Part shown: in pieces, positions 1 through 64,000 of the stretch
Numbering within the stretch: the stretch's first letter is position 1
Layout of the letters: each line of letters starts with the position of its first letter
Origin: Planctomycetota bacterium
GTDB taxonomy: Bacteria > Planctomycetota > GCA-002687715 > CAIWVZ01
Length of the DNA stretch: 64,000 nucleotides
Reading direction: 5' to 3'
Assembly: GCA_044222185.1 (NCBI GenBank)
Contig: JBGANV010000001.1
Coordinates: forward strand, 288,001-352,000
Notes under the pieces: generated by a model
Told to the model about the DNA's origin: nothing
What the model saw: the letters and a program-made list of their open reading frames with translations, nothing else
Database searches by the model: none
Position numbers and translations under genes: made by a program

Positions 1-690
1 CACCCAGGGAGCGGGTGCCGCGACGGGACGCTCGCCAATGCGCTCAAGTTCTACATCGACGACCTGTCGGACATCGGCGGGAACCAGCGTCCCGGGATCG
101 TGCATCGCCTCGACAAGGACACGTCCGGCGTGATGGTCGTCGCCAAGACCAATGCGGCGCACTTCGCGCTCGCGGGGCAGTTCCAGGCGCGCGAGACGCG
201 CAAGGAGTACCGGGCGATCATCGAAGGCGAGCCGGAGTTCGACGGCGACCGGATCAACCGCCCGCTCGGACGCAGTCGCAGCGACCCGTCGAAGATCGTC
301 GTCGATGCGGCCGCCGGCAAGCCTGCCGAGACGACCTGGGAGGTCATCGAGCGGTTCGAGGGCTACACCTACGTCCGGTGTCACCCCAAGACCGGCCGTA
401 CCCACCAGATCCGCGTGCACCTCCAGAGCATTGGCCACCCGATCCTCTGCGACGCCGTATACGGACGCAAAGCCCAGCTGAAACTCGCCGAAATCGACCC
501 CTCCGCATCCGGCGAACGGGGCGAGGCGGTCATCCTCGATCGCCAGGCACTTCACGCGTTCGCGCTCGAATTCGATCATCCCCTCGAAGGCCGCCGTCTG
601 CGCTTCGAGGCGCCGCTTCCGCCGGATCTCGAGAGGACACTCGCCGCACTTCGGGCCCACCGCCCGTACATCAGAAGGAAAAGTCGATGA
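1..690 (+). CDS. rluD: RluA/RluD-family pseudouridine synthase (5'-truncated by window edge)
   Basis: Frame is open from base 1: [26 protein letters not shown] (catalytic Asp motif), [28 protein letters not shown]. Confidence 0.9.
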
Positions 691-2723
691 GCTACGCCGA
701 CCAGCTTCTCTCCCAGGCGACCCGAAAGGTCGACACCAACCAGTGGCGCGCGCTCCACTGGGAAGGAACGTTCCGCAACTACCTCGACATGGTCTGGGAG
801 AAGCCGGAGATCGTGCGCAACGCCTATCAGCGCGTCTACGACCTCATCATGTCGTTCGGCTTCGACGAGTACACGGAGTTCAAGGAGCGCCGAATTCGCT
901 ACCGCTTCTTCTCCGATCCGGACGGCGGCGGCCGCGATGCGATCTTTGGTCTCGACGAGCCCATCATGCGACTCGTCGATACGTTGAAGGCGGGCGCTCA
1001 CGGATTCGGGCCCGAGCGGCGCATCATCCTGCTACACGGACCGGTCGGCTCCGCGAAGAGCACCATGGCGCGCCTGCTCAAGCGCGGTCTCGAGCGCTAT
1101 TCGCGCCGGCCCGAAGGCTCGCTCTTCACGTTCTCGTGGGTGCTCGACGACGGCACGACGGTCGCTTCGCCCATGAACGAGGAGCCTCTGAAGCTCCTGC
1201 CCATGGACGTGCGTGAAGATCTCGTGCGCCAGCTGAACGAACGCCTCGATCGGACCTACCGTCTGGCCGTTCCAGGCGATCTCGACCCCATGTCGCGGTG
1301 GTACTTCAACCACTTCATGAAGAAGTACGAGGGTGACTGGATCCGCGTCCTCGAGCACATCCGCGTGAAGCGCCTGTTGCTCTCGGAGAAGGACCGGGTC
1401 GGCATCGGCACGTTCCAACCCAAGGACGAGAAGAACCAGGATTCGACCGAGCTCACGGGCGACATCAACTACCGGCGGATTGCCGAGTTCGGCTCGGACT
1501 CCGACCCGCGCGCGTTCAACTTCGACGGTGAGCTGAACGTGGCGAACCGGGGGCTCGTGGAGTTCATCGAGATCCTGAAGCTGGACGTGGCGTTCCTCTA
1601 CGACCTCCTGGGCGCCACGCAGGAGCACGCCATCAAGTCGAAGAAGTTCGCGCAGACCGACATCGACGAGGTGATCATCGGGCACACGAACGAGCCCGAA
1701 TACAAGCGTCTCCAGAACAACGAGCTGATGGAGGCGTTTCGTGACCGAACCGTGAAGATCGACGTGCCCTACAATCTGACGGTCCGCAACGAGATGCGGA
1801 TCTACCAGCGCGACTTCAACGACGCGACGGTGCGCAGCAAGCACATCGCACCTCACACCGTCGAGGTGGCAGCGCTGTGGGCGATCCTCACGCGGTTGGA
1901 AGAGCCGAAGAAGACCAACCTGAACCTGCTCCAGAAGGCCAAGCTCTACAACGGCAAGACGCTTCCCGGGTTCACCGAGGACAACATCTACGAGCTGATG
2001 AAGGAGGGCAAGCGCGAGGGCATGGACGGCATCTCGCCGCGCTACATCCAGGACAAGCTCTCGAACTCCCTCGTGAAGGAGACCGGCGCGCGCTGCATCA
2101 ACCCGTTCATGATCATCAACGAGCTCGAGTCCGGGCTCGACAATCACTCGTTGATCACCAACACGGACGTGAAGCAGCACTACCGTGAGCTGCTGGCCCT
2201 CGTGAAACAGGAATACGAGGACATCGTCAAGAACGAGGTCCAACGGGCGATCTCGGCCGACGAGGACGCGATCAAGCGGCTCTGCGCCAACTACCTGGAC
2301 AACGTGAAGGCCTTCACGCAGCGCGAGAAGGTCAAGAACCCGTTCACCGGCGAGTACCAGTCTCCCGACGAGCGGCTCATGCGCTCGATCGAGGAGAAGA
2401 TCAGCGTGAGCGAGAGTCAGAAGGACGACTTCCGCCGCGAGATCATGAACTACATCGGGGCGCTCGCCGTCGAGAACAAGCCCTTCGATTACCGGTCGAA
2501 CGAGCGGCTCCACCGGGCGCTCGAGCTCAAGCTGTTCGAGGATCAGAAGGACTCGATCAAGCTGACGTCGCTGCTCTCCAACGTCGTCGACAAGAAGGCG
2601 CAGGAGAAGATCGACATCGTCAAGAAGCGGCTGATCGACAACTTCGGCTACACGGACGAGAGTGCCACGGACGTGCTCAACTACGTGGCGAGCATCTTCG
2701 CGCGCGGGGACGTGAAGAACTGA
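687..2723 (+). CDS. prkA: PrkA/YeaG-family AAA+ serine protein kinase
   Basis: Likely start is ATG at 687 (ATGA overlap with rluD stop); Walker [38 protein letters not shown]; followed by yeaH and spoVR homologues. Confidence 0.93.
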
Positions 2724-3826
2724 TGGTCCGCAAGATCGAATCCGACCACCGCCGATTTCGACAGATCGTGCGGGGACAGATCAAGCACCACCTGAAGCGA
2801 TACGTCTCGCAGGGTGAGCTGCTCGGTCGTGCCGGGAAAGACACGATCTCGATTCCGCTTCCCCAGATCGAGCTGCCTCACTTCACGTTCTCGACGGGCG
2901 AGGAGGACGGCGTCGGTCAGGGCAGCGGGAACCCCGGAGACCCGGCCGACGGCCAGCCCGGCGACGGCCAGGGTCAGGCCGGCGAGAACGAAGGCCAGCA
3001 CACGGTCGAGGTCGAGGTGTCGCTCGATGAACTCGCTCAGATCCTGGGCGAGGAGCTGGAACTGCCTCGCATCGAACCTCGCGGCCAGGCCGAGATCGTC
3101 TCGGAGCGCGACCGCTACACGGGGATTCGCCGTGTGGGTCCCGAGAGCCTTCGGCACTTCAAGCGCACGTTCAAGGAGGCACTCAAACGGCAGATCGCCA
3201 GCGGCACCTACGATCCGGAGAACCCGCGGATCGTTCCCGTGCGCGACGACCGCCGCTACCGCTCGTGGAACGTGAAGCAGAACCCCGAGCACAACGCCGT
3301 CATCATCTACATGATGGACGTGTCCGGCTCGATGGGAGCGGAGCAGAAGGAGGTCGTCCGGATCGAGGCGTTTTGGATCGACACGTGGTTGCGCCACCAC
3401 TACAAGCAACTGAAGACCATCTACATCGTTCACGACGCGACCGCGAAGGAAGTGGATCAGCACGAGTTCTTTCACCTGCGTGAAAGCGGCGGCACGAAGA
3501 TCTCGTCCGCCTACCAGCTCTGCCAGCGACTCGTTCAAGAGCGCTTTGCCGGCGACGATTGGAACATCTATCCGTTCCACTTCTCCGATGGCGACAACTG
3601 GAGCGGGAAGGACACGGCGTTGTGTGTCGAGATCCTGAAGGACGCGCTGCTCCCACGCGTGAACATGTTCTGCTACGGGCAGGTCAAGTCGGCGTACGGG
3701 TCCGGTCAGTTCAAGCGCGACCTCGATCAGGCCTTCGTCGGCGACGAGCGCGTCGTCACGTCGGCGATCCCGGATCGTGACGGAATCCTCGCCTCCATCC
3801 GCGAGTTCCTGGGGAAGGGCCGATGA
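2723..3826 (+). CDS. yeaH: YeaH/YhbH (DUF444) family protein with C-terminal vWA-like domain
   Basis: [12 protein letters not shown]-terminus, Gly-rich linker, [13 protein letters not shown]-like motif, [18 protein letters not shown]; operon context. Confidence 0.9.
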
Positions 3827-5331
3827 ACCTGCCCGACAACCTCCTGCGCGTCCAGTACAAGATTCGCGACGTCGCGAAGACGCTCGGCCTCGACTGCTTC
3901 GAGACCGTCTTCGAGATGCTGGAGCCGTCCGAGCTGAACGAAGTGGCAGCGTTCGGAGGGTTTCCGACCCGGTATCCGCACTGGCGCCACGGCATGGAGT
4001 ACGAGCAGATCTCGAAGGGCTATCGCTACGGCCTCTCGAAGATCTACGAGCTAGTCATCAACAACGACCCCTGCTACGCGTACCTCATGGCCAGCAACTC
4101 GCTGGTCGACCAGAAGCTCGTGATGGCGCACGTCTACGGCCACTGCGACTTCTTCAAGAACAACGCGTGGTTCTCCAAGACCAATCGCCGGATGATGGAT
4201 CAGATGGCGAATCACGCGGTTCGCATCCGCGAGTTCGTCGACCGGCATGGGCAGGAGCCCGTCGAGGACTTCCTCGATCGCGCCCTCTCGCTCGACAACC
4301 TGATCGACTTCCACGGGGAATTCGTCCCGGAGAAGGATCGACCGAAGGCTCGCGTCGGCGAGGAAACACCGACGGACGCCGAGCAGGCCGCGCTCCGAAA
4401 GCTCAAGAGCAAGGACTACATGGATCCCTTCATCAACCCGCCGGCCTTCCTCGAGGTCCAGCGCAAGAAGATGGAGGAGGAAGGGAAGAAGCGTCGCCGG
4501 ACCCCGACGGAGCCTGCGCGCGACATCCTGCGGTTCCTGCTGGAGCACGCCCCGCTCGACCGGTGGGAGTGGGAGGTCCTGCACCAGATCCGGGAAGAAG
4601 CCCTCTACTTCGCGCCGCAGCGAGCCACGAAGATCATGAACGAGGGGTGGGCGAGCTACTGGCACCGAAAGATCATGGCCGAGCACGTGCTCACCGACGA
4701 GGAGGTCGTCGACTACGCGCTGACGATGTCGGGGACACTGTCGGGCGGAGGAGCGTTCAACCCGTACAAGGTCGGGCTGGAGCTGTGGCTCGACATCGAG
4801 GAGCGCTGGAACAAGGGGCGCCACGGGCTCGACTACGAGACCTGCGACGATTGGGGCCGCAAGGAGACTTGGGACACGGCCGAGGGCCGCGGCCGCGAGA
4901 TGATCTTCCGCGTGCGCCGCGCCTACAACGACGTCACGTTCATCTCCGAGTTCCTGACGGAGGAGGTCTGCCACAAGAACCAGATGTTCGTGTACCGCTG
5001 GAATCCGCAGACGCAGCGGAAGGAGATCGCGACGCGAGATTTCGGTGCGGTGAAGCAGCAGCTGCTCCACCAGCTCGCCAACGGCGGTGCACCGGTGATC
5101 GAGGTCGTCGACTCGAATTTCGAGAACCGGGGCGAGCTGATGCTCGTCCACCGGTGGGATGGCCAGGACCTCCGTCCCGATTACGCGCAGGCGACACTGC
5201 GCAACATCCAGGCCGTGTGGCGGCGGGCCGTCCGCCTGCACACGCAGAAGGACGGCAAGGGCCGGATCTACGTCGCCGATAGCGGCGACGACCGCGTTCA
5301 CGAGACCTCCGAAACCTATTCGGGCGCGTGA
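3823..5331 (+). CDS. spoVR: SpoVR/YcgB family protein
   Basis: [57 protein letters not shown] motifs. Confidence 0.93.
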
Positions 5332-5353
5332 GTCGCCCAGGACGTGCGAGGGC

Positions 5354-7963
5354 TCACGGCCCGACGTGCAGCTCGAGCCCGTTCGAAACGGTGATCCCGC
5401 CGGGCGAGAGCCCATCGGTGGCACCGAACTGGAGGAACACGGACTGGTTCACCAGGGACGCCGGGACCGTGAACGGGGTCGTCGCAGACCCCGCTCCCGG
5501 CGCGCCGGGCGACCCGCCGAGAGTCAGCGGAACGAAGCCGGTCCACGGCTGCACGTAGGAGGTGAGCCCCGGAAGCGGGCTGCCGGCGATCGCGGCCTCG
5601 CCGGTTCCGATCACGATGACGGCGGCCGCTCCACCGATGCCGTTGCGCAGCCGAAGGCTCGCTTGGGCTCCGGCGCGCATGGTGCCCGAAGCCCCGAGCA
5701 GCGGCTTCCACGCGCTGCCGCCGAGCGTGCCAGAGCCGTATTGGCGGACGCGTCCGGCCGTCGGCGGTGCGAAGCGGCGCGAGCGCGCCGCCTTGCCGGC
5801 GCCCACGAAGTCCAGATCGCCGTCGGCGTCGATGTCAGCAGTGGCCGTGAATCCTTGGAGGAAGTAGTCACGCCGTGCCTCGTAGACGAACCCGGGCCCG
5901 ATCCTCCTCAGCACGGCGACGGTGTTCCAGACCGACCCCGCGACGATGTCCGTCTTTCCGTCACCGTCCACGTCGCTCGCCGACAGGAGCGGGTTGAAGA
6001 CGGACCCTGCGGTCAACGTGATCGTCGTCGCGAAGGTGAACGTTCCGCCATTGTTGGCGAGGATCGTCACGCACTCGTCAGAGGTTCGATCGTCGAGCGC
6101 GATGTCGAGGTCCCCATCGTCGTCCAGATCGGCGATGACGGGCGCATACCAGTCGTTCGGGTTGGACGATCCCAGGGAGTTGCCGGTTACGACGGGATTC
6201 AGAGCGAGCGCACCGTTCGCGTTGCGCAGGATCACCACGTTCGGGTACCCGGGGACTGCGGTCTGCAACGCGACGAAGTCCGTGTCGCCGTCGCCGTCCA
6301 GGTCCGCGGCTGCCTTCGGGACGCCTCCGAAATACGATGGGGTGGAACTCGTGAAGAACCCCGTCCCGTTGTTGGTCCAGAGCAGTGGTCCCACCAGATC
6401 GACGTCGCCGTCGCCGTCGACATCCGCAGGAATGCCAGCGAGGCCTCCGGCCCCGGGAGCAGCCGCCGGTTGCAGGTCGAACAGCGCGCCGGCTCCCGTA
6501 TCGACGAGTAGGCGCATTCCCACGAAGCCTGCTGGCAACGGGAACGAAGGCAGCGTCTGGAGCGTCGCGACGTGGTCGATCCTCCCGTCACCGTTCAGAT
6601 CGGCGACCGGGTGAGTTTGCGCATACTCCAGGCCCGCCGGCGGCGTGGGCATCGTCAGCAGAGTGGGTGTGAAATTGCCGCGGCCGTCGTTCTGCGCGAC
6701 GTTCCCGGAGTACCCCACCATGTCCAGGTCGCCATCGCCGTCCTGATCGAGGATCGAGTGTGCCAGGTTGGAGCTGATCGTCGACGCGTACGGGTTCGTG
6801 AACGTTCCGTCGCCGTAATAGAGCGCGGCCGACGAGACGATGTCGGGCTTGCCGTCCCCGCTGACGTCGACCATGGCAGGGATGCGGTCGTAGTCCGAGC
6901 TCGGGCCGGCGTAGAACGACGTCCGGGAGACGAACGTCGTGCCGCCCGTGTTCTCCAGGAGGATGATGATCTCCCCGGTTCCCTGCCACGTCGTCAGGGC
7001 GAGGTCGAGATCGCCGTCTCCATCCCAGTCGCCAGGGTGGAGCTGCGAGCCGTTGGCGTCCAGGAACGTCTGGCTGGGGCCGATCGTCCAATTGCCCCCT
7101 CCCAGGTTGCGGGACACCTGCACGGAAATCCCCGCACCCGACGTGGCGGTGCCGGCGCTTTCGTTCCATGCGATGACGTCGTCGAGGCCGTCCCCATTCA
7201 CGTCGGCGCGATGAAGGAAGGGTGCCGCGGAGACTGGCACCGTCGTCGGCGTCCCGAACCCGGTCCCCACCGTGGGAAACGCGATCATCACGCGTGCCCA
7301 GCCCGGAAGATAGGTGCCGACCAACGCATCCAACGTTCCGTCAGCGTTCCAGTCGATCGTCACGACTCCCGCGCTGCTGCTGTTGAAGGGCAGGGCGCCC
7401 GGCGTCCCGCCGACGAGTGCCCCGTTGGCGCCGGAGACGAACCATCGGAGGGTGCGCGACGTACCCGGCACCTCGCTGACGACGGCGGCGTCGAGTCGAC
7501 CGTCGGCATTGAGGTCTGCCAGCGCGATGGACACCAGGTCTTCGCTGAACGGCGTCACGACGGGTGCACCGAAGAGCCCGCCACCGAGTCCTGGCATCAC
7601 CATGAGGGACGCACCGCTCGGGTTCGTGATGGGCGTTCCGAGAACCAGGTCTCCGATCCCGTCGCCCGTGACGTCACCGAAGGCCGTCACCCAGGAGACG
7701 CCAGCCGGCAGCGATTGGGTGGCGCCGTCGGTGAAGTCGCCCGTCCCGGAGTTCCACGACACCTGGATGGTGGGCTGGCCGCCCCACCACGTGTATTTGA
7801 GGATGTCCTTGTCGCCATCACCGTCCAGATCGACGACCGCCAGCGGGCTGCCTGCGGGGCCATTCGGCGTCGCTGGGGGGACACGGGGGGCCGACAGCCA
7901 TGCCTGACTCCACGATTGCGTCACCAGAACGAGCGTCATGAGCAGGAAGCTGCGCGAGAGCAT
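5354..7963 (-). CDS. Secreted FG-GAP/VCBS repeat protein with shared C-terminal domain
   Basis: Signal peptide (MLSRSFLLMTLVLVTQSWSQA); more than 10 DxDGDGDxD Ca-binding repeats; C-terminus ...VFLQFGATD..GGITVSNGLELHVGP. Confidence 0.85.
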   Translation of the reverse strand: MLSRSFLLMTLVLVTQSWSQAWLSAPRVPPATPNGPAGSPLAVVDLDGDGDKDILKYTWWGGQPTIQVSWNSGTGDFTDGATQSLPAGVSWVTAFGDVTGDGIGDLVLGTPITNPSGASLMVMPGLGGGLFGAPVVTPFSEDLVSIALADLNADGRLDAAVVSEVPGTSRTLRWFVSGANGALVGGTPGALPFNSSSAGVVTIDWNADGTLDALVGTYLPGWARVMIAFPTVGTGFGTPTTVPVSAAPFLHRADVNGDGLDDVIAWNESAGTATSGAGISVQVSRNLGGGNWTIGPSQTFLDANGSQLHPGDWDGDGDLDLALTTWQGTGEIIILLENTGGTTFVSRTSFYAGPSSDYDRIPAMVDVSGDGKPDIVSSAALYYGDGTFTNPYASTISSNLAHSILDQDGDGDLDMVGYSGNVAQNDGRGNFTPTLLTMPTPPAGLEYAQTHPVADLNGDGRIDHVATLQTLPSFPLPAGFVGMRLLVDTGAGALFDLQPAAAPGAGGLAGIPADVDGDGDVDLVGPLLWTNNGTGFFTSSTPSYFGGVPKAAADLDGDGDTDFVALQTAVPGYPNVVILRNANGALALNPVVTGNSLGSSNPNDWYAPVIADLDDDGDLDIALDDRTSDECVTILANNGGTFTFATTITLTAGSVFNPLLSASDVDGDGKTDIVAGSVWNTVAVLRRIGPGFVYEARRDYFLQGFTATADIDADGDLDFVGAGKAARSRRFAPPTAGRVRQYGSGTLGGSAWKPLLGASGTMRAGAQASLRLRNGIGGAAAVIVIGTGEAAIAGSPLPGLTSYVQPWTGFVPLTLGGSPGAPGAGSATTPFTVPASLVNQSVFLQFGATDGLSPGGITVSNGLELHVGP

Positions 7964-8229
7964 TGGGGTGTTCCTCGTGTCGTCGCCCGCCTGGCAGCGG
8001 GTGGGCGCGCGTCGGCGCGGTCGCCATGGGGTTGGCAGAGATGCACCCGGAGATTGCCGCCGAAGGCCCCGCGTTGCGACCGCCGTTCGCCCGAGCGACG
8101 CCTCGCTGCGTTCACGCGACGTTCAATCGGTTCGGACGCTCCGCCGCGCACGTGTCCGATCCCTTTCTGCGGAGCGGACCGGCAAGCCCGCGCTTGCGGG
8201 AAGTCGTCGACTCGCCGTCGATGCCCGGG

Positions 8230-8440
8230 GAGCCGGCTCGTTCGACGCCATCTTGATGTGCATGCAGATGGCGGGCCTCGACGGTCTTCAGGCGACCCGG
8301 GAGATCCGGCAGCGCGAGTCCGGCACCGGCGCGCGCGTACCGGTCATCGCCCCTTGGCAGTTGCCACGGAAGGCGGCCGCGAGGTCGGCCTTGGTGCCGG
8401 CGTGGACAGGCACACGTCGAGGCCGATCGACGTGAAGTGA
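8230..8440 (+). pseudogene. Degenerate CheY-like receiver-domain remnant (frameshifted)
   Basis: FDAILMCMQMAGLDGLQATREIRQRESGTGARVPVIA in one frame continues as LAVATEGGREVGLGAGVDRHTSRPIDVK in another; matches the hybrid-kinase receiver consensus, but the phosphoacceptor D reads C and KP reads RP. Confidence 0.7.
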
Positions 8441-8555
8441 TCGCCGCGATCGAGGCGACAGTGATGCTGCCTCGATGGAACCGCGGCGTGAGTGTTCCGC
8501 GCCTTGGCAGCCGGCCGCCCGCGCCGGCTTCATGGGCCGGCGCGAGGGCGCGGGG

Positions 8556-11261
8556 TCAGTTCGTCGCGAGTTGGCTCGCGGCAGTGAGCTTGAACGTCAG
8601 GCCTGCCGTGAGGACCGCAGCCTGGAACGTCCCGACGACGCCGGGCGTGAACGCCGGAACCGTGAAGCTCACGGTGCGCGAACCCAGCGGGCCAGTGTTC
8701 GCGAACGCATCCATGAACGTGACGGGGTTCAAGCCGTCGAGGACGATGCTCACGTCCGACAGGTTGCCGGCGCCGTTGAGGCCGATGTCCAGCGAGCCAA
8801 CGCCCGGGAAGATCGCGTTGTTGCGGTTCAGCGGTCCGAACGCGATGGCGAGCGGGCGGCTCGGCTGGCCGCTCCAGGTGAGCGCGAGCGTGGACCCCGG
8901 GGCGAGCGTTGCGAAGAACGGTCCATTGACGCCGTTGAACGCCGGCTGGCTGTTGAGGTTCACGGCACCGCCCATGGAGAGCGCCGCGTCGGCGGCGTTC
9001 GCCTGCCCGACGTCCGGCGGACCCGGGGGCGGAGGCGTCCCGCCGGTTGCGACCAGCGCGAACTTGGCGTCGATGCCAGGAGTCCCAGTGTTGCCGTCCT
9101 GGTTCAGCTCGGCGGCGATGACCTGGATGGTCCACGTTCCGACGGCGGGGTTCTGCAGGAGCACGTTCTCGACGGTGTCGAGAGTGTTCGCCACGCCGCC
9201 GGAGGTGCTGTAGTTGTTGGCCAGGAGCCCGTTGTTGCCCCAGTAGATCGTCCCCGTGGGGCTCGTGACCTTCAGGTCGAGGTTGTTGATCCGATGCTGG
9301 GTGGCGGACGTCGTTCCGGCCGGGTCGGGATACACCATCGTCACGCGGAGCTCCGGTTCGCCCGCTGCGACGTTCACGGTGTACGTGGCCGATTGCAGTA
9401 CGGTGAGCGGCGCGCTCTCGTCGATGCAGAGGACCTTGCCGGCAGTCGCGATGTTGTAGGCGCGTGACACGTCCGCCGTGCCCCAGCCCTGGTGGACGCG
9501 CGTCAGGTCGCTCGTCGTTCCGGTGAAGGGATACTGCGTGGCCGTGTTGATCAGGAGCGCCTTGACCGTCGACGCGTGCGGTCGGCGGGCGAAGACGGTG
9601 GGGCCGTTCTTCAGGACGCCGAACACGCCATCCGCGAACATCTGGGTGAGGAGACCGACGCATCCAGCGGTGATCGGCGTCGCGCCGCTCGTGCCACCGA
9701 AGTTGTCGTAGTAGTTGGTCGTGCTGTAACCGCTGCTGCCCACGATGTCCGTGCAGAAGATCCAATCGTAGAAGTTGCTGATGTCAGGCTTGATCGAGCC
9801 GTCCTCTGCCGGGCCGATGCTGCCACCGCCGGTCCAGGCGTCGTCCGTTCGCGAGAGCGTGTTCTGGTGCTTGATTCCCCCGACCGAGATGATGTTCTTC
9901 GCCCAGGCCTGCGGACGCGATTGCGTCGTTCCCGAGTTGCTCTGGCTGTTCAGGATCGGGAAGTCGAGCCCGAACACGATCTGATCCATCTGGAGCGAGG
10001 TCGCGTTGTAGGCAGTCGTCAACGCGCTTCCCCAGCTGTTCGACTGGAAGCACGCCTCGTAGGTCGGCGTCAGGAGCTGCTGCGTGTACGTGTAGCGGTT
10101 GCTGGTCACGGCTGCGTCGTTGTATTGACCGACGATCGCGTGCCCCTGCGGCAGCATGCCCGTGGCTTGCACGTTCCCCGTGCCCTTGCCGAAGACGATT
10201 CCCGTGGTGCACGTGCCGTGGTTCAACACGGCCTGCGACGAGTGCCAGGTGACGCCCGCGAGGTCGGGGTGGCTCGTATCGCAACCGCCGTCGAGGACTT
10301 CGCCGTTGACACCTTGACCGCGATAGCCGCCAGGGCCGACGGTGGAAACCGCGACGGCGCCGGTGAATTGGCGGGCGATGTCCATGTCGAGCTCGGGCGC
10401 GCTCCAGCGATCGAGCCAGAGCACGTCGTCATGCTGAATGGCGGCCCAGACCGCGGGACGTGGGAGCGACAACGTGAGGAGGCTCGTCTCGCGGACCACC
10501 GGGAGGAATTCCGTCGCGCCGAACTTCGAGAGCTCGCTTGCGATACCGAGCTTCATCGCGAGGTCGTGCTCGCGGGCCGCGACGATGTTCCACGCGAGCC
10601 CGTCCGCGAGCGCCCCGGCCTCGAGGGCGATCCGATCCTCCGGGAAGAGGCGATAGGCCGGATGATACGGGCCGACCCAGCGGACGAACGGGAGAGCCTT
10701 GACGGCGGCGAGCGACGTCGGCGGGACGTTCACGATGTCGGCATGGTTCGCCAGGAACGCGACCGGCGTGGCGCCGGCGGCGGCAACCAGCTCACGCATC
10801 TGCGGGAGTCCCGGCGCGATGTACTGAACGATCCACAACCGCTGCGACGACGATGCGGACAGTGACGGCGAAACCCATGGCGTCGACTTCAGCGGATCGA
10901 AGCGCGCGTAGCGAAGCCGCAGGTCGTAGTCGGTGGGGCGGGCGTCGAGCCAGCTCACTCCGTTGTCGACGGACTGGGAGTACCAGGGCGTATCGGTTCC
11001 GCCTTCGCTCACGGTCCACGTGGCGAGGACGGCCTTCGACTCGGGGACGTGAACCACGCGCAGGTTCCACGGCGTGCCGCCGGTTACCTGCAGCGGCGTG
11101 GCGATCACGCCCAGGTCCTGGGCGACGCTGACCACGACTTCGTTCTTTCCGTCAGGGCGTGAATGGACCGCCAGTTCGTCCTGCGCCGCCGCCGTCCATG
11201 ACGTGGCCGCGACGAGGGCGAGGGTGATCGTCCATCGGGTGTGCTTGTTCAATCGGATCAT
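8556..11261 (-). CDS. Secreted subtilisin-like S8 serine peptidase with prodomain, beta-sandwich and C-terminal domain
   Basis: Signal peptide; catalytic motifs VLDGG, NHGTCTTG, GGTSGATP; Asp-box-like SVDNGVSW; QGWG and NNLDL..NVE-like P/PPC region. Confidence 0.9.
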   Translation of the reverse strand: MIRLNKHTRWTITLALVAATSWTAAAQDELAVHSRPDGKNEVVVSVAQDLGVIATPLQVTGGTPWNLRVVHVPESKAVLATWTVSEGGTDTPWYSQSVDNGVSWLDARPTDYDLRLRYARFDPLKSTPWVSPSLSASSSQRLWIVQYIAPGLPQMRELVAAAGATPVAFLANHADIVNVPPTSLAAVKALPFVRWVGPYHPAYRLFPEDRIALEAGALADGLAWNIVAAREHDLAMKLGIASELSKFGATEFLPVVRETSLLTLSLPRPAVWAAIQHDDVLWLDRWSAPELDMDIARQFTGAVAVSTVGPGGYRGQGVNGEVLDGGCDTSHPDLAGVTWHSSQAVLNHGTCTTGIVFGKGTGNVQATGMLPQGHAIVGQYNDAAVTSNRYTYTQQLLTPTYEACFQSNSWGSALTTAYNATSLQMDQIVFGLDFPILNSQSNSGTTQSRPQAWAKNIISVGGIKHQNTLSRTDDAWTGGGSIGPAEDGSIKPDISNFYDWIFCTDIVGSSGYSTTNYYDNFGGTSGATPITAGCVGLLTQMFADGVFGVLKNGPTVFARRPHASTVKALLINTATQYPFTGTTSDLTRVHQGWGTADVSRAYNIATAGKVLCIDESAPLTVLQSATYTVNVAAGEPELRVTMVYPDPAGTTSATQHRINNLDLKVTSPTGTIYWGNNGLLANNYSTSGGVANTLDTVENVLLQNPAVGTWTIQVIAAELNQDGNTGTPGIDAKFALVATGGTPPPPGPPDVGQANAADAALSMGGAVNLNSQPAFNGVNGPFFATLAPGSTLALTWSGQPSRPLAIAFGPLNRNNAIFPGVGSLDIGLNGAGNLSDVSIVLDGLNPVTFMDAFANTGPLGSRTVSFTVPAFTPGVVGTFQAAVLTAGLTFKLTAASQLATN

Positions 11262-11277
11262 CTCTCGGCTCCTTCTC

Positions 11278-12303
11278 TCACTGCACCGTCAATTGGGTTG
11301 CGGCCGTCAACTTCACCGTCGTCGGGCTCGAGAACACGGCTGCCTGGAACGTGGTCCAGACACCGGGCGGCAGAGCGGGGACGAAGAGGCTCGTCACCGA
11401 CTGGCCCGCGGGGCCGGTGGTGGCAAACGCGTTGAAGCCGATGGGGCTCGTGCCGTCGAGAACGATGACGACGTCGCCCAGGTTCCCGGGGCCGAGGAGC
11501 CCGATGTCGAGCGACCCGAGGTTCGGGACCACCCAGTTGTTGCGGTGAAGCGGTCCTGCGAGGAGCAAGAAGATCTGATTCGCGAGTCCGCGCACGGTGA
11601 ACGTGAGCTGCGCTCCGGTCGCCTTGGTCGCGAAGAACGGTCCCTTGACGCCGTTGCCGCTCGCCTGGCCGAGGAGGTTGAGCGCGCCGTTCACGTCCAG
11701 CCCCGCGTCGGCGGCGTTTGCCTGGCCGGTGTCAGGAACGGGCGGAGGATCGACGCGCACGTTGTCGATCTGCAGCCCGTCGGTCGGCGTCGGGTTGTCG
11801 TCACGTTGCGAGAACTTGATCTTGAAGTTCGACGTGAGCTGCATGCCGTTGGCAGATGCTGCCGCCGCGATGTCGACCGTGAACTGCTGCCAGGCCGACG
11901 AGAGCGTCTGGTGGTCCACGACCTTCACCCAGTTCGCGAGGATCCCGTCGTTGATGAAGCAGCCGTCTTCCGCGTGGGGCTCGTCAGCCGTTTCCTTCGC
12001 GTAGTAGCGAAGCGTCGCGCCGCCGGTCGCCAGCACGTTGACGGTCAACGTGAGCTCCTGCGTGCTCAAGATCGCGGAGGTCGAGCAGTCGAAGTTGCAC
12101 GCCAATCCACCTTGCGGCGATGGCGTGTTCGGCGTCGCCGTCAGGATCCGTCCCGATGTGGGCACGCTCACGGTGCGTATCCACTCGGCACCCGGCCACG
12201 TGGGTGATTCGAAGTTCTCGACGTAGGGCACGGTCGCGATCTGCGCGAAGCTCGGCAGTGCGACCGCGAGGGCAATGAGACACCAGCGCGGGTCAGGCTT
12301 CAT
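11278..12303 (-). CDS. Secreted beta-sandwich protein sharing its C-terminal domain with the adjacent S8 peptidase
   Basis: Signal peptide MKPDPRWCLIALAVALPSFAQ; ENFES..W..GLQIDNVRV jelly-roll-like region; PDTGQANAADA..NGVKGPFFAT..LTAATQL closely matches the S8 C-terminus. Confidence 0.75.
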   Translation of the reverse strand: MKPDPRWCLIALAVALPSFAQIATVPYVENFESPTWPGAEWIRTVSVPTSGRILTATPNTPSPQGGLACNFDCSTSAILSTQELTLTVNVLATGGATLRYYAKETADEPHAEDGCFINDGILANWVKVVDHQTLSSAWQQFTVDIAAAASANGMQLTSNFKIKFSQRDDNPTPTDGLQIDNVRVDPPPVPDTGQANAADAGLDVNGALNLLGQASGNGVKGPFFATKATGAQLTFTVRGLANQIFLLLAGPLHRNNWVVPNLGSLDIGLLGPGNLGDVVIVLDGTSPIGFNAFATTGPAGQSVTSLFVPALPPGVWTTFQAAVFSSPTTVKLTAATQLTVQ

Positions 12304-12497
12304 GAACTCACCCATGTGGGAAAGGGAGAGAACCGGACGGCAAATGATGGGGGCGTCTCCCGAGGGTGCAGGGACGCCTGGAGGAGGATAGTCCGAAACG
12401 GAATGTGATTGCAAGAAGGGGTTTTCTTGCCATTCGCGCGCCGCCGTCCCTCGTCGGACCGCTTGCCCGGCGCCGTCGCCAGTGGGACATTCCCGCC

Positions 12498-13445
12498 ATG
12501 ACACGGACGGAGGGACACAGCCCGACGGCGTGGCCGGTCGACTGGCTTCACGTTTGGTTCATCCTTCCTCTGCTGGCAGTTTGGGCGTGGAGCCGAGAAA
12601 CCGCCGACCACTGGTGGCTTTGGCTTTCGGCCGACTTCCTGATCCTTGCGTGGCTGGGCGCGATCCAATCCCGCTCCCACACCTGGTCGCTGCGCCGCGC
12701 GGCCTTGTGGCGACTCGTCCACGGAACCGTGGCCGTGCCGCTCGTGTTCACTCAGGTGGGGCTGTCGATCGCGGCGTGTCGTCCGGTCGATCACGCGCGG
12801 ACGCTGGAGGCGCTCGACCGCTGGATGTTCCTCGGGCACAACCCGCTCGAGGCGCTCGAGCGCGTCTCCGGGCCGTGGTTGACGGAGGTCATGCAGTGGG
12901 CCTACACCGCCTATCTTCTGCTGCCGATCACCGCCGTCCTCATCCTCGTCGTGCGGGGAACCCCGCGGCAGATCACCCGGTCCCTCTTCTCGCTTCTCGG
13001 GGTCATGTATCTCTCGTACGTCGGGTATTTCGTCGTTCCCGCGAGCGGACCCAACCTGCACAACAACCTGGGGCCACTTCAGCCGGTGCCGATCCCCACG
13101 CTGCCCCTCTACCACTTCGAGACGTCATTGCCGGGGCTGTGGTGCAGCGACGGGCTGCGCGCGTGGATGTTCGAGGCCGAGCTCACGAAGAAGGACTGCT
13201 TTCCATCCGGACACGTGGCAGTGGCGATCGTCTGCTGGTGGATTGCGCGCTCCGTCGACCGGAGGACGTCGACGTGGTTCCTGCCGGTGATGATCGGCGT
13301 CGTCCTGTCGACCGTGTACCTGCGATACCACTACGTCGCCGACGTGCTCGGGGGGATCCTGCTCGCGTGGTTCGGACTCGGACCGTGGCTCGGGGTCCAC
13401 GATTGGATCGCCGCGCGCCTTCATCTGCGCCTGGACGATCGATGA
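12498..13445 (+). CDS. PAP2-superfamily membrane protein, AUR1/inositol-phosphorylceramide-synthase-like
   Basis: Several TM segments; PASGP, DCFPSGHVA and STVYLRYHYVADVLGG motifs; lies next to ceramide genes. Confidence 0.75.
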   Translation: MTRTEGHSPTAWPVDWLHVWFILPLLAVWAWSRETADHWWLWLSADFLILAWLGAIQSRSHTWSLRRAALWRLVHGTVAVPLVFTQVGLSIAACRPVDHARTLEALDRWMFLGHNPLEALERVSGPWLTEVMQWAYTAYLLLPITAVLILVVRGTPRQITRSLFSLLGVMYLSYVGYFVVPASGPNLHNNLGPLQPVPIPTLPLYHFETSLPGLWCSDGLRAWMFEAELTKKDCFPSGHVAVAIVCWWIARSVDRRTSTWFLPVMIGVVLSTVYLRYHYVADVLGGILLAWFGLGPWLGVHDWIAARLHLRLDDR

Positions 13446-13449
13446 GGCG

Positions 13450-14586
13450 TCAGATCCGTCGTTCGTAGACGCGATAGGTGCGGTAGTGCGTGGCGCCGGC
13501 GCGGTCGAGGGCGTTGTTCATCGCCGTGTTCGTCTCCAGCACCCACGACATTTCGCCGCGCGGCATCCCTGCTGCGACACAGTTCTTCGTGATGTGGTGG
13601 TACAGCACGCTGTCGATCGCGTGACCTTGAAGAGCACGGCGCACTCCCAACGTGATCACGCGCGCCGATCCCACCTTCCTGCGCCCCAGCAGAATGCGGA
13701 CGATGCCGAACGGGAACAGCCGGCCACGCAGGTTGATGATGATCCGGTTCAGGTCGGGCAGTGCGAGCGCGAAGCCGACCTCGCGTCCATCTTTCATGAC
13801 GAAGACGCAGAGCTCGGGGACGACGATGGGGCGCAGCTCCTTCGCCATGAACTCGAATTCGGCATCGGTCATGGGGACGAAGCCCCAGTTCCGAGACCAG
13901 GCGTCCTGGTAGAGGTCCTGAATGATCCGGACGTCGTCGCGGAACCTCCGCATGTCGAGCGTGCGGACGGAGAGGCCCTCGCGCTGCATCACCTTCGTGC
14001 ACACGCGTTCCCAGCGCGCGCTGTCGGCTTCCGCGGACGTCATCCGCCACGCCCACAGGTCCATCGCCTTCGTGAACCCGGCGCGCTCGCAGAGTTCGCC
14101 GTACCACGGCGGGTTGTAGGGCATCATCAGCACGGGCGGGCCCGGCTCGCCGGAGTGGAGGAAGCCGAACTCGTCGTTGGACGAGAGTGACGCCGGTCCG
14201 CGAAGCACCGTCTGTCCGCGAGGACGGAGCCATCCTGCGGCGGCGTCGAACAGCGCACCGGCCGTCGACGGGTTGCGTTCCGCTTCGAAGAAGCCAAAGA
14301 AGCCCGTCGTCTCGCCGTGGAATTCGTTGTGCAGCCGGTTCACGGTGGCTGCGATGCGGCCGACGACCGTGCCGCTCCGTCGGGCGAGGAAGAGCGCGGC
14401 CTCGCCGTGCTCGAAATACGGGTGGCGTTTGGGATCCAGCCGGATGCGGATGTCGCGCTCGAGCGGCGGGACGAAGTTCCGGTCACCCTGATAGAGCCGG
14501 TAGGGGAGGCGGACGAACGCGTCGAGGTCAGCGCGCGAGCGGACCTCCGTGACGCTCACCCCGGTTTCAGGCGCGGTGGTTGGCAC
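13450..14586 (-). CDS. GNAT-fold acyltransferase, bacterial ceramide synthase (bCerS)-like
   Basis: FVRLPYRLY..FVPPL..HPYFEH..VVGRIAA..GFFGFFE..MMPYNPPWY..NWGFVPMT..EMSWVLETN pattern; overlaps the spt stop. Confidence 0.75.
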   Translation of the reverse strand: MPTTAPETGVSVTEVRSRADLDAFVRLPYRLYQGDRNFVPPLERDIRIRLDPKRHPYFEHGEAALFLARRSGTVVGRIAATVNRLHNEFHGETTGFFGFFEAERNPSTAGALFDAAAGWLRPRGQTVLRGPASLSSNDEFGFLHSGEPGPPVLMMPYNPPWYGELCERAGFTKAMDLWAWRMTSAEADSARWERVCTKVMQREGLSVRTLDMRRFRDDVRIIQDLYQDAWSRNWGFVPMTDAEFEFMAKELRPIVVPELCVFVMKDGREVGFALALPDLNRIIINLRGRLFPFGIVRILLGRRKVGSARVITLGVRRALQGHAIDSVLYHHITKNCVAAGMPRGEMSWVLETNTAMNNALDRAGATHYRTYRVYERRI

Positions 14587-15784
14587 TCGCGGTGACGGGC
14601 TGGGACTTCGCGGCGAGGTGCGAGAAGACCTCGATCACCTGATCGATGTCGCGATCCTCGTGCGTCGCCATGTACGACGTCCGGATGAGACCCTTGCCGG
14701 GCGGCGTCGCCGGCGGAACGACGGGGTTCGCGAAGATCCCGTGCTCGTCCAGTCGCTTCCAGAATTTGAACGTGTCCATGTCGTCACCGATCAGGACCGG
14801 GACGATGGGCGTCTCCGATCCCATGGTGTCGTATCCGAGCGCCTGAAGCGACGTGCGAACCCTCGTGCAGATCGTCCGGAGCCGATCGACGCGCCATGGC
14901 TCCTGCTCGAGGATGGTGAGCGCCGCGAGGGCCGCCGCCGTGCTGGCGGGCGTGCAGCTCGCGGAGAAGATCATGGAGCGCGCGGTGTGCTTGATGTAGT
15001 GGATGACCTCTTCGCGGCCGGCGACGAATCCACCGAGGGACGCCAGCGACTTGCTGAACGTGCCCGTGACGATGTCGACTTCGGACGGTCCGTTTTCGAG
15101 GAGGCCGAAGTGTTCGAGCGTCCCGCGGCCGGTCCGCCCGAGCGGTCCGAGCCCGTGCGCATCGTCCACGAGGACCCTAGCGCCATAGGCCTTCGCCAGT
15201 TTCACCAGGGCCGGCAGGTTCGTGATGCTGCCGTTCATGGAGAACACGCCGTCCACGATGATGAGCTTGCCTGAGCTGGCCGGGCTCTGTTCGAGCAGGC
15301 GCTCCAGGTCGTCCATGTCGTCGTGCCGGAACTTCTTGATCTCGGCGAACGAGAGGCGGCAGCCGTCGATGATCGACGCGTGGTTCTCGCGGTCGCAGTA
15401 GACGATGTCGCCCTTGCCGGCGACCGTGGAGATCACACCGAGGTTCGCCTGGTACCCCGTGGAGAAGACGACGGCGGCTTCCTTGCCAAGGAACTTCGCG
15501 AGCCGGAGTTCCAGCTCCTCGTGCAACTCGAGGGTGCCGTTCAGGAACCGTGACCCCGTGCAACTGCTTCCGAAACGGGCAGTTGCGCTCCGGGCTGCCT
15601 CGACGACGCGCGGATCGTGCGTCAAGCCGAGGTAGTTGTTCGACCCGATCATGATGACGTCCCGGCCATTGATCTTGGCGCGGGTCGCCTCGTTGGCGGA
15701 GAGCGGGCGGAAGTAGGGGAAGTTGCCAGATGCCATCAGTTCGCGCGCCCGCGTGAACCGGTGGCACTTGTCGAACAAGTCCAC
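14567..15784 (-). CDS. spt: Serine palmitoyltransferase (alpha-oxoamine synthase family, PLP-dependent)
   Basis: GTG start after AGGGGG; GSNNYLGL, GSRFLNGT, NHASIIDG, DDAHG, GTFSKS (PLP Lys); coupling to a bCerS-like gene favours Spt over BioF/Kbl. Confidence 0.8.
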   Translation of the reverse strand: MDLFDKCHRFTRARELMASGNFPYFRPLSANEATRAKINGRDVIMIGSNNYLGLTHDPRVVEAARSATARFGSSCTGSRFLNGTLELHEELELRLAKFLGKEAAVVFSTGYQANLGVISTVAGKGDIVYCDRENHASIIDGCRLSFAEIKKFRHDDMDDLERLLEQSPASSGKLIIVDGVFSMNGSITNLPALVKLAKAYGARVLVDDAHGLGPLGRTGRGTLEHFGLLENGPSEVDIVTGTFSKSLASLGGFVAGREEVIHYIKHTARSMIFSASCTPASTAAALAALTILEQEPWRVDRLRTICTRVRTSLQALGYDTMGSETPIVPVLIGDDMDTFKFWKRLDEHGIFANPVVPPATPPGKGLIRTSYMATHEDRDIDQVIEVFSHLAAKSQPVTASANHRA

Positions 15785-15955
15785 GAGTGCTGGTCCCCCT
15801 GGTTGATTCCTACGAACACTTCCGGGCACGGGACGGCCGGCGACGCCGAACGGCCCAGCGGAAGCGAGACCGATGGACCCGACGACCTGGATGAAGCCGC
15901 CAACAGATGACACCCTGACCCAAACCGGGGCTGGTTCTAACAGACGATTCACTCG

Positions 15956-16963
15956 TTGGAAGGGAGCGGCGTGTCAGCGGGACGGTCCATGCTGGTCACC
16001 GGAGCGTCGGGGTTCATTGGTGGCCGATTGCTCAAGATTGCGGCGGAGGCGGGCTGGAATGTGGTCGCCATGGTCCGGCGCCAGGGCCTCTCGGCCGAGT
16101 CGGCCGCCCTCGTGCGCGAGGTCCGCATGGCCGACCTGCGCGATGATCCGTCGCTCCGAAGTGCCGTGGCGGGAATCACCTGCGTCGTCCACCTTGCGGG
16201 GCTGACCCGAGCGAAGACCGAGGCGGAGTTCCACGACTTCAACGCCGCGGGTACACGGCGACTCGTCGATGCGATCACGTGCACGACGTCCGGGGTGGTG
16301 CCCCGCCTCATCCACGTCTCCAGCCTCTCTGCCGGCGGACCGTCGGCCGGCCGTACGCCCGTCGACGAGGGTCTGGAGCCTGCACCCGTGAGTCCCTACG
16401 GCCGGTCGAAGCTCGCCGGAGAGAACGAAGTCAAAAGGGCCGCGGCCGCCCTCCGTTGGACGATCATCCGCCCTCCCATCGTCTACGGGCCGGGTGAGCG
16501 GGACGTGCTCGACCTCTTCCGACGCTCACGGTCAGGGCTCGTGCCGGTCGTCGGATTCCAGGAGCGCTGGTACTCGATCGTCCACGTGGACGACCTCTGC
16601 CGGGCGATCCTCGCCGCCGCCGCGAGCGACCGTGCGGTCGGGCGGACCTATTACATCGCGAACCAGACGCCATTGTCCGGCGCCGAGCTCGCTGAGCGCA
16701 TCATCCGAGCGACCGGCGGCCGTGCGCGGCCGATCCGCATCCCCGACTGGGTCGCGGGACTGGTGGCTCTCGCAGGGTCGGCTGCCAAGCCGTTCCGGCG
16801 GACCTCGCCCCTCGTCACGCTGGACAAGTACCCGGAGATCGTGCGGAGCTGGGTGTGTTCGCCGGCTCGCGCGTCGGCGGAACTCGGCTTCGAGCCGCAG
16901 ATCCCCATCGACGACGGCTTGAGGACGACGGCCGATTGGTATCGCGCCGCCGGCTGGCTCTGA
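15956..16963 (+). CDS. NAD-dependent epimerase/dehydratase (extended SDR), candidate ceramide/3-ketosphingoid reductase
   Basis: TGASGFIG Rossmann motif, HLAG, YGRSK, RPPIVYGPG; divergent from spt; exact start uncertain. Confidence 0.75.
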   Translation: MEGSGVSAGRSMLVTGASGFIGGRLLKIAAEAGWNVVAMVRRQGLSAESAALVREVRMADLRDDPSLRSAVAGITCVVHLAGLTRAKTEAEFHDFNAAGTRRLVDAITCTTSGVVPRLIHVSSLSAGGPSAGRTPVDEGLEPAPVSPYGRSKLAGENEVKRAAAALRWTIIRPPIVYGPGERDVLDLFRRSRSGLVPVVGFQERWYSIVHVDDLCRAILAAAASDRAVGRTYYIANQTPLSGAELAERIIRATGGRARPIRIPDWVAGLVALAGSAAKPFRRTSPLVTLDKYPEIVRSWVCSPARASAELGFEPQIPIDDGLRTTADWYRAAGWL

Positions 16964-17106
16964 CGTGCGGCGGCGGCCGGGGTCGCACCTTGCGCGTTGG
17001 CCGCGGCCGGGCCGTCCCGGTATCCTTCGCCCTCTGCGCCGCGCCCGTGACTGCACCCCGACGCCACGGCCCGGCACCGCTGATTCGCGATGAATTCCGG
17101 AAGGCC

Positions 17107-18681
17107 ATGCCCATGAACACGACCGTACGTTGGAGTGCGCTCCTCCTCCTGGCCGCGTCCTCAGCCTTTTCCCAAGCCGGCAATGGCGGAAACGGCGACA
17201 TCGATCTGACGCCGATGGCGATCAACGCCCCGTTCACGATCACCGTGACCGGCGCGACCGGTCAGGCGTTCTTCCTCTTCATCTCCGACCAGCCGGCGTC
17301 GATCCCGATTCCGAACATCGGCACGGTCGCCATCGACATTACGTCGCCCGGCTTCCAGCTCCTGCTCCAGGGTGTGATCGGAGCCGGCGGCGTCACGGCG
17401 ATCGCGACCACGATCCCGAACGACCCTGCCCTCCTGAACCTGCTCGTCTTCATGCAAGGCGTCGTCAACGACCCGACGCATCCAAGCGGCGTCGCCCTGA
17501 CGCGTGCCTTCCGCATCGACTTCGAGAACCCCGATTCGTTCACGTCGGTCCCGAACCTCTCTGCGCCCCGCGCGCTGGGAAGCGGCGACCTGCTGAACGA
17601 CGGCCGGGTGCTCGTCGCGGGCGGCGGAAACGGGACGCTGACGGCGCCGGTCGCGTCGAACACGAGCGAGATCTATCAACCGTACACGCGAAGCTGGACG
17701 GCCGGCCCCAACATGGCGACTCAGCGCGCCTTTCACACGAGCGTCGTCCTTCCGAACGGGCGCGTGCTCGTTGCAGGCGGGACGTCGACGACGGGCGTCG
17801 TCACCAACAGCTGCGAGATCTACGACCCGGTGACGAACGCGTTCTCCGCGGTCGCACCCATGACCTCGCCGCGCGCTGGCCACGCCGCGTGCCTCCTCGA
17901 CAACGGCAAGGTGCTGGTGACAGGCGGCGTGCAGACGTTCCAGCTTCCCCCGGGGACCACGCAACTCGGGCCGATCCTCAACTCCGCGCAGGACACGGGT
18001 GAGGTCTACGATCCGGCCCTGAACACCTGGACGCTGGTCTCGAACACCATGGCCGCGAAGCGCTTCGCCCATTCGCAGACCAAGCTCCAGAACGGACAGG
18101 TGCTGATCGTCTCGGGGATCAACGGGAGCCAGACGGTCGCGGCTCAGGACCTGCCGACGTTCACGAACACCTGCAGCCTCTACAACGCGGCGACGAACAG
18201 CTTCGCCAGCGCGGCGACGATCCCCGGCCCCACGTTCTCCACGGGACGCGCGGGCCACCGCGCCACGCTGATGCCGAACGGCGAGGTCTTCGTCGGAGGC
18301 GGCGTCTACTCCTCGCTCCTCACGGTGTTCGTTCCCACGGCGATGAACGACGCGCGACGCTATTCGCCGTCGACGAACGCCTGGGCCTCGGCGGGGACGC
18401 TGCCCGCGGCCGTCGCGCTCCAGGGGCAGGCGCTCCTGAAGAACGGCAAGTGCCACGTGGCCGGCGGGGGATCGGGGACGCTCCTCGCATTCAGCGCCGT
18501 GGCGAATTGCGCGACGCGAGTCGGAGGCTCGAGCACGTTCACGAACACGAACTCCCTCCCGGCGGCCCGCGGGACGCAGCTCACCGTTCGGTTGTGGGAT
18601 GGCAGCGTCCTGATCTGTGGTGGCGCGGACGCCACCGGCACGGCGATCGACACCAACCTCCTGTACACGCCGACTCCGTGA
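17107..18681 (+). CDS. Secreted Kelch-repeat protein
   Basis: Signal peptide; repeated LxxGxVLVxGG..EIYDP..W..M..R..H Kelch units; N-terminal domain resembles the C-terminal domain of other secreted proteins in the window. Confidence 0.85.
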   Translation: MPMNTTVRWSALLLLAASSAFSQAGNGGNGDIDLTPMAINAPFTITVTGATGQAFFLFISDQPASIPIPNIGTVAIDITSPGFQLLLQGVIGAGGVTAIATTIPNDPALLNLLVFMQGVVNDPTHPSGVALTRAFRIDFENPDSFTSVPNLSAPRALGSGDLLNDGRVLVAGGGNGTLTAPVASNTSEIYQPYTRSWTAGPNMATQRAFHTSVVLPNGRVLVAGGTSTTGVVTNSCEIYDPVTNAFSAVAPMTSPRAGHAACLLDNGKVLVTGGVQTFQLPPGTTQLGPILNSAQDTGEVYDPALNTWTLVSNTMAAKRFAHSQTKLQNGQVLIVSGINGSQTVAAQDLPTFTNTCSLYNAATNSFASAATIPGPTFSTGRAGHRATLMPNGEVFVGGGVYSSLLTVFVPTAMNDARRYSPSTNAWASAGTLPAAVALQGQALLKNGKCHVAGGGSGTLLAFSAVANCATRVGGSSTFTNTNSLPAARGTQLTVRLWDGSVLICGGADATGTAIDTNLLYTPTP

Positions 18682-18721
18682 ACTCTCGACGCGCCGGATC
18701 CGCTTCGCAGCTCCAATCCCC

Positions 18722-19672
18722 GTGACGGACGGCTCGCATCCCATCTCGGTCGTCGTCGTGGCGTACGGCGACGACCCGCGCCTGCGCCGTTGCTTCGATG
18801 CACTTCGGGCGCAGCGGGGCTGTCGGCTCGACGTCGTGCTGATCGAGAATGGCGCGGTGGGAGAGCCCGTGAACCTCGGGGGAGAGTCGGCGCGAGGCGA
18901 CGGGGGTGCGATCGCGACCGTGACCCGCGTCCGACGCGAACGGAATCCGGGCTTCGCCGGAGCGTTCGGCGAGGCCCTCGAGCGGACGACGGCCGGATGG
19001 ATCGCCTCCGTGAATCCCGATTGCGTCCTCGAACCATGCGCCCTGCTTCGTGCGATCGAGACCGGCGAGTCGGCGCCGGGGATCGGCGCCGTGGCATTCC
19101 GGCTCTTTCGGCCGGGGCGGGAGCGGGTCGACTCCGCGGGGATCCGCGTCGATCCACGACTGTGGCGGGCCCGCGACCGGGGGTTCGGCGAAGTCCCGAC
19201 ATCGCAGTTCGAGCGCCCCACGGATGTCGATGCGGCCTGTCTCGGCGCGGCGCTCCTTCGTCGCCGGGCGATCGACGAGTCCCGCGACGGGGCGGGCGAG
19301 GTCCTCGATCACCGCTACTTCGCGTACCAGGAGGACGTGGACCTGGGGTGGCGCCTCCGTCGTGCCGGGTGGCGCGTCGCCTACGCACCGGCGGCGGTCG
19401 GTGAGCACGAGCGCCGCTGGCGCGAGGGCACCCGCCGGAGCATCCCCGTGTTCCTCCGCCGGTGCTCGTTGCGCAACCGTCTCACGACGATCCTGAAGAA
19501 CGCCCCATTGGCCGCGCTGATCATCCGCCTTCCGGTCCTGGTCTTGTTCGAGGCCGCGCTGTTCGGCTATCTCGTCGTTCGTGAACCCGCGGTCGTGCCG
19601 GCGTACCTGTCGTGGATCTGGCAGATTCCCGGCACGCTCCGGCGTCGCGGACTCTATAGGAAGAACGGATGA
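18722..19672 (+). CDS. Family 2 glycosyltransferase
   Basis: SVVVVAY, NPGFAGA, VNPD, YFAYQEDVDLGWRL; start uncertain. Confidence 0.8.
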   Translation: MTDGSHPISVVVVAYGDDPRLRRCFDALRAQRGCRLDVVLIENGAVGEPVNLGGESARGDGGAIATVTRVRRERNPGFAGAFGEALERTTAGWIASVNPDCVLEPCALLRAIETGESAPGIGAVAFRLFRPGRERVDSAGIRVDPRLWRARDRGFGEVPTSQFERPTDVDAACLGAALLRRRAIDESRDGAGEVLDHRYFAYQEDVDLGWRLRRAGWRVAYAPAAVGEHERRWREGTRRSIPVFLRRCSLRNRLTTILKNAPLAALIIRLPVLVLFEAALFGYLVVREPAVVPAYLSWIWQIPGTLRRRGLYRKNG

Positions 19673-20658
19673 ACCCCTCGGCCGCGGACGACAGACCGGA
19701 CCTCTCGGTCGTCGTCGCGTCTTTCAACACGCGTGACCTGCTCGCGGCCTGCCTCGGCACGTTGCAGCAGGCGACTGGGGCGTTGAGGGCCGAGGTCGTC
19801 GTCGTCGACAACTCGTCGTCGGACGGAAGCGCCGCGATGGTCGCGTCGCGCTTCCCGGACGTCCGCCTCCTCCGCAACACGACGAACGAGGGCTTCGCAA
19901 AGGCGAACAACCGGGCCATGCGCGAGTCGCGGGGCCGGTTCGTCCTCCTGCTGAACCCGGACACGTTGATCCCCTCGGACACCATCGAGCCACTCGTCCG
20001 GTTCCTCGAGGCGCATCCCAAGGTCGGCATGGCCGGCTGCAGGGTCGAGCGAGTGGACGGGCGGTTGGACGAGGCCTGCAAGAGGGGTTTTCCCACGCCC
20101 CTGGCGGCGCTGGGCCGGTTCCTCGGACTGGACCGTCTCTTTCCGAATCACCCGGTGCTCGGCGGCTACCGCAAGGTCGCGGCCGACCCGGCAGGGCGGT
20201 ACGAGGTCGACTCGCTCGTGGGCGCATTCATGCTCGTTCGCCGCGAGACCATCGACGACGTGGGCGGCCTGGACGAGAACTTCTTCATGTTCGGCGAGGA
20301 CGTCGACTGGTGCTACCGCGTGAAGCGGAAGGACTGGCAGGTCTACTACGTCGGCGACTACCGGGTCGTACACCACAAGGGCGGGTCGACGCGCAAGGTG
20401 CCACAGCGGATGAACTGGCACTTCCACCGCTCGATGTTCCTCTTCCACCGTAAACACCTCGTGGACCGCTACCCGTTCTTCGTGAACTGGCTCGTCTACG
20501 CGGGGATCACCCTGCGGTTCGCCCTGAAGTCCGCCTGGTCGGTGCTCACCCCCGTTCGGACGCCGGCGCAGCTCGACGAGAAGGACCGGGAACGCCTCCG
20601 CAAGCAGTACGGCCTGGAGGTCGGGCCGCAGGATGCCCGGTCCGAGGCTGCGTCGTGA
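19669..20658 (+). CDS. Family 2 glycosyltransferase (WbbL/rhamnosyltransferase-like)
   Basis: VVVDNSSSDGS, NEGFAKANN, LLNPD, GAFMLVRR, FFMFGEDVDWCYR. Confidence 0.88.
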   Translation: MNPSAADDRPDLSVVVASFNTRDLLAACLGTLQQATGALRAEVVVVDNSSSDGSAAMVASRFPDVRLLRNTTNEGFAKANNRAMRESRGRFVLLLNPDTLIPSDTIEPLVRFLEAHPKVGMAGCRVERVDGRLDEACKRGFPTPLAALGRFLGLDRLFPNHPVLGGYRKVAADPAGRYEVDSLVGAFMLVRRETIDDVGGLDENFFMFGEDVDWCYRVKRKDWQVYYVGDYRVVHHKGGSTRKVPQRMNWHFHRSMFLFHRKHLVDRYPFFVNWLVYAGITLRFALKSAWSVLTPVRTPAQLDEKDRERLRKQYGLEVGPQDARSEAAS

Positions 20659-20730
20659 ACTCGGCGCCCATGCGGGGTTGCGGCCGAGGCGGGCTGGCCA
20701 GACGGCCGTCCGCTCCCTATCATCTCGGCC

Positions 20731-21501
20731 ATGAAGGACGACGGCACGCTCTACTTCGCCGGCCTCTCGGACGTGGGACAGAAGCGCACCGAGAACGAGG
20801 ACCGCTTCGTCTGCTCGACTGACGAGGGGTTCTGCATCCTCGCGGACGGAATGGGCGGCCGCCTCTTCGGCGAGGTCGCGTCACAGATGGCGGTGGAGAT
20901 CCTCGCCCGTCACATCCGCGAGGACTTCCCGGCCTCGTACCGCAAGCTCGACCGCATGGATCAGGGCTGCGTCGCCATCAATCTGCTCAACGAGTGGATC
21001 CGAGACGTCAACCAGAAGATCTGGCGCAAGGGTCAGGAGGACGAGCGGTACCGCGAGATGGGGACGACGATCGTCTGCCTGTTCGCGCTCGACAAGCAGG
21101 TGATCCTGGCGCACGTCGGCGACAGTCGCTGCTACAGGTTGCGCAAGGGTGAGTTCCACCAGCTCACCGACGACCACTCGCTCGTCAACTCCCAGGTGAA
21201 ATCCGGTCACCTCACGGCTCAGGAAGCCCGCGAGGCCAGCCACAAGAACATCATCACGCGGGCCGTCGGGACGTCGGACCAGGTCAAACCGGACCTCGCC
21301 GCCATTCCGCTGCACGTGGGTGACCGGTTCCTCGTGTGTTCGGACGGCCTGTCCGACATGGTCACGGACGACGAGATGCGCAACGTGCTCTCCGCCGCCG
21401 AGACGCTCGAGACCCAGGCGAAGAAGCTCATCGACCTGGCGAACCGCAACGGCGGCCGCGACAACATCACCGCGATCCTGGCGGAGTATCGCGTGGGCTG
21501 A
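20731..21501 (+). CDS. PP2C-family Ser/Thr protein phosphatase (Stp1/PrpC-like)
   Basis: SDVGQKRTENED, ADGMGG, MGTT, HVGDSR, CSDGL, GGRDNIT. Confidence 0.92.
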   Translation: MKDDGTLYFAGLSDVGQKRTENEDRFVCSTDEGFCILADGMGGRLFGEVASQMAVEILARHIREDFPASYRKLDRMDQGCVAINLLNEWIRDVNQKIWRKGQEDERYREMGTTIVCLFALDKQVILAHVGDSRCYRLRKGEFHQLTDDHSLVNSQVKSGHLTAQEAREASHKNIITRAVGTSDQVKPDLAAIPLHVGDRFLVCSDGLSDMVTDDEMRNVLSAAETLETQAKKLIDLANRNGGRDNITAILAEYRVG

Positions 21502-21705
21502 CCGCCGCGTCCGCGCCTCGGCCGCACCGCGGCCTGCGCGTGCCGGGACGACTTCCCGGGACTTGCGGCGGACTCGCCGTCCGGTGGCGCACATCCGTTT
21601 TTTCGCAGGCGCTCGACGCAGCGGCAACGCTCGACACGGCAACCGCTTGCCCGCGCTCGGGCCGCCGGATAAAAATCGGGGCTCGTCTGCCCACAGAAGC
21701 CTGAC

Positions 21706-22725
21706 ATGACCAAGAAGTCCACGCTCGCACCGCGCCTCGACCAGGCGCTACTGCTTCGCATCCACGACCTGATGGTGAAGGCTCGCGTCCTCGAAGAGCG
21801 CATGATCAAGATGAACCGGGATGCGGACGGCTTCTTCTGGATCGGCGGACCAGGCGAGGAGGCGTTCAACGTCCCGCTCGGCCTGCAGGTGAAGAAGGGC
21901 GAAGGTCTCGATCACGACTACCTTCACCTCCACTACCGCAGCAGCGCCATCCTCCTTGCCATGGGCGCGGAGCCCATCGACTCGATCCGACAGATGGCCA
22001 TGAAGGCGACCGACCCCTACTCGGGCGGGCGCAACTTCGCCAATCACTACGCCGTGAAACGCTGGAACGTCGTGCCGATGTCGCCGACGATCGAGACTCA
22101 GTATTCGATCGCGCCCGGAACCGCCCTCGCGCAGAAGCGTCACGGCGGTAGCGGCATCACCATCGTGAACGGGGGAGACGCCGGGTCGGCGGAGGCCGAT
22201 TTCGCGACGTGTCTCGTGTGGTCGACGCGGCCCGGGCAGGAGCTTCCGATTCTCATCCTCGTCGAGAACAACGGCTACGGGATCTCGACGGCGCACGGGA
22301 CGCAGCACGGCGTGCGACACATCGCCGACCGCGCCGTGCCCCACGGGATCCGCACGAAGGTCGTGGACGGCAACGACCCAATCGAATCCTGGTTCGCCAT
22401 TCACGAGGGCATGAAGTACGTGCGGGAGGAACGCCGTCCCTACCTCATCGAGGCGCAGGTGTCGCGGCTCTACGGTCACTCGAGTTCGTCCGGAGCCAAC
22501 CGGATCCAAGAGACCGACTGCATCGCACGCTTCGAGGAGTACCTCACGACTGAGGGTTTCGCGACGCGGCCCCAGCTCGACGCGATCTGGGAGAAGCACA
22601 AGGACGACGTGAACGCGGCCGTGAAGCAGGTCCGCCAGGAGCCGAACCCGGAACCCGACGACATCTGGAAGAACGTCTTCCACGGGACTGACGGATTGGA
22701 CGTCGCGCAGGGCGGAGGGGTCTGA
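21706..22725 (+). CDS. 2-oxoacid dehydrogenase E1 alpha subunit (TPP-dependent; branched-chain or pyruvate type)
   Basis: GDAG..ENNGYGIS TPP motif, VDGND, RLYGHSSS. Confidence 0.88.
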   Translation: MTKKSTLAPRLDQALLLRIHDLMVKARVLEERMIKMNRDADGFFWIGGPGEEAFNVPLGLQVKKGEGLDHDYLHLHYRSSAILLAMGAEPIDSIRQMAMKATDPYSGGRNFANHYAVKRWNVVPMSPTIETQYSIAPGTALAQKRHGGSGITIVNGGDAGSAEADFATCLVWSTRPGQELPILILVENNGYGISTAHGTQHGVRHIADRAVPHGIRTKVVDGNDPIESWFAIHEGMKYVREERRPYLIEAQVSRLYGHSSSSGANRIQETDCIARFEEYLTTEGFATRPQLDAIWEKHKDDVNAAVKQVRQEPNPEPDDIWKNVFHGTDGLDVAQGGGV

Positions 22726-22726
22726 C

Positions 22727-23782
22727 GTGGCGAACATGGCGCAGGCGATCCGGATGGCTCTCGCGTACGGCGAGCAGCATCTCGGCGTGACCGACATCTT
22801 CGGCGAGGACGCCGGGCCTCCGCTCGGCGGCGTCTTCACGGTGACCCAGGGGTTGCGGACGGCGTGGAACTCACCTCTCGACGAGCGCGGCATCGTCGGC
22901 ATGGCGTACGGCCTCGCGCTTGCGGGGCAGAAGCCCGTCGCCGAGATCCAGTTCTGCGACTACATCTTCAACACGATCGATCTGTTGAAGATGGTCGGTA
23001 ACGCCAATTGGGGCTGCAACGGCGAGTTCAACCTGCCGCTCGTCCTCATGACGCCCGTCGGCGCCGGCATCCACGGGTCGATCTATCACTCGCATTCCTT
23101 CGATGCGATGGCGACGCACATCCCCGGTTGGAAGATCGTGTTCCCGTCGACCCCGATCGATGCCTACGGGCTCATGATCGCGGCGCTCAAGGACACAAAT
23201 CCGGTGATGTACTTCAAGCCCAAGGCGCTCATCCGCATCAAGGGCGAGGAACGGATCCCCGGCGAGCCGGAGGACGAGAAGGACCTTCATGCCATGATCG
23301 ACGCCCCGCTGGGGGATCGTTCGAACTGGCAGCCCAAGTGGCCTGCGCTCACGGACTACACGGTCCCCATCGGGAAGGCGCGCATCTGGCGCGAAGGGAC
23401 CCACGGAACCGTCGTGACCTACGGACGCCACGTTCACATGGCCCGTGCGGCCGCCGAGCGGCTCGCTGCCGAAGGAATCGACTTCGAGATCCTCGACCTT
23501 CGCACGCTGTTCCCATACGACTGGGACGCCATCGTCGCATCGGTGCGCAAGACGGGGCGCGTCCTCTTCGTGAACGAGGACACGAGCGTCACGAACTTCG
23601 GCGAGCACCTCTGCCGCCGCATCGTCGACGAGCTCTTCTACGAGCTGGAGGCACCGCCGAAGCTCCTCGCTGGGAAGCACGTTCCCGGTGTGGGGCTCGC
23701 GCCGGTGCTCGAAGAGGCAACCGTGCCCCAGCAGTCCGACGTCGAGTCGGCGATGCGGGCGCTCGCCTCGGTCCCGGCCTGA
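22727..23782 (+). CDS. 2-oxoacid dehydrogenase E1 beta subunit
   Basis: FGED..GGVF..TQGL, PLDERGI, EIQFCDY, YHSHS, DLRTL; adjacent to the alpha gene. Confidence 0.88.
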   Translation: MANMAQAIRMALAYGEQHLGVTDIFGEDAGPPLGGVFTVTQGLRTAWNSPLDERGIVGMAYGLALAGQKPVAEIQFCDYIFNTIDLLKMVGNANWGCNGEFNLPLVLMTPVGAGIHGSIYHSHSFDAMATHIPGWKIVFPSTPIDAYGLMIAALKDTNPVMYFKPKALIRIKGEERIPGEPEDEKDLHAMIDAPLGDRSNWQPKWPALTDYTVPIGKARIWREGTHGTVVTYGRHVHMARAAAERLAAEGIDFEILDLRTLFPYDWDAIVASVRKTGRVLFVNEDTSVTNFGEHLCRRIVDELFYELEAPPKLLAGKHVPGVGLAPVLEEATVPQQSDVESAMRALASVPA

Positions 23783-23797
23783 CCGGGTCCGGCGGTC

Positions 23798-25549
23798 CTA
23801 CCGGTTGCCGAGCGCCGTGCCGCCGGCAGCCGACTGGGGCGGATACTGCACGCTTCCGGCCACGAGCGTCGCAATGACCTGCGTCGTGGGAATCGCCGAC
23901 ACGTCGCAGGTGAGGATGTCGTGGTCGAGGATGACGACGTCGGCATCGAAGCCCGGCAGGAGCCGCCCGCGTCGCCTTTCCATGAACGTGGCCTCGGCGC
24001 CCCAACGCGTCACGGCGAGGATTGCCTCGAGGCGGTTCATGCACTGGTCCGGCGTGAACGGCTGGTCCATTCGTCCGTACGGGTCGCGCCGCGTGAGGGC
24101 CGAGTAGACGTTCGCGAGCGGTGAGAGCGGCTCGACCGGTGCGTCGGTTCCGGCAGGAACGTGCGCACCGCTGTCGAGGAGCGCGCGCCACCGATATCCG
24201 ATCCTCTCGGCGCGCTCCGTCCCGAGTCGCGATCCGACCCACGGGCCGTCCGAGGTCGCGTGACAGGGCTGCATCGACGGGATCACTCCAAGACGCGCGA
24301 AGCGCGGGACGTCCATGGGGTCCACGAGCTGGGCGTGCTCGACGCGGAAGCGGTGGTCGGGACGGTCCTTCTTCGGGCGGAGGGCTTCCTCGAACGAGTT
24401 CAGCACCTCGCGGTTGGCACGATCCCCGATGGCGTGGACGCAGAGCTGGTAGCCGTTCTTCAGCGCGCCCCGCGCCGCGTAGTCGATGACTGATCGATCG
24501 GTGACTGGCAGACCCATGTGTCCCTCTCGATCGGCGTACGGCGCCATCAGCCAGGCACCGCGCGAGCCGAGAGCGCCGTCGGCGTACATCTTGATGGCGC
24601 GCACGGCGAGGGATCCGTGATGGTGATCGAGGAGCGGAGGGCGCGAGAAGACCGCGTCGAGGTCGGCGAGCGTCGAGCACGAGAGCATCCCGTAGACGCG
24701 CAGCCACATGCGACCGTCGTCGTAGAGGCTTGCGAGCCGGAGATAGGACTCCGCCGAATCACCGCAATCGACGAGGGTCGTGATCCCATTTCTCACGGCT
24801 TCGTCCTGCGCCCGGAGCATGTCGCCCACGGCGTCGGCGTCGTTCGAGGCCTTGGCCATCGCGGTCGACATCAGGTCCATGGCGTTGTCGACGAGGACAC
24901 CCGACGGGGCGCCCGTGGCATCACGGAGGATCTCTCCGCCGGACGGATCCGCCGTGGATGCCGTGATCCCCGCAGCTGCGAGCGCCGCCGAGTTCGCCCA
25001 CAGCGCGTGACCGTCCGTGCGCGACAACGCCACCGGGTGATCGCCGCTCACCGCATCCAGCGTCGTCCGCGTCGGCCACGCGTGGTTCGTCCAACGTTCC
25101 TGATTCCAGCCGCCGCCCAGGATCCACGTCCCAGGTGCCGCACCAGCTGCCGTCGCTTGAACGCGCGATACGGCGTCGGCCTCGGACGTCGTCGAGGAGA
25201 GGTCGAGCTCTCGCGCCGCGCGCCCGATCCCACGCAGGTGGGCGTGCGATTCGATGAACCCGGGGAGCGCGACGCCTCCATCAGGGACTCGGATCACCTG
25301 GGTGCGAGTCGTGACGCGCGACATGGCGAGCTCCGCCGTCGTCAGCCGTTCGATGACTCCGCCCTTCAGGACGAGTGCGCCGGCGACCGGCCGCGCATCG
25401 TCGAGGGTGCGGATCGTCCCGAGGATCACGATGTCCGCGCCATCTTCCGGGGTCGCGGGTGACGGGATCGGCGCCGCATCCGGTGCGGCGCAGGACGACG
25501 CGAGGACGACGAAGGCGAGCAGGACGAGGCTGATGGGGTTCGTGCGCAT
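23798..25549 (-). CDS. YtcJ-like amidohydrolase (Amidohydro_3), predicted lipoprotein
   Basis: Lipobox LASSC; PGFIESHAH, KMYADGALGSRGA, HAIGDRA, RVEHAQ, GTDAPVE. Confidence 0.88.
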   Translation of the reverse strand: MRTNPISLVLLAFVVLASSCAAPDAAPIPSPATPEDGADIVILGTIRTLDDARPVAGALVLKGGVIERLTTAELAMSRVTTRTQVIRVPDGGVALPGFIESHAHLRGIGRAARELDLSSTTSEADAVSRVQATAAGAAPGTWILGGGWNQERWTNHAWPTRTTLDAVSGDHPVALSRTDGHALWANSAALAAAGITASTADPSGGEILRDATGAPSGVLVDNAMDLMSTAMAKASNDADAVGDMLRAQDEAVRNGITTLVDCGDSAESYLRLASLYDDGRMWLRVYGMLSCSTLADLDAVFSRPPLLDHHHGSLAVRAIKMYADGALGSRGAWLMAPYADREGHMGLPVTDRSVIDYAARGALKNGYQLCVHAIGDRANREVLNSFEEALRPKKDRPDHRFRVEHAQLVDPMDVPRFARLGVIPSMQPCHATSDGPWVGSRLGTERAERIGYRWRALLDSGAHVPAGTDAPVEPLSPLANVYSALTRRDPYGRMDQPFTPDQCMNRLEAILAVTRWGAEATFMERRRGRLLPGFDADVVILDHDILTCDVSAIPTTQVIATLVAGSVQYPPQSAAGGTALGNR

Positions 25550-25748
25550 CGTTTCTTTCCCTGATTCGGTGCAGACGGTAACCGCGAGCCCGTCGGGGGC
25601 TAATGCCGATGGTGGCGACCGGGAAGTCTGGACGGCGCGACGCCGTCTGCTTATTCCGTCGATCCGTCGACGCCTTGTTCCCCGCGTACAATCCGCCGCC
25701 TCGGACGCGCCCCGGCCGTTCGGCCGGCCGTGGATCGACACGAATTCC

Positions 25749-26593
<845 letters not shown>

Positions 26594-26597
<4 letters not shown>

Positions 26598-27385
26598 ACG
26601 GCGCCCTCGTCCGTTTCGTCCTGCGCCGTCACCGCGTCACGTTCCTGCTCTGCTTCCTCGTGCCCGTTCTCGTGGGAACGGTCATCGGCATCGCGTACCC
26701 CATGTACGCGCGCGAGCGGGAGGCCTTCGGTCGCATGACGAAGGTCCTCGGGAAGCTGCTCGACGGCTTGGACCTGTTGTCCGTGCAGGGCTTCGTCGCG
26801 CTCGTTCACAAACACTTCCTGAGCATCGCGGCGATCGCGATCTTCGCCGCCACACCCGCCTTGACGCTGCTCTCGCAGGAACGCGCACGAGGGACCCTCG
26901 ATCTCATCATGGCGACTCCGCTTCGGCGACGGGAGCTCGTCCGCAGCCTCGCGGTCGCGATGATGTTCGCCGATCTGTTCATCGGGTTCGCACCGCTCGT
27001 CGGCGTCATGGTCGGAGCCGAGATCGCGGGGATCCGCGATCAGGTGCCGTGGGGTGACTGCACCGTCCTCGCGCTGAACCTCGCCATGGTGGCCTGGACG
27101 TTGTCGGCCGTGGGACTGCTGATCGCCGTAAGAGCCGACGACCTCGGGCGCGGCGTCGCGCGCTATGTCGGCGCCGTGTTCGTGCTGGTCGCGATCGAGG
27201 TCGTGGCGCGGCTCTGGAAGCACGCCGACGTCCTGAGGTGGTTCACGCCGTTCGGGTACCTGCGGCTTCCCGGAGTCGATCCCGAGGCGTGGAGCCCGTG
27301 GGCGTCGATTTCGGTCCTGGCGGTGGTCACCGTGGCGATCGTCGCGGTCGCCGAACTGCTGATGGACCGCCGCCGTCGCGTGTGA
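26594..27385 (+). CDS. ABC-2 type transporter permease
   Basis: About 6 TM segments; ERARGTLDLIMATPLRR motif; GTGA overlap with the ATPase stop. Confidence 0.82.
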
Positions 27386-27404
27386 TCGGCGGCGGGAGCG
27401 ATCG

Positions 27405-28325
27405 TCACAGGATCTTGCGGGCGCGTCGGACCATCCAGTCGTCGTCCCAGTCACGGTTCTGACGGGAGACGAGCAGGTAGACCGTCTTGTTGCGCAAGAC
27501 GAGCACGACGTCGCACGTGGAGCATTGATCGATGCGGATCTCGTGCGCCTTGTCCTGCTGGATGGTCTTCAGCTTGGGGATCTGCTTCTCGGCCAGCGAC
27601 GTCGGAATGGCGTAGAACGCGATCTCGCGATCACCGTAGTCGACGAGCGCTTGAGGGATCCAGGTGTCGTTCCACTTGAGCACTTCGCCGCCGACGAACT
27701 CGCCGCCGTCGAGCAGCCCCTGGGGAAGCTCGAACCCGGCACCGAGCTGGTCTTGGACCTGCTTCGTGAAACCGTCGAGGTCGACGAGCTTGCGATCCGG
27801 GAGGTCCTGCGTCGCGAGGTTCGCACGCGTCAGCGTCACGCTCGGGTCCAACCCCTTCACCAGTTCGTCATAGCGGGCTCCGACGAATGCAACGAGCGGC
27901 CCGTGGACCGAGTGATCGTGGGTTCGCTCCTTGTGATCACGCCCCGGCTGCGGGGTCGCGGCCACGAAGGTCGGCGTCTGGCCCGGGTTCCGTGGCGTGG
28001 CGTTCGTTTCCCGCGAATCGAGCGAGATCGCGAAGAGGATGGCCGCAGCCGCGGCGGTGATGCCCGCGGGGATCAGCCAGCGCGAGACGCGGCTGCGCCA
28101 GATCGCGCGCCGCAGTTCCCTTCGGAAGCGCGACGCCGAGGCCTCAGGGCAACGGTCTTTCACGAGCCGTGCGCGGACCGACGTCCACATGCGGCTCTCC
28201 GAGTTGACGATCGCCTGGCACGCCGAGCACGCGTTCAGGTGCTCGAGCACCGCCACGTTGTCCTTGACGGACAACTCGTCGTCGAGGAACGGGTCCAGGT
28301 GAGTTCGGCAGGTCTGGCAGTTCAC
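27405..28325 (-). CDS. Zinc-finger (zf-HC2) transmembrane anti-sigma factor
   Basis: MNCQTC..DDELS..EHLNACSAC (HxxxCxxC), one TM helix, extracytoplasmic domain; coupled to the ECF gene. Confidence 0.85.
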   Translation of the reverse strand: MNCQTCRTHLDPFLDDELSVKDNVAVLEHLNACSACQAIVNSESRMWTSVRARLVKDRCPEASASRFRRELRRAIWRSRVSRWLIPAGITAAAAAILFAISLDSRETNATPRNPGQTPTFVAATPQPGRDHKERTHDHSVHGPLVAFVGARYDELVKGLDPSVTLTRANLATQDLPDRKLVDLDGFTKQVQDQLGAGFELPQGLLDGGEFVGGEVLKWNDTWIPQALVDYGDREIAFYAIPTSLAEKQIPKLKTIQQDKAHEIRIDQCSTCDVVLVLRNKTVYLLVSRQNRDWDDDWMVRRARKIL

Positions 28326-28909
28326 GAGGCTCTCTTTTCGGTCCGGTTCGCGTCGGTCGGGTACCCGTGATGGCGCGCGAACGACGCCAATCGGTCCTGC
28401 AGCATCCTTCGACTTCGGAAGAGGCGCGACATGACGGTGCCGAGGGGACAGTCCATCACTTCCGCGATCTCCCGGTACTTGAGTCCCTCGATCGTGGACA
28501 GCATGAAGACCATGCGGAGCTCGGCGGGGAGCTCCTCGATGGCGAGCTTGATGCGGTCGTCCACGGCTTCGAGTACCGCCTTTTCACGCTCGGCGAGGGT
28601 GGGGCGGTTCAGTTCGGCTTCCAGCGACTCCGGCGCTTCGATCTCGGGGATCGACTCGATCTCGCAGCCGGCGACGTGGCGCTCTCGGGTCATGCTCACG
28701 AACACCGTGTAGAGCACCCGGAAGATCCAGGCCTTGAAGTTCGTGCCCGGGGAAAACGACCCGAAGAAGCGAAACCCCTTCAGGAGCGTCTCCTGGACCA
28801 GATCGTCCGCCACGTTGGCGTCCTTCGTCAGGCGCACTGCCGTGCGATGGAGCGCATCGAGGTTCGGCTCGATTTCGCGTTGGAATACGTCTGGCTGGGC
28901 TCGGGGCAT
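28322..28909 (-). CDS. ECF RNA polymerase sigma factor
   Basis: ADDLVQET..NFKAWIFRV region 2; EGLKYREIAEVMDCPLGTVMSRLFRSR region 4. Confidence 0.92.
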   Translation of the reverse strand: MPRAQPDVFQREIEPNLDALHRTAVRLTKDANVADDLVQETLLKGFRFFGSFSPGTNFKAWIFRVLYTVFVSMTRERHVAGCEIESIPEIEAPESLEAELNRPTLAEREKAVLEAVDDRIKLAIEELPAELRMVFMLSTIEGLKYREIAEVMDCPLGTVMSRLFRSRRMLQDRLASFARHHGYPTDANRTEKRAS

Positions 28910-29160
28910 CGACTGGTCACCGGCGGGGCGCGCCTCAAGGCTCAGCGATGCTAACGCTGCGATGCGACCCGGTATTCACCTCCGTGCTCCGGCAGGGAGC
29001 GGCCGCCTCGACTGAATAATGAGTCGCGCTCGGGCGTTCGTCAGAGCCGATTCGGGCTTCGGGCCTCGTCAGTCCTCGGGCGCGAGCCGGTCGTAGACGC
29101 CGGATGAAAAATCCATAGACTGTCGCCCCTCGAAACCACCCACCTCCCGGAGGCGCGTTG

Positions 29161-30726
29161 ATGCTGCGAGGAATACCCCGAGTGCTCGAACTGGCCCTGG
29201 CTGTGGCGGTGCTGGTGCCGTCGGCGCTCGGCCAGGAAGCGGCGCTCGTTCTCCGAGGTGCGAAGGTCCATGCGAAGCCCGGGGTCGTCCTCGAAAACGC
29301 CGATGTCCTCGTCGAGCACGGCCTGATCAAGGGCGTGGGCGAGAAGCTGACCGTCCCCGAGGGTGCGACGATCGTGGACCTCGCCGGCCAGGACCTGTGG
29401 CCCGCCTTCATCGATCCGTTGAACGACGCCTTGCTCGAGCCTGATCACCGTGCGCGCGGCACGTTCGGGCCGGCGGATCGGACGGTGGACGCCTACGACC
29501 CGTTCCGCGCCACCGACAACACCGCCATGCTCCGGGCCGGAGTGGGCGCCGTCGGACTTGGCACCTGGCCCCAGGGCATTCGTGGCGGCGTGATCTCCGT
29601 GCTGGAGGTCGCCGAGGCGCCGGGTGAACCCGCCTTTCTTGGGAAGGACCAGATCGTGCTCGCGGAGATGGGGACGCAGGGACGGGACGAGCCGGCCGCT
29701 CCGGACGGCATGCCCCGTGGTCGCGGCCGACGCCCGCAGTTCCAGGACTTCCCGTTCCAGGGCGCGCCCGCGCTTCTTTCGACGTCCCTCGTGACGCGCG
29801 AGGCGCAGGCCCGCGCCGTCGACGAACTCGTCGAGGGCGGACGCCGCTACAAGGAAGCGTGGGAGAAATACGAGAAGGACTTCGAGGAGTACAAGAAGAA
29901 GCTCGAGGAGTGGGAGAAGTCCAAGGGGACGGGTTCTCGACCAGCGAGCCGGCCCGCGCCGTCGGACACCGAGTCCAAGCCGCCCGAGCGCCCGACCGGG
30001 CAGGGATTCCCGCCCGACTTCCGCAACTGGCCCCGTGAGAAGCGCCAGCAATGGCTGCGCGAAAACATGGGACGGGCCCCGGCGGAGGGGGCGCGTCCCA
30101 CGGCGGACACGTCGTCGGCGCCATCCACCGACGGCAAGCCGAAGCCACCAGAGAAGCCCCGAACGGAGCCCGCGAAGGACGCGCTGATCGCGGTGCTCAA
30201 GCGCGAGCGTCCACTCTGGGTTGCCGCGCATTGGGTGCAGGACATCGAGGCCGCGCTCGACCTCGCCAAGGCGAAGAAGATCCGGATTGCTCTGATGGGC
30301 GCCTCGGAGGCGTGGCGCGCCCTCGATCGTGTGAAGAAGGAGCACGTCACCGTGCTTCTGCGGTCACCCGGCGTAGCGGATGCGGACTCGCTCGATCGCA
30401 TCGCCGAGCCTGATGATCTCTGCGCCCGCTTGAGTCGCGCCGGTGTTCCCGTGGCGTTCTGCACGGCGGGCGACTCCCGGGTGGGCGCGGCGGGCGCGGC
30501 ACTCGCGGCGGCAACGGGGATCGGACGCGGCATGAGCGAAGACGCGGCGCTGGCCGCCGTCACGGTCAACGCTGCGCGCGTGCTCGGTCTCGAGAAGAAA
30601 CTCGGAACGATCGAAGTCGGCAAGACGGCGAACCTCTTCGCAACGCACGGTTCACCGTTCGCGCCGTCGGCCTCCGCGACGACGACGGTCAGCGGCGGGA
30701 AGCTGCGCTCGTGGGAGACGAAGTGA
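29161..30726 (+). CDS. Secreted amidohydrolase-family paralogue 1 (metal HxH absent)
   Basis: GGAGG RBS; signal peptide; PAFIDPLN in place of PGxIDxHxH; C-terminal GTIEVGKTANL. Confidence 0.8.
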   Translation: MLRGIPRVLELALAVAVLVPSALGQEAALVLRGAKVHAKPGVVLENADVLVEHGLIKGVGEKLTVPEGATIVDLAGQDLWPAFIDPLNDALLEPDHRARGTFGPADRTVDAYDPFRATDNTAMLRAGVGAVGLGTWPQGIRGGVISVLEVAEAPGEPAFLGKDQIVLAEMGTQGRDEPAAPDGMPRGRGRRPQFQDFPFQGAPALLSTSLVTREAQARAVDELVEGGRRYKEAWEKYEKDFEEYKKKLEEWEKSKGTGSRPASRPAPSDTESKPPERPTGQGFPPDFRNWPREKRQQWLRENMGRAPAEGARPTADTSSAPSTDGKPKPPEKPRTEPAKDALIAVLKRERPLWVAAHWVQDIEAALDLAKAKKIRIALMGASEAWRALDRVKKEHVTVLLRSPGVADADSLDRIAEPDDLCARLSRAGVPVAFCTAGDSRVGAAGAALAAATGIGRGMSEDAALAAVTVNAARVLGLEKKLGTIEVGKTANLFATHGSPFAPSASATTTVSGGKLRSWETK

Positions 30727-30727
30727 A

Positions 30728-31873
30728 ATGAATTCCGCCACCAGGCTGCTCTGCATCGCGGCCACACTCGCGGCAGCGGTCGCCGCGCAGGATCCATCCG
30801 GAGGAGGCTCGTCGCTCGTCATCCGCGCCGCGTCGATCCACACGCTCGCTGGTGAGGCCATCCGTGACGGGCAGGTCGTGATCTCCGACGGCAAGGTTCT
30901 CGCCGTCGGACCGAGAACGGACGGCCGATCCTCCGGTGAGACGATCGAACTGGGAAACGCAGTCGTCTATCCGGGGTTCATCGATGCCGCGTCGACCGTG
31001 GCGATCCGTCGTGAACGCGACGACACGACCCGCGCGTGGCAGCCCGCATTGCGGATGGCCGAGGCCTTCGACCCGGGTCACCCGTATTTCGCCGAGGCGC
31101 TGGCGTTTGGCGTGACGTGCGTCCACCTCGTTCCCGGCGACAAGAACGTCCTCGGTGGGCAGTCGGCCGTCGTGAAGGTCTCCACTGCGGGGAACCGCGC
31201 CCGCGTGCTCGCGCCGGACACTGGTCTGAAGGTGAGCCTGTGCGAGGCCGAGTACGCCGACGGTCGGGCTCCCACGTCCCTTGCCGGGGCCCTGTCGGGC
31301 CTGCGAAAGCCTGAGGCCGATGCTGCGGCGATCGTCGATCGATTCCGCGACGGCAAGCGGCCCGTGTTCGTCTCCGCACGCACCGATCGCGAATGGGCCG
31401 TCGCGACCGGGCTGAAGTCGATGTTCGGCTTCCGGACGATCCTCTGCGCCGACTCTGCCTGCGGCCGCTTCGTCGGCTCGTTCCAGAACTCCATCGGCGG
31501 CGTCGTGATCGATCCCGTGGGCGCCTCGCTCCGAACGTTCGAGCGCGACGCGCTCCAGGGGCTCGCCCGCTCGGAACTGCCTCTCGCGTTCGGATCGTTC
31601 GGTTCGGGTGCGGGCGCGTCGGCGGTCCGAAGCTCGGCCGTCAATGCGTTCCGTGGTGGCGTGGCCGAGGAGCGGATCCTGCGCTCGCTCACGATGGACG
31701 CCGCGCGCATCCTCGGCGTCGCGACGCGCGTCGGCTCGCTCGAGAAGGGCAAGGACGGTGATCTCGTCGCACTGTCGGCCCCGGTGACGGATCCACGGGC
31801 GCGCGTCCTGCTCGTCGTGCAGGACGGGATCGTCGTCCACCGAGAGGCGAAGACCGGAGAGAAGGCTCGATGA
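30728..31873 (+). CDS. Secreted amidohydrolase-family paralogue 2 (metal HxH absent)
   Basis: Signal peptide; PGFIDAAST; GSLEKGKDGDL. Confidence 0.8.
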   Translation: MNSATRLLCIAATLAAAVAAQDPSGGGSSLVIRAASIHTLAGEAIRDGQVVISDGKVLAVGPRTDGRSSGETIELGNAVVYPGFIDAASTVAIRRERDDTTRAWQPALRMAEAFDPGHPYFAEALAFGVTCVHLVPGDKNVLGGQSAVVKVSTAGNRARVLAPDTGLKVSLCEAEYADGRAPTSLAGALSGLRKPEADAAAIVDRFRDGKRPVFVSARTDREWAVATGLKSMFGFRTILCADSACGRFVGSFQNSIGGVVIDPVGASLRTFERDALQGLARSELPLAFGSFGSGAGASAVRSSAVNAFRGGVAEERILRSLTMDAARILGVATRVGSLEKGKDGDLVALSAPVTDPRARVLLVVQDGIVVHREAKTGEKAR

Positions 31874-33177
31874 CACCCATCCTCGCCGTCCTGCTGTTCG
31901 TTCTCGGGCTGCCGCCGGCCGCGCGTCCAGACGTCGTCGTCATCCACGCGGCAAAGCTCTACGTCGGCGACGGGAAGGTCCTTTCACCTGCCGTCGTCGT
32001 CGTCACGGGCGGGAAGATCACGTTCGTCGGTGGCCAGGCCCCGGGGGACCTATCGGGTGCGCGACACGTCCGGATCACGGATGCGGTCGTGACCCCCGGC
32101 TTCATCGAAAGCGCATCCACCGTCGGCCTTCCGGGCGGCCTCTCCGAGAACGAGGAAGCGACTGAAGTCACTCCGTCGATCCGCGTCGCGCCCCTGCTCA
32201 ACCCGCGGGACGAGGGCTTCCGCCGCCTCCGGGAAGTGGGCGTGACGACGGCCGTCGTCTGTCCCGGCAACCGGAACGTGATCGGCGGCATCGACGCGCT
32301 CGTGAAGACGAAGGACTCGCATGTGGCGGCCGACCTCGTGGTGAAGCCCGAGGTGGCGTTGCACGCGGTGATGTCGTCCGAGCCCGCGTCAGGCAATTCG
32401 TCCGCGCGGTTCGGCGGCATCGGGCTCTTCACGCGCCGGCCCAACTCCCGCATGGGGGTCGTGTTCGAGCTGCGACACGCATTCCTCGACGGCACGATCC
32501 GCGGGCAGAAGGGTGCGCCCTCGTGGACTCGTTTCGACGACGACGAGGGCAACGTGATGATGTCGACGATCCGCGGCGAGCTGCCGGTGGAGATCGTCGC
32601 GCACAATCAGAACGAGATCCTCACGGCCCTGCACATCACGGACGAGTTCCGCGTGCCGAAGTTCTACCTGCAGGGCGGCGTGGAGGCGTACGTGCTGCGT
32701 GACCTGTTGGCGCGTCGAGGCGTCCCCGTGTTCATCGGCCCGATCTATCACCGCTCGCAGGTGCCGCTGGGCGTCTTCATCAGCCGTCACCAGGGCACCG
32801 GGGGCCAGGTCGATGGGGCTCCGTTGTTCACGGAGAACGGCGGCGAAGTCGGCGCCCCGAGGATGTTGAAGGACGCGGGCGTGAAATTCGCGTTCTCGTG
32901 TGGAACGAGCGCAGCCGGCGCGACGCTGCGTGACTACGCCTCGGCCGCGAGCCGGGCCGGCCTCCCGGAAGGCGATGCGATCGCCGCACTCACCGGATGG
33001 GCCGCGTCGATCCTCGGAGTCGCCGACCGTGTCGGCACGATCGCTCCAGGCAAGGACGCGGATCTGAACGTTTACTCGGGCGACCCGCTCTCGCCGGCGT
33101 CCCGATTGGAACTCGTGTTGATCGACGGTGCCGTGGTGTTCCGTGCGCCGGAAACGACGGCCAAGACGAAGGAGTGA
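31870..33177 (+). CDS. Secreted amidohydrolase-family paralogue 3 (metal HxH absent)
   Basis: Signal peptide; PGFIESAST; PNSRMG; GTIAPGKDADL. Confidence 0.82.
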   Translation: MTPILAVLLFVLGLPPAARPDVVVIHAAKLYVGDGKVLSPAVVVVTGGKITFVGGQAPGDLSGARHVRITDAVVTPGFIESASTVGLPGGLSENEEATEVTPSIRVAPLLNPRDEGFRRLREVGVTTAVVCPGNRNVIGGIDALVKTKDSHVAADLVVKPEVALHAVMSSEPASGNSSARFGGIGLFTRRPNSRMGVVFELRHAFLDGTIRGQKGAPSWTRFDDDEGNVMMSTIRGELPVEIVAHNQNEILTALHITDEFRVPKFYLQGGVEAYVLRDLLARRGVPVFIGPIYHRSQVPLGVFISRHQGTGGQVDGAPLFTENGGEVGAPRMLKDAGVKFAFSCGTSAAGATLRDYASAASRAGLPEGDAIAALTGWAASILGVADRVGTIAPGKDADLNVYSGDPLSPASRLELVLIDGAVVFRAPETTAKTKE

Positions 33178-33181
33178 TGAC

Positions 33182-34423
33182 GTGATCCGAAAGATCGCCC
33201 TGATCGGGTTCTGCCTGGCCGCCTCCATGGCCGCACAGGACCTCCTGGTGAAGAACGCCAAGCTCATCACGTGCACCGGGCCGGAATCGGCCACGCCCGT
33301 CGACGTTCGCGTCGAGAACGGGCGGATCACGAAGATCGAAGCCGCGATAAAGGCTCCCGCACGCACGCCGACGATCGATGCGAAGGGCAAGGTCGTGATG
33401 CCGGCGTTCGTCATGGCGCACACGTCGGAAGGCGTCGATCGCCCGAACGAGGTGATGGACGTCGTCCCCTTCGTCTCCGTGCTCGACTCCATCGATCCCA
33501 CGCGGCCGTTCTTCGACGACTGTCTGCGGGACGGCGTCTACACGATCAACATCATGCCGGCGGATCGCACGGTGATCGGCGGCATGGGCCGGATCCTCAG
33601 GCCGTTCGGGCGCGTCGTCGAGGACATGACGATCGTCCCCGACGCCGGGCTCAAGCTCTCCATGATTCCGCCGAGCGGCAACAGGGCTGCGCACATGGCG
33701 AAGCTACGCGCGGCGCTCGAGGACGCGCGGCGCTACCTCGATGGCAAGCAGCGCGACGCGGCCGAGTCCAAGCCGACGGGCAACGTCCAGTTCGACCTCG
33801 AGGCCATGTCGATCGAGCGTCGCAAGATGGCGTTGTCCCGCGTCCTGAAGAAGGAGCTTCCGACGTACGTGAGCTGCCAGGAGGCCGGCGACGTCTGGCG
33901 GGCGCTCTCGCTCGCGCAGGAATTCGACATCGACGTGCGATTGGTCCTCTGGCCCCAGTCCTGGCGCGCGGCGGCCATGGTCGCGAAGGCCAAGGTCCCC
34001 GTGATCCTCGCGCCGGACTTCGAGTCGGAGGAGATGGACCCGGATTCGGGCAAGATGACGACGCACATCCTTCCGAAGATCCTGTTCGATGCAGGCGTCG
34101 AGTTCTCCGTGACCGCGCGGCCATCGAACCTCGGCCAGCGTTACCTCTGGTACCAGGCGGCGTCACTGGTTCGCTACGGGATCCCGCGCGACGTGGCGCT
34201 GAAGTCCGTGACACTCACGGCGGCGAAGAACCTGGGCCTCGCCAAGTCCAAGGGTTCGCTCGAGGCGGGGAAGGACGCCGACCTGATCGTGTTGACGGCC
34301 GATCCTCTTTCCGGCGCGGCGTGGGTCGAAACGGGCGTCATCGAAGGTCGCGTCGTCTACGAGCGGCGCGCGGACAAGCACCTGGCGGAAGTCCTCGGCG
34401 TCGGCGGGACGGAAAAGAACTGA
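33182..34423 (+). CDS. Secreted amidohydrolase-family paralogue 4 (single His)
   Basis: GTG start after GGAG; signal peptide; PAFVMAHTS; GSLEAGKDADL. Confidence 0.8.
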   Translation: MIRKIALIGFCLAASMAAQDLLVKNAKLITCTGPESATPVDVRVENGRITKIEAAIKAPARTPTIDAKGKVVMPAFVMAHTSEGVDRPNEVMDVVPFVSVLDSIDPTRPFFDDCLRDGVYTINIMPADRTVIGGMGRILRPFGRVVEDMTIVPDAGLKLSMIPPSGNRAAHMAKLRAALEDARRYLDGKQRDAAESKPTGNVQFDLEAMSIERRKMALSRVLKKELPTYVSCQEAGDVWRALSLAQEFDIDVRLVLWPQSWRAAAMVAKAKVPVILAPDFESEEMDPDSGKMTTHILPKILFDAGVEFSVTARPSNLGQRYLWYQAASLVRYGIPRDVALKSVTLTAAKNLGLAKSKGSLEAGKDADLIVLTADPLSGAAWVETGVIEGRVVYERRADKHLAEVLGVGGTEKN

Positions 34424-34424
34424 A

Positions 34425-37262
34425 ATGAAGCGTGTGATCCTGGCGCTCTTCGCAACGGTCACGGGCTTCGTGTCGGCCCAGGACGCTGCCCCAGCGACGA
34501 TGGTGATCAAGGCCGGCGCGGTCTGGCTCGCGCCCGACCGGGTTCAGACCAACGCCGCCATCGTGATCGAGAAGGGGACGATCACGTCCATCGGCCCGTC
34601 GGCGACGGTAGCCGTACCCGCCGGAGCCGAAGTGATCGACCTGCCGCAGGGGACGGTCACCGCATCGCTCGTCCTCGCGCACCTGCGCCCGGCGGGCGTG
34701 CAAGCCGACCCGACGGCGATGGTCACGCCGACGGCGATCGCGGCGGACGCGTTCGACCCGTTCGTCCCGCAGCCCGCCCTGACGCGCGGCGGCATCGGGA
34801 TCGCCTACCTCAGCCCGGGCGCCGAGCGGCTCGTGACCGGTCAAGGCTCGGTGGTCCGGATCGGCGTCCTCGATCCGGCCACGGCGGTGATCACACGGCG
34901 CGCGTCCCTCCGCTGCAACGTCGGCGAGGGGCCGCGTTCCACGCCGTCCATCTTCAAGCCTCCCGTGCTGCCGGGACCCGACGATCCGTTCAAGCCGACG
35001 GAGCCGCAGGGGCCGAAGACACGCGCAGCCGCCATCGCCGGCCTGCGTTCCCTGTTCACGAAGGCGCAAGCTGAACGGAAATCGCCGCAGGCCCCGGCCG
35101 AGGACGACGTCGATCTGCGCCCGTTCATCGACGCGCTCGAGGGCAAGCTCGTCGTGCGCGTCGCCGCTGACCGCGAGGCGGACATCACGCGCGTGATCGA
35201 CCTCGCCCGCGAGTTCAAGCTCAAGCTCGTGATCGAGGGCGGCAACGAGGCAGGCGCCGTCGCTGCGCAGTTGAAGGACATCGACGCGGCCGTCGTGCTT
35301 CGGGTTACCGATCTGGCTCCCGTGGGCCGGTCGGACCTGGCGCCCATGTTCCGCGCAGCGGGAGAGGGCGACCCGACGACGCCGCGCCGGCTCGCAGCCG
35401 CGGGCGTTCGATTCGCGATCATCCCGCCCACGGACGCCGAGGCCTCGAACCTGGCACTCTGGGCAGCGAAGACGGTCGCCTGGGGACTCGGTCCGCAGGA
35501 CGCGTTCGCCGCGATCACCACCCGCGCCGCGGAGGTGATCGGGGCCGACAAGGCCGTCGGTTCATTGGCTCCGAACCGCGTCGCCGACCTCGTCGCATGG
35601 CCGGGGAGCCCGTTCGACGTCACCGCCAGACCGAGGCTCGTCCTGGCACAGGGACGCCTGACGCACCGCGCGAAGTCGCGAGACGACCTCGTGGCCATCA
35701 CGGCACGGCGGATCCACACGTGCAACGGCGACGCCATCGACAATGCGACGATCGTCGTCGATCAGGGCAAGATCCGCAGCGTCGGGCGCGACGTCGCCAT
35801 TCCCCCGGATGCGAGGCGCTTCGTCTACCCGGATGCCGTGATCGTTCCCGGGTTCGTCGATGGCGGTACGCAGGTCGGTATCCGCGGATACCAGCTGATC
35901 TCCGACGACGCCATCGAGCCCACACCGCCGCTCGGAGCGCTCGGGCTCGAGCAGTTCCCGTCGAAGTACTTCGACGTCGAACTGCCGTCCGTGCGCGCCG
36001 CCGCTGCGGCCGGAGTCACGACCGTCGCGTTGTCCCCGGGCCTCGGTCGACTCACGGCTGGCACCGTCTCCGTCGTGAAGACGAGCGGTGCACGCGCTGA
36101 CCGGCTGTCGAAGATCGGCGGCGTCCTGTTCGACATGCGGGCGCTCGCGCCGGGTGAGTCCACCCGAAAGCAGATCGACTCCGTTCTCGAGAGCGGCAAG
36201 AAGTACCACGAGTCCTGGGTTGCCTACGAGAAGGCTCTCGACGAGTGGAAGAAGGGCAAGAAGCCGGACGACAAGCAGGATCGCGTCGTCGGGGCCGTGA
36301 AGGCGCCACGTCCGCGTGACCCCGTGAGCGGCTCCTGGTCGGGCAACGTCCGCGTTTCGATCATCCCGCGGCCGATTCCGTTTTCGATGACGCTGAAGCT
36401 GGACGGGACGAAGGTCACGGGCAGCATCACGTCGCAGATGTCACGCGGGCGCAGCGTGGACTTCTCCGGTCATTTCCAGGACGGGCAGCTGTCGGCGGAA
36501 TTCGACACGGAGAACCAGCACATCACGATCACGGCGACGGTCGGGCGCGACTCCATGAGCGGGTCGGCGCGGCTCGGCGAGGGAATCGAGGCCACGTTCG
36601 ATGCGACCCGCACCGAGGGTGGCGGCGAAGCGGACTCCGACAAGCCGGCGGACGACAAGTCGAAGGACGACAAGAAGAGCGACAAGGACGACGGCCGTCC
36701 CAAGCCACCGGCCAAGGTCGAGGCGCAGGAACCCTTCCGCGAGATCTTCGCGGATCGTGCGTCGGCGTTCGTCGCGGTCGTGGACGATCAGATCGTCGAC
36801 GCCGTCATCGACGTCTTCCGCACGAAGTACGACGTCCGCGTCGTGATCGTGACGACGCAGGACATCCGGCACTTCGCCGGACGCCTCGGTGCGGCCGGGG
36901 TGGCACTCGCGCCGACTGCCGCGTCGATTCGCGAAGAGGAGGGCGTCCTCATCAACCCGGCCCTCATCGGCGTCCAGGCCAAGATGCCCGTGCTCTTCCG
37001 CTCCGGCCCCGACGGGGACTCGAGAACGCTCTACCGCATCGCCGAGATGGCCGTTCGCGACGGCGTCGACCCGGAAGATGCCCTTCGAATGATCACTCGA
37101 CAGCCCGCACGGTTCCTGGGAATGCTCGATCGCGTCGGAAGTCTCGAGCGCGGCAAGGACGCGGATCTCGTGATCCTCTCCGGAGAGCCATTCAATGGAA
37201 CCACGCGCGTCACGCGCGTGATGGTCGACGGTCGATTTGTTGACGAGGAGACGACGAAATGA
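34425..37262 (+). CDS. Secreted tandem two-domain amidohydrolase-family paralogue 5 with beta-rich insert
   Basis: Signal peptide; domain A LVLAHLR..GSLAPNRVADL; domain B PGFVDGGT..GSLERGKDADL; neither has HxH. Confidence 0.82.
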   Translation: MKRVILALFATVTGFVSAQDAAPATMVIKAGAVWLAPDRVQTNAAIVIEKGTITSIGPSATVAVPAGAEVIDLPQGTVTASLVLAHLRPAGVQADPTAMVTPTAIAADAFDPFVPQPALTRGGIGIAYLSPGAERLVTGQGSVVRIGVLDPATAVITRRASLRCNVGEGPRSTPSIFKPPVLPGPDDPFKPTEPQGPKTRAAAIAGLRSLFTKAQAERKSPQAPAEDDVDLRPFIDALEGKLVVRVAADREADITRVIDLAREFKLKLVIEGGNEAGAVAAQLKDIDAAVVLRVTDLAPVGRSDLAPMFRAAGEGDPTTPRRLAAAGVRFAIIPPTDAEASNLALWAAKTVAWGLGPQDAFAAITTRAAEVIGADKAVGSLAPNRVADLVAWPGSPFDVTARPRLVLAQGRLTHRAKSRDDLVAITARRIHTCNGDAIDNATIVVDQGKIRSVGRDVAIPPDARRFVYPDAVIVPGFVDGGTQVGIRGYQLISDDAIEPTPPLGALGLEQFPSKYFDVELPSVRAAAAAGVTTVALSPGLGRLTAGTVSVVKTSGARADRLSKIGGVLFDMRALAPGESTRKQIDSVLESGKKYHESWVAYEKALDEWKKGKKPDDKQDRVVGAVKAPRPRDPVSGSWSGNVRVSIIPRPIPFSMTLKLDGTKVTGSITSQMSRGRSVDFSGHFQDGQLSAEFDTENQHITITATVGRDSMSGSARLGEGIEATFDATRTEGGGEADSDKPADDKSKDDKKSDKDDGRPKPPAKVEAQEPFREIFADRASAFVAVVDDQIVDAVIDVFRTKYDVRVVIVTTQDIRHFAGRLGAAGVALAPTAASIREEEGVLINPALIGVQAKMPVLFRSGPDGDSRTLYRIAEMAVRDGVDPEDALRMITRQPARFLGMLDRVGSLERGKDADLVILSGEPFNGTTRVTRVMVDGRFVDEETTK

Positions 37263-38512
37263 TCCGTTTGCGTTCCTGTCTCCTGGCAGTCTTCGCGCTG
37301 CTCGTACCGAGCGTCGCACAGGAGTCGCGCAACGCGACGCCGAACGACGCCTGGCGCGCGATCGTGCACGGGCGCGTTCTTCCCGTCACGTCGGCGCCCA
37401 TCGACGACGGCGTCGTCCTCATCCACGGCAAGAAGATCGCGGCGGTCGGGGCCTTCGGCTCGGTCGAGATACCCGCGGGCGCGGAGATCATCGACGCGAC
37501 GAACCACCTCGTGGTGCCGGGCTTCATCGAGATGCACAACCACACGGGCATCTCCGACGCGCACGACATCGTGTTCCAGGTGAACCCGGAACTCCGCGTC
37601 GTGGACAACATCCAGTTCCGCACGGGTGAGATGAAGACCGCCGTCGCGGGCGGAATGACCACACTCATGGCGATCCCCGGGTCCGGCACCAACATGGGCG
37701 GATTCGGCGTCGTCATGAAGACTTGGGGTCGCACGCCGGAGGACGTCATCGTCCGCTTCCCCGGATCGTTGAAGATCGCGCAGGCCGGCAACCCGGAGCG
37801 GTTCGGCGGTGAGGTGGGCGCGGGCCGCATGGGCATGAACTGGCTCATCCGCAACGTGCTGATCGAAGGCCGCGAATACAACCGCGCGTGGGAGCGATAC
37901 GAGAAGGGCGAGACGAAGACCGCGCCGGAGAAGAACCTCCGCTACGAGATGCTCCGCGGGCTGTTCCGGAAGGAGTACCCGATCACGGTGCACACGCAGT
38001 GGTTCCAGGTCGTCCAGTCGACGATCCGGATCCTCAAGCGCGAGCTGAACCTCGACCCGGTCGTCGATCACGGCGAGTGGGAGGGGTACATGAACACGCC
38101 GGAGCTGCACGAGCTGGGGATCCAGGTCGCTGCTGGTCCGCGCGGGTACGACTACGATCGCCGGCAGGCGCGGTTCATCGGAATTCCAGCGGCCTATTAC
38201 TGGCGCGGCATCGACGAGGATTCGATCGGTGTCAACACCGACGCGCCGGTCGTTCCGCAGGAAGAGCTGCCCTATCAGGTGAGCATGGCGATCCGGCTGG
38301 GGCTGCCCGAGGACGTGGCGTTGAAGTCGGTGACGATCAACCCCGCCCGGATGCTCAAGCTCGAGAAGCGCATCGGCAGCCTCGAGCCCGGCAAGGACGC
38401 GGACGTTTGCGTCTGGACCGGCGACCCGTTCGACCCCAGGCATCGCACACAGGTGGTGATCATCGATGGAGACGTGGCCTATGACGCGGCGCGCGATGGC
38501 ATCCGCTTCTGA
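37259..38512 (+). CDS. Secreted amidohydrolase-family paralogue 6 (metal-binding site intact)
   Basis: Signal peptide; PGFIEMHNH, LKIAQAGNP (candidate bridging Lys), ITVH, VDHGE, NTDAP, GSLEPGKDADV. Confidence 0.88.
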   Translation: MIRLRSCLLAVFALLVPSVAQESRNATPNDAWRAIVHGRVLPVTSAPIDDGVVLIHGKKIAAVGAFGSVEIPAGAEIIDATNHLVVPGFIEMHNHTGISDAHDIVFQVNPELRVVDNIQFRTGEMKTAVAGGMTTLMAIPGSGTNMGGFGVVMKTWGRTPEDVIVRFPGSLKIAQAGNPERFGGEVGAGRMGMNWLIRNVLIEGREYNRAWERYEKGETKTAPEKNLRYEMLRGLFRKEYPITVHTQWFQVVQSTIRILKRELNLDPVVDHGEWEGYMNTPELHELGIQVAAGPRGYDYDRRQARFIGIPAAYYWRGIDEDSIGVNTDAPVVPQEELPYQVSMAIRLGLPEDVALKSVTINPARMLKLEKRIGSLEPGKDADVCVWTGDPFDPRHRTQVVIIDGDVAYDAARDGIRF

Positions 38513-39785
38513 TCGGTGGCGGCATGTCGCCGTCGCACTCTGCATGCTCGCGGGCTCGGCGCTCGTCGCCCAGGACGCCGTCAGGCCGACGGCGATTCGG
38601 GTACATCGTGCCCTGACCGTATCCGGCGCGCCCATCGAGGACGCGACGATCGTCATCGAAGACGGCAAGATCACGGCCATCGGCAAGAGCGCCGACGTGA
38701 CCGTTCCGGAGGACGCGGAGGTCCTGGAGGCCGACGTGGCCACTCCGGGATTCATCCACCCGTTCTCGACCGCCTTCGTGGCGCAACAGAACTACGACGT
38801 CAACGGGAAGAACAGCAACGGAGATCGCTTCGTTGCCGACGATCTCCGACCGAACTGGGACGGAGTGAAGGCCCTGGCGCGTGCGGGCTTCACGCGGCTG
38901 AACGTCGTCACCTCGGACGGGGGGATCGCGCCGACGAGCGTTCTCATCAAGACGATCGCAAAGCAGGATCGGCCGATCCGCCCTGAGATGATCATCGTGC
39001 AGCGCCGCTCGGCGCTGATCGCGGGCTTCGAGCCGCGAACGAGCACGAAGGCATTCTGGAAGGACTTGCTGCCCAAGGCGAAGAAGGCCAAGGAAGGCCG
39101 CGCGGCGGCGCCCAAGGGTGAGGCAGAGAAGCCCGCGTCGTCCGCCACCGAGTCCAAGCCCGGCGCGGAATCGAAGCCGGGAGATGCGAGTCGCCCGGCG
39201 TCCCGTCCGGCGGCGGCTCCGCCCGACGCCAAGCTGGTCCCGCTCGTCGACTACCTCGACGGCAAGCTGCCGGCGATCCTTTCGCTACAGGGCGCTGGGG
39301 CGGTGATGCACCTTCAAGCGATCCTGAAGGAGAACGCGGAGTTTCGGCCCACGCTCTTCTTCTTCGGCGAGGACGCGTGGCGAGTCGTCGACCGGGTGAA
39401 GGAACTCGGGATGCCGGTCATCCTCCCGACGGCGCTTCGAGACAAGCCGGACACGATCATCGAAGTGGTTCCGCCGCGCGAATTCCTCGATGCCGGCGTA
39501 GCCGTCGCGCTCGTCCCGGAGAACGGTTTCCAGCAGGAGTACACGGGCTTCGCATTCCACGTCGGCGAACTCGTCCGCCGCGGAGTGGACCCGGCGCAGG
39601 CGCTGCGCGCCGTGACGCTGACCCCCGCCGAGATCCTTGGGATCCAGTCTGAGGTCGGGTCGCTGGAGAAGGGCAAGGCGGGCGACGTCCTGCTTTGGAC
39701 CGGCGCGCCGTTCGAGCCGACGTCCAGGCTGCTGCGGGTGGTCGTGGGCGGCGAGACGGTCCTCGATGTGAGCAAGGAGCAGTGA
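38481..39785 (+). CDS. Secreted amidohydrolase-family paralogue 7 (metal HxH absent)
   Basis: Signal peptide (start could be 38496); PGFIHPFST; GSLEKGKAGDV. Confidence 0.8.
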   Translation: MTRRAMASASDRWRHVAVALCMLAGSALVAQDAVRPTAIRVHRALTVSGAPIEDATIVIEDGKITAIGKSADVTVPEDAEVLEADVATPGFIHPFSTAFVAQQNYDVNGKNSNGDRFVADDLRPNWDGVKALARAGFTRLNVVTSDGGIAPTSVLIKTIAKQDRPIRPEMIIVQRRSALIAGFEPRTSTKAFWKDLLPKAKKAKEGRAAAPKGEAEKPASSATESKPGAESKPGDASRPASRPAAAPPDAKLVPLVDYLDGKLPAILSLQGAGAVMHLQAILKENAEFRPTLFFFGEDAWRVVDRVKELGMPVILPTALRDKPDTIIEVVPPREFLDAGVAVALVPENGFQQEYTGFAFHVGELVRRGVDPAQALRAVTLTPAEILGIQSEVGSLEKGKAGDVLLWTGAPFEPTSRLLRVVVGGETVLDVSKEQ

Positions 39786-41302
39786 TGCGTCGCTTCGTCA
39801 TGATCAGCGCGCTACTTCTCGCGGCTGCGGCCAGCGCCGTTGCGCAGGTTCCGGACTCGCGGCCGGAGTCGCGTCCGGGGTCCCGTCCCGTGATCGGCGA
39901 CCAGCGCGACGGCGGCGGCGAGCCGACCTCGCGCCCGCGCGGCGGCCGGCGGCGCCCAGGTGGCGGCCAGCCCATCGGGGCGGAATCGCGCGCGGCGCGT
40001 GACCTCGCCCAATCGGAAACCCGTCCGGACTCTCGCGCCGAATCGAAGCCCGCGGAGAGCCCGTTCATCGCCTTCGTCAACGGCACCATCCACCAGGTGA
40101 GTGGTCCCGTAATCCGCCAGGGCACGGTGCTCGTGAAGGATGACAAGATCATCCAGGTCGGGCGGAACGTACAGATTCCAGACGGCGCGCGCATCGTCGA
40201 CGTCAACGACAAACACGTCGCACCGGGGTTCGTCGCGTTGCGGTCCAGCGGGACGTTCGGTGGCGGCTTCGCGCCGCGCGGCGAGCAGGAGAAGCTCTCG
40301 GATCAGGCCGACCCGTTCAGCCAGAGCATGCTGATGGCCGTCGCGCACGGGATCACGACCGCGTGCGAGGGAGGTAACGGCTCTCCCGTCGGGCAGGTCG
40401 GTGGGTTCATCGGCAAGCACGCGTACGGAAGCGTCGACGGCATGTACCTCCGCGATCCCGCGGCGGTCTTCCTCACCTATGGTCAGGGCAGCATCTCGGA
40501 TCGGATGCAGACTCGCGACATCCTGAAGAAGGCGGTCGAGTACCGACAGAAGCGCAACGCTTACGTCGCCGAGGTCATGGGCGGAAAGAAGGATGCGAAG
40601 GCTCCGACCGGCGACGAGGGCGCGAAGTTGTTCCTCCGCGTCATGGACGGCGAGCTCCCATGCTTCGTGAATGCATCGACCGGACCGGAGCTGCAGGCGA
40701 TTGCCGACCTCGCCACCGAGTTCGAGCTTCCCATGGTTGTGCTCGACGGTCGCGAGGCGTGGACGATGACGGATCGGCTGGCTCGAGCGCCGCTCAGCTT
40801 CATCCTGTCGCCGCGCGTCCGCGGGCCAGCCGGTCCGGCCGGCAACGAGGCGCGGGACTTCACGGAGAAGCCCAGCGGGTGGAGCATCACCAACGCGGCC
40901 GTGCTCGAGCGCGCCGGCATCCCGTGGGGGATTCAGGCCCTTTCCGGATTCGTCGGCACGGGCGGGTTGCCCGGGCGCGATCTCATGCAGCTCAACATGG
41001 ACGCGGCGTTCGCCATCCGGGGTGGCGCCAGTGATGCGATGGCGCTGCGGGCCATCACGTTGTCGGCCGCCGAGATCCTCAAGATCCAGGACCGGGTCGG
41101 GAGCCTGTCGCCCGGAAAGGACGCCGACATCGTCGTCTTCGACCTCGAACCACTCGACTACCGCGCGTTCGCCGAGCGCGTCTACGTGAACGGCAAGCTC
41201 GTCTACGAGAAGGACAAGGTGTCGCTCTTCAACCACATCCAGACGGACCGCTCGAAGGGTCTGAAGGGTCAGTGGTGGAACGAGCGCCTGGACCAGAAAT
41301 AG
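39785..41302 (+). CDS. Secreted amidohydrolase-family paralogue 8 (metal HxH absent)
   Basis: AGGAG RBS, TGATG overlap; signal peptide; SRP-rich N-terminus; PGFVALRSS; GSLSPGKDADI. Confidence 0.8.
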   Translation: MRRFVMISALLLAAAASAVAQVPDSRPESRPGSRPVIGDQRDGGGEPTSRPRGGRRRPGGGQPIGAESRAARDLAQSETRPDSRAESKPAESPFIAFVNGTIHQVSGPVIRQGTVLVKDDKIIQVGRNVQIPDGARIVDVNDKHVAPGFVALRSSGTFGGGFAPRGEQEKLSDQADPFSQSMLMAVAHGITTACEGGNGSPVGQVGGFIGKHAYGSVDGMYLRDPAAVFLTYGQGSISDRMQTRDILKKAVEYRQKRNAYVAEVMGGKKDAKAPTGDEGAKLFLRVMDGELPCFVNASTGPELQAIADLATEFELPMVVLDGREAWTMTDRLARAPLSFILSPRVRGPAGPAGNEARDFTEKPSGWSITNAAVLERAGIPWGIQALSGFVGTGGLPGRDLMQLNMDAAFAIRGGASDAMALRAITLSAAEILKIQDRVGSLSPGKDADIVVFDLEPLDYRAFAERVYVNGKLVYEKDKVSLFNHIQTDRSKGLKGQWWNERLDQK

Positions 41303-41313
41303 CGCGTACCGCC

Positions 41314-41597
41314 GGAGCGCCGCGTTTCACGCGGCCGGATGGCAGGGCTCCGCCCTGCCGGGAACGGCGACGGGCATCGAGCGGTTGCAGGGCGACGGGC
41401 CGGCGACACTCGCGGCCGGGCTGAAGCCCTGCCGAACCGGCTACGCTGGAGCGCCGCGTTTCACGCGGCCGGATGGCAGGGCTCTGCCCTGCCGGGAACG
41501 GCGACGGGCATCGAGTGGTTGCAGGGCGACGGGGCCGGCGACACTCGCGGCCGGGCTGGGGCCCGGCCGAACCGGCCACGCTGGAGCGTGGCGCTCC
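41314..41597. repeat. Tandem ~134-135 bp palindromic (REP/BIME-like) repeat: two full copies plus the start of a third
   Basis: GGAGCGCCGCGTTTCACGCGGC begins at 41314 and 41448, with GGAGCG again at 41583; internal hairpins GCCGCG-TTTCA-CGCGGC, GCAGGGC-TCC-GCCCTGC, GCCGGGC-TGGG-GCCCGGC. Confidence 0.85.
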
Positions 41598-41749
41598 GGG
41601 GTGTCAGCGGGAGGCGATCCGTCGACCGCGCAATGGCGATAGGGCGCAGCGGCGATCTCGTTCGTATCCTTCGGCGGCGCCGGCCCGTCCGGCGTCGGGT
41701 CTGACTGGGCTCGGATGGGAACCTCCGCGCCGCAACCGGAGAGCTCGTG

Positions 41750-43654
41750 ATGGATACGACCGAGAAGATCGATCCGGCGGCCGTCAGCGGCGCTGGCGGG
41801 TCCGGGCCGCTTGGCGCGTTCGTCGGGGCCATGCTCATCCTGGGCATCGTCGCCCTCGCCATGCTGCCAGGCCTCGGCGCCCGCGACTTCTGGCCGCCAG
41901 ACGAAGCCCGCTACGGCGAGGTCGCACGCGAGATGTGGGCCGGCGGTGATCCCGCGGTGCCGCATTTGAACGGCACGGTCTACTACGACAAACCGCCAGG
42001 CTACTTCTGGGCGGTGCTCGGGGCCGCACGCATCCACGGTGCGCTCGATGAGTGGGCCGCGCGGCTGCCCTCCGTCGCGGGCGCTGCGCTGATGGCGCTC
42101 TCGGTGTTCTGGATGCTCGGTCCTCGCACATCGTTCGGTACGGCGATGATGGGCGCCCTGGTCTCGCTCGGGAGCGTTTCCGTCGTATGGCAGGGGAGGT
42201 CGTCGCAGCTCGACTGCCTCTTCGCCGGGCTGATTTCGATGGGGATGGCTGCGTTCTTTCGCGCGGCCGACCGCCAACGCCCGAAGGCCGTGATGCTCGG
42301 GTTCTTCCTCTGCGGGCTCTCGGTCCTCGTCAAGGGACCTCTGTGCCTGGTGATGATGGTTGGCGGATTCCTCGGCGCCCTCTGCTGCCGGCGGGGCCGC
42401 ATGATCTTCAATCGCTGGTTCGTCGTCGGCTTCGTCCTCTTCCTGCTCCCGACGACGGCGTGGTTCGGCTGGGCATGGCTCGATCTCGACCGCGCCCGTC
42501 CGGGCTCCGGCCTCGACTACATCCAGACGTTGATCGACACCCAGGTGCTCGGCCGCATCAACGTCGCCCGCGCGAGCGAGAGGCCCTGGCATTGGTACAT
42601 CAGCGACGGCTTCCCGAAGGTCGCGGCGCCGTTCTTCCTCTTGCCGCTTGGACTGCTGTTCCCGAGCGCCCGGTATGCGCTGTCCGCGGGTGCGCGACGC
42701 TTGTCCTGGTTCGCACTCGGGTGGTTCGTCGTCTCGTTCGTCGCCCAGTCGTACTTCCCGGGCAAGCGCGTGAATTACCTCGTGCCGTTGATGCCGGCCG
42801 TCGCCATCCTCGCTGCTGTCGGCGTCCACGGCGTCGTGACGGCCTGGCCTCGCGCCGGGTTCCGGCTGCTCGCGACGATCTGCGGGATCCTCGGGGTCGT
42901 CGTGACGGCTGCGGGGCTTCTGCTCGCGGCGAACGTCGACGACTCGGTTGCGGCTCAGTTCCGCGACCGCGCCGAGCCGGTGATCGAGCGGCGCGCCGAG
43001 AAGATCGTGAAGGACGAGCAGGACGACGAGTCGGATGCGCCGAATGGGTCCGACTCCGCGCCCGCGTCACGTTCCTACGGGTACACCGCGCCCGAAAGCC
43101 GGCCATCGTCCCAACTCGCAAGAGAGATGATTGCTGCCTTGGATTGGAACGCCCTCCGCCACGGCTTGACGCTCGCCGGGATCGTGATCCTCGCCCTCGG
43201 GATCGCATCTCTGGCGACACTCGCGAGTGGGGCGCTGCGAGCCTCCGTCGCGTGGCTCGCACTCGCCGTCGCCGTCGGCGGTGGGCTTGCGCTCGGCTAC
43301 GTGTTCCCCCTGCTCGATCCCCTCGTGTCACACCAGCCGGCCGCGCTCGCCATTCGCGAGGCTCTTCAACGCCATCCCGCGGATGCGCCTGTCGGATTCT
43401 TCCGACATCTCGACGAGGCTTTTCCTTTCTACATGGCCCGTCCCGCGCCCGAGATCGCATCGGTCCGCGAACCGTGGACGACCGCACAAATCCGCGAAGA
43501 GGCACGCCGCTTCTTGATGCAGCGGGGAAGTCTCCTCATCGTGCGCGGCGACAAGCTTGCGGAGTTCGGACTTCGTGAGTTCGCCTCCGGCCGAATCGTC
43601 GGTCCCCTGCGCGCCGGAGGGAAACAGTTCTTCGCACTCGAAGGTCCTCCTTGA
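41750..43654 (+). CDS. ArnT/PMT-like (GT-C) lipid-linked-sugar transferase
   Basis: PDEARYGEVAREM, YYDKPP, ARLPS, VKGP, KRVNYLVP; many TM segments. Confidence 0.87.
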   Translation: MDTTEKIDPAAVSGAGGSGPLGAFVGAMLILGIVALAMLPGLGARDFWPPDEARYGEVAREMWAGGDPAVPHLNGTVYYDKPPGYFWAVLGAARIHGALDEWAARLPSVAGAALMALSVFWMLGPRTSFGTAMMGALVSLGSVSVVWQGRSSQLDCLFAGLISMGMAAFFRAADRQRPKAVMLGFFLCGLSVLVKGPLCLVMMVGGFLGALCCRRGRMIFNRWFVVGFVLFLLPTTAWFGWAWLDLDRARPGSGLDYIQTLIDTQVLGRINVARASERPWHWYISDGFPKVAAPFFLLPLGLLFPSARYALSAGARRLSWFALGWFVVSFVAQSYFPGKRVNYLVPLMPAVAILAAVGVHGVVTAWPRAGFRLLATICGILGVVVTAAGLLLAANVDDSVAAQFRDRAEPVIERRAEKIVKDEQDDESDAPNGSDSAPASRSYGYTAPESRPSSQLAREMIAALDWNALRHGLTLAGIVILALGIASLATLASGALRASVAWLALAVAVGGGLALGYVFPLLDPLVSHQPAALAIREALQRHPADAPVGFFRHLDEAFPFYMARPAPEIASVREPWTTAQIREEARRFLMQRGSLLIVRGDKLAEFGLREFASGRIVGPLRAGGKQFFALEGPP

Positions 43655-44502
43655 ACACGCTGCTCACCGTCGTCATTCCCGTCTTCAACGAGGCGGAGAA
43701 CATCGATCCGCTGCTGGCCGAGTTGGTGCCCGTACTGGATGCGATCACCGCGTCCTACGAGATCGTGCTCGTGAACGACGGGAGCCGCGACGCTACCCAC
43801 GACAAGATCGTCGCAGCGCAGGCGCGCGTGAGGAACCTGCGCAACCTCCGCCTGACTCAGAACACCGGGCAGACCGCCGCGTTCGACTGCGGGTTCCGCG
43901 CGGCGCGTGGCGATTTCATCGCGACCATGGACGGCGATCTCCAGATCGACCCGCGTGACCTGGTTCCCATGTGGGAGCGGCTGCACACGGGGGACGTGGA
44001 CTTCGTTTTCGGCCGGCGCGCCAAGCGCAAGGACGGGTTCCTGAAGACCGTCTCCACCAAGATCGCCAACGGCACCCGCAACTGGCTGACGGGCGAGCGG
44101 ATCGTCGACACGGGGTGTCCGCTGAAGATCTTCCGGCGCGAGGTGCTCGACCGGTTGACGCTCTTCAACGGCTTCCATCGTTTCTTCATCACCCTCGCTC
44201 ACATCGAAGGGTTCAAGTCCGCGGAGGTGATCGTCAATCATCGCCCCCGAGTTGCGGGCGTGAGCAAGTACGGGGTGTGGAACCGGGTGTTTCGCGCGCT
44301 CCGGGATTGCCTCGTCGTCCGATGGATGCAGCGTCGCCACATCCGGTACGCCGTCGATGAAGTGACCGGCGGCGGAAAAGTCGCCCGGAGCACCTCGACG
44401 GGGCTGCGCGAGTCGCCGTCTCTCCAGCGCCCGTTGCGTGGTGAGGGGCTGGACGTTCGAGGCACGCACTCTCGGGAACGGACCGGGGAAATCAGCCTGT
44501 AG
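43651..44502 (+). CDS. GT2 polyprenyl-phosphate glycosyltransferase (ArnC/RgtE/DPM-like)
   Basis: VIPVFNEAENI, VNDGSRD, GQTAA, MDGDLQ, DTGCPLK, HRF, HRPRVAGVSKYG. Confidence 0.88.
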   Translation: MNTLLTVVIPVFNEAENIDPLLAELVPVLDAITASYEIVLVNDGSRDATHDKIVAAQARVRNLRNLRLTQNTGQTAAFDCGFRAARGDFIATMDGDLQIDPRDLVPMWERLHTGDVDFVFGRRAKRKDGFLKTVSTKIANGTRNWLTGERIVDTGCPLKIFRREVLDRLTLFNGFHRFFITLAHIEGFKSAEVIVNHRPRVAGVSKYGVWNRVFRALRDCLVVRWMQRRHIRYAVDEVTGGGKVARSTSTGLRESPSLQRPLRGEGLDVRGTHSRERTGEISL

Positions 44503-44597
44503 TTTCGACGTTCGACACCGCGTCCGGCGGTCGACACCTGACGTCGACCTGCGCCGGATCGCTTGACCGTCGCGGACGAGCCGCTACCGTCGCCACG

Positions 44598-45299
44598 ATG
44601 GCGATTCCCCACGAAGTGATCGACACGATCGGATGGACTGCGCAGGCCTGTTTCTTCGGGCGCATGCTGATCCAGTGGATCGCATCGGAGCGGGTGGGAC
44701 GTTCCGTCGTGCCGCCATCGTTCTGGTACCTCTCGCTCGCAGGGACGTTGCTCGGCGGCGTCTTCGCATGGCTTGGACCGAACGACCTGATCTTCACGGC
44801 GTCGTACGCGTTCAACGTGGTGCCGTACCTGCGGAACATCATGCTGGCGCGGCGGCCCGGCGACGGGCTCCGATCGCGGTACCTCGTTCTCATCTCCGTT
44901 GCCGTCGCGGCCGGTTGCTGCTGGATGCTTTGGGGCGACCGGAGGATTCGCGAGACGTGGTCCGAGCAATCGCTGCTCTGGCTCGTCGTCGGAGTCCTGG
45001 GGCAGGGACTGTGGGCGAGTCGATTCCTGATCCAGTGGGTGCTGGCCGAGCGCCGCGGTCGAGCCGAGCTCACCCTCTCGTTCTTCGTGATCAGCCTCGT
45101 CGCCTCGATCATGGTGCTCGCCTACGCCGTGCGACTCATGTCCTGGCCGCTGATCGCCGGGCAGGTGCTGAGTCCCGTGGTGTACGGGCGAAACCTCGTG
45201 CTCCAGCTGCGCCACCGCGAGGCGTCGGCGCCGGCCGTGACGCCCGTCGCCTCGAAGCCGGCCGTCGGCGTTCCCGCCGCCGCCTCCGCCGCGTCTTGA
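44598..45299 (+). CDS. Membrane protein with two LAB_N (lipid A biosynthesis N-terminal)-like repeats
   Basis: IGWTAQACFFGRMLIQWIASE..SVVPPSFWYLS..YLRN, repeated as GVLGQGLWASRFLIQWVLAE..FFVIS..YGRN. Confidence 0.8.
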   Translation: MAIPHEVIDTIGWTAQACFFGRMLIQWIASERVGRSVVPPSFWYLSLAGTLLGGVFAWLGPNDLIFTASYAFNVVPYLRNIMLARRPGDGLRSRYLVLISVAVAAGCCWMLWGDRRIRETWSEQSLLWLVVGVLGQGLWASRFLIQWVLAERRGRAELTLSFFVISLVASIMVLAYAVRLMSWPLIAGQVLSPVVYGRNLVLQLRHREASAPAVTPVASKPAVGVPAAASAAS

Positions 45300-45337
45300 T
45301 GGCGGGCGGGCTCGCACCTAACATGCGCGCCCTCACT

Positions 45338-45411
45338 GCACCCATAGCTCAATTGGATAGAGCATCTGACTACGGATCAGAAGGTTGGAGGTTCGAGTCC
45401 TCCTGGGTGCG
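45338..45411 (+). tRNA. tRNA-Arg (anticodon ACG), CCA not encoded
   Basis: GCACCCA/TGGGTGC acceptor stem, D arm GCTCAATTGGATAGAGC, anticodon arm TCTGA-CTACGGA-TCAGA, T arm GGAGG-TTCGAGT-CCTCC. Confidence 0.96.
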
Positions 45412-45568
45412 CTTGGTGCGATTCAGGGCTTCGAGAAGGAGCGCGGCCGACCCTGCCGGTGCCCGAGCCACACGGCATTTGTCCAAGTCCTCGGGCGGGG
45501 CGACCGTCGGCCCATTCCTGCGCATCCTCGATCTGATCGGTCGCAACCCATCGCGACGCGGGGCTGCC

Positions 45569-46939
45569 CTACCAGACGAGCCGTTGGAAGTTCGACAGTT
45601 CCACCAGCCCCTGCGCGCTGTAGGCGATCGCCACCCCGTCGAAGATCTGTCCCGCGAGGTACGAGAAGGTTCCGACTGGGAGGATGATCGGTCCGCCGGC
45701 ATACGGGCTGGCCGATGCCGGGTAGTGGTAGATGCTCCCCGGCGTCAACGGTTGCCCGAAGCAGAAAGTGACGAACGGATCTGCGAACGGCAGGCCGAAG
45801 AACTGCCCCGTTCCGAGGCCCGCGGGCGCAGGCGTCGCGGAGACGAGCATCCTCACCGCGGCCGCCGCCGTGGGGACCGACGGGATGTAGAGCGTGAGGT
45901 TCCCGGCGCCGTTTCCACCGGTCGCCGCGATGAAGGACAGTGCCTCCTTCAGCTCCCACGTGTCGCCCATGAGCGTGGTTCCGAAGCCGGTCGTGCCGCC
46001 GAAGAGCACGAGCTTCCCGCGGGCCGCGTCGTAGACCATGCCTTGGTTGCCACGCAGCGGTCCCGGGTTTGGTGCGAGCGTCGTCGACGTCCAGTTCGTT
46101 CCGTTCCACTCCCAGACGAAGTCGTCAGGGGCTCCGAACAGGACGGTGACGTTCCGCGCCGAATCGAAGGCCATGGCGACGCCGTTTCGTGCGGCGGGAA
46201 CAGTGGCCGGGAACCTCTGACTCCAGATCGTGCCGTTGAACTCCCAGGTGGCGGAGCTGACGGTGTTCCCCACGGGTTGATAGCCGCCGAAGTACACGAC
46301 GACACCGCGATTCGAGTCGTAAGCCATCATGCCGTTTTCGGGTGCCGTCGGCGCCGGTGTGCTGGGCGGGCCAACGATTAGCGACCACGTGGATCCGTTC
46401 CAGGTCCAGGTTTGGGTGAACGGCACGCCGACGGCGTCGTTGCCGCCGTACACGACCATGGCTCCGATCGCCGCGTCAAAGGCTGCGGCGTGGTTCAGAC
46501 GCGGCGTCGGTCCGCAGTTGCTGCAGGCCTGCGTCCAGGTGTTGCCGTCCCATTCCCAGGTGTCGTTCGCTGCCGCGCTCGGGCCGAGCTCGCCACCAAA
46601 CAGCACCGTCCGCTTGCGGATCGAGTCGTAGACGAGCGTATGCAGCCGGCGAGGCGGGGGCGTCGGACCCGTCAGGGCTCGTTGGATCCAGTTCGTTCCG
46701 TCCCATTCCCACGTGTCGCCCAATCGATAGGGCGCGCCGAGGATCGTCCCGCCGAACAGCACCGTTCGGTGGCGCGCGGAGTCGTATGCCATGGCGTGGT
46801 GCATTCGAGCTCCGGGCGTCACGAAGGGCGCCCGCAGGTCCCATTGGAGTTGAGCGGTTGCCGTCGTGCCCGGCAGCAGCATCGTGAGAAGCAGATACGA
46901 CGCGAGTATGGATCGGCGACGTGGCGTGGATGTCCTCAT
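45569..46939 (-). CDS. Secreted Kelch-like beta-propeller protein with C-terminal domain
   Basis: AAGGA RBS, signal peptide; repeated MAYDSxRxxxVLFGG..DTWEWDGxxW units; ends ..GLVELSNFQRLVW. Confidence 0.83.
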   Translation of the reverse strand: MRTSTPRRRSILASYLLLTMLLPGTTATAQLQWDLRAPFVTPGARMHHAMAYDSARHRTVLFGGTILGAPYRLGDTWEWDGTNWIQRALTGPTPPPRRLHTLVYDSIRKRTVLFGGELGPSAAANDTWEWDGNTWTQACSNCGPTPRLNHAAAFDAAIGAMVVYGGNDAVGVPFTQTWTWNGSTWSLIVGPPSTPAPTAPENGMMAYDSNRGVVVYFGGYQPVGNTVSSATWEFNGTIWSQRFPATVPAARNGVAMAFDSARNVTVLFGAPDDFVWEWNGTNWTSTTLAPNPGPLRGNQGMVYDAARGKLVLFGGTTGFGTTLMGDTWELKEALSFIAATGGNGAGNLTLYIPSVPTAAAAVRMLVSATPAPAGLGTGQFFGLPFADPFVTFCFGQPLTPGSIYHYPASASPYAGGPIILPVGTFSYLAGQIFDGVAIAYSAQGLVELSNFQRLVW

Positions 46940-47069
46940 GGTGTGTCCTTTCCGCAGCGGGGCGGCGCCGTCACCGGAAGTCGGTGGGCTTCCGCCTCGT
47001 CGTCGCACGATGTGCACACACGTCCGAATGTGACGCGCGATCCAGACCGTTTTTCGAAGCTCCGGAGCG

Positions 47070-47714
47070 TCAGTCGTCGCCGAGTTCGTCGAGCACCGAC
47101 CCGGGAAGCCTGGCGCGCAGCTTCGCGAGAGCTCGCCGGTACCGCTTGGTCGCGGAGTTCGGAGCCATGGAGAGCTTGGACGCAACCTCGTGCATCGGCA
47201 GGCCTTCCATGGCCCGGAGCACCACCAGGGCTCGGTCGAGTTCGCCGAGACCCTCGATTGCCTGCGAGACGATCCCTTCGACTTCACGACGGACGACGTC
47301 CCGAACGACCGAGGCCGTGTCGGCGGGCAGCGCCGCAGTCCGTTTCTTGCGGTCGGTTCCAGGCGGCTCCAGAGGAACCTCCAACGCATACACGCGTTCG
47401 CGCAGCTCGTTCTGAAGGCAATAGTGCAGAATCGTGGTCAGGAACTTCACGAACGACGGCGTTACCCGCACATAGAGGCAATCGAATGTGGGAAGTTGCG
47501 GAAGCGCGCGCTCCCATACCTCTTGAACCAGGTCTTCAGCGAGCAAGCGAGTTCGGAGATGCGCAGGAATCCGTCGCCGTGCGACCGCCACGAGCAAGGC
47601 CGTGAACCGTTCGACCAGCTTTCGAAGCGCCGCGGCGTCGCCTCGAAGCGCATTGCGGACGATGACCGACGTCACGCCGGCACCGGGATTGGGCTCGCTG
47701 GCCGAGGTCTCCAT
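47070..47714 (-). CDS. ECF sigma factor (kinase-associated type)
   Basis: GDAAALRKLVERF, AEDLVQEVW, EGLPMHEVASKL..KRYRRALAKLR; divergent from a Ser/Thr kinase; no anti-sigma gene adjacent. Confidence 0.82.
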   Translation of the reverse strand: METSASEPNPGAGVTSVIVRNALRGDAAALRKLVERFTALLVAVARRRIPAHLRTRLLAEDLVQEVWERALPQLPTFDCLYVRVTPSFVKFLTTILHYCLQNELRERVYALEVPLEPPGTDRKKRTAALPADTASVVRDVVRREVEGIVSQAIEGLGELDRALVVLRAMEGLPMHEVASKLSMAPNSATKRYRRALAKLRARLPGSVLDELGDD

Positions 47715-47838
47715 CGCGCCAGCCTATTCGGTTGCCCAGGGGACCCCAACCATTCGTCGACCGGTCGAGGGCTCGCGGAAGCCGTCGCACTCGTTGTATC
47801 CTGACGCGTGCCTCGTGCAGCGCGGGCGTGGCGGAGCG

Positions 47839-50490
47839 ATGACGATGTCGGATGGTGATCGGAATGTCGCCGCGGCCTTGACCGAGTTCTTGAGCCACTT
47901 GCACGCGGACCGGGAAGCAGGGGTCGACCGCCCACTGGCGGAATACCAAACGATGCAGCCCGGCTATGAGCGGGAGATAGCCGCGGAGTTCTCACGGCTC
48001 GGCGGCGGGCCGCGGTCCACGGCCGAGCGGCAACCCTCGGTCAACACGCCGAAGCCGCTATTCGCCGGCCGATACCGGATGGAAAACGAGCTCGGTCGCG
48101 GCGCCCAGGGCGCCGTATCCGCGGCCGAAGACACCGTGCTGAATCGAAAGGTCGCAGTGAAGCTCCTGCGGTCACCAGAGCTCGCCTCGACGGAGGCACT
48201 CAAACGATTCACTCGCGAGGCGCAGACGGCGTCGCGGCTCGACCACCCGGGCATTTGTCCGGTTTACGACAGCGGCGTCGCGGACGGAGTGCCCTTCATC
48301 GTCATGCGATTCATCGACGGTGTCACGCTCGCGCGCGAACTCGAGGCGGACGTGCCTGCGACGACGCGTGCGGAGGTCCGAGCCCGTCTTCTGTTCGTCG
48401 AGAACGTCGCCAGGGGACTCCATTCGGCCCACGAGAAGGGAGTCATTCACCGTGACATCAATCCGCGGAACATCATGGTGACGCCTGACGGAGACCCAGT
48501 GATCCTCGACTTCGGGCTCGCGCGCGAGTCATCCACCAAGGCCGAGTCGATGACATCCGCTGGGCACGTCGTTGGCACCCTGGCGTACATGTCGCCTGAG
48601 CAACTCGGCCTCGATTCGACGAGCCTCGATGGGCGAACCGACGTCTGGTCCTTGGGCGTAACGTTGTACGAGTGTCTCACCGGTGTGCGGCCGTTCTCGG
48701 CGCCGACGCGCGACAGCCTCTTCCGGTCGATCCTCGCCGACGACCCGAAGGACCCGCGTCGACTGAATCGCGCGATCGACCGTGACGTCGCCGTCGTCGT
48801 CCTGACGGCGTTGGAGAAGGAGCGTAATCGCCGCTATCAGACGGCTGCCGACTTCGCCGAGGATCTGCGGCGGGCGATCGATGGGCAACCCGTGCTCGCC
48901 CGCCCGATCGGGCCGTTCGGCCGGCTCGCTCGGTGGTCACGACGAAGTCCCGTGGTCGCGGGATTGACGGCCGCGGTATTCGTCGCGCTGGCGACCGGCC
49001 TCGTCGGCACGACGGTGCAGAAGAACCGCTTTGATGCCACGCTTCAGGACTGGAACCGGCTCGTCGACGTGCGGCGCCTCGAGTCGCTCGCGCGCGAGGC
49101 AGAAGGGGAACTGATCGCTGCATCCCGCAAGAACATCCCCGCCATGAAGGCGTGGCTGGATCGCGCAGGACGACTCGTGACACGGCTGCCGGAATTGGAG
49201 TCCACTCTGGACGAGGCGCGCCAGAGCGGTCGGCGTCGCACCGTGGACGACCGGCTCTACCAGGAGCGTTCGGCGCCGCTCGTGCGGTTGCGCGACGCGC
49301 TGCGGTTCCGCCTCGGGCACGCGAGGGGCGGTGCGGATTCCGCGATGGACGCCGCATCCTTCGGTGCCGAGTTGTCACGCCTCGAACGAGACATCGCGAA
49401 CCTCGAGGTCTGGACGTTCGACGAGGAAAGCGCCCAGCTGCGCTACGACGGGCTCGACCAGTTGGTCAATGACATCCGCGCGCTCGACGGGCCCAAGGAT
49501 CCGGAGCGTCCCACAATTGCCGCCATGCGCGAGCGCCTCGCCGCGTCCGAGCGGCTCGAGGTTCAGTGGGACTCGGGGGCTGCCGCCTGGGAGGTGACGA
49601 CCCGGGCCATCGCCGAATCGTCCTCCTACGGAGGACTGCGTTTGATGCGGCAGGAGCGCCTGGTGCCGATCGGACCCGACCCCCAATCGGGGCTGTTCGA
49701 GTTCGCCGTAGAGGGAACGGGCACCGTGCCACACAGAGATTCCATCACGGAGGAATTGGTGGTGCAGGGCGATGCCGCGATCGTCCTGGTGCTGCTCCCG
49801 GCTGCGACGTTCCGCATGGGGACTCCGGGAGGCGGAGAGAAGGGCGCCGAGCGTCCCCACGACGTGACGCTCACGGCGTTCTTCATGTCGAAGTTCGAGT
49901 TGACCCAAGCCCAGTTCGCAACCCTGCGCGGCGAGGACGCGGGCGTCGTCGCACGGCTGGGTCCGAATGGGCGGCTCCCCGTCGTCGAATTGAATCGCAG
50001 TCAGGCCGACCGCGTCGTGCGCCAAGGAGGCCTGAGGGTCCCGACCGAGGCTCAGTGGGAATACGCATGTCGCGCGGGTTCACCGACGCGCTTCTATTGC
50101 GGAGACGCCGAGCGCAGCCTGGACGGGCACGAGAACGTCGCGGACGCTTCGTTTCCGCTGGCGCTTCAATCCAAGCGAGTCGACTGGGACGACGGCGCGC
50201 CCCTCGCGACGTTCGTAGGTCGGTATCCAGCGAATGGGTTCGGCCTGCACGACATGCATGGCAACGTCACGGAATGGACCTGCGACCCGTATCACGAGGT
50301 GTTGTCCTCGGCGGACCATCGCCCGGGTGACGGCGCCGTGCAGCTGGGCCCATCGAACTACTGCGTCACCCGGGGTGGAAGCTACTACCTCAATCCGGAA
50401 TATTGCCGTTCCGCGATGCGGCATTCACCCAAGGCCGTTCACACCAATCTCACGCTCGGCGTGAGGCCTTCGCGCGGCGTTGAGCCCTAG
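47839..50490 (+). CDS. Hanks-type Ser/Thr kinase - TM - coiled region - FGE-sulfatase (SUMF1-like) domain fusion
   Basis: LGRGAQG, VAVK, HRDINPRN, DFGLA, GTLAYMSPEQ, DVWSLG; C-terminal FRMG, PTEAQWEYACRAG, NGFGLHDMHGNVTEW, RGGS. Confidence 0.9.
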   Translation: MTMSDGDRNVAAALTEFLSHLHADREAGVDRPLAEYQTMQPGYEREIAAEFSRLGGGPRSTAERQPSVNTPKPLFAGRYRMENELGRGAQGAVSAAEDTVLNRKVAVKLLRSPELASTEALKRFTREAQTASRLDHPGICPVYDSGVADGVPFIVMRFIDGVTLARELEADVPATTRAEVRARLLFVENVARGLHSAHEKGVIHRDINPRNIMVTPDGDPVILDFGLARESSTKAESMTSAGHVVGTLAYMSPEQLGLDSTSLDGRTDVWSLGVTLYECLTGVRPFSAPTRDSLFRSILADDPKDPRRLNRAIDRDVAVVVLTALEKERNRRYQTAADFAEDLRRAIDGQPVLARPIGPFGRLARWSRRSPVVAGLTAAVFVALATGLVGTTVQKNRFDATLQDWNRLVDVRRLESLAREAEGELIAASRKNIPAMKAWLDRAGRLVTRLPELESTLDEARQSGRRRTVDDRLYQERSAPLVRLRDALRFRLGHARGGADSAMDAASFGAELSRLERDIANLEVWTFDEESAQLRYDGLDQLVNDIRALDGPKDPERPTIAAMRERLAASERLEVQWDSGAAAWEVTTRAIAESSSYGGLRLMRQERLVPIGPDPQSGLFEFAVEGTGTVPHRDSITEELVVQGDAAIVLVLLPAATFRMGTPGGGEKGAERPHDVTLTAFFMSKFELTQAQFATLRGEDAGVVARLGPNGRLPVVELNRSQADRVVRQGGLRVPTEAQWEYACRAGSPTRFYCGDAERSLDGHENVADASFPLALQSKRVDWDDGAPLATFVGRYPANGFGLHDMHGNVTEWTCDPYHEVLSSADHRPGDGAVQLGPSNYCVTRGGSYYLNPEYCRSAMRHSPKAVHTNLTLGVRPSRGVEP

Positions 50491-50743
50491 TGGTGCCAGT
50501 TTTCTTGGTTGGGCGCTTGGAGTCGGGTTCCCGACTTCCCATGACAACGACTGAGACCAGGGCACCGGCGTCGACGGAAGCGCCAGCCTTTGGGTTCTGA
50601 TACTTGACCTTCCGGCCACGATCATAGGGTGGCTCGAGAATCATTCCGTCGGCTCCGAAAGCGAGGAGACCACACTCGTAGCGGGAGCAGAAGTCGATCG
50701 CGTCTCCGAGGAGCTTGAACTCGCAAACCACAACGCGTCCCAT
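50450..50743 (-). CDS. Small protein with PASTA-like domain and basic tail
   Basis: Strong RBS GAGGAG before the ATG; KVKYQNPKAGASVDAGALVSVVV resembles the PASTA C-terminal half; locally more AT-rich. Confidence 0.5.
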   Translation of the reverse strand: MGRVVVCEFKLLGDAIDFCSRYECGLLAFGADGMILEPPYDRGRKVKYQNPKAGASVDAGALVSVVVMGSREPDSKRPTKKTGTTRAQRRAKASRRA

Positions 50744-51196
50744 GACTTTCTCCTCAATCACCCGTTCTTGTTGGGCGCAGTAAGGCTGTTCTTTGGCCCG
50801 GGCGCTCCGCGCCACGCAGTGCGTTCCTGTCGCATGCACTGGCGGACGACTGCGGAGCGGATCATACTCGCGCGCTTCGCGAAAAGGCATGAGGGTCGAC
50901 GACATTCGCTGGTTCGTACCGTCACTCGCGAGGGCGAGCCCGAGCTTGCACCCGGTCGCGACGGCCTATGCGGGAGTGGCCTGCCGCTGCGGCGGGTCGA
51001 CGGCAGCGGCTGCTCGTTAGCGTTAGATCCGAACCCGTGCCTGACTCCGGCGCCCGGTTGGGCCCCATCTCTCGCCGAACACCTCGGTCCTCATTCGGCC
51101 ACCGGGCAACGTGCCCCGGCTTGCCGGACGCGACGTCCCGCCGCGGCGCGGGGGGCGGCACGGGCAACGCCGCCGAGTAGACTCCCGGCCGATTCC

Positions 51197-52681
51197 ATGC
51201 GCATCCCGCGGTTGGTGATCATCGGTGTGGCCATAACCGTCGCGGTCCATCGGGCCGTGACGCAGCCCGTGACGTTCGACGAGGCGTGGAGCTTCGTCGA
51301 GTTCTGCCGAGGCGAGTGGGGACGTACGTTCGCACCGAGTTCGAACAATCACTTGTTGAACACCCTGCTGATGCGTTTGACGACGGGGGCGGTCGGCGCT
51401 TCGGCGTTCACGCTGCGAATACCGACGCTCGTCGCGTGTTGCGTGTCACTGGCATTCGTCTGGCGCTGGACGCGGCGCCTGGCAGGGTTCCCCGGAATCC
51501 TGGCGCTCGCGGCATTCGCCTTCGACCCGATCCTGTCGGACTACTTCGCCCTCGCGCGAGGCTATGGGATCGCGACCGCCATGCTGCTGTGGCTCGCAGA
51601 CGCACTCGGACGCGTCGGGTCGGGATTTTCGGCCAGCTCGACTCCGCGCCGCGCGCTGGTCGAGACCGGGCTCGCTGCGGCGGGATGCGCGTGCGCGTCG
51701 CTGACGTTCGTGCCGTCGGTCGTCGCTGTGATCGCTGCAGCCGTCGTCCTCGCGTGGCGAGCGCGTGATCGCTGGACTGCGGCAGATCTCGGAGCCGTCG
51801 CCGTCTGGGCCGGTGTGCCGGCGCTCGCGGCCGGAGCCGTCCCGCTCTGGTTTGCGCTACGGATCCCACGAGATCAGCTGTACTACGGCGCCGCGACGAT
51901 GGCGGAGTCGGGAACTTCGCTGATGGTGCGCATGCTGGCACGTCCGCGCGGTGAGCCGTGCGGAGCCCTCTCGGATCTCGGCGGTCCGCTCGTCATCACC
52001 GTTGCCATCGCGATCTGTGCGTCCGCGCTGGCGGTTGCCGTCGGCGCTGCGGTCATCGACCTGTGCCGTTCGCGGGAACGGGTGCTCGACGCGACCGAGC
52101 GGAGCGGAATCATCGTCGGTCTCGGAGCCGGGTTCGCCGTGGCCGCGACCTTCGGGTCGTCAGCGCTCGCGTCACTCCCGTATCCGAGCGATCGAACGGG
52201 CCTGCACCTCATCGTTCTGACGGTGCTCGGTGTCGGCTCGGCGTGCGCCAGGTCCGTCGGGTCGGAGCGGTCCATCCGACGCCTCGCGGCGGCGGCGATC
52301 CGCGCCGGCGTCGTCGTGTTCTCGTTTGCGTCGTATTCGATCGGTCCGTTCTCCGGGTGGGAGATCGACACACGATGCGGCGATGGGCTCCGATTCCTCG
52401 AGTCGCAGTGGCAGCCGGGCACGCCGCCCGTTCGCGTCCTCGCAGCACCCGAGGTCTGGGGGCCCTGCCTCGAGTTCGAGCGGGTGACGCGCCGGTTGGA
52501 TTGGCTGGCGCCCGTCGATCGGACGGCACGGCTGCCGATCTACGACTACCTCGTACTGACCCCGCGCTACGTCGCCATCGCCTGGATCCGCGAACTCGTC
52601 GAGCCCGTCTGGCAGACTCCGGACGGATCGGTCGTCATCGTTCGGGTCGACAAGAAGAAGCTCGGGGCCGAAACGAGATGA
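51197..52681 (+). CDS. Polytopic membrane protein, GT-C (PMT-like) glycosyltransferase candidate
   Basis: TFDEAWS after the first TM, NNHLLNT, LRIP, ARGYG motifs; many TM segments. Confidence 0.7.
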   Translation: MRIPRLVIIGVAITVAVHRAVTQPVTFDEAWSFVEFCRGEWGRTFAPSSNNHLLNTLLMRLTTGAVGASAFTLRIPTLVACCVSLAFVWRWTRRLAGFPGILALAAFAFDPILSDYFALARGYGIATAMLLWLADALGRVGSGFSASSTPRRALVETGLAAAGCACASLTFVPSVVAVIAAAVVLAWRARDRWTAADLGAVAVWAGVPALAAGAVPLWFALRIPRDQLYYGAATMAESGTSLMVRMLARPRGEPCGALSDLGGPLVITVAIAICASALAVAVGAAVIDLCRSRERVLDATERSGIIVGLGAGFAVAATFGSSALASLPYPSDRTGLHLIVLTVLGVGSACARSVGSERSIRRLAAAAIRAGVVVFSFASYSIGPFSGWEIDTRCGDGLRFLESQWQPGTPPVRVLAAPEVWGPCLEFERVTRRLDWLAPVDRTARLPIYDYLVLTPRYVAIAWIRELVEPVWQTPDGSVVIVRVDKKKLGAETR

Positions 52682-52847
52682 GGTCCTCTGGCACAGGTCA
52701 TTCGGCGCGAATCGAGACGGCCAGGCGGCGCGGTGTTCCGCGGATGATGCCGCGCGGTCCGCGTCGCCATGGGGGCGTCATCCAACTCTCTTCTTCGCGA
52801 CGTTGCGCGACCCGATCCGCCATGAACCGGTCGAGGGCGTAGCCGCG

Positions 52848-53594
52848 ATGTCCCCGCCGATGGCCGAGGATCTCACGGCGCCGCGCGACGCGCCGGATGA
52901 CCCGCGATGGTCGATGCGCGCGTCCACGCTCACCGTCCTTGCCGCGACCGTCCTCCTTCTTGGCGCGGCGCCGTTGGCACCGGAGCGATGGGACATCGCG
53001 GAGCCGCTCGTCCTGGGCGGCGCCGCGGTGTTCGCGCTCGCATTGGCGAGTCGACTCGTTCAGATGATCTGGCTGCGCGCGTTCGGGGCGGCGCTGATGC
53101 TGGCATGGGCGATCGGGGAGGTCGTCGGGTCCGTGTTCGTTCCCGGAACGATCTTCGGGTGTTTTCAGCCCTGCCTCTGGTTGGTGGCGGTCGTCGCGGG
53201 CGGGTTGGCCGGACTGCGCGTGAGCCTCGAGCGTGCGGGGAATGGGATTTCCGCACAGGAGTCGCGGGTTCGCGGATTCGTGTTCTCACTGCCCGTGATC
53301 CTGCTGCTTGGGTCCGGCGTCGCGCGTGACGTCGCGACGACCGACGCCCAGGCCTGGTGCGATCGCGCGATCGTTGCCGCCGACACGTGGGCTGCAAGCC
53401 ACGGCGGCTCCTATCCGTGCCGACTCGAGGACCTGGGAATCGCCAACGACCGCCGACCCGACCTCATGGGCTCCGACCCTTCGTACGGCTCGGACGGCGA
53501 GGGCTACATCGTCGCGTTCCGCTGTGGTGATCGTCGGTCGATGCAGTACCGGAGTGACGTTCGACGCTGGCTCTCGGTGAACTCCGGCCTCTGA
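52848..53594 (+). CDS. Hypothetical membrane protein
   Basis: About 5 hydrophobic segments followed by a small domain with GSYPCRLEDL (pilin/GspG-like motif); start uncertain. Confidence 0.5.
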   Translation: MSPPMAEDLTAPRDAPDDPRWSMRASTLTVLAATVLLLGAAPLAPERWDIAEPLVLGGAAVFALALASRLVQMIWLRAFGAALMLAWAIGEVVGSVFVPGTIFGCFQPCLWLVAVVAGGLAGLRVSLERAGNGISAQESRVRGFVFSLPVILLLGSGVARDVATTDAQAWCDRAIVAADTWAASHGGSYPCRLEDLGIANDRRPDLMGSDPSYGSDGEGYIVAFRCGDRRSMQYRSDVRRWLSVNSGL

Positions 53595-53829
53595 CTCCGT
53601 CGCCTGCCGCTGCACACACAGGGCGGCCGCCAAAAAAAAACCAAGAGCGAGGGGCGCGGCGCCCGCGTGGCCCAACGGGTCACGTCGAGTCATGTCTTCA
53701 TCGAGATCGAGTTGCGGCGGTCGATGCCGTCCGTCGCCGACGCCGCAGGTTCGCCCGACAAGCCGGCGCGGTCGCAGCCGAGACGGACGTCCTTTGGCAC
53801 ATCCGCGCGGTGTATGCGAAACTCGGCCC

Positions 53830-55197
53830 ATGGCCGCTCCGCTGGATATTCGCGACATCGTCGGCATAGAGCTCCGCATGAACTCGCTTGCACGGAGGTT
53901 CGGACTTAGCACGTTCAGGGACGCGGAGGTCATCCTGCCGACGGCTGAGCGCTTCCCGGGGCGTTGGCGAAGCACCGATCAGGAGGTATCGCGCCTCTTC
54001 GACATGGCATGCGACTTCATGGGAGTCGCCCGCGGGAGCGTGAAGCTCTCGTTCACGTCCGAGTGGCTCCATGGATCGCGAGCCGGCCACTGGGATGCAA
54101 GCGACTCGACGATGGAGAGGCTCGGGGTGCCCGAGATCTGCGTGCGGGCGAAATACCGCGACGTTCCGCATCAGCTGCTCGCGGTGTTCCTCCACGAACT
54201 GGCACACGAACGGCTCCTGCGCACGGAGCAACGACCGGAATCGATCTGGGGGGACGAAGTCCTCACGGATCTCATGCCGGTCGCGCTGGGGCTCGGGGTC
54301 ATGATGGCGAACGCCGTCCTTTCGGAGCGCAGCGGAACGACGGGCCAGTGGAGTTGGTGGAGCACCAATCGCGTCGGCTATCTGCCGGCCTCGCACCTCG
54401 GACATGCCCTTGCCGTGTTCGCGTGGGTTCGCGGCGAGCGCGAGCCGGCCTGGCGAGCGCACCTGCGCCCGGACGCGGGCGTCACGATGGATCTGGCGCT
54501 CGAGCAATTCGAGCGGACGAAGGATTGTCTCGTCGACCGTGACGATCCGGCGGCCCTCGACCGCGCGCACGCCGACCCGGCCTCGATCCTCAAGCGACTG
54601 AGCGACTCGAGCGCCCGTGTCCGCCTGGCGGCGCTCTGGTGCCTTCCGTGGGACGCTCTCACCGGCGCGGCCGCGGTCGGTCCGATCCTGCGGATGCTCG
54701 ACGATCCTGAAGCCTCGATCCGCATCGAAGCTGCGGGCGTGTTGCCGGAGACTGGCGACCTTGGGAAGCGTGCGGTCGAGCGGTTGTTCGAACTCTACTG
54801 CGTCGGCGACGAGAGCGAGCGCGCTGCGGCGACCCTATCCCTCGCGCGAATGAACCTGAAGGCGGACGTCCTGATTCCCGAGCTGACGCGACGGTTGAGG
54901 CACCAGGACGGCGCCTTGCGTCATCTCGCGGCGGCGGCACTCGCGTACTACGGCGCGGCAGCTCGAGACGCGTTGCCGCACCTGGTCGCGGAGCTGGCCC
55001 TGGCCGTGTCGCGGGTCCAGCCGACGCACGAGTTGGCCTCCGCGATCGCCGCCGTCGCGTCCGACCCGGTTGCGGCGATTCGAGAGGCGCTCGGAAGCGA
55101 TCCCGAGACGTGCGAGGCGGCGGTGCGGGCGCTCCGCGAAGCTCAGGGCGAGGAGGTGGAAATGGACGAGGACTGGGAGGAGGAGAACGGGGAATGA
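53830..55197 (+). CDS. HExxH metallopeptidase-like domain plus HEAT repeats
   Basis: FLHELAHERL..DEVLTDL..LGLG; C-terminal LxDxxxxVRxxAxxxL repeats; acidic tail; start uncertain. Confidence 0.7.
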   Translation: MAAPLDIRDIVGIELRMNSLARRFGLSTFRDAEVILPTAERFPGRWRSTDQEVSRLFDMACDFMGVARGSVKLSFTSEWLHGSRAGHWDASDSTMERLGVPEICVRAKYRDVPHQLLAVFLHELAHERLLRTEQRPESIWGDEVLTDLMPVALGLGVMMANAVLSERSGTTGQWSWWSTNRVGYLPASHLGHALAVFAWVRGEREPAWRAHLRPDAGVTMDLALEQFERTKDCLVDRDDPAALDRAHADPASILKRLSDSSARVRLAALWCLPWDALTGAAAVGPILRMLDDPEASIRIEAAGVLPETGDLGKRAVERLFELYCVGDESERAAATLSLARMNLKADVLIPELTRRLRHQDGALRHLAAAALAYYGAAARDALPHLVAELALAVSRVQPTHELASAIAAVASDPVAAIREALGSDPETCEAAVRALREAQGEEVEMDEDWEEENGE

Positions 55198-57047
55198 CGG
55201 ACGGTACGTCGCGTGACCGCGGGGCGATGCGATACGGGCCGTGGGCCGGACTCGCGATCGCCACCGTGGCTCTCGCGTGGCTCGGATGGTGGATGCTCCG
55301 CGCCGGGGAAGCGTCGGCGGCGTCACTCCGTGAAACGCCGTCGACTGCGGGCGCGATCGAGATGCCCGCCGCCCTTCCGCCCGATCACGGCAAACGGCGC
55401 GCAGCGTCGAAGCCCGCATCTGCGCCGCCGGGGGGCAACACCTCGCTCACGGCGAGGATCGACGCCCCCGACTCGCAACCGTCGAGCCTGCCGCCTCCGG
55501 ACTCCAGCGTGATCCGAGTCGCCCCCGTGACCCGGATCGCGCTGCGGATCGTCGACTGGCGCGGCGCGCCGATCACGCACCTGGAGGGGCTCGCGTCGAT
55601 CGGGTTCGACGAGCCCGACTCGCGCACCGCGGCGGAACTCCGGGCCATCCGGGCTCGCAACGCGGTCTTCGCGATGCAGCCGTTTCTGACTCAGCCGAAT
55701 GGGGCCAGGCCCGGCCTCGTTGAACTCGCAGTCCCGCCCGCGACGACCGGGACGGTTCGTGTCCTCGTGAGCGTGGGCGCGGAGCCCAAGATCCTCCGCC
55801 TGTGTGACGACGCAGCGTTCACGGCCCGCCTCCCCGGCGAGACCGTGGTGCTTCCCGACGTGACGCTCAGTTTCGCGCCGATCCTCGCGCGTGGACGGGT
55901 GACGGACGCGTCGGATCGCCCGATCGCTGGTGCGCCGGTCGTCGCTTATCAGGCATCGCCCTCCGGAGCCGCGGGCCTCACGCCTTGGTGGAACGTCATC
56001 CGGACGCTGTCGCAGGCGGATGGGAGCTACGAACTGCGCGGAGTCCAGGTCGATCCGATCGTCGTCATCTCACGAATGCCCGGACTTCGAGGCTCGGAGC
56101 CGCATCCGCTGGAGCGTCTCGGTGCCACGGTCGACCTCGTCGTGAGGAAGGCGGGATCGATCGAGGGCAGCATCCGGTCGTGCGGCGCCTGGAAGCGGGA
56201 GGCCCTTCGTCTGTCGGCGTGCGTCGGCACCGTCGACATAAGTCCGAATTGGAGCGAGTCGTCTGCGCTGGGACGAACGGTCACGCCTGCCGAGGACGGT
56301 CGGTTCGCAGTGCTGAACGTGCCGCCGGGCCGATACTCGCTCGTGGTGCGCATCGTGGGGCAGCGCGTCCTCGCGATCGACGACGTGGTCGTCGTCGCGG
56401 GCGAACCCTGTCGAGACCCGCGCTTGAAGGACCTCGTCATCGAGCCTGCGCTGGCGAGCGCGACCGTACTCGTCACCGACGATCACGGTGCGCCGGTGCG
56501 TTCGGCACAGGTCGAAGTGATGGGTGCGGGCGGAGGTGCCGGTGCAGGTGACGTGCAGCGCGCGGTCGCCAACGAGTCCGGCGTCGCGAGTTTCGCGCTA
56601 CCACCGCAGGCGGAATATCGCGTCACCGCCGGTCGCACCGGGTTCGCGCCGTCGGTCGTCGACCGCACACGGCTCCCGGCGACCATCGCACTCGCGCCGC
56701 TCGCCTCCGTGCAGATCACGTTTGGTGCCGGCTCGTCCGTCGCGCCCGGTTCGCTGGCTCTCGTCCCGCTCGATGAAATTCGCGGCGAGGTGGGGGACAC
56801 CGTGCTGATCCCGCCGCGTCTTTCTGCCGACTCGCTCGTCGCGTTGAGGCGCGATCGCCTCCAGTACACCCTCGATGTCCCGGCGGAGCGGAACTACGCG
56901 GTGATCGTCGCGCCGCGCGAATCCGACTCGCCCCCCCTCGGCCGGCGGCTCATCCAACCGGGAAGTCCTGCCGGTACGCTCATCGGGAACTTTCACGCCG
57001 AGCCGCAGAAGAACGTCGTGCGGATGCCCCCAATCGACATGCGGTAG
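55194..57047 (+). CDS. Membrane-anchored protein with carboxypeptidase-regulatory-like (beta-sandwich) repeats
   Basis: N-terminal TM; GRVTDASDRPIAGAPV..DGSYEL, DGRFAVLNVPPGRYSL, VTDDHGAPVRSAQV; ATGA overlap with the upstream stop. Confidence 0.75.
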   Translation: MTDGTSRDRGAMRYGPWAGLAIATVALAWLGWWMLRAGEASAASLRETPSTAGAIEMPAALPPDHGKRRAASKPASAPPGGNTSLTARIDAPDSQPSSLPPPDSSVIRVAPVTRIALRIVDWRGAPITHLEGLASIGFDEPDSRTAAELRAIRARNAVFAMQPFLTQPNGARPGLVELAVPPATTGTVRVLVSVGAEPKILRLCDDAAFTARLPGETVVLPDVTLSFAPILARGRVTDASDRPIAGAPVVAYQASPSGAAGLTPWWNVIRTLSQADGSYELRGVQVDPIVVISRMPGLRGSEPHPLERLGATVDLVVRKAGSIEGSIRSCGAWKREALRLSACVGTVDISPNWSESSALGRTVTPAEDGRFAVLNVPPGRYSLVVRIVGQRVLAIDDVVVVAGEPCRDPRLKDLVIEPALASATVLVTDDHGAPVRSAQVEVMGAGGGAGAGDVQRAVANESGVASFALPPQAEYRVTAGRTGFAPSVVDRTRLPATIALAPLASVQITFGAGSSVAPGSLALVPLDEIRGEVGDTVLIPPRLSADSLVALRRDRLQYTLDVPAERNYAVIVAPRESDSPPLGRRLIQPGSPAGTLIGNFHAEPQKNVVRMPPIDMR

Positions 57048-57420
57048 CGGAATGAGGCTGCGTGTCCTGCATCCATCGACGGCGGAGACGTGCCACGACT
57101 GCCGTGAACGGCGCTCGCGCCGCCGCAGGACGATCGACCTGCTGTTCGACGGCGCGGAGGCGGGGACGACGCAGTGTCGAAACCTCGGTGCGGGCCCCGG
57201 TGAGCACGTTCGGCAAGCAGCGTTTCGCCTGTAAACCGGCGGATGCGCCCGCGATGCATCCATCGCCGGGAGCGAGTTGCCCCCAGCGCCGCTTTGCCAC
57301 CCGTCGAAGTTGCACGGATTGCCGCGTTCGCGCCCCTGCGCAGCTCGATCGTGGGCGCGGTCCGCGCGGCGAGTCGAGGCGAGGCACATCCGTTGCTGAC
57401 GAGATGGTCACCCAACGAGG

Positions 57421-59115
57421 ATGTTCACCATCATGAGACTCGAACACACGTTCATCGCGGTCGTCACCATCGTCTACGCCGCCGTCGCTCAGCAGTTGCC
57501 GCGGCTCCAGCACATCGAGTTCAACGCGGGGGTACCGTCGTCGTTCGGAACGCGCGTGGCGACGGTCGGCGACCTGGATCACGACGGCTTCGAGGACTAC
57601 GCCGTGGGCTCTCCAGACGAGACGCTGGGCAATCCCTCCGTTCCCCAATACCTCGGCGTCGTCCGCGTCTATTCGGGCGCGACGGGCGCCATCCTCCACA
57701 CGCTTTCGGGCACGCTGCCGTTCGATCGTTTCGGTTGGTCCGTCGGCGGCGGTGGTGACGTCGATGCCGACGGGACGCCCGACGTGATCGTCGGGCTCCC
57801 GCTGGGCGCAAACACGTCGACGACCGGCAACGTGAAGGTGTTCTCGGGGAGCAGCGGTCTCTCGATCCGCACCTACGTTCTTCCGACCCTCTACGGTTAT
57901 CGCGTCGCCAACGCGGGCGACATCGACGGCGACGGCCGCGCGGACGTCATGACCTCGAGTGGGCTGTTCGCGCTTCCGAGCGCGTCGACCCTCACGCCGG
58001 TGCTCGTGCTGTCCGGCGCAACGGGCCTGGTGATCGCCAGCTACACCGGAATCGCCGCGGGCGTGAGCACGCCTTACGACTCGTGGGGAATTTCGCTCGC
58101 TGGTGGGCGCGATCTGAATGGCGACGGGCGGGACGACGTCCTCATCGGATTCGCATCCCAGGGCGGCCTCGGCAACCAGCACGGGGGAGTCGTGGCTTGC
58201 TCGGGTCTGACGGGCGGTGTCATCCAGTCGTACGGCGGTGCACCCGTGTTCAGCTTCCTCGGAGAGTCCGTCGTGTTCATGCCGGACATCGACGGGGACG
58301 GCCGACCCGACGTGGTCGCTGGAGGGACGGGAAACGGGAGCGTGAGCGTTCCTGGGACCGTGCGGGCCTACTCGGGGCTGGGCGGAGCGCTCCTCTTCAG
58401 CATCACGAGCCCGGTGCTGGCCGACTCGTTCGGCGGCGCACTCGCAGGCGGGCGCGACCTGGACGGCGATGGCGTCGCGGACTTCGTCACGAGCACCCCG
58501 GGACTCAATCCGTCGGGCATTCAGCCTCCAGCGGGCTCCGCGCTCGGGGTCGTCCGCGCCTACTCGGGCGCGACAGGTGCGCTGATCGGGCTCGTCGCAG
58601 GGCGCGCCCCTGGCGCGAACTACGGCGGAGCACTGGCGATGCTCGCAGACACGAACGGCGACGGATTCGACGAGGTCGTCGTCGGCGCCGGACAGGACGA
58701 CACGATCTTCGGAACGGACGCCGGGAGCGTCGACGTCATCGAGTTTGCGGGCGCCCTCGGGTTCGGTGTTGGGAACGGCACCCTCCAGCTCGGAGTGATT
58801 CACGGGCCCTTCGGGGCGAACTGGGTCGGTGCCCTGCGTGCGTCCGGGGCGGGTCCGGGTGCGGCCGGGTTCATCGCGGCCGATCTGGCTCCGGCGAACA
58901 CGACGATCGCCAACCCGCCGATTCCCCTCTACCTCGCGGTGACGCCGGCACTGCTGCTCCAGCCGATCACGTTCGACGGGAGCGGCGCGTGGTCGACACC
59001 CGTGCTCCTGCGCCAACCGGCCGTCGCGGGCCTCGTCGCCTACGCGCAGGCGTTCGAGGTCAGCGGTCCGACGTTCGTCGCGTCCGGTGGGATGCAGCTG
59101 CTGTTCAGCAACTAG
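57421..59115 (+). CDS. Secreted integrin-alpha/FG-GAP beta-propeller protein with C-terminal domain
   Basis: About 7 units of FG..V..GDxDGDGxxD..VG.P..G.VRxYSGATG; ends ..AGLVAYAQAF..SGGMQLLFSN. Confidence 0.87.
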   Translation: MFTIMRLEHTFIAVVTIVYAAVAQQLPRLQHIEFNAGVPSSFGTRVATVGDLDHDGFEDYAVGSPDETLGNPSVPQYLGVVRVYSGATGAILHTLSGTLPFDRFGWSVGGGGDVDADGTPDVIVGLPLGANTSTTGNVKVFSGSSGLSIRTYVLPTLYGYRVANAGDIDGDGRADVMTSSGLFALPSASTLTPVLVLSGATGLVIASYTGIAAGVSTPYDSWGISLAGGRDLNGDGRDDVLIGFASQGGLGNQHGGVVACSGLTGGVIQSYGGAPVFSFLGESVVFMPDIDGDGRPDVVAGGTGNGSVSVPGTVRAYSGLGGALLFSITSPVLADSFGGALAGGRDLDGDGVADFVTSTPGLNPSGIQPPAGSALGVVRAYSGATGALIGLVAGRAPGANYGGALAMLADTNGDGFDEVVVGAGQDDTIFGTDAGSVDVIEFAGALGFGVGNGTLQLGVIHGPFGANWVGALRASGAGPGAAGFIAADLAPANTTIANPPIPLYLAVTPALLLQPITFDGSGAWSTPVLLRQPAVAGLVAYAQAFEVSGPTFVASGGMQLLFSN

Positions 59116-59500
59116 GCATCGGAACGATGCGGTGGCCGGCTGCTGCGAGGATGCCGGTCGCACGGCCGACGTCTGCCGCTCGCACGAGGATGTAATCCGT
59201 GTCGTACGTCGAGACGACGAACACGGATATTGCCGCGGATGCGAGCGGCGCCGTCAGCTCGGCGATGACGCCGATCGTGGCGAAGTCGACGACGCCGGCA
59301 ATGCCGAGCGCGCGGCGGTCCGCCTCCCGCGTGATCCCGGGGGGAACCTGAGCCTCGGCGCAGACGATCGACAGCTCCGTTGCCGTCCGTGTGATCGAGA
59401 GGAACGGCCCGCCCTCGCACCACGAGGGGATTGGCGCGGTGGGTTCGAGGCGGCAGATCGCGAGCGGCGTGGGAATCAACCTGAACTCGAAGGATTGCAT
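59105..59500 (-). CDS. Tandem ACT-domain protein (CASTOR-like ACT)
   Basis: FLSITRTATELSIVC, IGVIAELTAPLA..ISVFVVSTYDTDYILV. Confidence 0.85.
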   Translation of the reverse strand: MQSFEFRLIPTPLAICRLEPTAPIPSWCEGGPFLSITRTATELSIVCAEAQVPPGITREADRRALGIAGVVDFATIGVIAELTAPLASAAISVFVVSTYDTDYILVRAADVGRATGILAAAGHRIVPMPSC

Positions 59501-59647
59501 GGAGCGGCATTCTGGGGACGACTGCGCGCCGCGCAAAGGGCATCAGCCGGGCGACTTCCCGCTTCGGTACGACTGGCAGGTTGAGCGCGGGCCGTGTATA
59601 CACACCGAATCCGACGCGACGTCGCGTCCCCCACCCGGAGCCCAGGC

Positions 59648-60223
59648 ATGCGCCGATTCGACCTGCGGATCGTCATGTTCGTCACGGTGTTCGCTCTCGT
59701 CGCGCCCTACGCGGGGAGCACGATCCTCATCGTCAAGAACCTCGGCGAACTCGCCCGCGAGGCGGATGCGATCGTCGTCGGTCGCGTCACGGGCGCTGAG
59801 TCGCGCTGGGGGAACGGGCAGTCGATCATCTGGACGCATCACTCCATGCGGGTGGAGGAGACGTGGAAGGGTGACCTCACCGGCGAGATCGTCGTCAGTG
59901 AGATCGGCGGGACGGTGGGAACCAAGTCCCAGTTTCTTTGCGGCGCTCCGTCGTACAGGGCCGGCGACCACGTCCTCTTGTTCCTCAAGCGCGACGCCGG
60001 TGGGCTTCTGCGCACGTACGGCTGGCTGCAGGGGCGGTTCGACCTCGCCGCCGATTCCGCGCACCTCGGCGCCTGGCTCGTGACGCCGTCGTTCAGGCAC
60101 GTGATCGACGGCTTCGTTCCGGCGAGCGAGGTACGTGATGGCGGATCCGTCGACCTGGATCGCTTCCGCAACCAGGTGATCGACCTGGTGCATTCGCCGG
60201 CCCGTCGTGGGGAGGGACGTTGA
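59648..60223 (+). CDS. Secreted protein, probable partner/propeptide-like domain of the adjacent metalloprotease
   Basis: Signal peptide; ELAREADAIVVGRV..VEETWKG..GGTVG..GAPSY..GDHVLLFL; overlaps the start of the next gene. Confidence 0.7.
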   Translation: MRRFDLRIVMFVTVFALVAPYAGSTILIVKNLGELAREADAIVVGRVTGAESRWGNGQSIIWTHHSMRVEETWKGDLTGEIVVSEIGGTVGTKSQFLCGAPSYRAGDHVLLFLKRDAGGLLRTYGWLQGRFDLAADSAHLGAWLVTPSFRHVIDGFVPASEVRDGGSVDLDRFRNQVIDLVHSPARRGEGR

Positions 60224-61926
60224 TGCGCCGCCTGGTCCTCGGTTCGATCTTGGTCGTCGTCTTCATGGTCATCGCGCCGGCTCACGTTCCCACGTTGGTC
60301 GTCCCCCCGTCTGGCGGCGGGACGATCACCTGGCCGCAGAACGCAACGATCAACTACAAGCTGCATTCGAGCGTTCCGGGCGGGTTCGTGGCTGCGGTCG
60401 ACGCCTCGTTCCACGCCATCGACGTGGAGACGCCACTCACGTTCGTCAACGGTGGTGCCACGGCGATCGCGACCGTCGGGACGGATGGCACCAACGTCAT
60501 CACGTTCGCGAACAACACGACGAACCTGCAGGCCGTCGGCGGTGCACTCGCCGTCACGCTCGTGAGCTTCTCGAGCGGGACCATCAGCGAGGCGGACATC
60601 GTGTTCAACCCGGCGACGACGTTCTCGACCAACCTGGCGGCGAGCACCTTCGACGTGCAATCGGTTGGGACGCACGAAGCGGGGCATTTCGTCGGCCTCG
60701 ACCACAGCCCGATGCTCGACGCGACGATGTACCCCACGACGTCGGCGGCCACGTCGATCCGCCGCACGCTCGCCGCCGATGACCGCTCGGGACTGCGCCT
60801 CCTCTATCCAGGGAACACGGCCGCGACGGTGGGCACGGTCACCGGCACGATCCAACGCGCGCCGGGCCAGCTCGTGGGCGGCGCGCACCTCGTCCTGCGG
60901 GACGTCGTCACGGGGCGCAGCATCGACGGCGGAGTCAGCCGGGGGACGGGCGCGTTCACCATCAGCGCCGTCCCTCCGAGCGACTATCACCTCTACGTGG
61001 AGCCGTTGGACACGCCGTTCCAGCCCGCCAACCTGGGCTCGTCGTATTGGGGAACGGTGACCTTCGACACGTCGTTCAGGACGGCGGTTCTCGGCGGGAC
61101 CGCGAATCCGACCGTCCTCGCCGTGCGCCCGGGGGTGACGACGAACGTGGGCACGTTCACCGTCGCGGGGCCGGCGCCCACGTTGAATCTCGTGGCGGTC
61201 GCCGCGCTCGCGACCGCGAACGGCGGCTTCTCCTTCTCGACCGGCCAGCCGGTCGGGTTGTCGGCTCCGTACTCGCAATGGCTCGTCGTCGTCGGAAACT
61301 CGGTCAACACGCTCGCCGATTCGGCGTTCAACTTTCAGAGCCCCTTCATCTCGTTCTCGGGCCCGAGCACGGGGAGTGGCACGCTCGGTGGCGGTCTTGC
61401 GTTCAAGATCTTCCCGGTCGCGGTCGCGTCCAACGCGCCGTCCGGTGGATACCTTCTGCGCGTCGTCGACCCGAACACGTCCGAGATGGCCATCGCGCCC
61501 GGGCTCGTCGAGGTGTTGCCGACGGCGACGCCGCAGGCCTGGGCAGCGACGTACGGACCGAATTGCCCGGGCGCCGCTGGCGCCACGCTGCTGACCATCC
61601 CGTCGCCACCGAGCCTGGGTAACGGGCAGTTCCGTTTCGCGCTGAGCAACACGTCCGCCGTCGAAACCGCCTTCTTCTTCTTCTCCACGAACGCCGACTA
61701 CGTCCTCGTGCTGCCCTCCTGCAACGCGAGCGTCGACTTGAGCCGGCTGATCATCCCGTTCCCTGGATTCTCGTTGCCGTGCGGAGCGGGCAGCACGACG
61801 CTGTTCATGCCCCTTCCGAACACGCCTGCGCTCGCGGGCCTGGATGTCTACGCGCAGTGCGCGGTGATCGTGAACGCCACGGCTGCCACGCGGGTGACGA
61901 ACGCCGCCCAGCTGCACTTCGAATAG
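60220..61926 (+). CDS. Secreted matrixin-like (metzincin) metalloprotease with beta-sandwich and C-terminal domain
   Basis: EADIVFN, FDVQSVGTHEAGHFVGLDHS (HExxHxxGxxH), Met-turn ATMYP; ends ..PALAGLDVYAQ..TNAAQLHFE. Confidence 0.88.
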   Translation: MMRRLVLGSILVVVFMVIAPAHVPTLVVPPSGGGTITWPQNATINYKLHSSVPGGFVAAVDASFHAIDVETPLTFVNGGATAIATVGTDGTNVITFANNTTNLQAVGGALAVTLVSFSSGTISEADIVFNPATTFSTNLAASTFDVQSVGTHEAGHFVGLDHSPMLDATMYPTTSAATSIRRTLAADDRSGLRLLYPGNTAATVGTVTGTIQRAPGQLVGGAHLVLRDVVTGRSIDGGVSRGTGAFTISAVPPSDYHLYVEPLDTPFQPANLGSSYWGTVTFDTSFRTAVLGGTANPTVLAVRPGVTTNVGTFTVAGPAPTLNLVAVAALATANGGFSFSTGQPVGLSAPYSQWLVVVGNSVNTLADSAFNFQSPFISFSGPSTGSGTLGGGLAFKIFPVAVASNAPSGGYLLRVVDPNTSEMAIAPGLVEVLPTATPQAWAATYGPNCPGAAGATLLTIPSPPSLGNGQFRFALSNTSAVETAFFFFSTNADYVLVLPSCNASVDLSRLIIPFPGFSLPCGAGSTTLFMPLPNTPALAGLDVYAQCAVIVNATAATRVTNAAQLHFE

Positions 61927-62187
61927 GATCTCGGACGCCGTCACTCCGCGCCGTCCAACGCCGATCCTGAGCATCCCGGGTCGGCAGCGGCGCCGTCCAC
62001 GCACGACGCCGCGGACGGTGCGGCGCCCTTTTCGACGCGCGTGATCCCGAAACGAGTCACTCCTCGGAGTCATGGGTGTGCACGAGCGGCCACCCCCAGC
62101 CGGCCCTCGTGCACGGTGACGGGCCGTGCGACGGGGACGAGGTGCGCTTCGTCCATCGTCGCTGCGGCCTCAGCCGGAGATCACGCC

Positions 62188-62949
62188 ATCGAGCACGACC
62201 GTGATGATCGTCGAGCCTGGATGAAACGCGCCGGTGCCGGACTGTTCGGGCTCGGTGCCGCATCGTTGATGGCGGGCGTCGGCCGGGCCGCAACGCGCGG
62301 GTCGTCGCCCGGGATCGTGCTCCCGTCGCCGTCGCCGGCCCCGAGCGTGGTCGGCGTCCTCGCGGCCCGCCGGCAGGTCGCGCCCACGCCGTCGAACGCT
62401 CTCGGCCCCAATTACGTCGCCAACATGCCGGTGCGGTCCGACATCGTCGAGACGCAACAGGGGTTGCCGCTTCGGCTCTTCTGTCGCGTGATCAACGCCG
62501 TTACGGAGGCGCCGATCAGCGGTGCGACCGTCGACGCATGGCAGGCGAACGCCTGCGGCATCGACTCGGGATTCGCTGCGCAGGGCACGGCAGGGCAGAC
62601 GTTCCTTCGTGGAGTCCAACCGACGGCGGCCGACGGACGGTGCTGGTTCGACACGGTCTTCCCGGGCTGGTACCAGGGAACGACCGCTCACATCCACGCG
62701 TGAGTGAGGCCATCGGCGACGTCGACCCAGATCCTCACGACGCAGTTCTTCTTCGGAGAACTCTGGAGCTACCCCGGGCTGGGGGTGAACGCCGCGGTCT
62801 ACCTGTACATCTCGCCCCATGCGGCTTGCGGCGCGCCGCAGGCGACAAACCAATCGGACGGCCTGTTCAACCAGAACCTCGTCATGGTGACGGCCCTTCC
62901 GCCGAGCGGTGCGTTCGGCCTGTGGGCCGGGTTCATCGTCGCGTTGTGA
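62188..62949 (+). pseudogene. Tat-signal intradiol ring-cleavage dioxygenase-like gene with an in-frame stop
   Basis: DRRAWMK twin-arginine signal; GPNY, VDAWQANACG, FLRGVQPT, FPGWY..HIHA then TGA (62701-62703) and an in-frame continuation VRP..TTQFFF; ATC lies where the start codon is expected after GGAGA. Confidence 0.75.
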
Positions 62950-63003
62950 AATGGGGGCGCGCGCCACGCAGAGCGTCCACGAGGCGCGCGCGTTGGATCC
63001 GAG

Positions 63004-64000
63004 TCACGGCCCGACGTGGAGGACGATTCCGTTCGTGACCGAGACTCCCGCCGGGGCCGTGGGGTCGGCGATCGCGCCCTGGAACGTCGCCACGAGCGGC
63101 GACGTGATCGCGGGAACGAGCCAGCTCCACGGTGCCGGCGGCACCTGAAGCAGTGCCTCGTTGCCTACACTCGACGCGAGCCAGAGCGTGGGGCTCCCGG
63201 GACCCGGAGGCGGCATGCAGAACTGGCCGATGGGCGATGGCGTCAGCATCGATGGCGTTGGCTCGCCGAGCATCACGAACACCGCCATGTCGGCGTTTCC
63301 CACCGGCGGGAGCATCCGGATCGTGAATGGAACGCCGAGGGGCTCGAAGGCAGAGCGTGTGGAGATCCAGCCGAGCTGCGAACTCATCGAAAGCACCGGA
63401 ATCGGGACGCCGACGGATTCACCGACCCGACTGTCGAGGCACGACCGCGAGATGAAGACGCCTGCCACCGGTGGCTCGCCGCCAACCGAACAAACGCCGC
63501 TCATCACGATGTCTCGGCCGCCGCCGTCGTCGTAGGTCGCGGTGACCACTCCGTCTCCGATCGGCGTGTTCGCGACCACATCCCACGCCGTGCCGTTCCA
63601 GCGCGTGATCCCCGACCCCGCGATGTCGAGGTGCAGTCGTGGCCCGCTTCCGGAGTCGTAGGCGAACAGCCGCCCAGGGCCTGGGGCGCCGCCAGCGAGT
63701 GGCTCCCAACCGGCAGTCCCGAGTCGCGCCACGTTGTTCAGGCCGCCCATCACGAACGATCCGCTGACGAACACGTGAGGCCCCGTCCCATCGTCGAGAA
63801 CTTCGATGGACTCCGCCGTTCCGTAGCAGAGGTAGGGGATGTTCTCGTAGTCGCAGTCCGCGAACCCGCCGAGCGTCGTCAACGCGGTGCCACTCCATTG
63901 CAACGCGATGCCTTGTCTCGAGTAGGGCGTCCACGCGATGTCGTACGTTGCGAAGAGCGCTGGCCCGACAGAATCCGTCCTTTGGATCAGCGACGTGAAC
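63004..64000 (-). CDS. Secreted beta-propeller-like protein with shared C-terminal domain (5'-truncated by window edge)
   Basis: Frame is open to the window end; repeats VLDDGTGP/YDSGSGP/YDDGGG and RWNGTAW; ends TFQGAIADPTAPAGVSVTNGIVLHVGP. Confidence 0.75.
   Translation of the reverse strand, partial: FTSLIQRTDSVGPALFATYDIAWTPYSRQGIALQWSGTALTTLGGFADCDYENIPYLCYGTAESIEVLDDGTGPHVFVSGSFVMGGLNNVARLGTAGWEPLAGGAPGPGRLFAYDSGSGPRLHLDIAGSGITRWNGTAWDVVANTPIGDGVVTATYDDGGGRDIVMSGVCSVGGEPPVAGVFISRSCLDSRVGESVGVPIPVLSMSSQLGWISTRSAFEPLGVPFTIRMLPPVGNADMAVFVMLGEPTPSMLTPSPIGQFCMPPPGPGSPTLWLASSVGNEALLQVPPAPWSWLVPAITSPLVATFQGAIADPTAPAGVSVTNGIVLHVGP

Follow-up and report, generated by a model that had tools for sequence, protein, structure and literature searches.

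Results

Terminal domains on exported proteins of the window

The window, a stretch of 64,000 nucleotides of planctomycete DNA, contains the following genes for proteins that bear, or were proposed to bear, a terminal domain of one of two families (termed A and B here).

5354..7963, minus strand: FG-GAP repeat protein, 869 aa; family A domain at residues 738-868 (window 5357-5752)
8556..11261, minus strand: S8 subtilase, 901 aa (Pfam Peptidase_S8); family B domain at residues 752-901 (window 8559-9008)
11278..12315, minus strand: secreted protein, 345 aa, no Pfam family; family B domain at residues 196-345 (window 11281-11730)
17107..18681, plus strand: Kelch-repeat protein, 524 aa; N-terminal family A domain at residues 31-140 (window 17197-17526)
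45569..46939, minus strand: Kelch-repeat protein, likely start 46939; C-terminal ~125 residues (window 45572-45946) outside both families
57421..59115, plus strand: integrin-like FG-GAP protein, 564 aa; divergent family A domain at residues 445-563 (window 58753-59112)
60223..61926, plus strand: matrixin (M10), 567 aa (Pfam Peptidase_M10), the family A reference member; family A domain at residues 438-567 (window 61534-61923)
63004..63999, minus strand: edge gene, truncated at its 5' end by the window border, without a Pfam family; family A ending only

The local density is 7 assigned domains and 1 further tail within 64 kb, and at least seven Sec-exported proteins of the window bear a family A or family B terminal domain. 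As judged from sequence profiles and structure models, these domains of ~110-150 residues constitute two undescribed families of predicted beta-sandwiches, placed terminally on otherwise unrelated exported proteins.

A first-pass annotation of this DNA had described seven secreted proteins with unrelated upstream parts and one shared C-terminal domain. The seven ORFs were found to stop where it had placed their ends, with the tails located accordingly, and the near-identical endings that it reported for two genes are present (ITVSNGLELHVGP in the 5354 gene and VSVTNGIVLHVGP in the edge gene). The cargo of the seven is indeed unrelated, with Pfam assigning FG-GAP, S8, Kelch, FG-GAP and matrixin and the remaining two lacking a Pfam family, and a signal-peptide-like stretch opens every complete gene, as judged by inspection of the sequence and with a rough hydrophobicity heuristic rather than SignalP. 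The single domain common to all seven tails, however, did not hold up, being replaced by two families and one tail outside both. Pairwise blastp and phmmer comparisons among the seven tails linked only those of the S8 protease and the 345-aa protein, and the endings of the 5354 and edge genes, where the match covers the last 20 residues only.

Family A

Family A is about 110-130 aa long and follows the pattern YGxGCxG ... iPxxPxLxG....Q ... SNGLxLxxG-end. Its window members are the matrixin, the 5354 FG-GAP protein, the integrin-like protein and the product of the 17107 Kelch gene, with the edge gene included by its ending only. When 1.84 billion representatives were searched by phmmer with the tail of the matrixin, 42 proteins scored at E<=1e-3, of which one was the query's own and 41 came from outside; a word-index search with the same tail alone returned the query's own protein and nothing else. 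P0024, a six-repeat protein, probably matched spuriously and was removed from family A.

A profile built only from the outside relatives of the matrixin tail was searched against 414 window ORFs, with shuffled tails, which reach at most 8.1 bits, as the control. Three further window domains were recovered at E<=1.1e-4: the N-terminal domain of the 17107 Kelch protein (53.6 bits, E 4.8e-16), the 5354 FG-GAP tail (39.7 bits, E 9.5e-12) and the integrin-like tail (16.9 bits, E 1.1e-4, model positions 15-129); the edge-gene ending followed at E 0.006 (11.2 bits, model positions 107-132). Comparison by hhalign with a 52-sequence outside-only profile concurred on the same four window domains, at probabilities of 98% over 125 columns for the 5354 tail, 97.9% for the Kelch N-domain, 83.6% for the integrin-like tail (score 34.9, against 18.7 for the best shuffle) and 72% over 26 columns for the edge-gene ending. 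Full-length matches to the outside profile were thus obtained for the 5354 tail, the integrin-like tail and the Kelch N-domain (17197-17526), besides the seed matrixin tail, and were lacking for the tail of the 45569 Kelch protein and for both family B tails. In the edge gene the match is to the last 26-29 residues (window 63007-63096), and the presumed tail of that gene (to about 63420) gave a weak full-length phmmer alignment with the Kelch N-domain (13.7 bits). On the strength of these profile comparisons, family A is a genuine domain family.

The copy in the 17107 Kelch gene, which was absent from the first-pass annotation, lies immediately behind the signal peptide; a database gene model (P0055) also begins at 17107. 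The 5354 tail represents a subtype with a GAPGAPGAGSA-like loop, found also in P0057, P0059, P0061, P0062 and P0064. Across 56 aligned family A sequences, nearly invariant glutamine (Q 55/56), proline (P 53/56) and glycine (G 52/54 non-gap) residues were seen, and a pair of cysteines co-varies, with both present in 35 sequences, neither in 18 and one in 3, which suggests that the pair likely forms a disulfide.

A further 80 loci served solely as a negative control and to show how matrixin relatives end at the C-terminus. The patterns used to find them derived from the matrixin portion, and these loci are therefore mostly acidobacterial matrixin relatives without either domain; none of their 5730 ORFs carried family A or B at E<=0.01 (best E with filters off, 0.095 and 0.1).

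Family B and its relation to family A

Family B is about 150 aa long, starts with PD-xGQAN and ends in …LTAAxxLTxx. The tails of the S8 protease and the neighbouring 345-aa protein are 56% identical (E about 1e-41 to 1e-47 by blastp and phmmer), and 30 proteins, 28 of them outside the window, were found at E<=1e-3. Going by these alignments, family B too is a genuine domain family, and the proline-rich linkers that stand before its domains, including that of the S8 protease, mark it in sequence terms as an independent module. A choice-of-anchor J identity considered for the 345-aa protein (E 0.049) was rejected, with 0 of 29 members of the family B alignment matching at E<=0.01.

When the two profiles were compared by hhalign, a weak likeness was seen over ~51-66 C-terminal columns (probability 67%, score 32.8, against a best of 18.3 in 100 column shuffles). 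Individual family B tails scored at noise against the family A profile, so the likeness exceeds the controls only in the profile-profile comparison. The structure models of A and B have similar numbers of strands in identical order. The families may be distant homologues, a relationship that the profile score renders only probable.

The tail of the 45569 Kelch protein scored at noise level against both family profiles, in profile searches and by hhalign. Two leads only were noted for this protein: its tail has its nearest Atlas clusters among Planctomycetota proteins (score 0.93), and P0048, a Kelch relative of the protein at 36% identity, has a canonical family A tail.

Position and cargo among relatives

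In the small sample of 57 family A and 30 family B proteins, which was gathered using C-terminal tails as queries, the family A domain finishes 0-4 residues before the C-terminus in 54/57 proteins, and all 30 family B proteins stop 0-3 residues past the model. In the other 3/57 family A proteins, one of them the window Kelch protein of the 17107 gene, the domain is N-terminal, with the signal peptide immediately before it; a tandem arrangement with an extra internal copy was seen in one protein. The C-terminal bias put forward in the first-pass annotation is thereby retained for most of family A and all of family B and lost as a rule without exceptions; that annotation had itself taken mostly internal positions as counting against its reading, and the N-terminal and tandem copies are in part of that kind. 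They also argue that a free C-terminus is not required.

The cargo of family A includes matrixin, FG-GAP, Kelch, BNR/sialidase and CarboxypepD_reg domains, and that of family B S8, LTD, PKD, trypsin-like and M14 domains, in agreement with the modular spread over differing cargo that had been proposed. The proposed restriction to one lineage was likewise upheld, with all named relatives belonging to Planctomycetota (three named proteins and the Atlas summaries). Among proteins longer than 250 aa with an initial M, signal-peptide-like starts were counted, by a heuristic of our own, in 27/34 of family A and 26/27 of family B. Relatives whose match to P0008 extends to residue 400 or beyond number 43 and are mostly acidobacterial; 28 of them stop within 6 residues past the match and none has the family A tail (0/43), which argues that the matrixin cargo works without the domain.

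Predicted fold and curated families

AlphaFold2 models of the matrixin tail for family A (pLDDT 88.7) and the tail of the 345-aa protein for family B (pLDDT 95.2, pTM 0.90) predict that both domains are stand-alone, Ig-like, all-beta sandwiches; the family A model has no helix that reaches 4 residues, and that of family B has a single one of 5 residues. Foldseek returned generic Ig-like structures (TM <= 0.52 and E >= 6.5e-4 among the matches listed), the best neighbours listed being Ig V domains, macroglobulin domains of complement C3 and LPMO/chitin-binding sandwiches. These matches are too generic and weak to be informative on function. No type IX C-terminal domain (CTD) was present in the best 50 of at least 500 PDB matches for either model.

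The comparison with curated families that the first-pass annotation had recommended yielded no relative by sequence in Pfam or NCBIfam, and the PDB gave none either. None of the Pfam and NCBIfam families covered any of the seven window tails at E<=0.1, 17 family A members had no match in the same collections at E<=1, and 29 members of the family B alignment had no curated-family match at E<=0.01. Among PDB sequences, nothing matched family A at E<=10, and a single match, at E 0.7, was returned for family B. The nearest Atlas clusters of the tails have no Pfam family in common, and no account of such a domain was found in the literature as represented by titles and abstract openings. The catalytic part of the matrixin was seen to match a myxosortase-dependent metalloprotease family weakly (E 3.7e-15, 55.7 bits, cut-off 250).

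Discussion

Several known systems resemble families A and B in part. Type IX CTDs (type A and type B) are also C-terminal beta-sandwiches of roughly 80-150 residues, present on many unrelated Sec-exported carriers and with two or more sequence types in a genome. Their Pfam and NCBIfam profiles, however, do not match either family, they are absent among the structural matches listed, and family A, unlike a CTD, is also found N-terminally and in tandem, family B remaining C-terminal throughout. Dockerins are small terminal modules, mostly C-terminal, on many secreted enzymes, and attach non-covalently to one partner; they are short calcium-binding helical repeats, whereas the models here are all-beta, and the Pfam dockerin profile is unmatched. 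The PEP-CTERM/exosortase and MYXO-CTERM/myxosortase systems likewise use lineage-specific C-terminal tags on diverse secreted proteins. Those tags consist of a short motif, then a transmembrane helix, then a basic tail, in contrast to the folded domains described here, which end in a predicted beta-strand without a hydrophobic helix and match no such profile. The pre-peptidase C-terminal (PPC) domain is a C-terminal beta-sandwich of secreted S8 and metallo-proteases, but its profile is unmatched and families A and B are also carried by non-protease propellers. Bacterial Ig-like and carbohydrate-binding sandwiches have the fold class in common with both families, but differ in the absence of a sequence family match, in a TM that does not exceed 0.52 and in the unusually strict terminal placement of A and B.

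Our tentative preference, at somewhat less than even confidence, is that A and B may be a common module, independent of the cargo, that retains proteins at the surface or targets them there, rather than an export signal confined to the C-terminus. The domains would act outside the cytoplasm, as the signal-peptide-like starts and the likely disulfide suggest, and both would bind one common cell-envelope component, whatever the cargo. Such binding would retain the cargo, proteases as well as beta-propeller proteins, on the cell surface, following the logic of dockerins, SLH domains or retained CTDs, and the domains would not be linear export signals bound to a C-terminal position. A cleaved sorting signal would be expected to show the same near-exclusive placement, 0-4 residues from the C-terminus, which in this respect speaks against retention.

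That placement (54/57 and 30/30), together with the Ig-like predicted sandwiches, the very wide cargo range, two sequence families in one genome and the high density in the window, would suit tags for crossing the outer membrane, read by a dedicated planctomycetal translocon and then cleaved or attached, by analogy with type A and type B CTDs; the conserved PD-xGQAN junction of family B could, speculatively, be a processing site. We consider this explanation unlikely, as family A is N-terminal in 3/57 proteins and tandem in one, sorting-domain profiles of Pfam and NCBIfam are unmatched, type IX CTDs are missing from the best Foldseek matches, and a Pfam scan of the 36 other window ORFs found neither type IX machinery nor any candidate export or display gene; a type IX system is not known from Planctomycetota. 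Similarly low credence is given to a version in which A and B would be cargo tags of an undescribed planctomycetal outer-membrane export or display pathway that reads them as folded domains at either end, with family B possibly cut at PD-xGQAN. Somewhat less doubtful, if still improbable, is a CBM- or lectin-like role in which the ligand would be an external target (a polymer, a prey-cell surface or a matrix) and not the producer's own envelope. Copies at either end and in tandem are often seen in binding modules, and the proline-rich linkers, the cargo relatives that function without the domain and a weak Foldseek likeness to carbohydrate-binding and chitin-binding/LPMO-type sandwiches (5ftz, 8wae, 2ben, 3uam) are in keeping with it. 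The cargo, however, is chiefly proteases and propellers, not glycoside hydrolases, no CBM or lectin family of Pfam matches, the Foldseek scores are weak throughout the listed matches, and binding modules do not usually end so strictly at the C-terminus. Finally, the domains might have no targeting role and instead assist folding or maturation, or be inert spacers, PPC-like and kept by descent in a domain-shuffling lineage, as could be argued from the secreted proteases among the cargo (S8, M10, M14, trypsin-like) and from matrixin relatives that lack a tail entirely. The occurrence on non-protease propellers (FG-GAP, Kelch, BNR), the strong conservation of specific residues (Q, P and G) over cargo types and the unmatched PPC profile make this very unlikely.

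Protein passage across the outer membrane and surface display are poorly understood in Planctomycetota. Two new domain families, on dozens of unrelated exported proteases and propellers, would become available for curation, and their profiles would provide a sequence handle for cataloguing the surface and secreted proteome of the lineage. If the domains were merely binding or spacer modules, the result would be a useful yet ordinary annotation; as putative retention or targeting modules, they could be used as bait, in pull-downs or phylogenetic profiling, to find a receptor or the machinery concerned.

Terminal domains of the window genes

The first-pass annotation had proposed that one terminal domain was shared by seven genes of the window. 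The ends of these seven ORFs were confirmed, as was the presence of two near-identical endings (the 5354 gene and the edge gene, 63004-63999 (-), the 5' end of which is cut off by the window border). The tails had also been described as sitting on unrelated cargo (the rest of the protein), and Pfam agreed (FG-GAP, S8, Kelch and matrixin). Genes are named here by window start.

Pfam families in the tail-bearing genes
5354 gene: FG-GAP repeats
8556 gene: Peptidase_S8
45569 gene: Kelch repeats
57421 gene (integrin-like): FG-GAP repeats
60223 gene: matrixin and a CarboxypepD_reg-like domain

In the same scan the 11278 gene and the edge gene were without any Pfam family, and none of the seven tails was covered by a Pfam or NCBIfam family at E<=0.1. 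Signal-peptide-like starts, read by eye, were present on all complete genes: positively charged residues come first, and the hydrophobic run that follows finishes close to A-x-A or A-Q. The G+C content of the window was 63-69%.

A single domain across all seven tails was not upheld, as pairwise blastp and phmmer linked only two pairs. The S8 (8556) and 11278 tails shared 56% identity across 147 residues (with E values of 8e-47 and 1.7e-41 in these searches), while the 5354 and edge genes were joined only through their last 20 residues (E 5.7e-5 in a seven-sequence database). The analysis firmly supports two undescribed terminal families, family A (~110-130 aa) and family B (~150 aa), with predicted beta-sandwich folds, and both clearly sit on unrelated exported cargo. 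Their density in the window is equally firm: within 64 kb lie seven assigned domains, besides one tail that is unassigned. The original proposal is refuted only in part: not all tails align with one another and some copies are not C-terminal, but no described domain was matched and the cargo carries signal peptides.

Family A

With the 130-aa matrixin tail as query, phmmer searched 1.84 billion representative proteins and returned 42 at E<=1e-3, the query's own protein included; P0024, a repeat protein, was left out of the family A set. A profile of 132 positions, built from 40 outside domains and the query and reaching the protein ends, was run, filters disabled, on the full set of 414 stop-to-stop window ORFs of at least 80 aa. 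The 5354 FG-GAP tail matched over its full length (39.7 bits, E 9.5e-12), the integrin-like tail over positions 15-129 (16.9 bits, E 1.1e-4) and the edge gene over its last 26 residues only (11.2 bits, E 0.006); shuffled tails reached at most 8.1 bits (200 shuffles per tail). A family A domain absent from the first-pass annotation was found immediately following the signal peptide in a further Kelch gene, 17107-18681 (53.6 bits, E 4.8e-16). When hhalign was used with a profile of 52 sequences, all from outside the window, probabilities were 98% for the 5354 tail, 97.9% for the Kelch N-terminal domain, 83.6% for the integrin-like tail and 72% for the edge gene (26 columns). Three tails lay inside the shuffle range: that of the 45569 Kelch gene (1.9%) and, taken singly, those of the S8 (0.3%) and 11278 (0.5%) genes.

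Another 12 outside members came from searching longer proteins with a profile, giving a sample of 57 (5 from the window and 52 from outside). The conserved order is YGxGCxG, P.LGN..F, a second cysteine (GCxL), iP..P.L.G....Q...D and a final strand, (S/T)(N/R/D)(G/A)l.l..g, with which the protein ends. The two cysteines co-vary, both being present in 35 of 56 aligned sequences, neither in 18 and one in 3, and this pattern fits a disulfide and thus a location outside the cytoplasm. The expected C-terminal position held nearly always (0-4 residues from the C-terminus in 54/57 proteins) but is not obligate: in three proteins (P0055, which is the window's Kelch gene 17107-18681, P0056 and P0066) the domain is N-terminal, starting 17-30 residues in, immediately after a signal-peptide-like stretch. 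P0063 carries a second, more divergent copy upstream.

Family A cargo, from precomputed Pfam accessions, included matrixin, FG-GAP, Kelch, BNR/sialidase-type propellers and CarboxypepD_reg. Signal-peptide-like starts were found by a crude hydrophobicity heuristic in 27 of 34 proteins (M-start, >250 aa); two of the seven misses were signal-peptide-like by eye, and others resembled fragments.

Family B and its relation to family A

A two-sequence profile of the S8 and 11278 tails had 30 matching proteins at E<=1e-3, including 28 encoded outside the window. In all 30 the domain stopped 0-3 residues short of the C-terminus, unaligned model positions being counted. Cargo included S8 (9 proteins), LTD, PKD, trypsin-like and M14 domains, and the same crude heuristic gave a signal-peptide-like start in 26/27 proteins. 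Whatever the cargo, the domain (window 8559-9008 and 11281-11730 (-); P0068-P0094) starts with a conserved xGQAN motif, usually preceded, in all cargo types, by a proline-rich linker ending in PD. This junction could be a processing site, or else merely the first strand of the domain.

The two families are probably related, though only distantly. Profile-profile hhalign gave a probability of 67% and a score of 32.8, against at most 18.3 for 100 column-shuffled B profiles and 14.2 for reversed B; the 51 columns nearest the C-terminus (66 when realignment was left out) matched co-linearly, with both alignments running to the protein end. The AF2 models were of high confidence and all-beta, with ten strands for A (pLDDT 88.7, pTM 0.81) and twelve strands plus one short helix for B (pLDDT 95.2, pTM 0.90), and strand order and lengths corresponded roughly.

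Known relatives and taxonomic range

The matches that Foldseek listed from the PDB were only generic Ig-like sandwiches for both models. Family A had no match at E<=1e-3, its best TM (0.52) being to macroglobulin domains of complement C3/CVF, followed by LPMO/chitin-binding and GM2-activator/MD-2 type sandwiches; family B had four matches at that threshold, mostly antibody V domains (TM 0.34-0.43). The type IX C-terminal domain was absent from the 50 matches listed for each model, and the sequence profiles matched nothing in PDB, Pfam or NCBIfam. The nearest ESM Atlas entries to the matrixin tail (scores 0.96-0.98) and the 45569 tail (0.92-0.93) were clusters from Planctomycetota, 117-139 aa long and lacking any shared Pfam family. 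Literature searches brought up no title or abstract that described such a domain.

All three relatives with a source name were from Planctomycetota bacterium, in agreement with the Atlas summaries, and the best match to the matrixin in genome_contigs was a Planctomycetia MAG (45% identity). Both families were absent from another 1.3 Mb of retrieved sequence, for the most part from Acidobacteriota and otherwise from Myxococcota, Pseudomonadota and further groups; their taxonomic range is poorly sampled. For 43 relatives, one verrucomicrobial and the other 42 acidobacterial (loci L001-L049), the match to the window's matrixin (P0008) reached residue 400 or further; none had the planctomycete tail. 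Twenty-eight ended no more than 6 residues past the shared three-domain core, 13 had an unrelated extension of ~250-320 aa, in many cases ending in EY(R/Q)xRFG, and two had shorter extensions.

Neighbouring genes

The ORF at 59594-60223 (+), of ~190 aa from an internal ATG, begins like a signal peptide and matches no Pfam family. The ORF is probably co-transcribed with the matrixin gene, as the two overlap by 1-4 bases where the latter starts; its product could be an inhibitor or helper of the protease. The genes around Kelch 17107-18681 may form an envelope lipid or glycan cluster. Other features were as follows:

15-5331 (+): three-gene run of a PrkA-type kinase (AAA_PrkA + PrkA), DUF444 and SpoVR, a stress/starvation module conserved in many bacteria
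12366-16963: PAP2-family phosphatase, ORF without Pfam family, class I/II aminotransferase and NAD-dependent epimerase, grouped immediately upstream of the 17107-18681 Kelch gene, which is followed by two GT2 glycosyltransferases
27405-28909 (-): ECF-type sigma factor, then a zf-HC2 anti-sigma factor
29158-41302 (+): eight successive same-strand ORFs, all matching amidohydrolase families (Amidohydro_1/3), one of double length (945 aa); an unusual paralogue array
45338-45412 (+): tRNA-Arg (ACG), the sole Rfam/ARAGORN match in the window, a short way downstream of the 45569 Kelch gene, whose tail lies at that (3') end
47602-50490 (+): 962-aa protein with a Ser/Thr protein kinase domain and a C-terminal FGE-sulfatase (sulfatase-modifying-factor-like) domain

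Function of the terminal domains

The breadth of the cargo and the strictness of the terminal position, together with the linkers and the likely disulfide, suggest that the domains are a common extracytoplasmic module with the same putative job whatever the cargo. Among the explanations of that job, an export tag would need a free C-terminus, and given the N-terminal copies of family A it appears unlikely; a module binding an external substrate is only slightly less doubtful, and a maturation or spacer domain is improbable. Since family A also occurs N-terminally and in tandem, we tentatively favour a putative folded binding module, which may retain proteins at the cell surface or target them to it.

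Follow-up and report, generated by a model that had tools for sequence, protein, structure and literature searches.

A planctomycete operon of amidohydrolase-type paralogues with one complete metal site, a candidate hetero-oligomeric assembly

Why are nine domains of one enzyme fold kept side by side if a single one of them retains the metal site? The question is raised by a locus at 29158-41302 on the plus strand of the window (the whole 64,000-nucleotide stretch analyzed, positions 288,001 to 352,000 of contig JBGANV010000001.1 from a Planctomycetota bacterium), where eight same-strand genes together account for nine domains, all from a single amidohydrolase subfamily. An earlier note on this DNA proposed an exported complex in which inactive subunits surround one catalytic subunit. 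Here, we weigh that proposal against orthologues, structural models and the nearest solved relatives.

Locus organization and domain features

The features of the locus are as follows, with the motif of the first barrel strand given for each domain.

zf-HC2 anti-sigma factor, 27405-28325, minus strand: Pfam match, divergent from the operon
ECF sigma factor, 28322-28909, minus strand: Pfam match, divergent from the operon
A1, 29158-30726, plus strand: putatively exported inactive amidohydrolase-fold paralogue, IDPLN
A2, 30728-31873, plus strand: putatively exported inactive paralogue, IDAAS; clade support 99
A3, 31870-33177, plus strand: putatively exported inactive paralogue, IESAS; clade support 98
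A4, 33182-34423, plus strand: putatively exported inactive paralogue, VMAHT; clade support 99
A5, 34425-37262, plus strand: two-domain protein, split near residue 418
A5n, 34425-35675, plus strand: first domain of A5, inactive, VLAHL; clade support 100
A5c, 35676-37262, plus strand: second domain of A5, inactive, VDGGT
A5c β-barrel insert, 36306-36638, plus strand: A5 residues 628-738, avidin/calycin-like, 8-stranded up-and-down
A6, 37259-38512, plus strand: sole catalytically complete subunit by its ligand set, IEMHNH
A7, 38496-39785, plus strand: putatively exported inactive paralogue, IHPFS; alternative start at 38466
A8, 39785-41302, plus strand: putatively exported inactive paralogue, VALRS; clade support 100

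The open reading frames agree with the tight packing described in the earlier note, with successive gaps from A1 to A8 of +1, -4, +4, +1, -4, -17 and -1 nt, and all frames of the eight genes are open. The first gene stands as described except for its start, as 29161 is the second codon, an ATG, of a frame that opens at 29158; A4 starts with a GTG within a longer frame (33128-34423). Because the gaps span only -17 to +4 nt and no terminator-like site was found on the plus strand within the operon, A1-A8 probably share a transcript, and their translation may be coupled. The adjacent ECF sigma/anti-sigma pair is a possible regulator, though not a general one: among 15 related loci whose flanking ORFs were scanned, three (L016, L018 and L019) have an ECF sigma factor close to the operon. 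Glycosyl- and mannosyltransferase genes follow downstream in the window, as they do at one other locus (L013), and no conservation of flanking genes was found across the related loci scanned.

Each of the eight N-termini begins with charge and continues into a hydrophobic stretch (12-residue Kyte-Doolittle maxima of 2.3-2.9) and is thus signal-peptide-like, as had been claimed, by what is a hydropathy heuristic rather than a dedicated predictor. The products had been called secreted; the N-termini suggest export and do not extend to release beyond that, making 'exported' the better term. The nine first-strand motifs are identical to those listed earlier, and the GxLExGKxAD-type motif was counted nine times, once in each domain. 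Pfam and NCBIfam match the N- and C-terminal β-sandwich parts only, leaving the barrel without a match, and all NCBIfam matches fall far under their cut-offs (A6 scores 65 bits against NF051886, for which the cut-off is 500 bits).

Several domains carry additional segments. A1 contains a low-complexity Pro/Ser/Lys insert at residues 254-341 (29917-30180), A7 has a low-complexity insert at 39084-39233, and in A8 an 'SRP'-rich low-complexity tether (39848-40063) follows the signal peptide. In A5c, a β-barrel and an acidic/basic linker (36615-36734) are inserted between barrel strands 4 and 5. The inserted barrel matched no Pfam family, and its AlphaFold2 model (pLDDT 90.3, pTM 0.80) aligns in VIA-align with designed barrels, the Cap15 receptor and avidins (Z = 13.6-11) as well as with Gid4 (Z = 10.5). 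The model of the two-domain A5 has a pTM of only 0.52, so the packing of its domains against each other is not confidently predicted; its top Foldseek match is 3OOQ (TMt 0.85), with the other entries listed at 0.61 or below.

One complete metal site among nine domains

By its ligand residues, A6 is a binuclear-metal hydrolase with a full HxH/Lys/His/His/Asp site, formed by H93 and H95 (37535-37543), K172 (37772-37774), H245 (37991-37993), H271 (38069-38071) and D328 (38240-38242). The set is kept in 29 of 29 A6 orthologues and the ligands are invariant in the 22-row orthologue alignment. These residues are missing from the other eight clades, whose ligand columns vary and contain no conserved alternatives. 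Thus, the claim that 37259-38512 encodes the sole complete site holds, and the alternative ligands named beforehand as counter-evidence did not appear at those columns.

Fragments of the site persist elsewhere. In A4, 12 of 19 members have a His at the first HxH position and 15 of 19 the strand-4 Lys. The family-wide alignment has His at both HxH columns for 8 of 22 A5c members, and the clade alignment shows a full HxH in 5 of 22; this relic occurs in some other lineages, where the remaining ligands are absent. One His of A7, H272, is invariant. A6 has 26 conserved polar residues and the other clades have between 2 and 18 (18 in A8, 14 in A4), and conservation in A1, A2 and A7 falls almost entirely on Gly, Pro or hydrophobic columns.

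Conservation of the set across phyla

Three phyla, Planctomycetota, Aminicenantes and Gemmatimonadota, share the order A1-A2-A3-A4-A5n-A5c-A6-A7-A8. It is found in the window and 15 complete loci, as well as in the covered parts of six partial loci, and 13 further Planctomycetota loci share it. In a tree of 185 domains, seven of the nine positional groups form one clade each, and A1 orthologues occupy position 1 at other loci, which bears out the expectation of stable clades in a conserved order. Since the exact set and order are kept in three phyla, a multi-part machine is probable. Among 201 Planctomycetota genomes, A4, the most conserved inactive copy, is present in 57 and A8 in 52; 50 have both, 9 have one alone and 142 neither. 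Most loci have nine domains, and others have ten with A6 doubled or eleven with A6 tripled, so a strict decamer does not fit. The Gemmatimonadota genes are divided between two distant loci (A4-A8 and A2-A3), meaning that tight linkage is not obligatory.

Neighboring genes have repeatedly fused in frame, keeping the operon order. A5n and A5c are fused in Planctomycetota and Gemmatimonadota and are separate genes in Aminicenantes, and A7 is fused to A8 in two cases (L052 and P0043). Database representatives include A1-A2 (4), A2-A3 (2) and A1-A2-A3 (4) fusions, the clade labels of such distant proteins having modest BLAST margins. Among the best 150 relatives of A4, 69 combine an HxH domain with one or more HxH-less domains in a fused protein. 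Adjacent genes also fuse when their products do no more than act together, and the long low-complexity linkers of some of the fusions impose little geometry.

Selection on the inactive genes was gauged with strain-level SNPs, standing in for orthologue dN/dS and hence a weaker form of the check proposed earlier. Of 21 SNPs, 17 are synonymous and 4 non-synonymous, against 26% expected to be synonymous (binomial p = 2e-7), which points to purifying selection.

Structural relatives and competing explanations

The best PDB match is 3OOQ, with E-values of 7.5e-51 for A6 (residues 38-406), 1.3e-33 for A4, 1.3e-27 for A8 and 3.1e-53 for the A7 clade profile; the next matches reach 6.8e-8, 3.3e-7, 5e-7 and 6.9e-21, respectively. 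This structural-genomics entry, titled 'amidohydrolase from Thermotoga maritima MSB8' with no function in the title, shares the ligand set of A6, and the alignment of the two runs through the segment that separates strands 4 and 5. It is by a wide margin the nearest solved protein to A6, A4, A7 and A8 in sequence and to the A5 domains in fold, so a homomer of this kind replaces isoaspartyl dipeptidase, the structural precedent suggested earlier. The entry holds ten chains of one sequence, making it a homomer, and a preprint benchmark of 10-30-chain complexes includes it in its list as a dihedral homomer; its reading as a decamer thus reflects the crystal entry and that listing rather than solution data. 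In contrast, the nine domains of the operon are diverged paralogues in proteins with putative signal peptides; eight of the domains lack the metal site, and extra inserts are present (the β-barrel and low-complexity linkers).

Next-nearest by sequence and fold are cog1228-type peptidases of the amidohydrolase superfamily, namely the Arg/Lys carboxypeptidase Cc2672 (3MTW), the prolidases 3FEQ/3N2C and 3MKV, and the ochratoxin amidohydrolase ADH3 (8IHQ/8IHS), although only the sandwich ends are alike (E about 1e-7) and the A5 model gives a TM-score of about 0.6. These entries carry 8 to 32 chains. Judging by the titles, the enzymes target peptide or amide bonds, and our guess of such a substrate for A6 derives from this.

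Assemblies diversified by paralogues include the 20S proteasome, CCT/TRiC and the mycobacterial Mce1A-F heterohexamer, in which the gene for a homo-oligomer was duplicated until each position had its own paralogue, some of them inactive; Mce1A-F is encoded in a single operon. Within the amidohydrolase superfamily, CRMP/DPYSL proteins associate with paralogues and form hetero-tetramers. A hetero-oligomeric bacterioferritin is a further example of diversification (PMC12867745). The concept is alike in the proteasome, CCT/TRiC, Mce and bacterioferritin, but their folds are unrelated to the present one, the assembly here is predicted, and the copy number of A6 varies between genomes. CRMP/DPYSL proteins, described as dihydropyrimidinase-like pseudoenzymes (PMC4051505), have lost catalysis, but they act in eukaryotic cytosolic signaling, belong to another subfamily (PDB matches of about 1e-5 to 1e-10) and assemble without a catalytic member. 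In the Pseudomonas aeruginosa aspartate transcarbamoylase (ATCase)/pseudo-dihydroorotase dodecamer, an inactive amidohydrolase-fold chain is described as an obligatory structural subunit in a hetero-oligomer that is active (PMC7053772), as would be the case here. That complex is cytoplasmic and pairs one kind of pseudo-subunit with an unrelated ATCase, whereas here the proteins are putatively exported and all are paralogues of the catalytic subunit.

Our best reading is a hetero-oligomer built around a single catalytic subunit, with a chance we put slightly above even. Its main competitor, which we consider a serious but clearly less probable alternative, is a functionally coupled set that forms no stable complex: each inactive paralogue would work on its own as an exported protein with a binding, chaperone or regulatory role, e.g., as one of several receptors that differ in specificity or as an inhibitor, taking part in the same process as A6 and sharing its operon for co-regulation. 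The free variation of the lost sites would be expected if pockets were re-purposed or abandoned independently, and the small polar set particular to each clade, the divided Gemmatimonadota genes and the uncertain A5 packing agree with this. It accounts less well for a nine-position order strictly conserved in three phyla, the tight packing with overlapping genes, the repeated fusions of neighbors in operon order, the frequent joining of HxH and HxH-less domains and the listing of the closest solved relative as a large homo-oligomer.

The operon could instead specify a structural envelope or surface component built of amidohydrolase-fold bricks, with Pro/Ser/Lys stretches as tethers and A6 chemistry secondary (e.g., self-maturation). 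The long low-complexity segments of A1, A5c, A7 and A8, the inactivity of eight of nine domains, the ECF sigma factors and the downstream glycosyl- and mannosyltransferase genes would suit such a role, yet the flanking genes are not conserved, and A6 keeps its six ligands and 26 polar residues in every lineage and is the copy that is duplicated, which argues that catalysis is central; we regard this explanation as improbable. Slightly less probable still is a battery of hydrolases in which several 'inactive' paralogues work through non-canonical residues. The His and Lys remnants of A4 and A5c and the invariant H272 of A7 hint at it, but the non-A6 clades keep at most a fragment of the site, their other ligand columns vary, and little besides Gly, Pro and hydrophobic residues is conserved in A1, A2 and A7. 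Recent tandem amplification or functionless decaying copies, to which the tandem arrangement is the one pointer, is refuted, as the earlier note had also held, by the paralogue identity of only ~22-30%, the orthologues in other phyla, the open frames and the mostly synonymous SNPs.

For the hetero-oligomer, the fusions, the relatives that combine HxH with HxH-less domains and the 3OOQ oligomer provide indirect support for physical association. The data show how the genes are laid out, their homology, the loss of ligands, orthology with synteny, selection and the fusions; we infer export, physical assembly, a geometry resembling a ring or decamer, the class of substrate and what the inactive domains do. 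The operon encodes a conserved, putatively Sec-exported module composed only of 3OOQ-type amidohydrolase paralogues, eight domains of which lost the metal site yet are each retained as a separate, ancient orthologue group under purifying selection. The nine domains would co-assemble into a hetero-oligomer descended from a homo-oligomeric ancestor comparable to 3OOQ. Catalysis would fall to A6, which would probably hydrolyze peptide or other amide bonds in the periplasm or outside the cell, while the inactive domains may provide architecture and substrate recognition, e.g., through the avidin-like binding barrel of A5c. Our literature search found no description of such a multi-paralogue amidohydrolase system; if the assembly is true, it would be a multi-part machine of nine enzyme-like domains, only one of which is chemically competent.

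Layout, putative export and fold of the operon products

The genome that carries the window (G000:C1:288001-352000) comprises 7.08 Mb in 16 contigs, with a GC content of ~0.68 across the window and no compositional break at the operon. Eight forward-strand open reading frames with high third-position GC occupy 29158-41302 and are called A1 to A8 here. A5 encodes two amidohydrolase domains, A5n and A5c, giving nine domains in all, of ~4,100 residues together. Named relatives of A6, the only product with a complete metal site, are mostly MAG records under Planctomycetota.

Genes of the amidohydrolase operon and their low-complexity segments
29158-30726, +, A1
30728-31873, +, A2
31870-33177, +, A3
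33182-34423, +, A4, with a GTG start within the open reading frame 33128-34423
34425-37262, +, A5
37259-38512, +, A6
38496-39785, +, A7
39785-41302, +, A8
29917-30180, +, low-complexity segment of A1
36615-36734, +, low-complexity segment of A5c
39084-39233, +, low-complexity segment of A7
39848-40063, +, low-complexity segment of A8

From A1 to A8 the intergenic gaps are +1, -4, +4, +1, -4, -17 and -1 nt, most internal starts are preceded by purine-rich Shine-Dalgarno-like stretches, and no terminator-like site was found on the forward strand within the block. The coordinates of the earlier note were correct, as were the nine first-strand motifs and the nine GxLExGKxAD-type motifs that it had described. 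All eight N-termini consist of a short charged stretch and a hydrophobic core followed by an Ala-rich site, with a Kyte-Doolittle 12-mer maximum of 2.3-2.9 in the first 25 residues of every protein. Judged by eye and by hydropathy, this pattern is signal-peptide-like, and A1-A8 are putatively Sec-exported. The Ala-rich site ends in A-Q in six of the eight (A2, A4, A5, A6, A7 and A8), where it precedes D, E or V; in their mature form these proteins may have an N-terminal Gln that could cyclise to pyroglutamate. The low-complexity segments of A1, A7 and A8 are rich in Pro, Ser, Lys and Arg and contain 'SRP' and 'SKP' repeats; that of A5c is Lys/Asp-rich. Those of A1, A5c and A7 share one insertion point in the (beta/alpha)8 barrel, and that of A8 is N-terminal.

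All of A1-A8 exceed the 25-bit cut-off of the Pfam family Amidohydro_1 (35.8-75.6 bits), with matches spanning only the C-terminal 60-100 residues, which belong to the beta-sandwich. Within each domain, Pfam and NCBIfam recognise only the two terminal parts that make up the composite beta-sandwich, and all NCBIfam scores lie far under their cut-offs. None of A1-A8 reaches the 500-bit cut-off of NF051886 (Xaa-Pro dipeptidase/Cc2672-like carboxypeptidase), for which A6 is the best single domain at 65.0 bits, the two-domain A5 scores 90.4 and the others 37-50. Nor does any reach the 331-bit cut-off of TIGR01975, the family of isoaspartyl dipeptidase, which the earlier note had used as its example and which is among the matches listed for A8 only (26.3 bits). 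Against A6, isoaspartyl dipeptidase in the PDB gives an E-value of 1.9e-4.

The closest solved relative is 3OOQ, an amidohydrolase from Thermotoga maritima whose entry title states no function. It aligns at nearly full length with A6 (E 7.5e-51, residues 38-406; next-best PDB entry 6.8e-8), A4 (1.3e-33; next-best 3.3e-7) and A8 (1.3e-27; next-best 5e-7), and matches a profile of A7 orthologues at 3.1e-53 (next-best 6.9e-21). An AF2 model of A5 has a mean pLDDT of 80.6 and a pTM of 0.52, at which the inter-domain geometry is without confidence; it matches the 3OOQ chains with an E-value of 6e-27 and a TMt of 0.85, compared with at most 0.61 for the other listed entries. Both the (beta/alpha)8 barrel and the composite beta-sandwich are thus found in the A5 model and in the A6, A4 and A8 alignments. 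Because 3OOQ far outscores other solved amidohydrolases by sequence or fold, the domains compared with it (A4-A8) descend from a 3OOQ-type ancestor. A1-A3 were placed in the set by full-length BLAST alignments to their paralogues.

A5c additionally carries an insert that is modeled as an eight-stranded up-and-down barrel (pLDDT 90.3). Structures similar to the predicted barrel, at Z-scores from 13.6 to 10.5, include designed barrels, the Cap15 nucleotide receptor, avidins and the Gid4 peptide receptor, and its fold suggests that it may bind a ligand. Up to an E-value of 10, no Pfam family was found for the insert or for its counterpart in L023, a second locus of the same genome described below.

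Metal ligands, orthology and selection

We aligned 185 domains from the window and related loci and set six ligand columns on A6 (H93, H95, K172, H245, H271 and D328), which follow the canonical order of HxH on strand 1, Lys on strand 4, His on strand 5, His on strand 6 and Asp on strand 8. The residues H, H, K, H, H and D are present in 29 of 29 A6 orthologues, whereas the six-ligand set is absent from all eight other clades (A1, A2, A3, A4, A5n, A5c, A7 and A8); alignment between paralogues is approximate within the barrel, but the contrast between A6 and the rest is large. Within each of those eight clades the residues at the ligand columns vary. Five of the 22 members of the A5c clade alignment, the window copy not among them, keep the full HxH, and none of the five has the strand-5 His, the strand-6 His or the strand-8 Asp. 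The A4 clade keeps the first His in 12 of 19 members and the Lys in 15 of 19. Polar columns conserved to at least 90% number 26 in A6 versus 2 to 18 in the other clades. The claim that the operon has a single catalytically complete member is borne out by this map, and we refer to the other eight domains as inactive.

Orthologues of A6 share 57-72% identity within its own family and family f3, and ~40% in family f2. When the open reading frames of related loci were assigned by BLAST against the nine window domains, the order A1-A2-A3-A4-A5n-A5c-A6-A7-A8 was found in full at 15 loci other than the window (L012, L013, L014, L016, L017, L018, L019, L020, L022, L029, L030, L031, L033, L036 and L038); L022 seems to have A7 and A6 exchanged, but this is an artefact of ORF calling. 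The covered parts of L011, L015, L021, L032, L034 and L035 keep the same order. L035, on a Gemmatimonadota chromosome, holds only A4-A8, with A2- and A3-like genes ~1.4 Mb away, and the Aminicenantes records L029 and L031 have A5n and A5c as separate genes. The order recurs in 13 further Planctomycetota loci (L040-L052), with another paralogue as best match at some A2, A5c and A7 positions of L043, L045, L049, L051 and L052. Among these loci, duplication was seen for no paralogue but A6, which occurs in tandem, twice in L021, L030, L038, L041, L049 and L050 and three times in L020 and L036. Its ligands are kept in every copy within the 185-domain alignment, from which L041, L049 and L050 are excluded.

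A FastTree phylogeny of the 185 domains, which left out L023, L037, L039 and open reading frames below 200 aa, was compared with groups defined by operon position. Six groups (A2, A3, A4, A5n, A6 and A8) are single clades at a support of at least 98, as is A7 at a support of 90. A1 and A5c require two changes each, because their Aminicenantes members group together. In total the positional groups need 9 changes on the tree, compared with a minimum of 8 and a mean of 132 after shuffling. The expectation that each paralogue would form its own orthologue clade in a conserved order therefore holds, with one clade at seven of the nine positions and the order kept in three phyla; the operon pattern is confirmed far beyond chance. 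Of 201 Planctomycetota genomes sampled (E ≤1e-30), 57 have a match to A4 and 52 one to A8; 50 have both, 9 have only one of the two and 142 have neither. These counts are rough, as the weakest matches are partly cross-paralogue and the genomes are related.

For selection on the inactive copies, which the earlier note had proposed to gauge by dN/dS, strain SNPs took the place of orthologue comparisons, as protein identity to the nearest genomes is only 38-70%. Contigs of four metagenome runs mapped to 29100-41400 gave 40 listed single-letter differences and 18 more. We dropped 17 of those listed, which form three tight clusters in A6 and probably derive from related organisms. This left 23 isolated differences among those listed: two in A6, both non-synonymous, and 21 in the seven genes whose domains are all inactive. 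The inactive genes have 17 synonymous and 4 non-synonymous differences among those listed, compared with an expected 26% synonymous (binomial p 2e-7); mapped depth is low and some differences are perhaps errors, although an excess at synonymous sites is not what errors would produce. This proxy agrees with constraint, though it stands in for the dN/dS comparison itself. The inactive copies also retain open frames at 25-60% identity across phyla. Together, the synonymous bias and the open frames show that the inactive copies are maintained. Recent amplification or decay is accordingly rejected, in agreement with the earlier note.

Fusions, relatives and flanking genes

A5n and A5c form one polypeptide with a ~7-residue linker in Planctomycetota and Gemmatimonadota, and are two overlapping genes in Aminicenantes. 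In L052, A7 and A8 lie in one 892-residue frame, where the A8 portion has lost its signal peptide and is linked to A7 through its low-complexity N-terminus. A library of 1.84 billion proteins yielded 6,583 relatives of A4; at E ≤1e-30 there were 204 representatives. Among the best 150 relatives, 86 have at least 780 aa and 40 at least 1,200 aa. A rough domain parse of the same 150, in which E denotes a domain with the HxH motif and p one without, gave 58 p, 40 pEp, 24 Ep, 17 pp, 5 pE, 3 E and 3 unparsed, so that 69 fuse an HxH domain to one or more HxH-less domains. Such proteins, of 800-1,590 aa (within P0002-P0151), are thus common and combine one HxH-bearing 3OOQ-type domain with one or two HxH-less ones; several of them have the small beta-barrel as well, for example P0045, P0053, P0105, P0116 and P0134. 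By best BLAST clade, multi-domain proteins among the best 150 include A5n-A5c (10), A1-A2 (4), A2-A3 (2), A1-A2-A3 (4) and A7-A8 (1). Most of these fusions follow operon order, with modest BLAST score margins.

The window's genome contains a second, smaller system at positions 3539-8069 of L023 (G000:C1:1269538-1274068). Its 1,068-residue protein, putatively exported, joins an inactive domain, by way of a beta-barrel and a low-complexity linker, to an active one, whose HxH, K, H, H and D were read by eye. The next gene encodes an inactive paralogue, and the one after it a Ser/Thr-kinase-like protein that has a long region of helical repeats. Many of the relatives searched have tandem A6-like pairs with ~30% identity to A6. 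The Aminicenantes genome of L029 (G215) holds several more clusters of tandem A3-like amidohydrolase paralogues (for example C1:821167-824939, 2630430-2632548, 2642270-2643906 and 2845242-2847332), and multi-paralogue loci of the 3OOQ-type family seem to be a general habit there.

Other genes of the window
41747-44502, +, PMT_2-type glycosyl/mannosyltransferase and GT2 glycosyltransferase, directly downstream of the operon
23798-25768, -, separate 656-aa protein with a full-length Amidohydro_3 match (E 1.7e-102)
15-5331, +, PrkA/DUF444/SpoVR three-gene set

Pfam searches of 52 selected from 79 flanking ORFs at 15 loci revealed no generally conserved neighbour, and flanking genes were therefore dropped as members of the system. 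An ECF sigma/anti-sigma pair adjoins the window operon, and among the flanks scanned an ECF sigma factor was otherwise found only at three related loci (L016, L018 and L019). Peptidase genes (M28, S41, S9 and Asparaginase_2) were found only beside Aminicenantes and Gemmatimonadota loci. In L013, too, a PMT_2 gene comes after the operon, and near L035 lies a gene for a TMEM260-like O-mannosyltransferase; these genes hint that exported proteins are glycosylated. The 656-aa Amidohydro_3 protein belongs to a different subfamily on the opposite strand and was rejected as part of the operon. The PrkA/DUF444/SpoVR set is the conserved stress module of the YeaG-YeaH-YcgB type.

Proposed assembly and significance

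The 3OOQ entry contains ten chains of one sequence, and a preprint lists it as a dihedral homomer in its benchmark of 10-30-chain complexes (10.64898/2026.08.06.736029). Taken together, the ten identical chains and this listing imply that 3OOQ is a D5 decamer. When mature A6 and mature A7 were modelled as a complex from 22-row alignments, without controls, the score was 0.00 against a mark of 0.32, which counts neither way for binding. Judging from synteny, fusions and co-occurrence, we consider it somewhat probable that the operon products form a physical hetero-oligomer around A6. A more specific arrangement is unlikely as a whole, namely an exported ring or cage derived from a 3OOQ-like decamer, in which each position would have its own paralogue, one to three A6 subunits would be catalytic, and the inactive subunits and A5c barrel would select or hold substrates. 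We rejected a strict ten-position scheme because the loci count 9, 10 or 11 domains. The substrate of A6 can be guessed to be an amide or peptide bond, given that the Cc2672 carboxypeptidase, prolidases and an ochratoxin amidohydrolase are the next-nearest characterised families and that peptidase genes lie beside the Aminicenantes and Gemmatimonadota loci.

The same genes could instead encode exported proteins that are regulated together but act independently, in binding or regulation. The division of the nine-domain set over two loci in Gemmatimonadota is compatible with this reading, and the fusions in operon order fit a physical assembly; we regard independent proteins as a fairly doubtful explanation. 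A mainly structural role in the envelope is improbable; A6 keeps its full metal site in every orthologue aligned. It is very improbable that the inactive paralogues are cryptic enzymes with non-canonical residues; individual ligands persist in some A4 and A5c members, but no alternative conserved metal site was apparent in the clade alignments of the non-A6 paralogues. A hetero-oligomer around A6 is the reading that we prefer.

Eukaryotic signalling offers well-documented examples of pseudoenzymes kept as partners of their active paralogues; to our knowledge there are few bacterial cases. Pseudoenzymes of the CRMP type form hetero-oligomers. A full-text literature search, supplements aside, found no published description of the operon or of tandem active and inactive 3OOQ-type domains. 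The nearest conceptual precedents are the ATCase/pseudo-dihydroorotase dodecamer of P. aeruginosa (PMC7053772) and the CRMP pseudoenzymes (PMC4051505).

Eight inactive and one active paralogous domain stand in fixed order in Planctomycetota, Aminicenantes and Gemmatimonadota. The ring or cage, if true, would be a paralogue-diversified particle in the manner of the proteasome or CCT, built from the amidohydrolase fold in at least three bacterial phyla. If the products assemble at all, they would be a clear example from nature of a bacterial enzyme that evolved from a homo-oligomer into a hetero-oligomer of many paralogues with only one catalytic centre, and a tractable model for the rise of complexity and the contribution of inactive subunits. 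They would also provide a first functional handle on the uncharacterised 3OOQ subfamily and on the many metagenome proteins that fuse HxH and HxH-less domains. DNA near-identical to 31500-41400 was seen in activated-sludge, sludge and bioreactor metagenomes of seven studies; no RNA run was listed among the matches to that stretch. Organisms with the operon are present in activated sludge and bioreactors, and in these habitats an exported particle that degrades peptides or amides could be relevant to nitrogen turnover.
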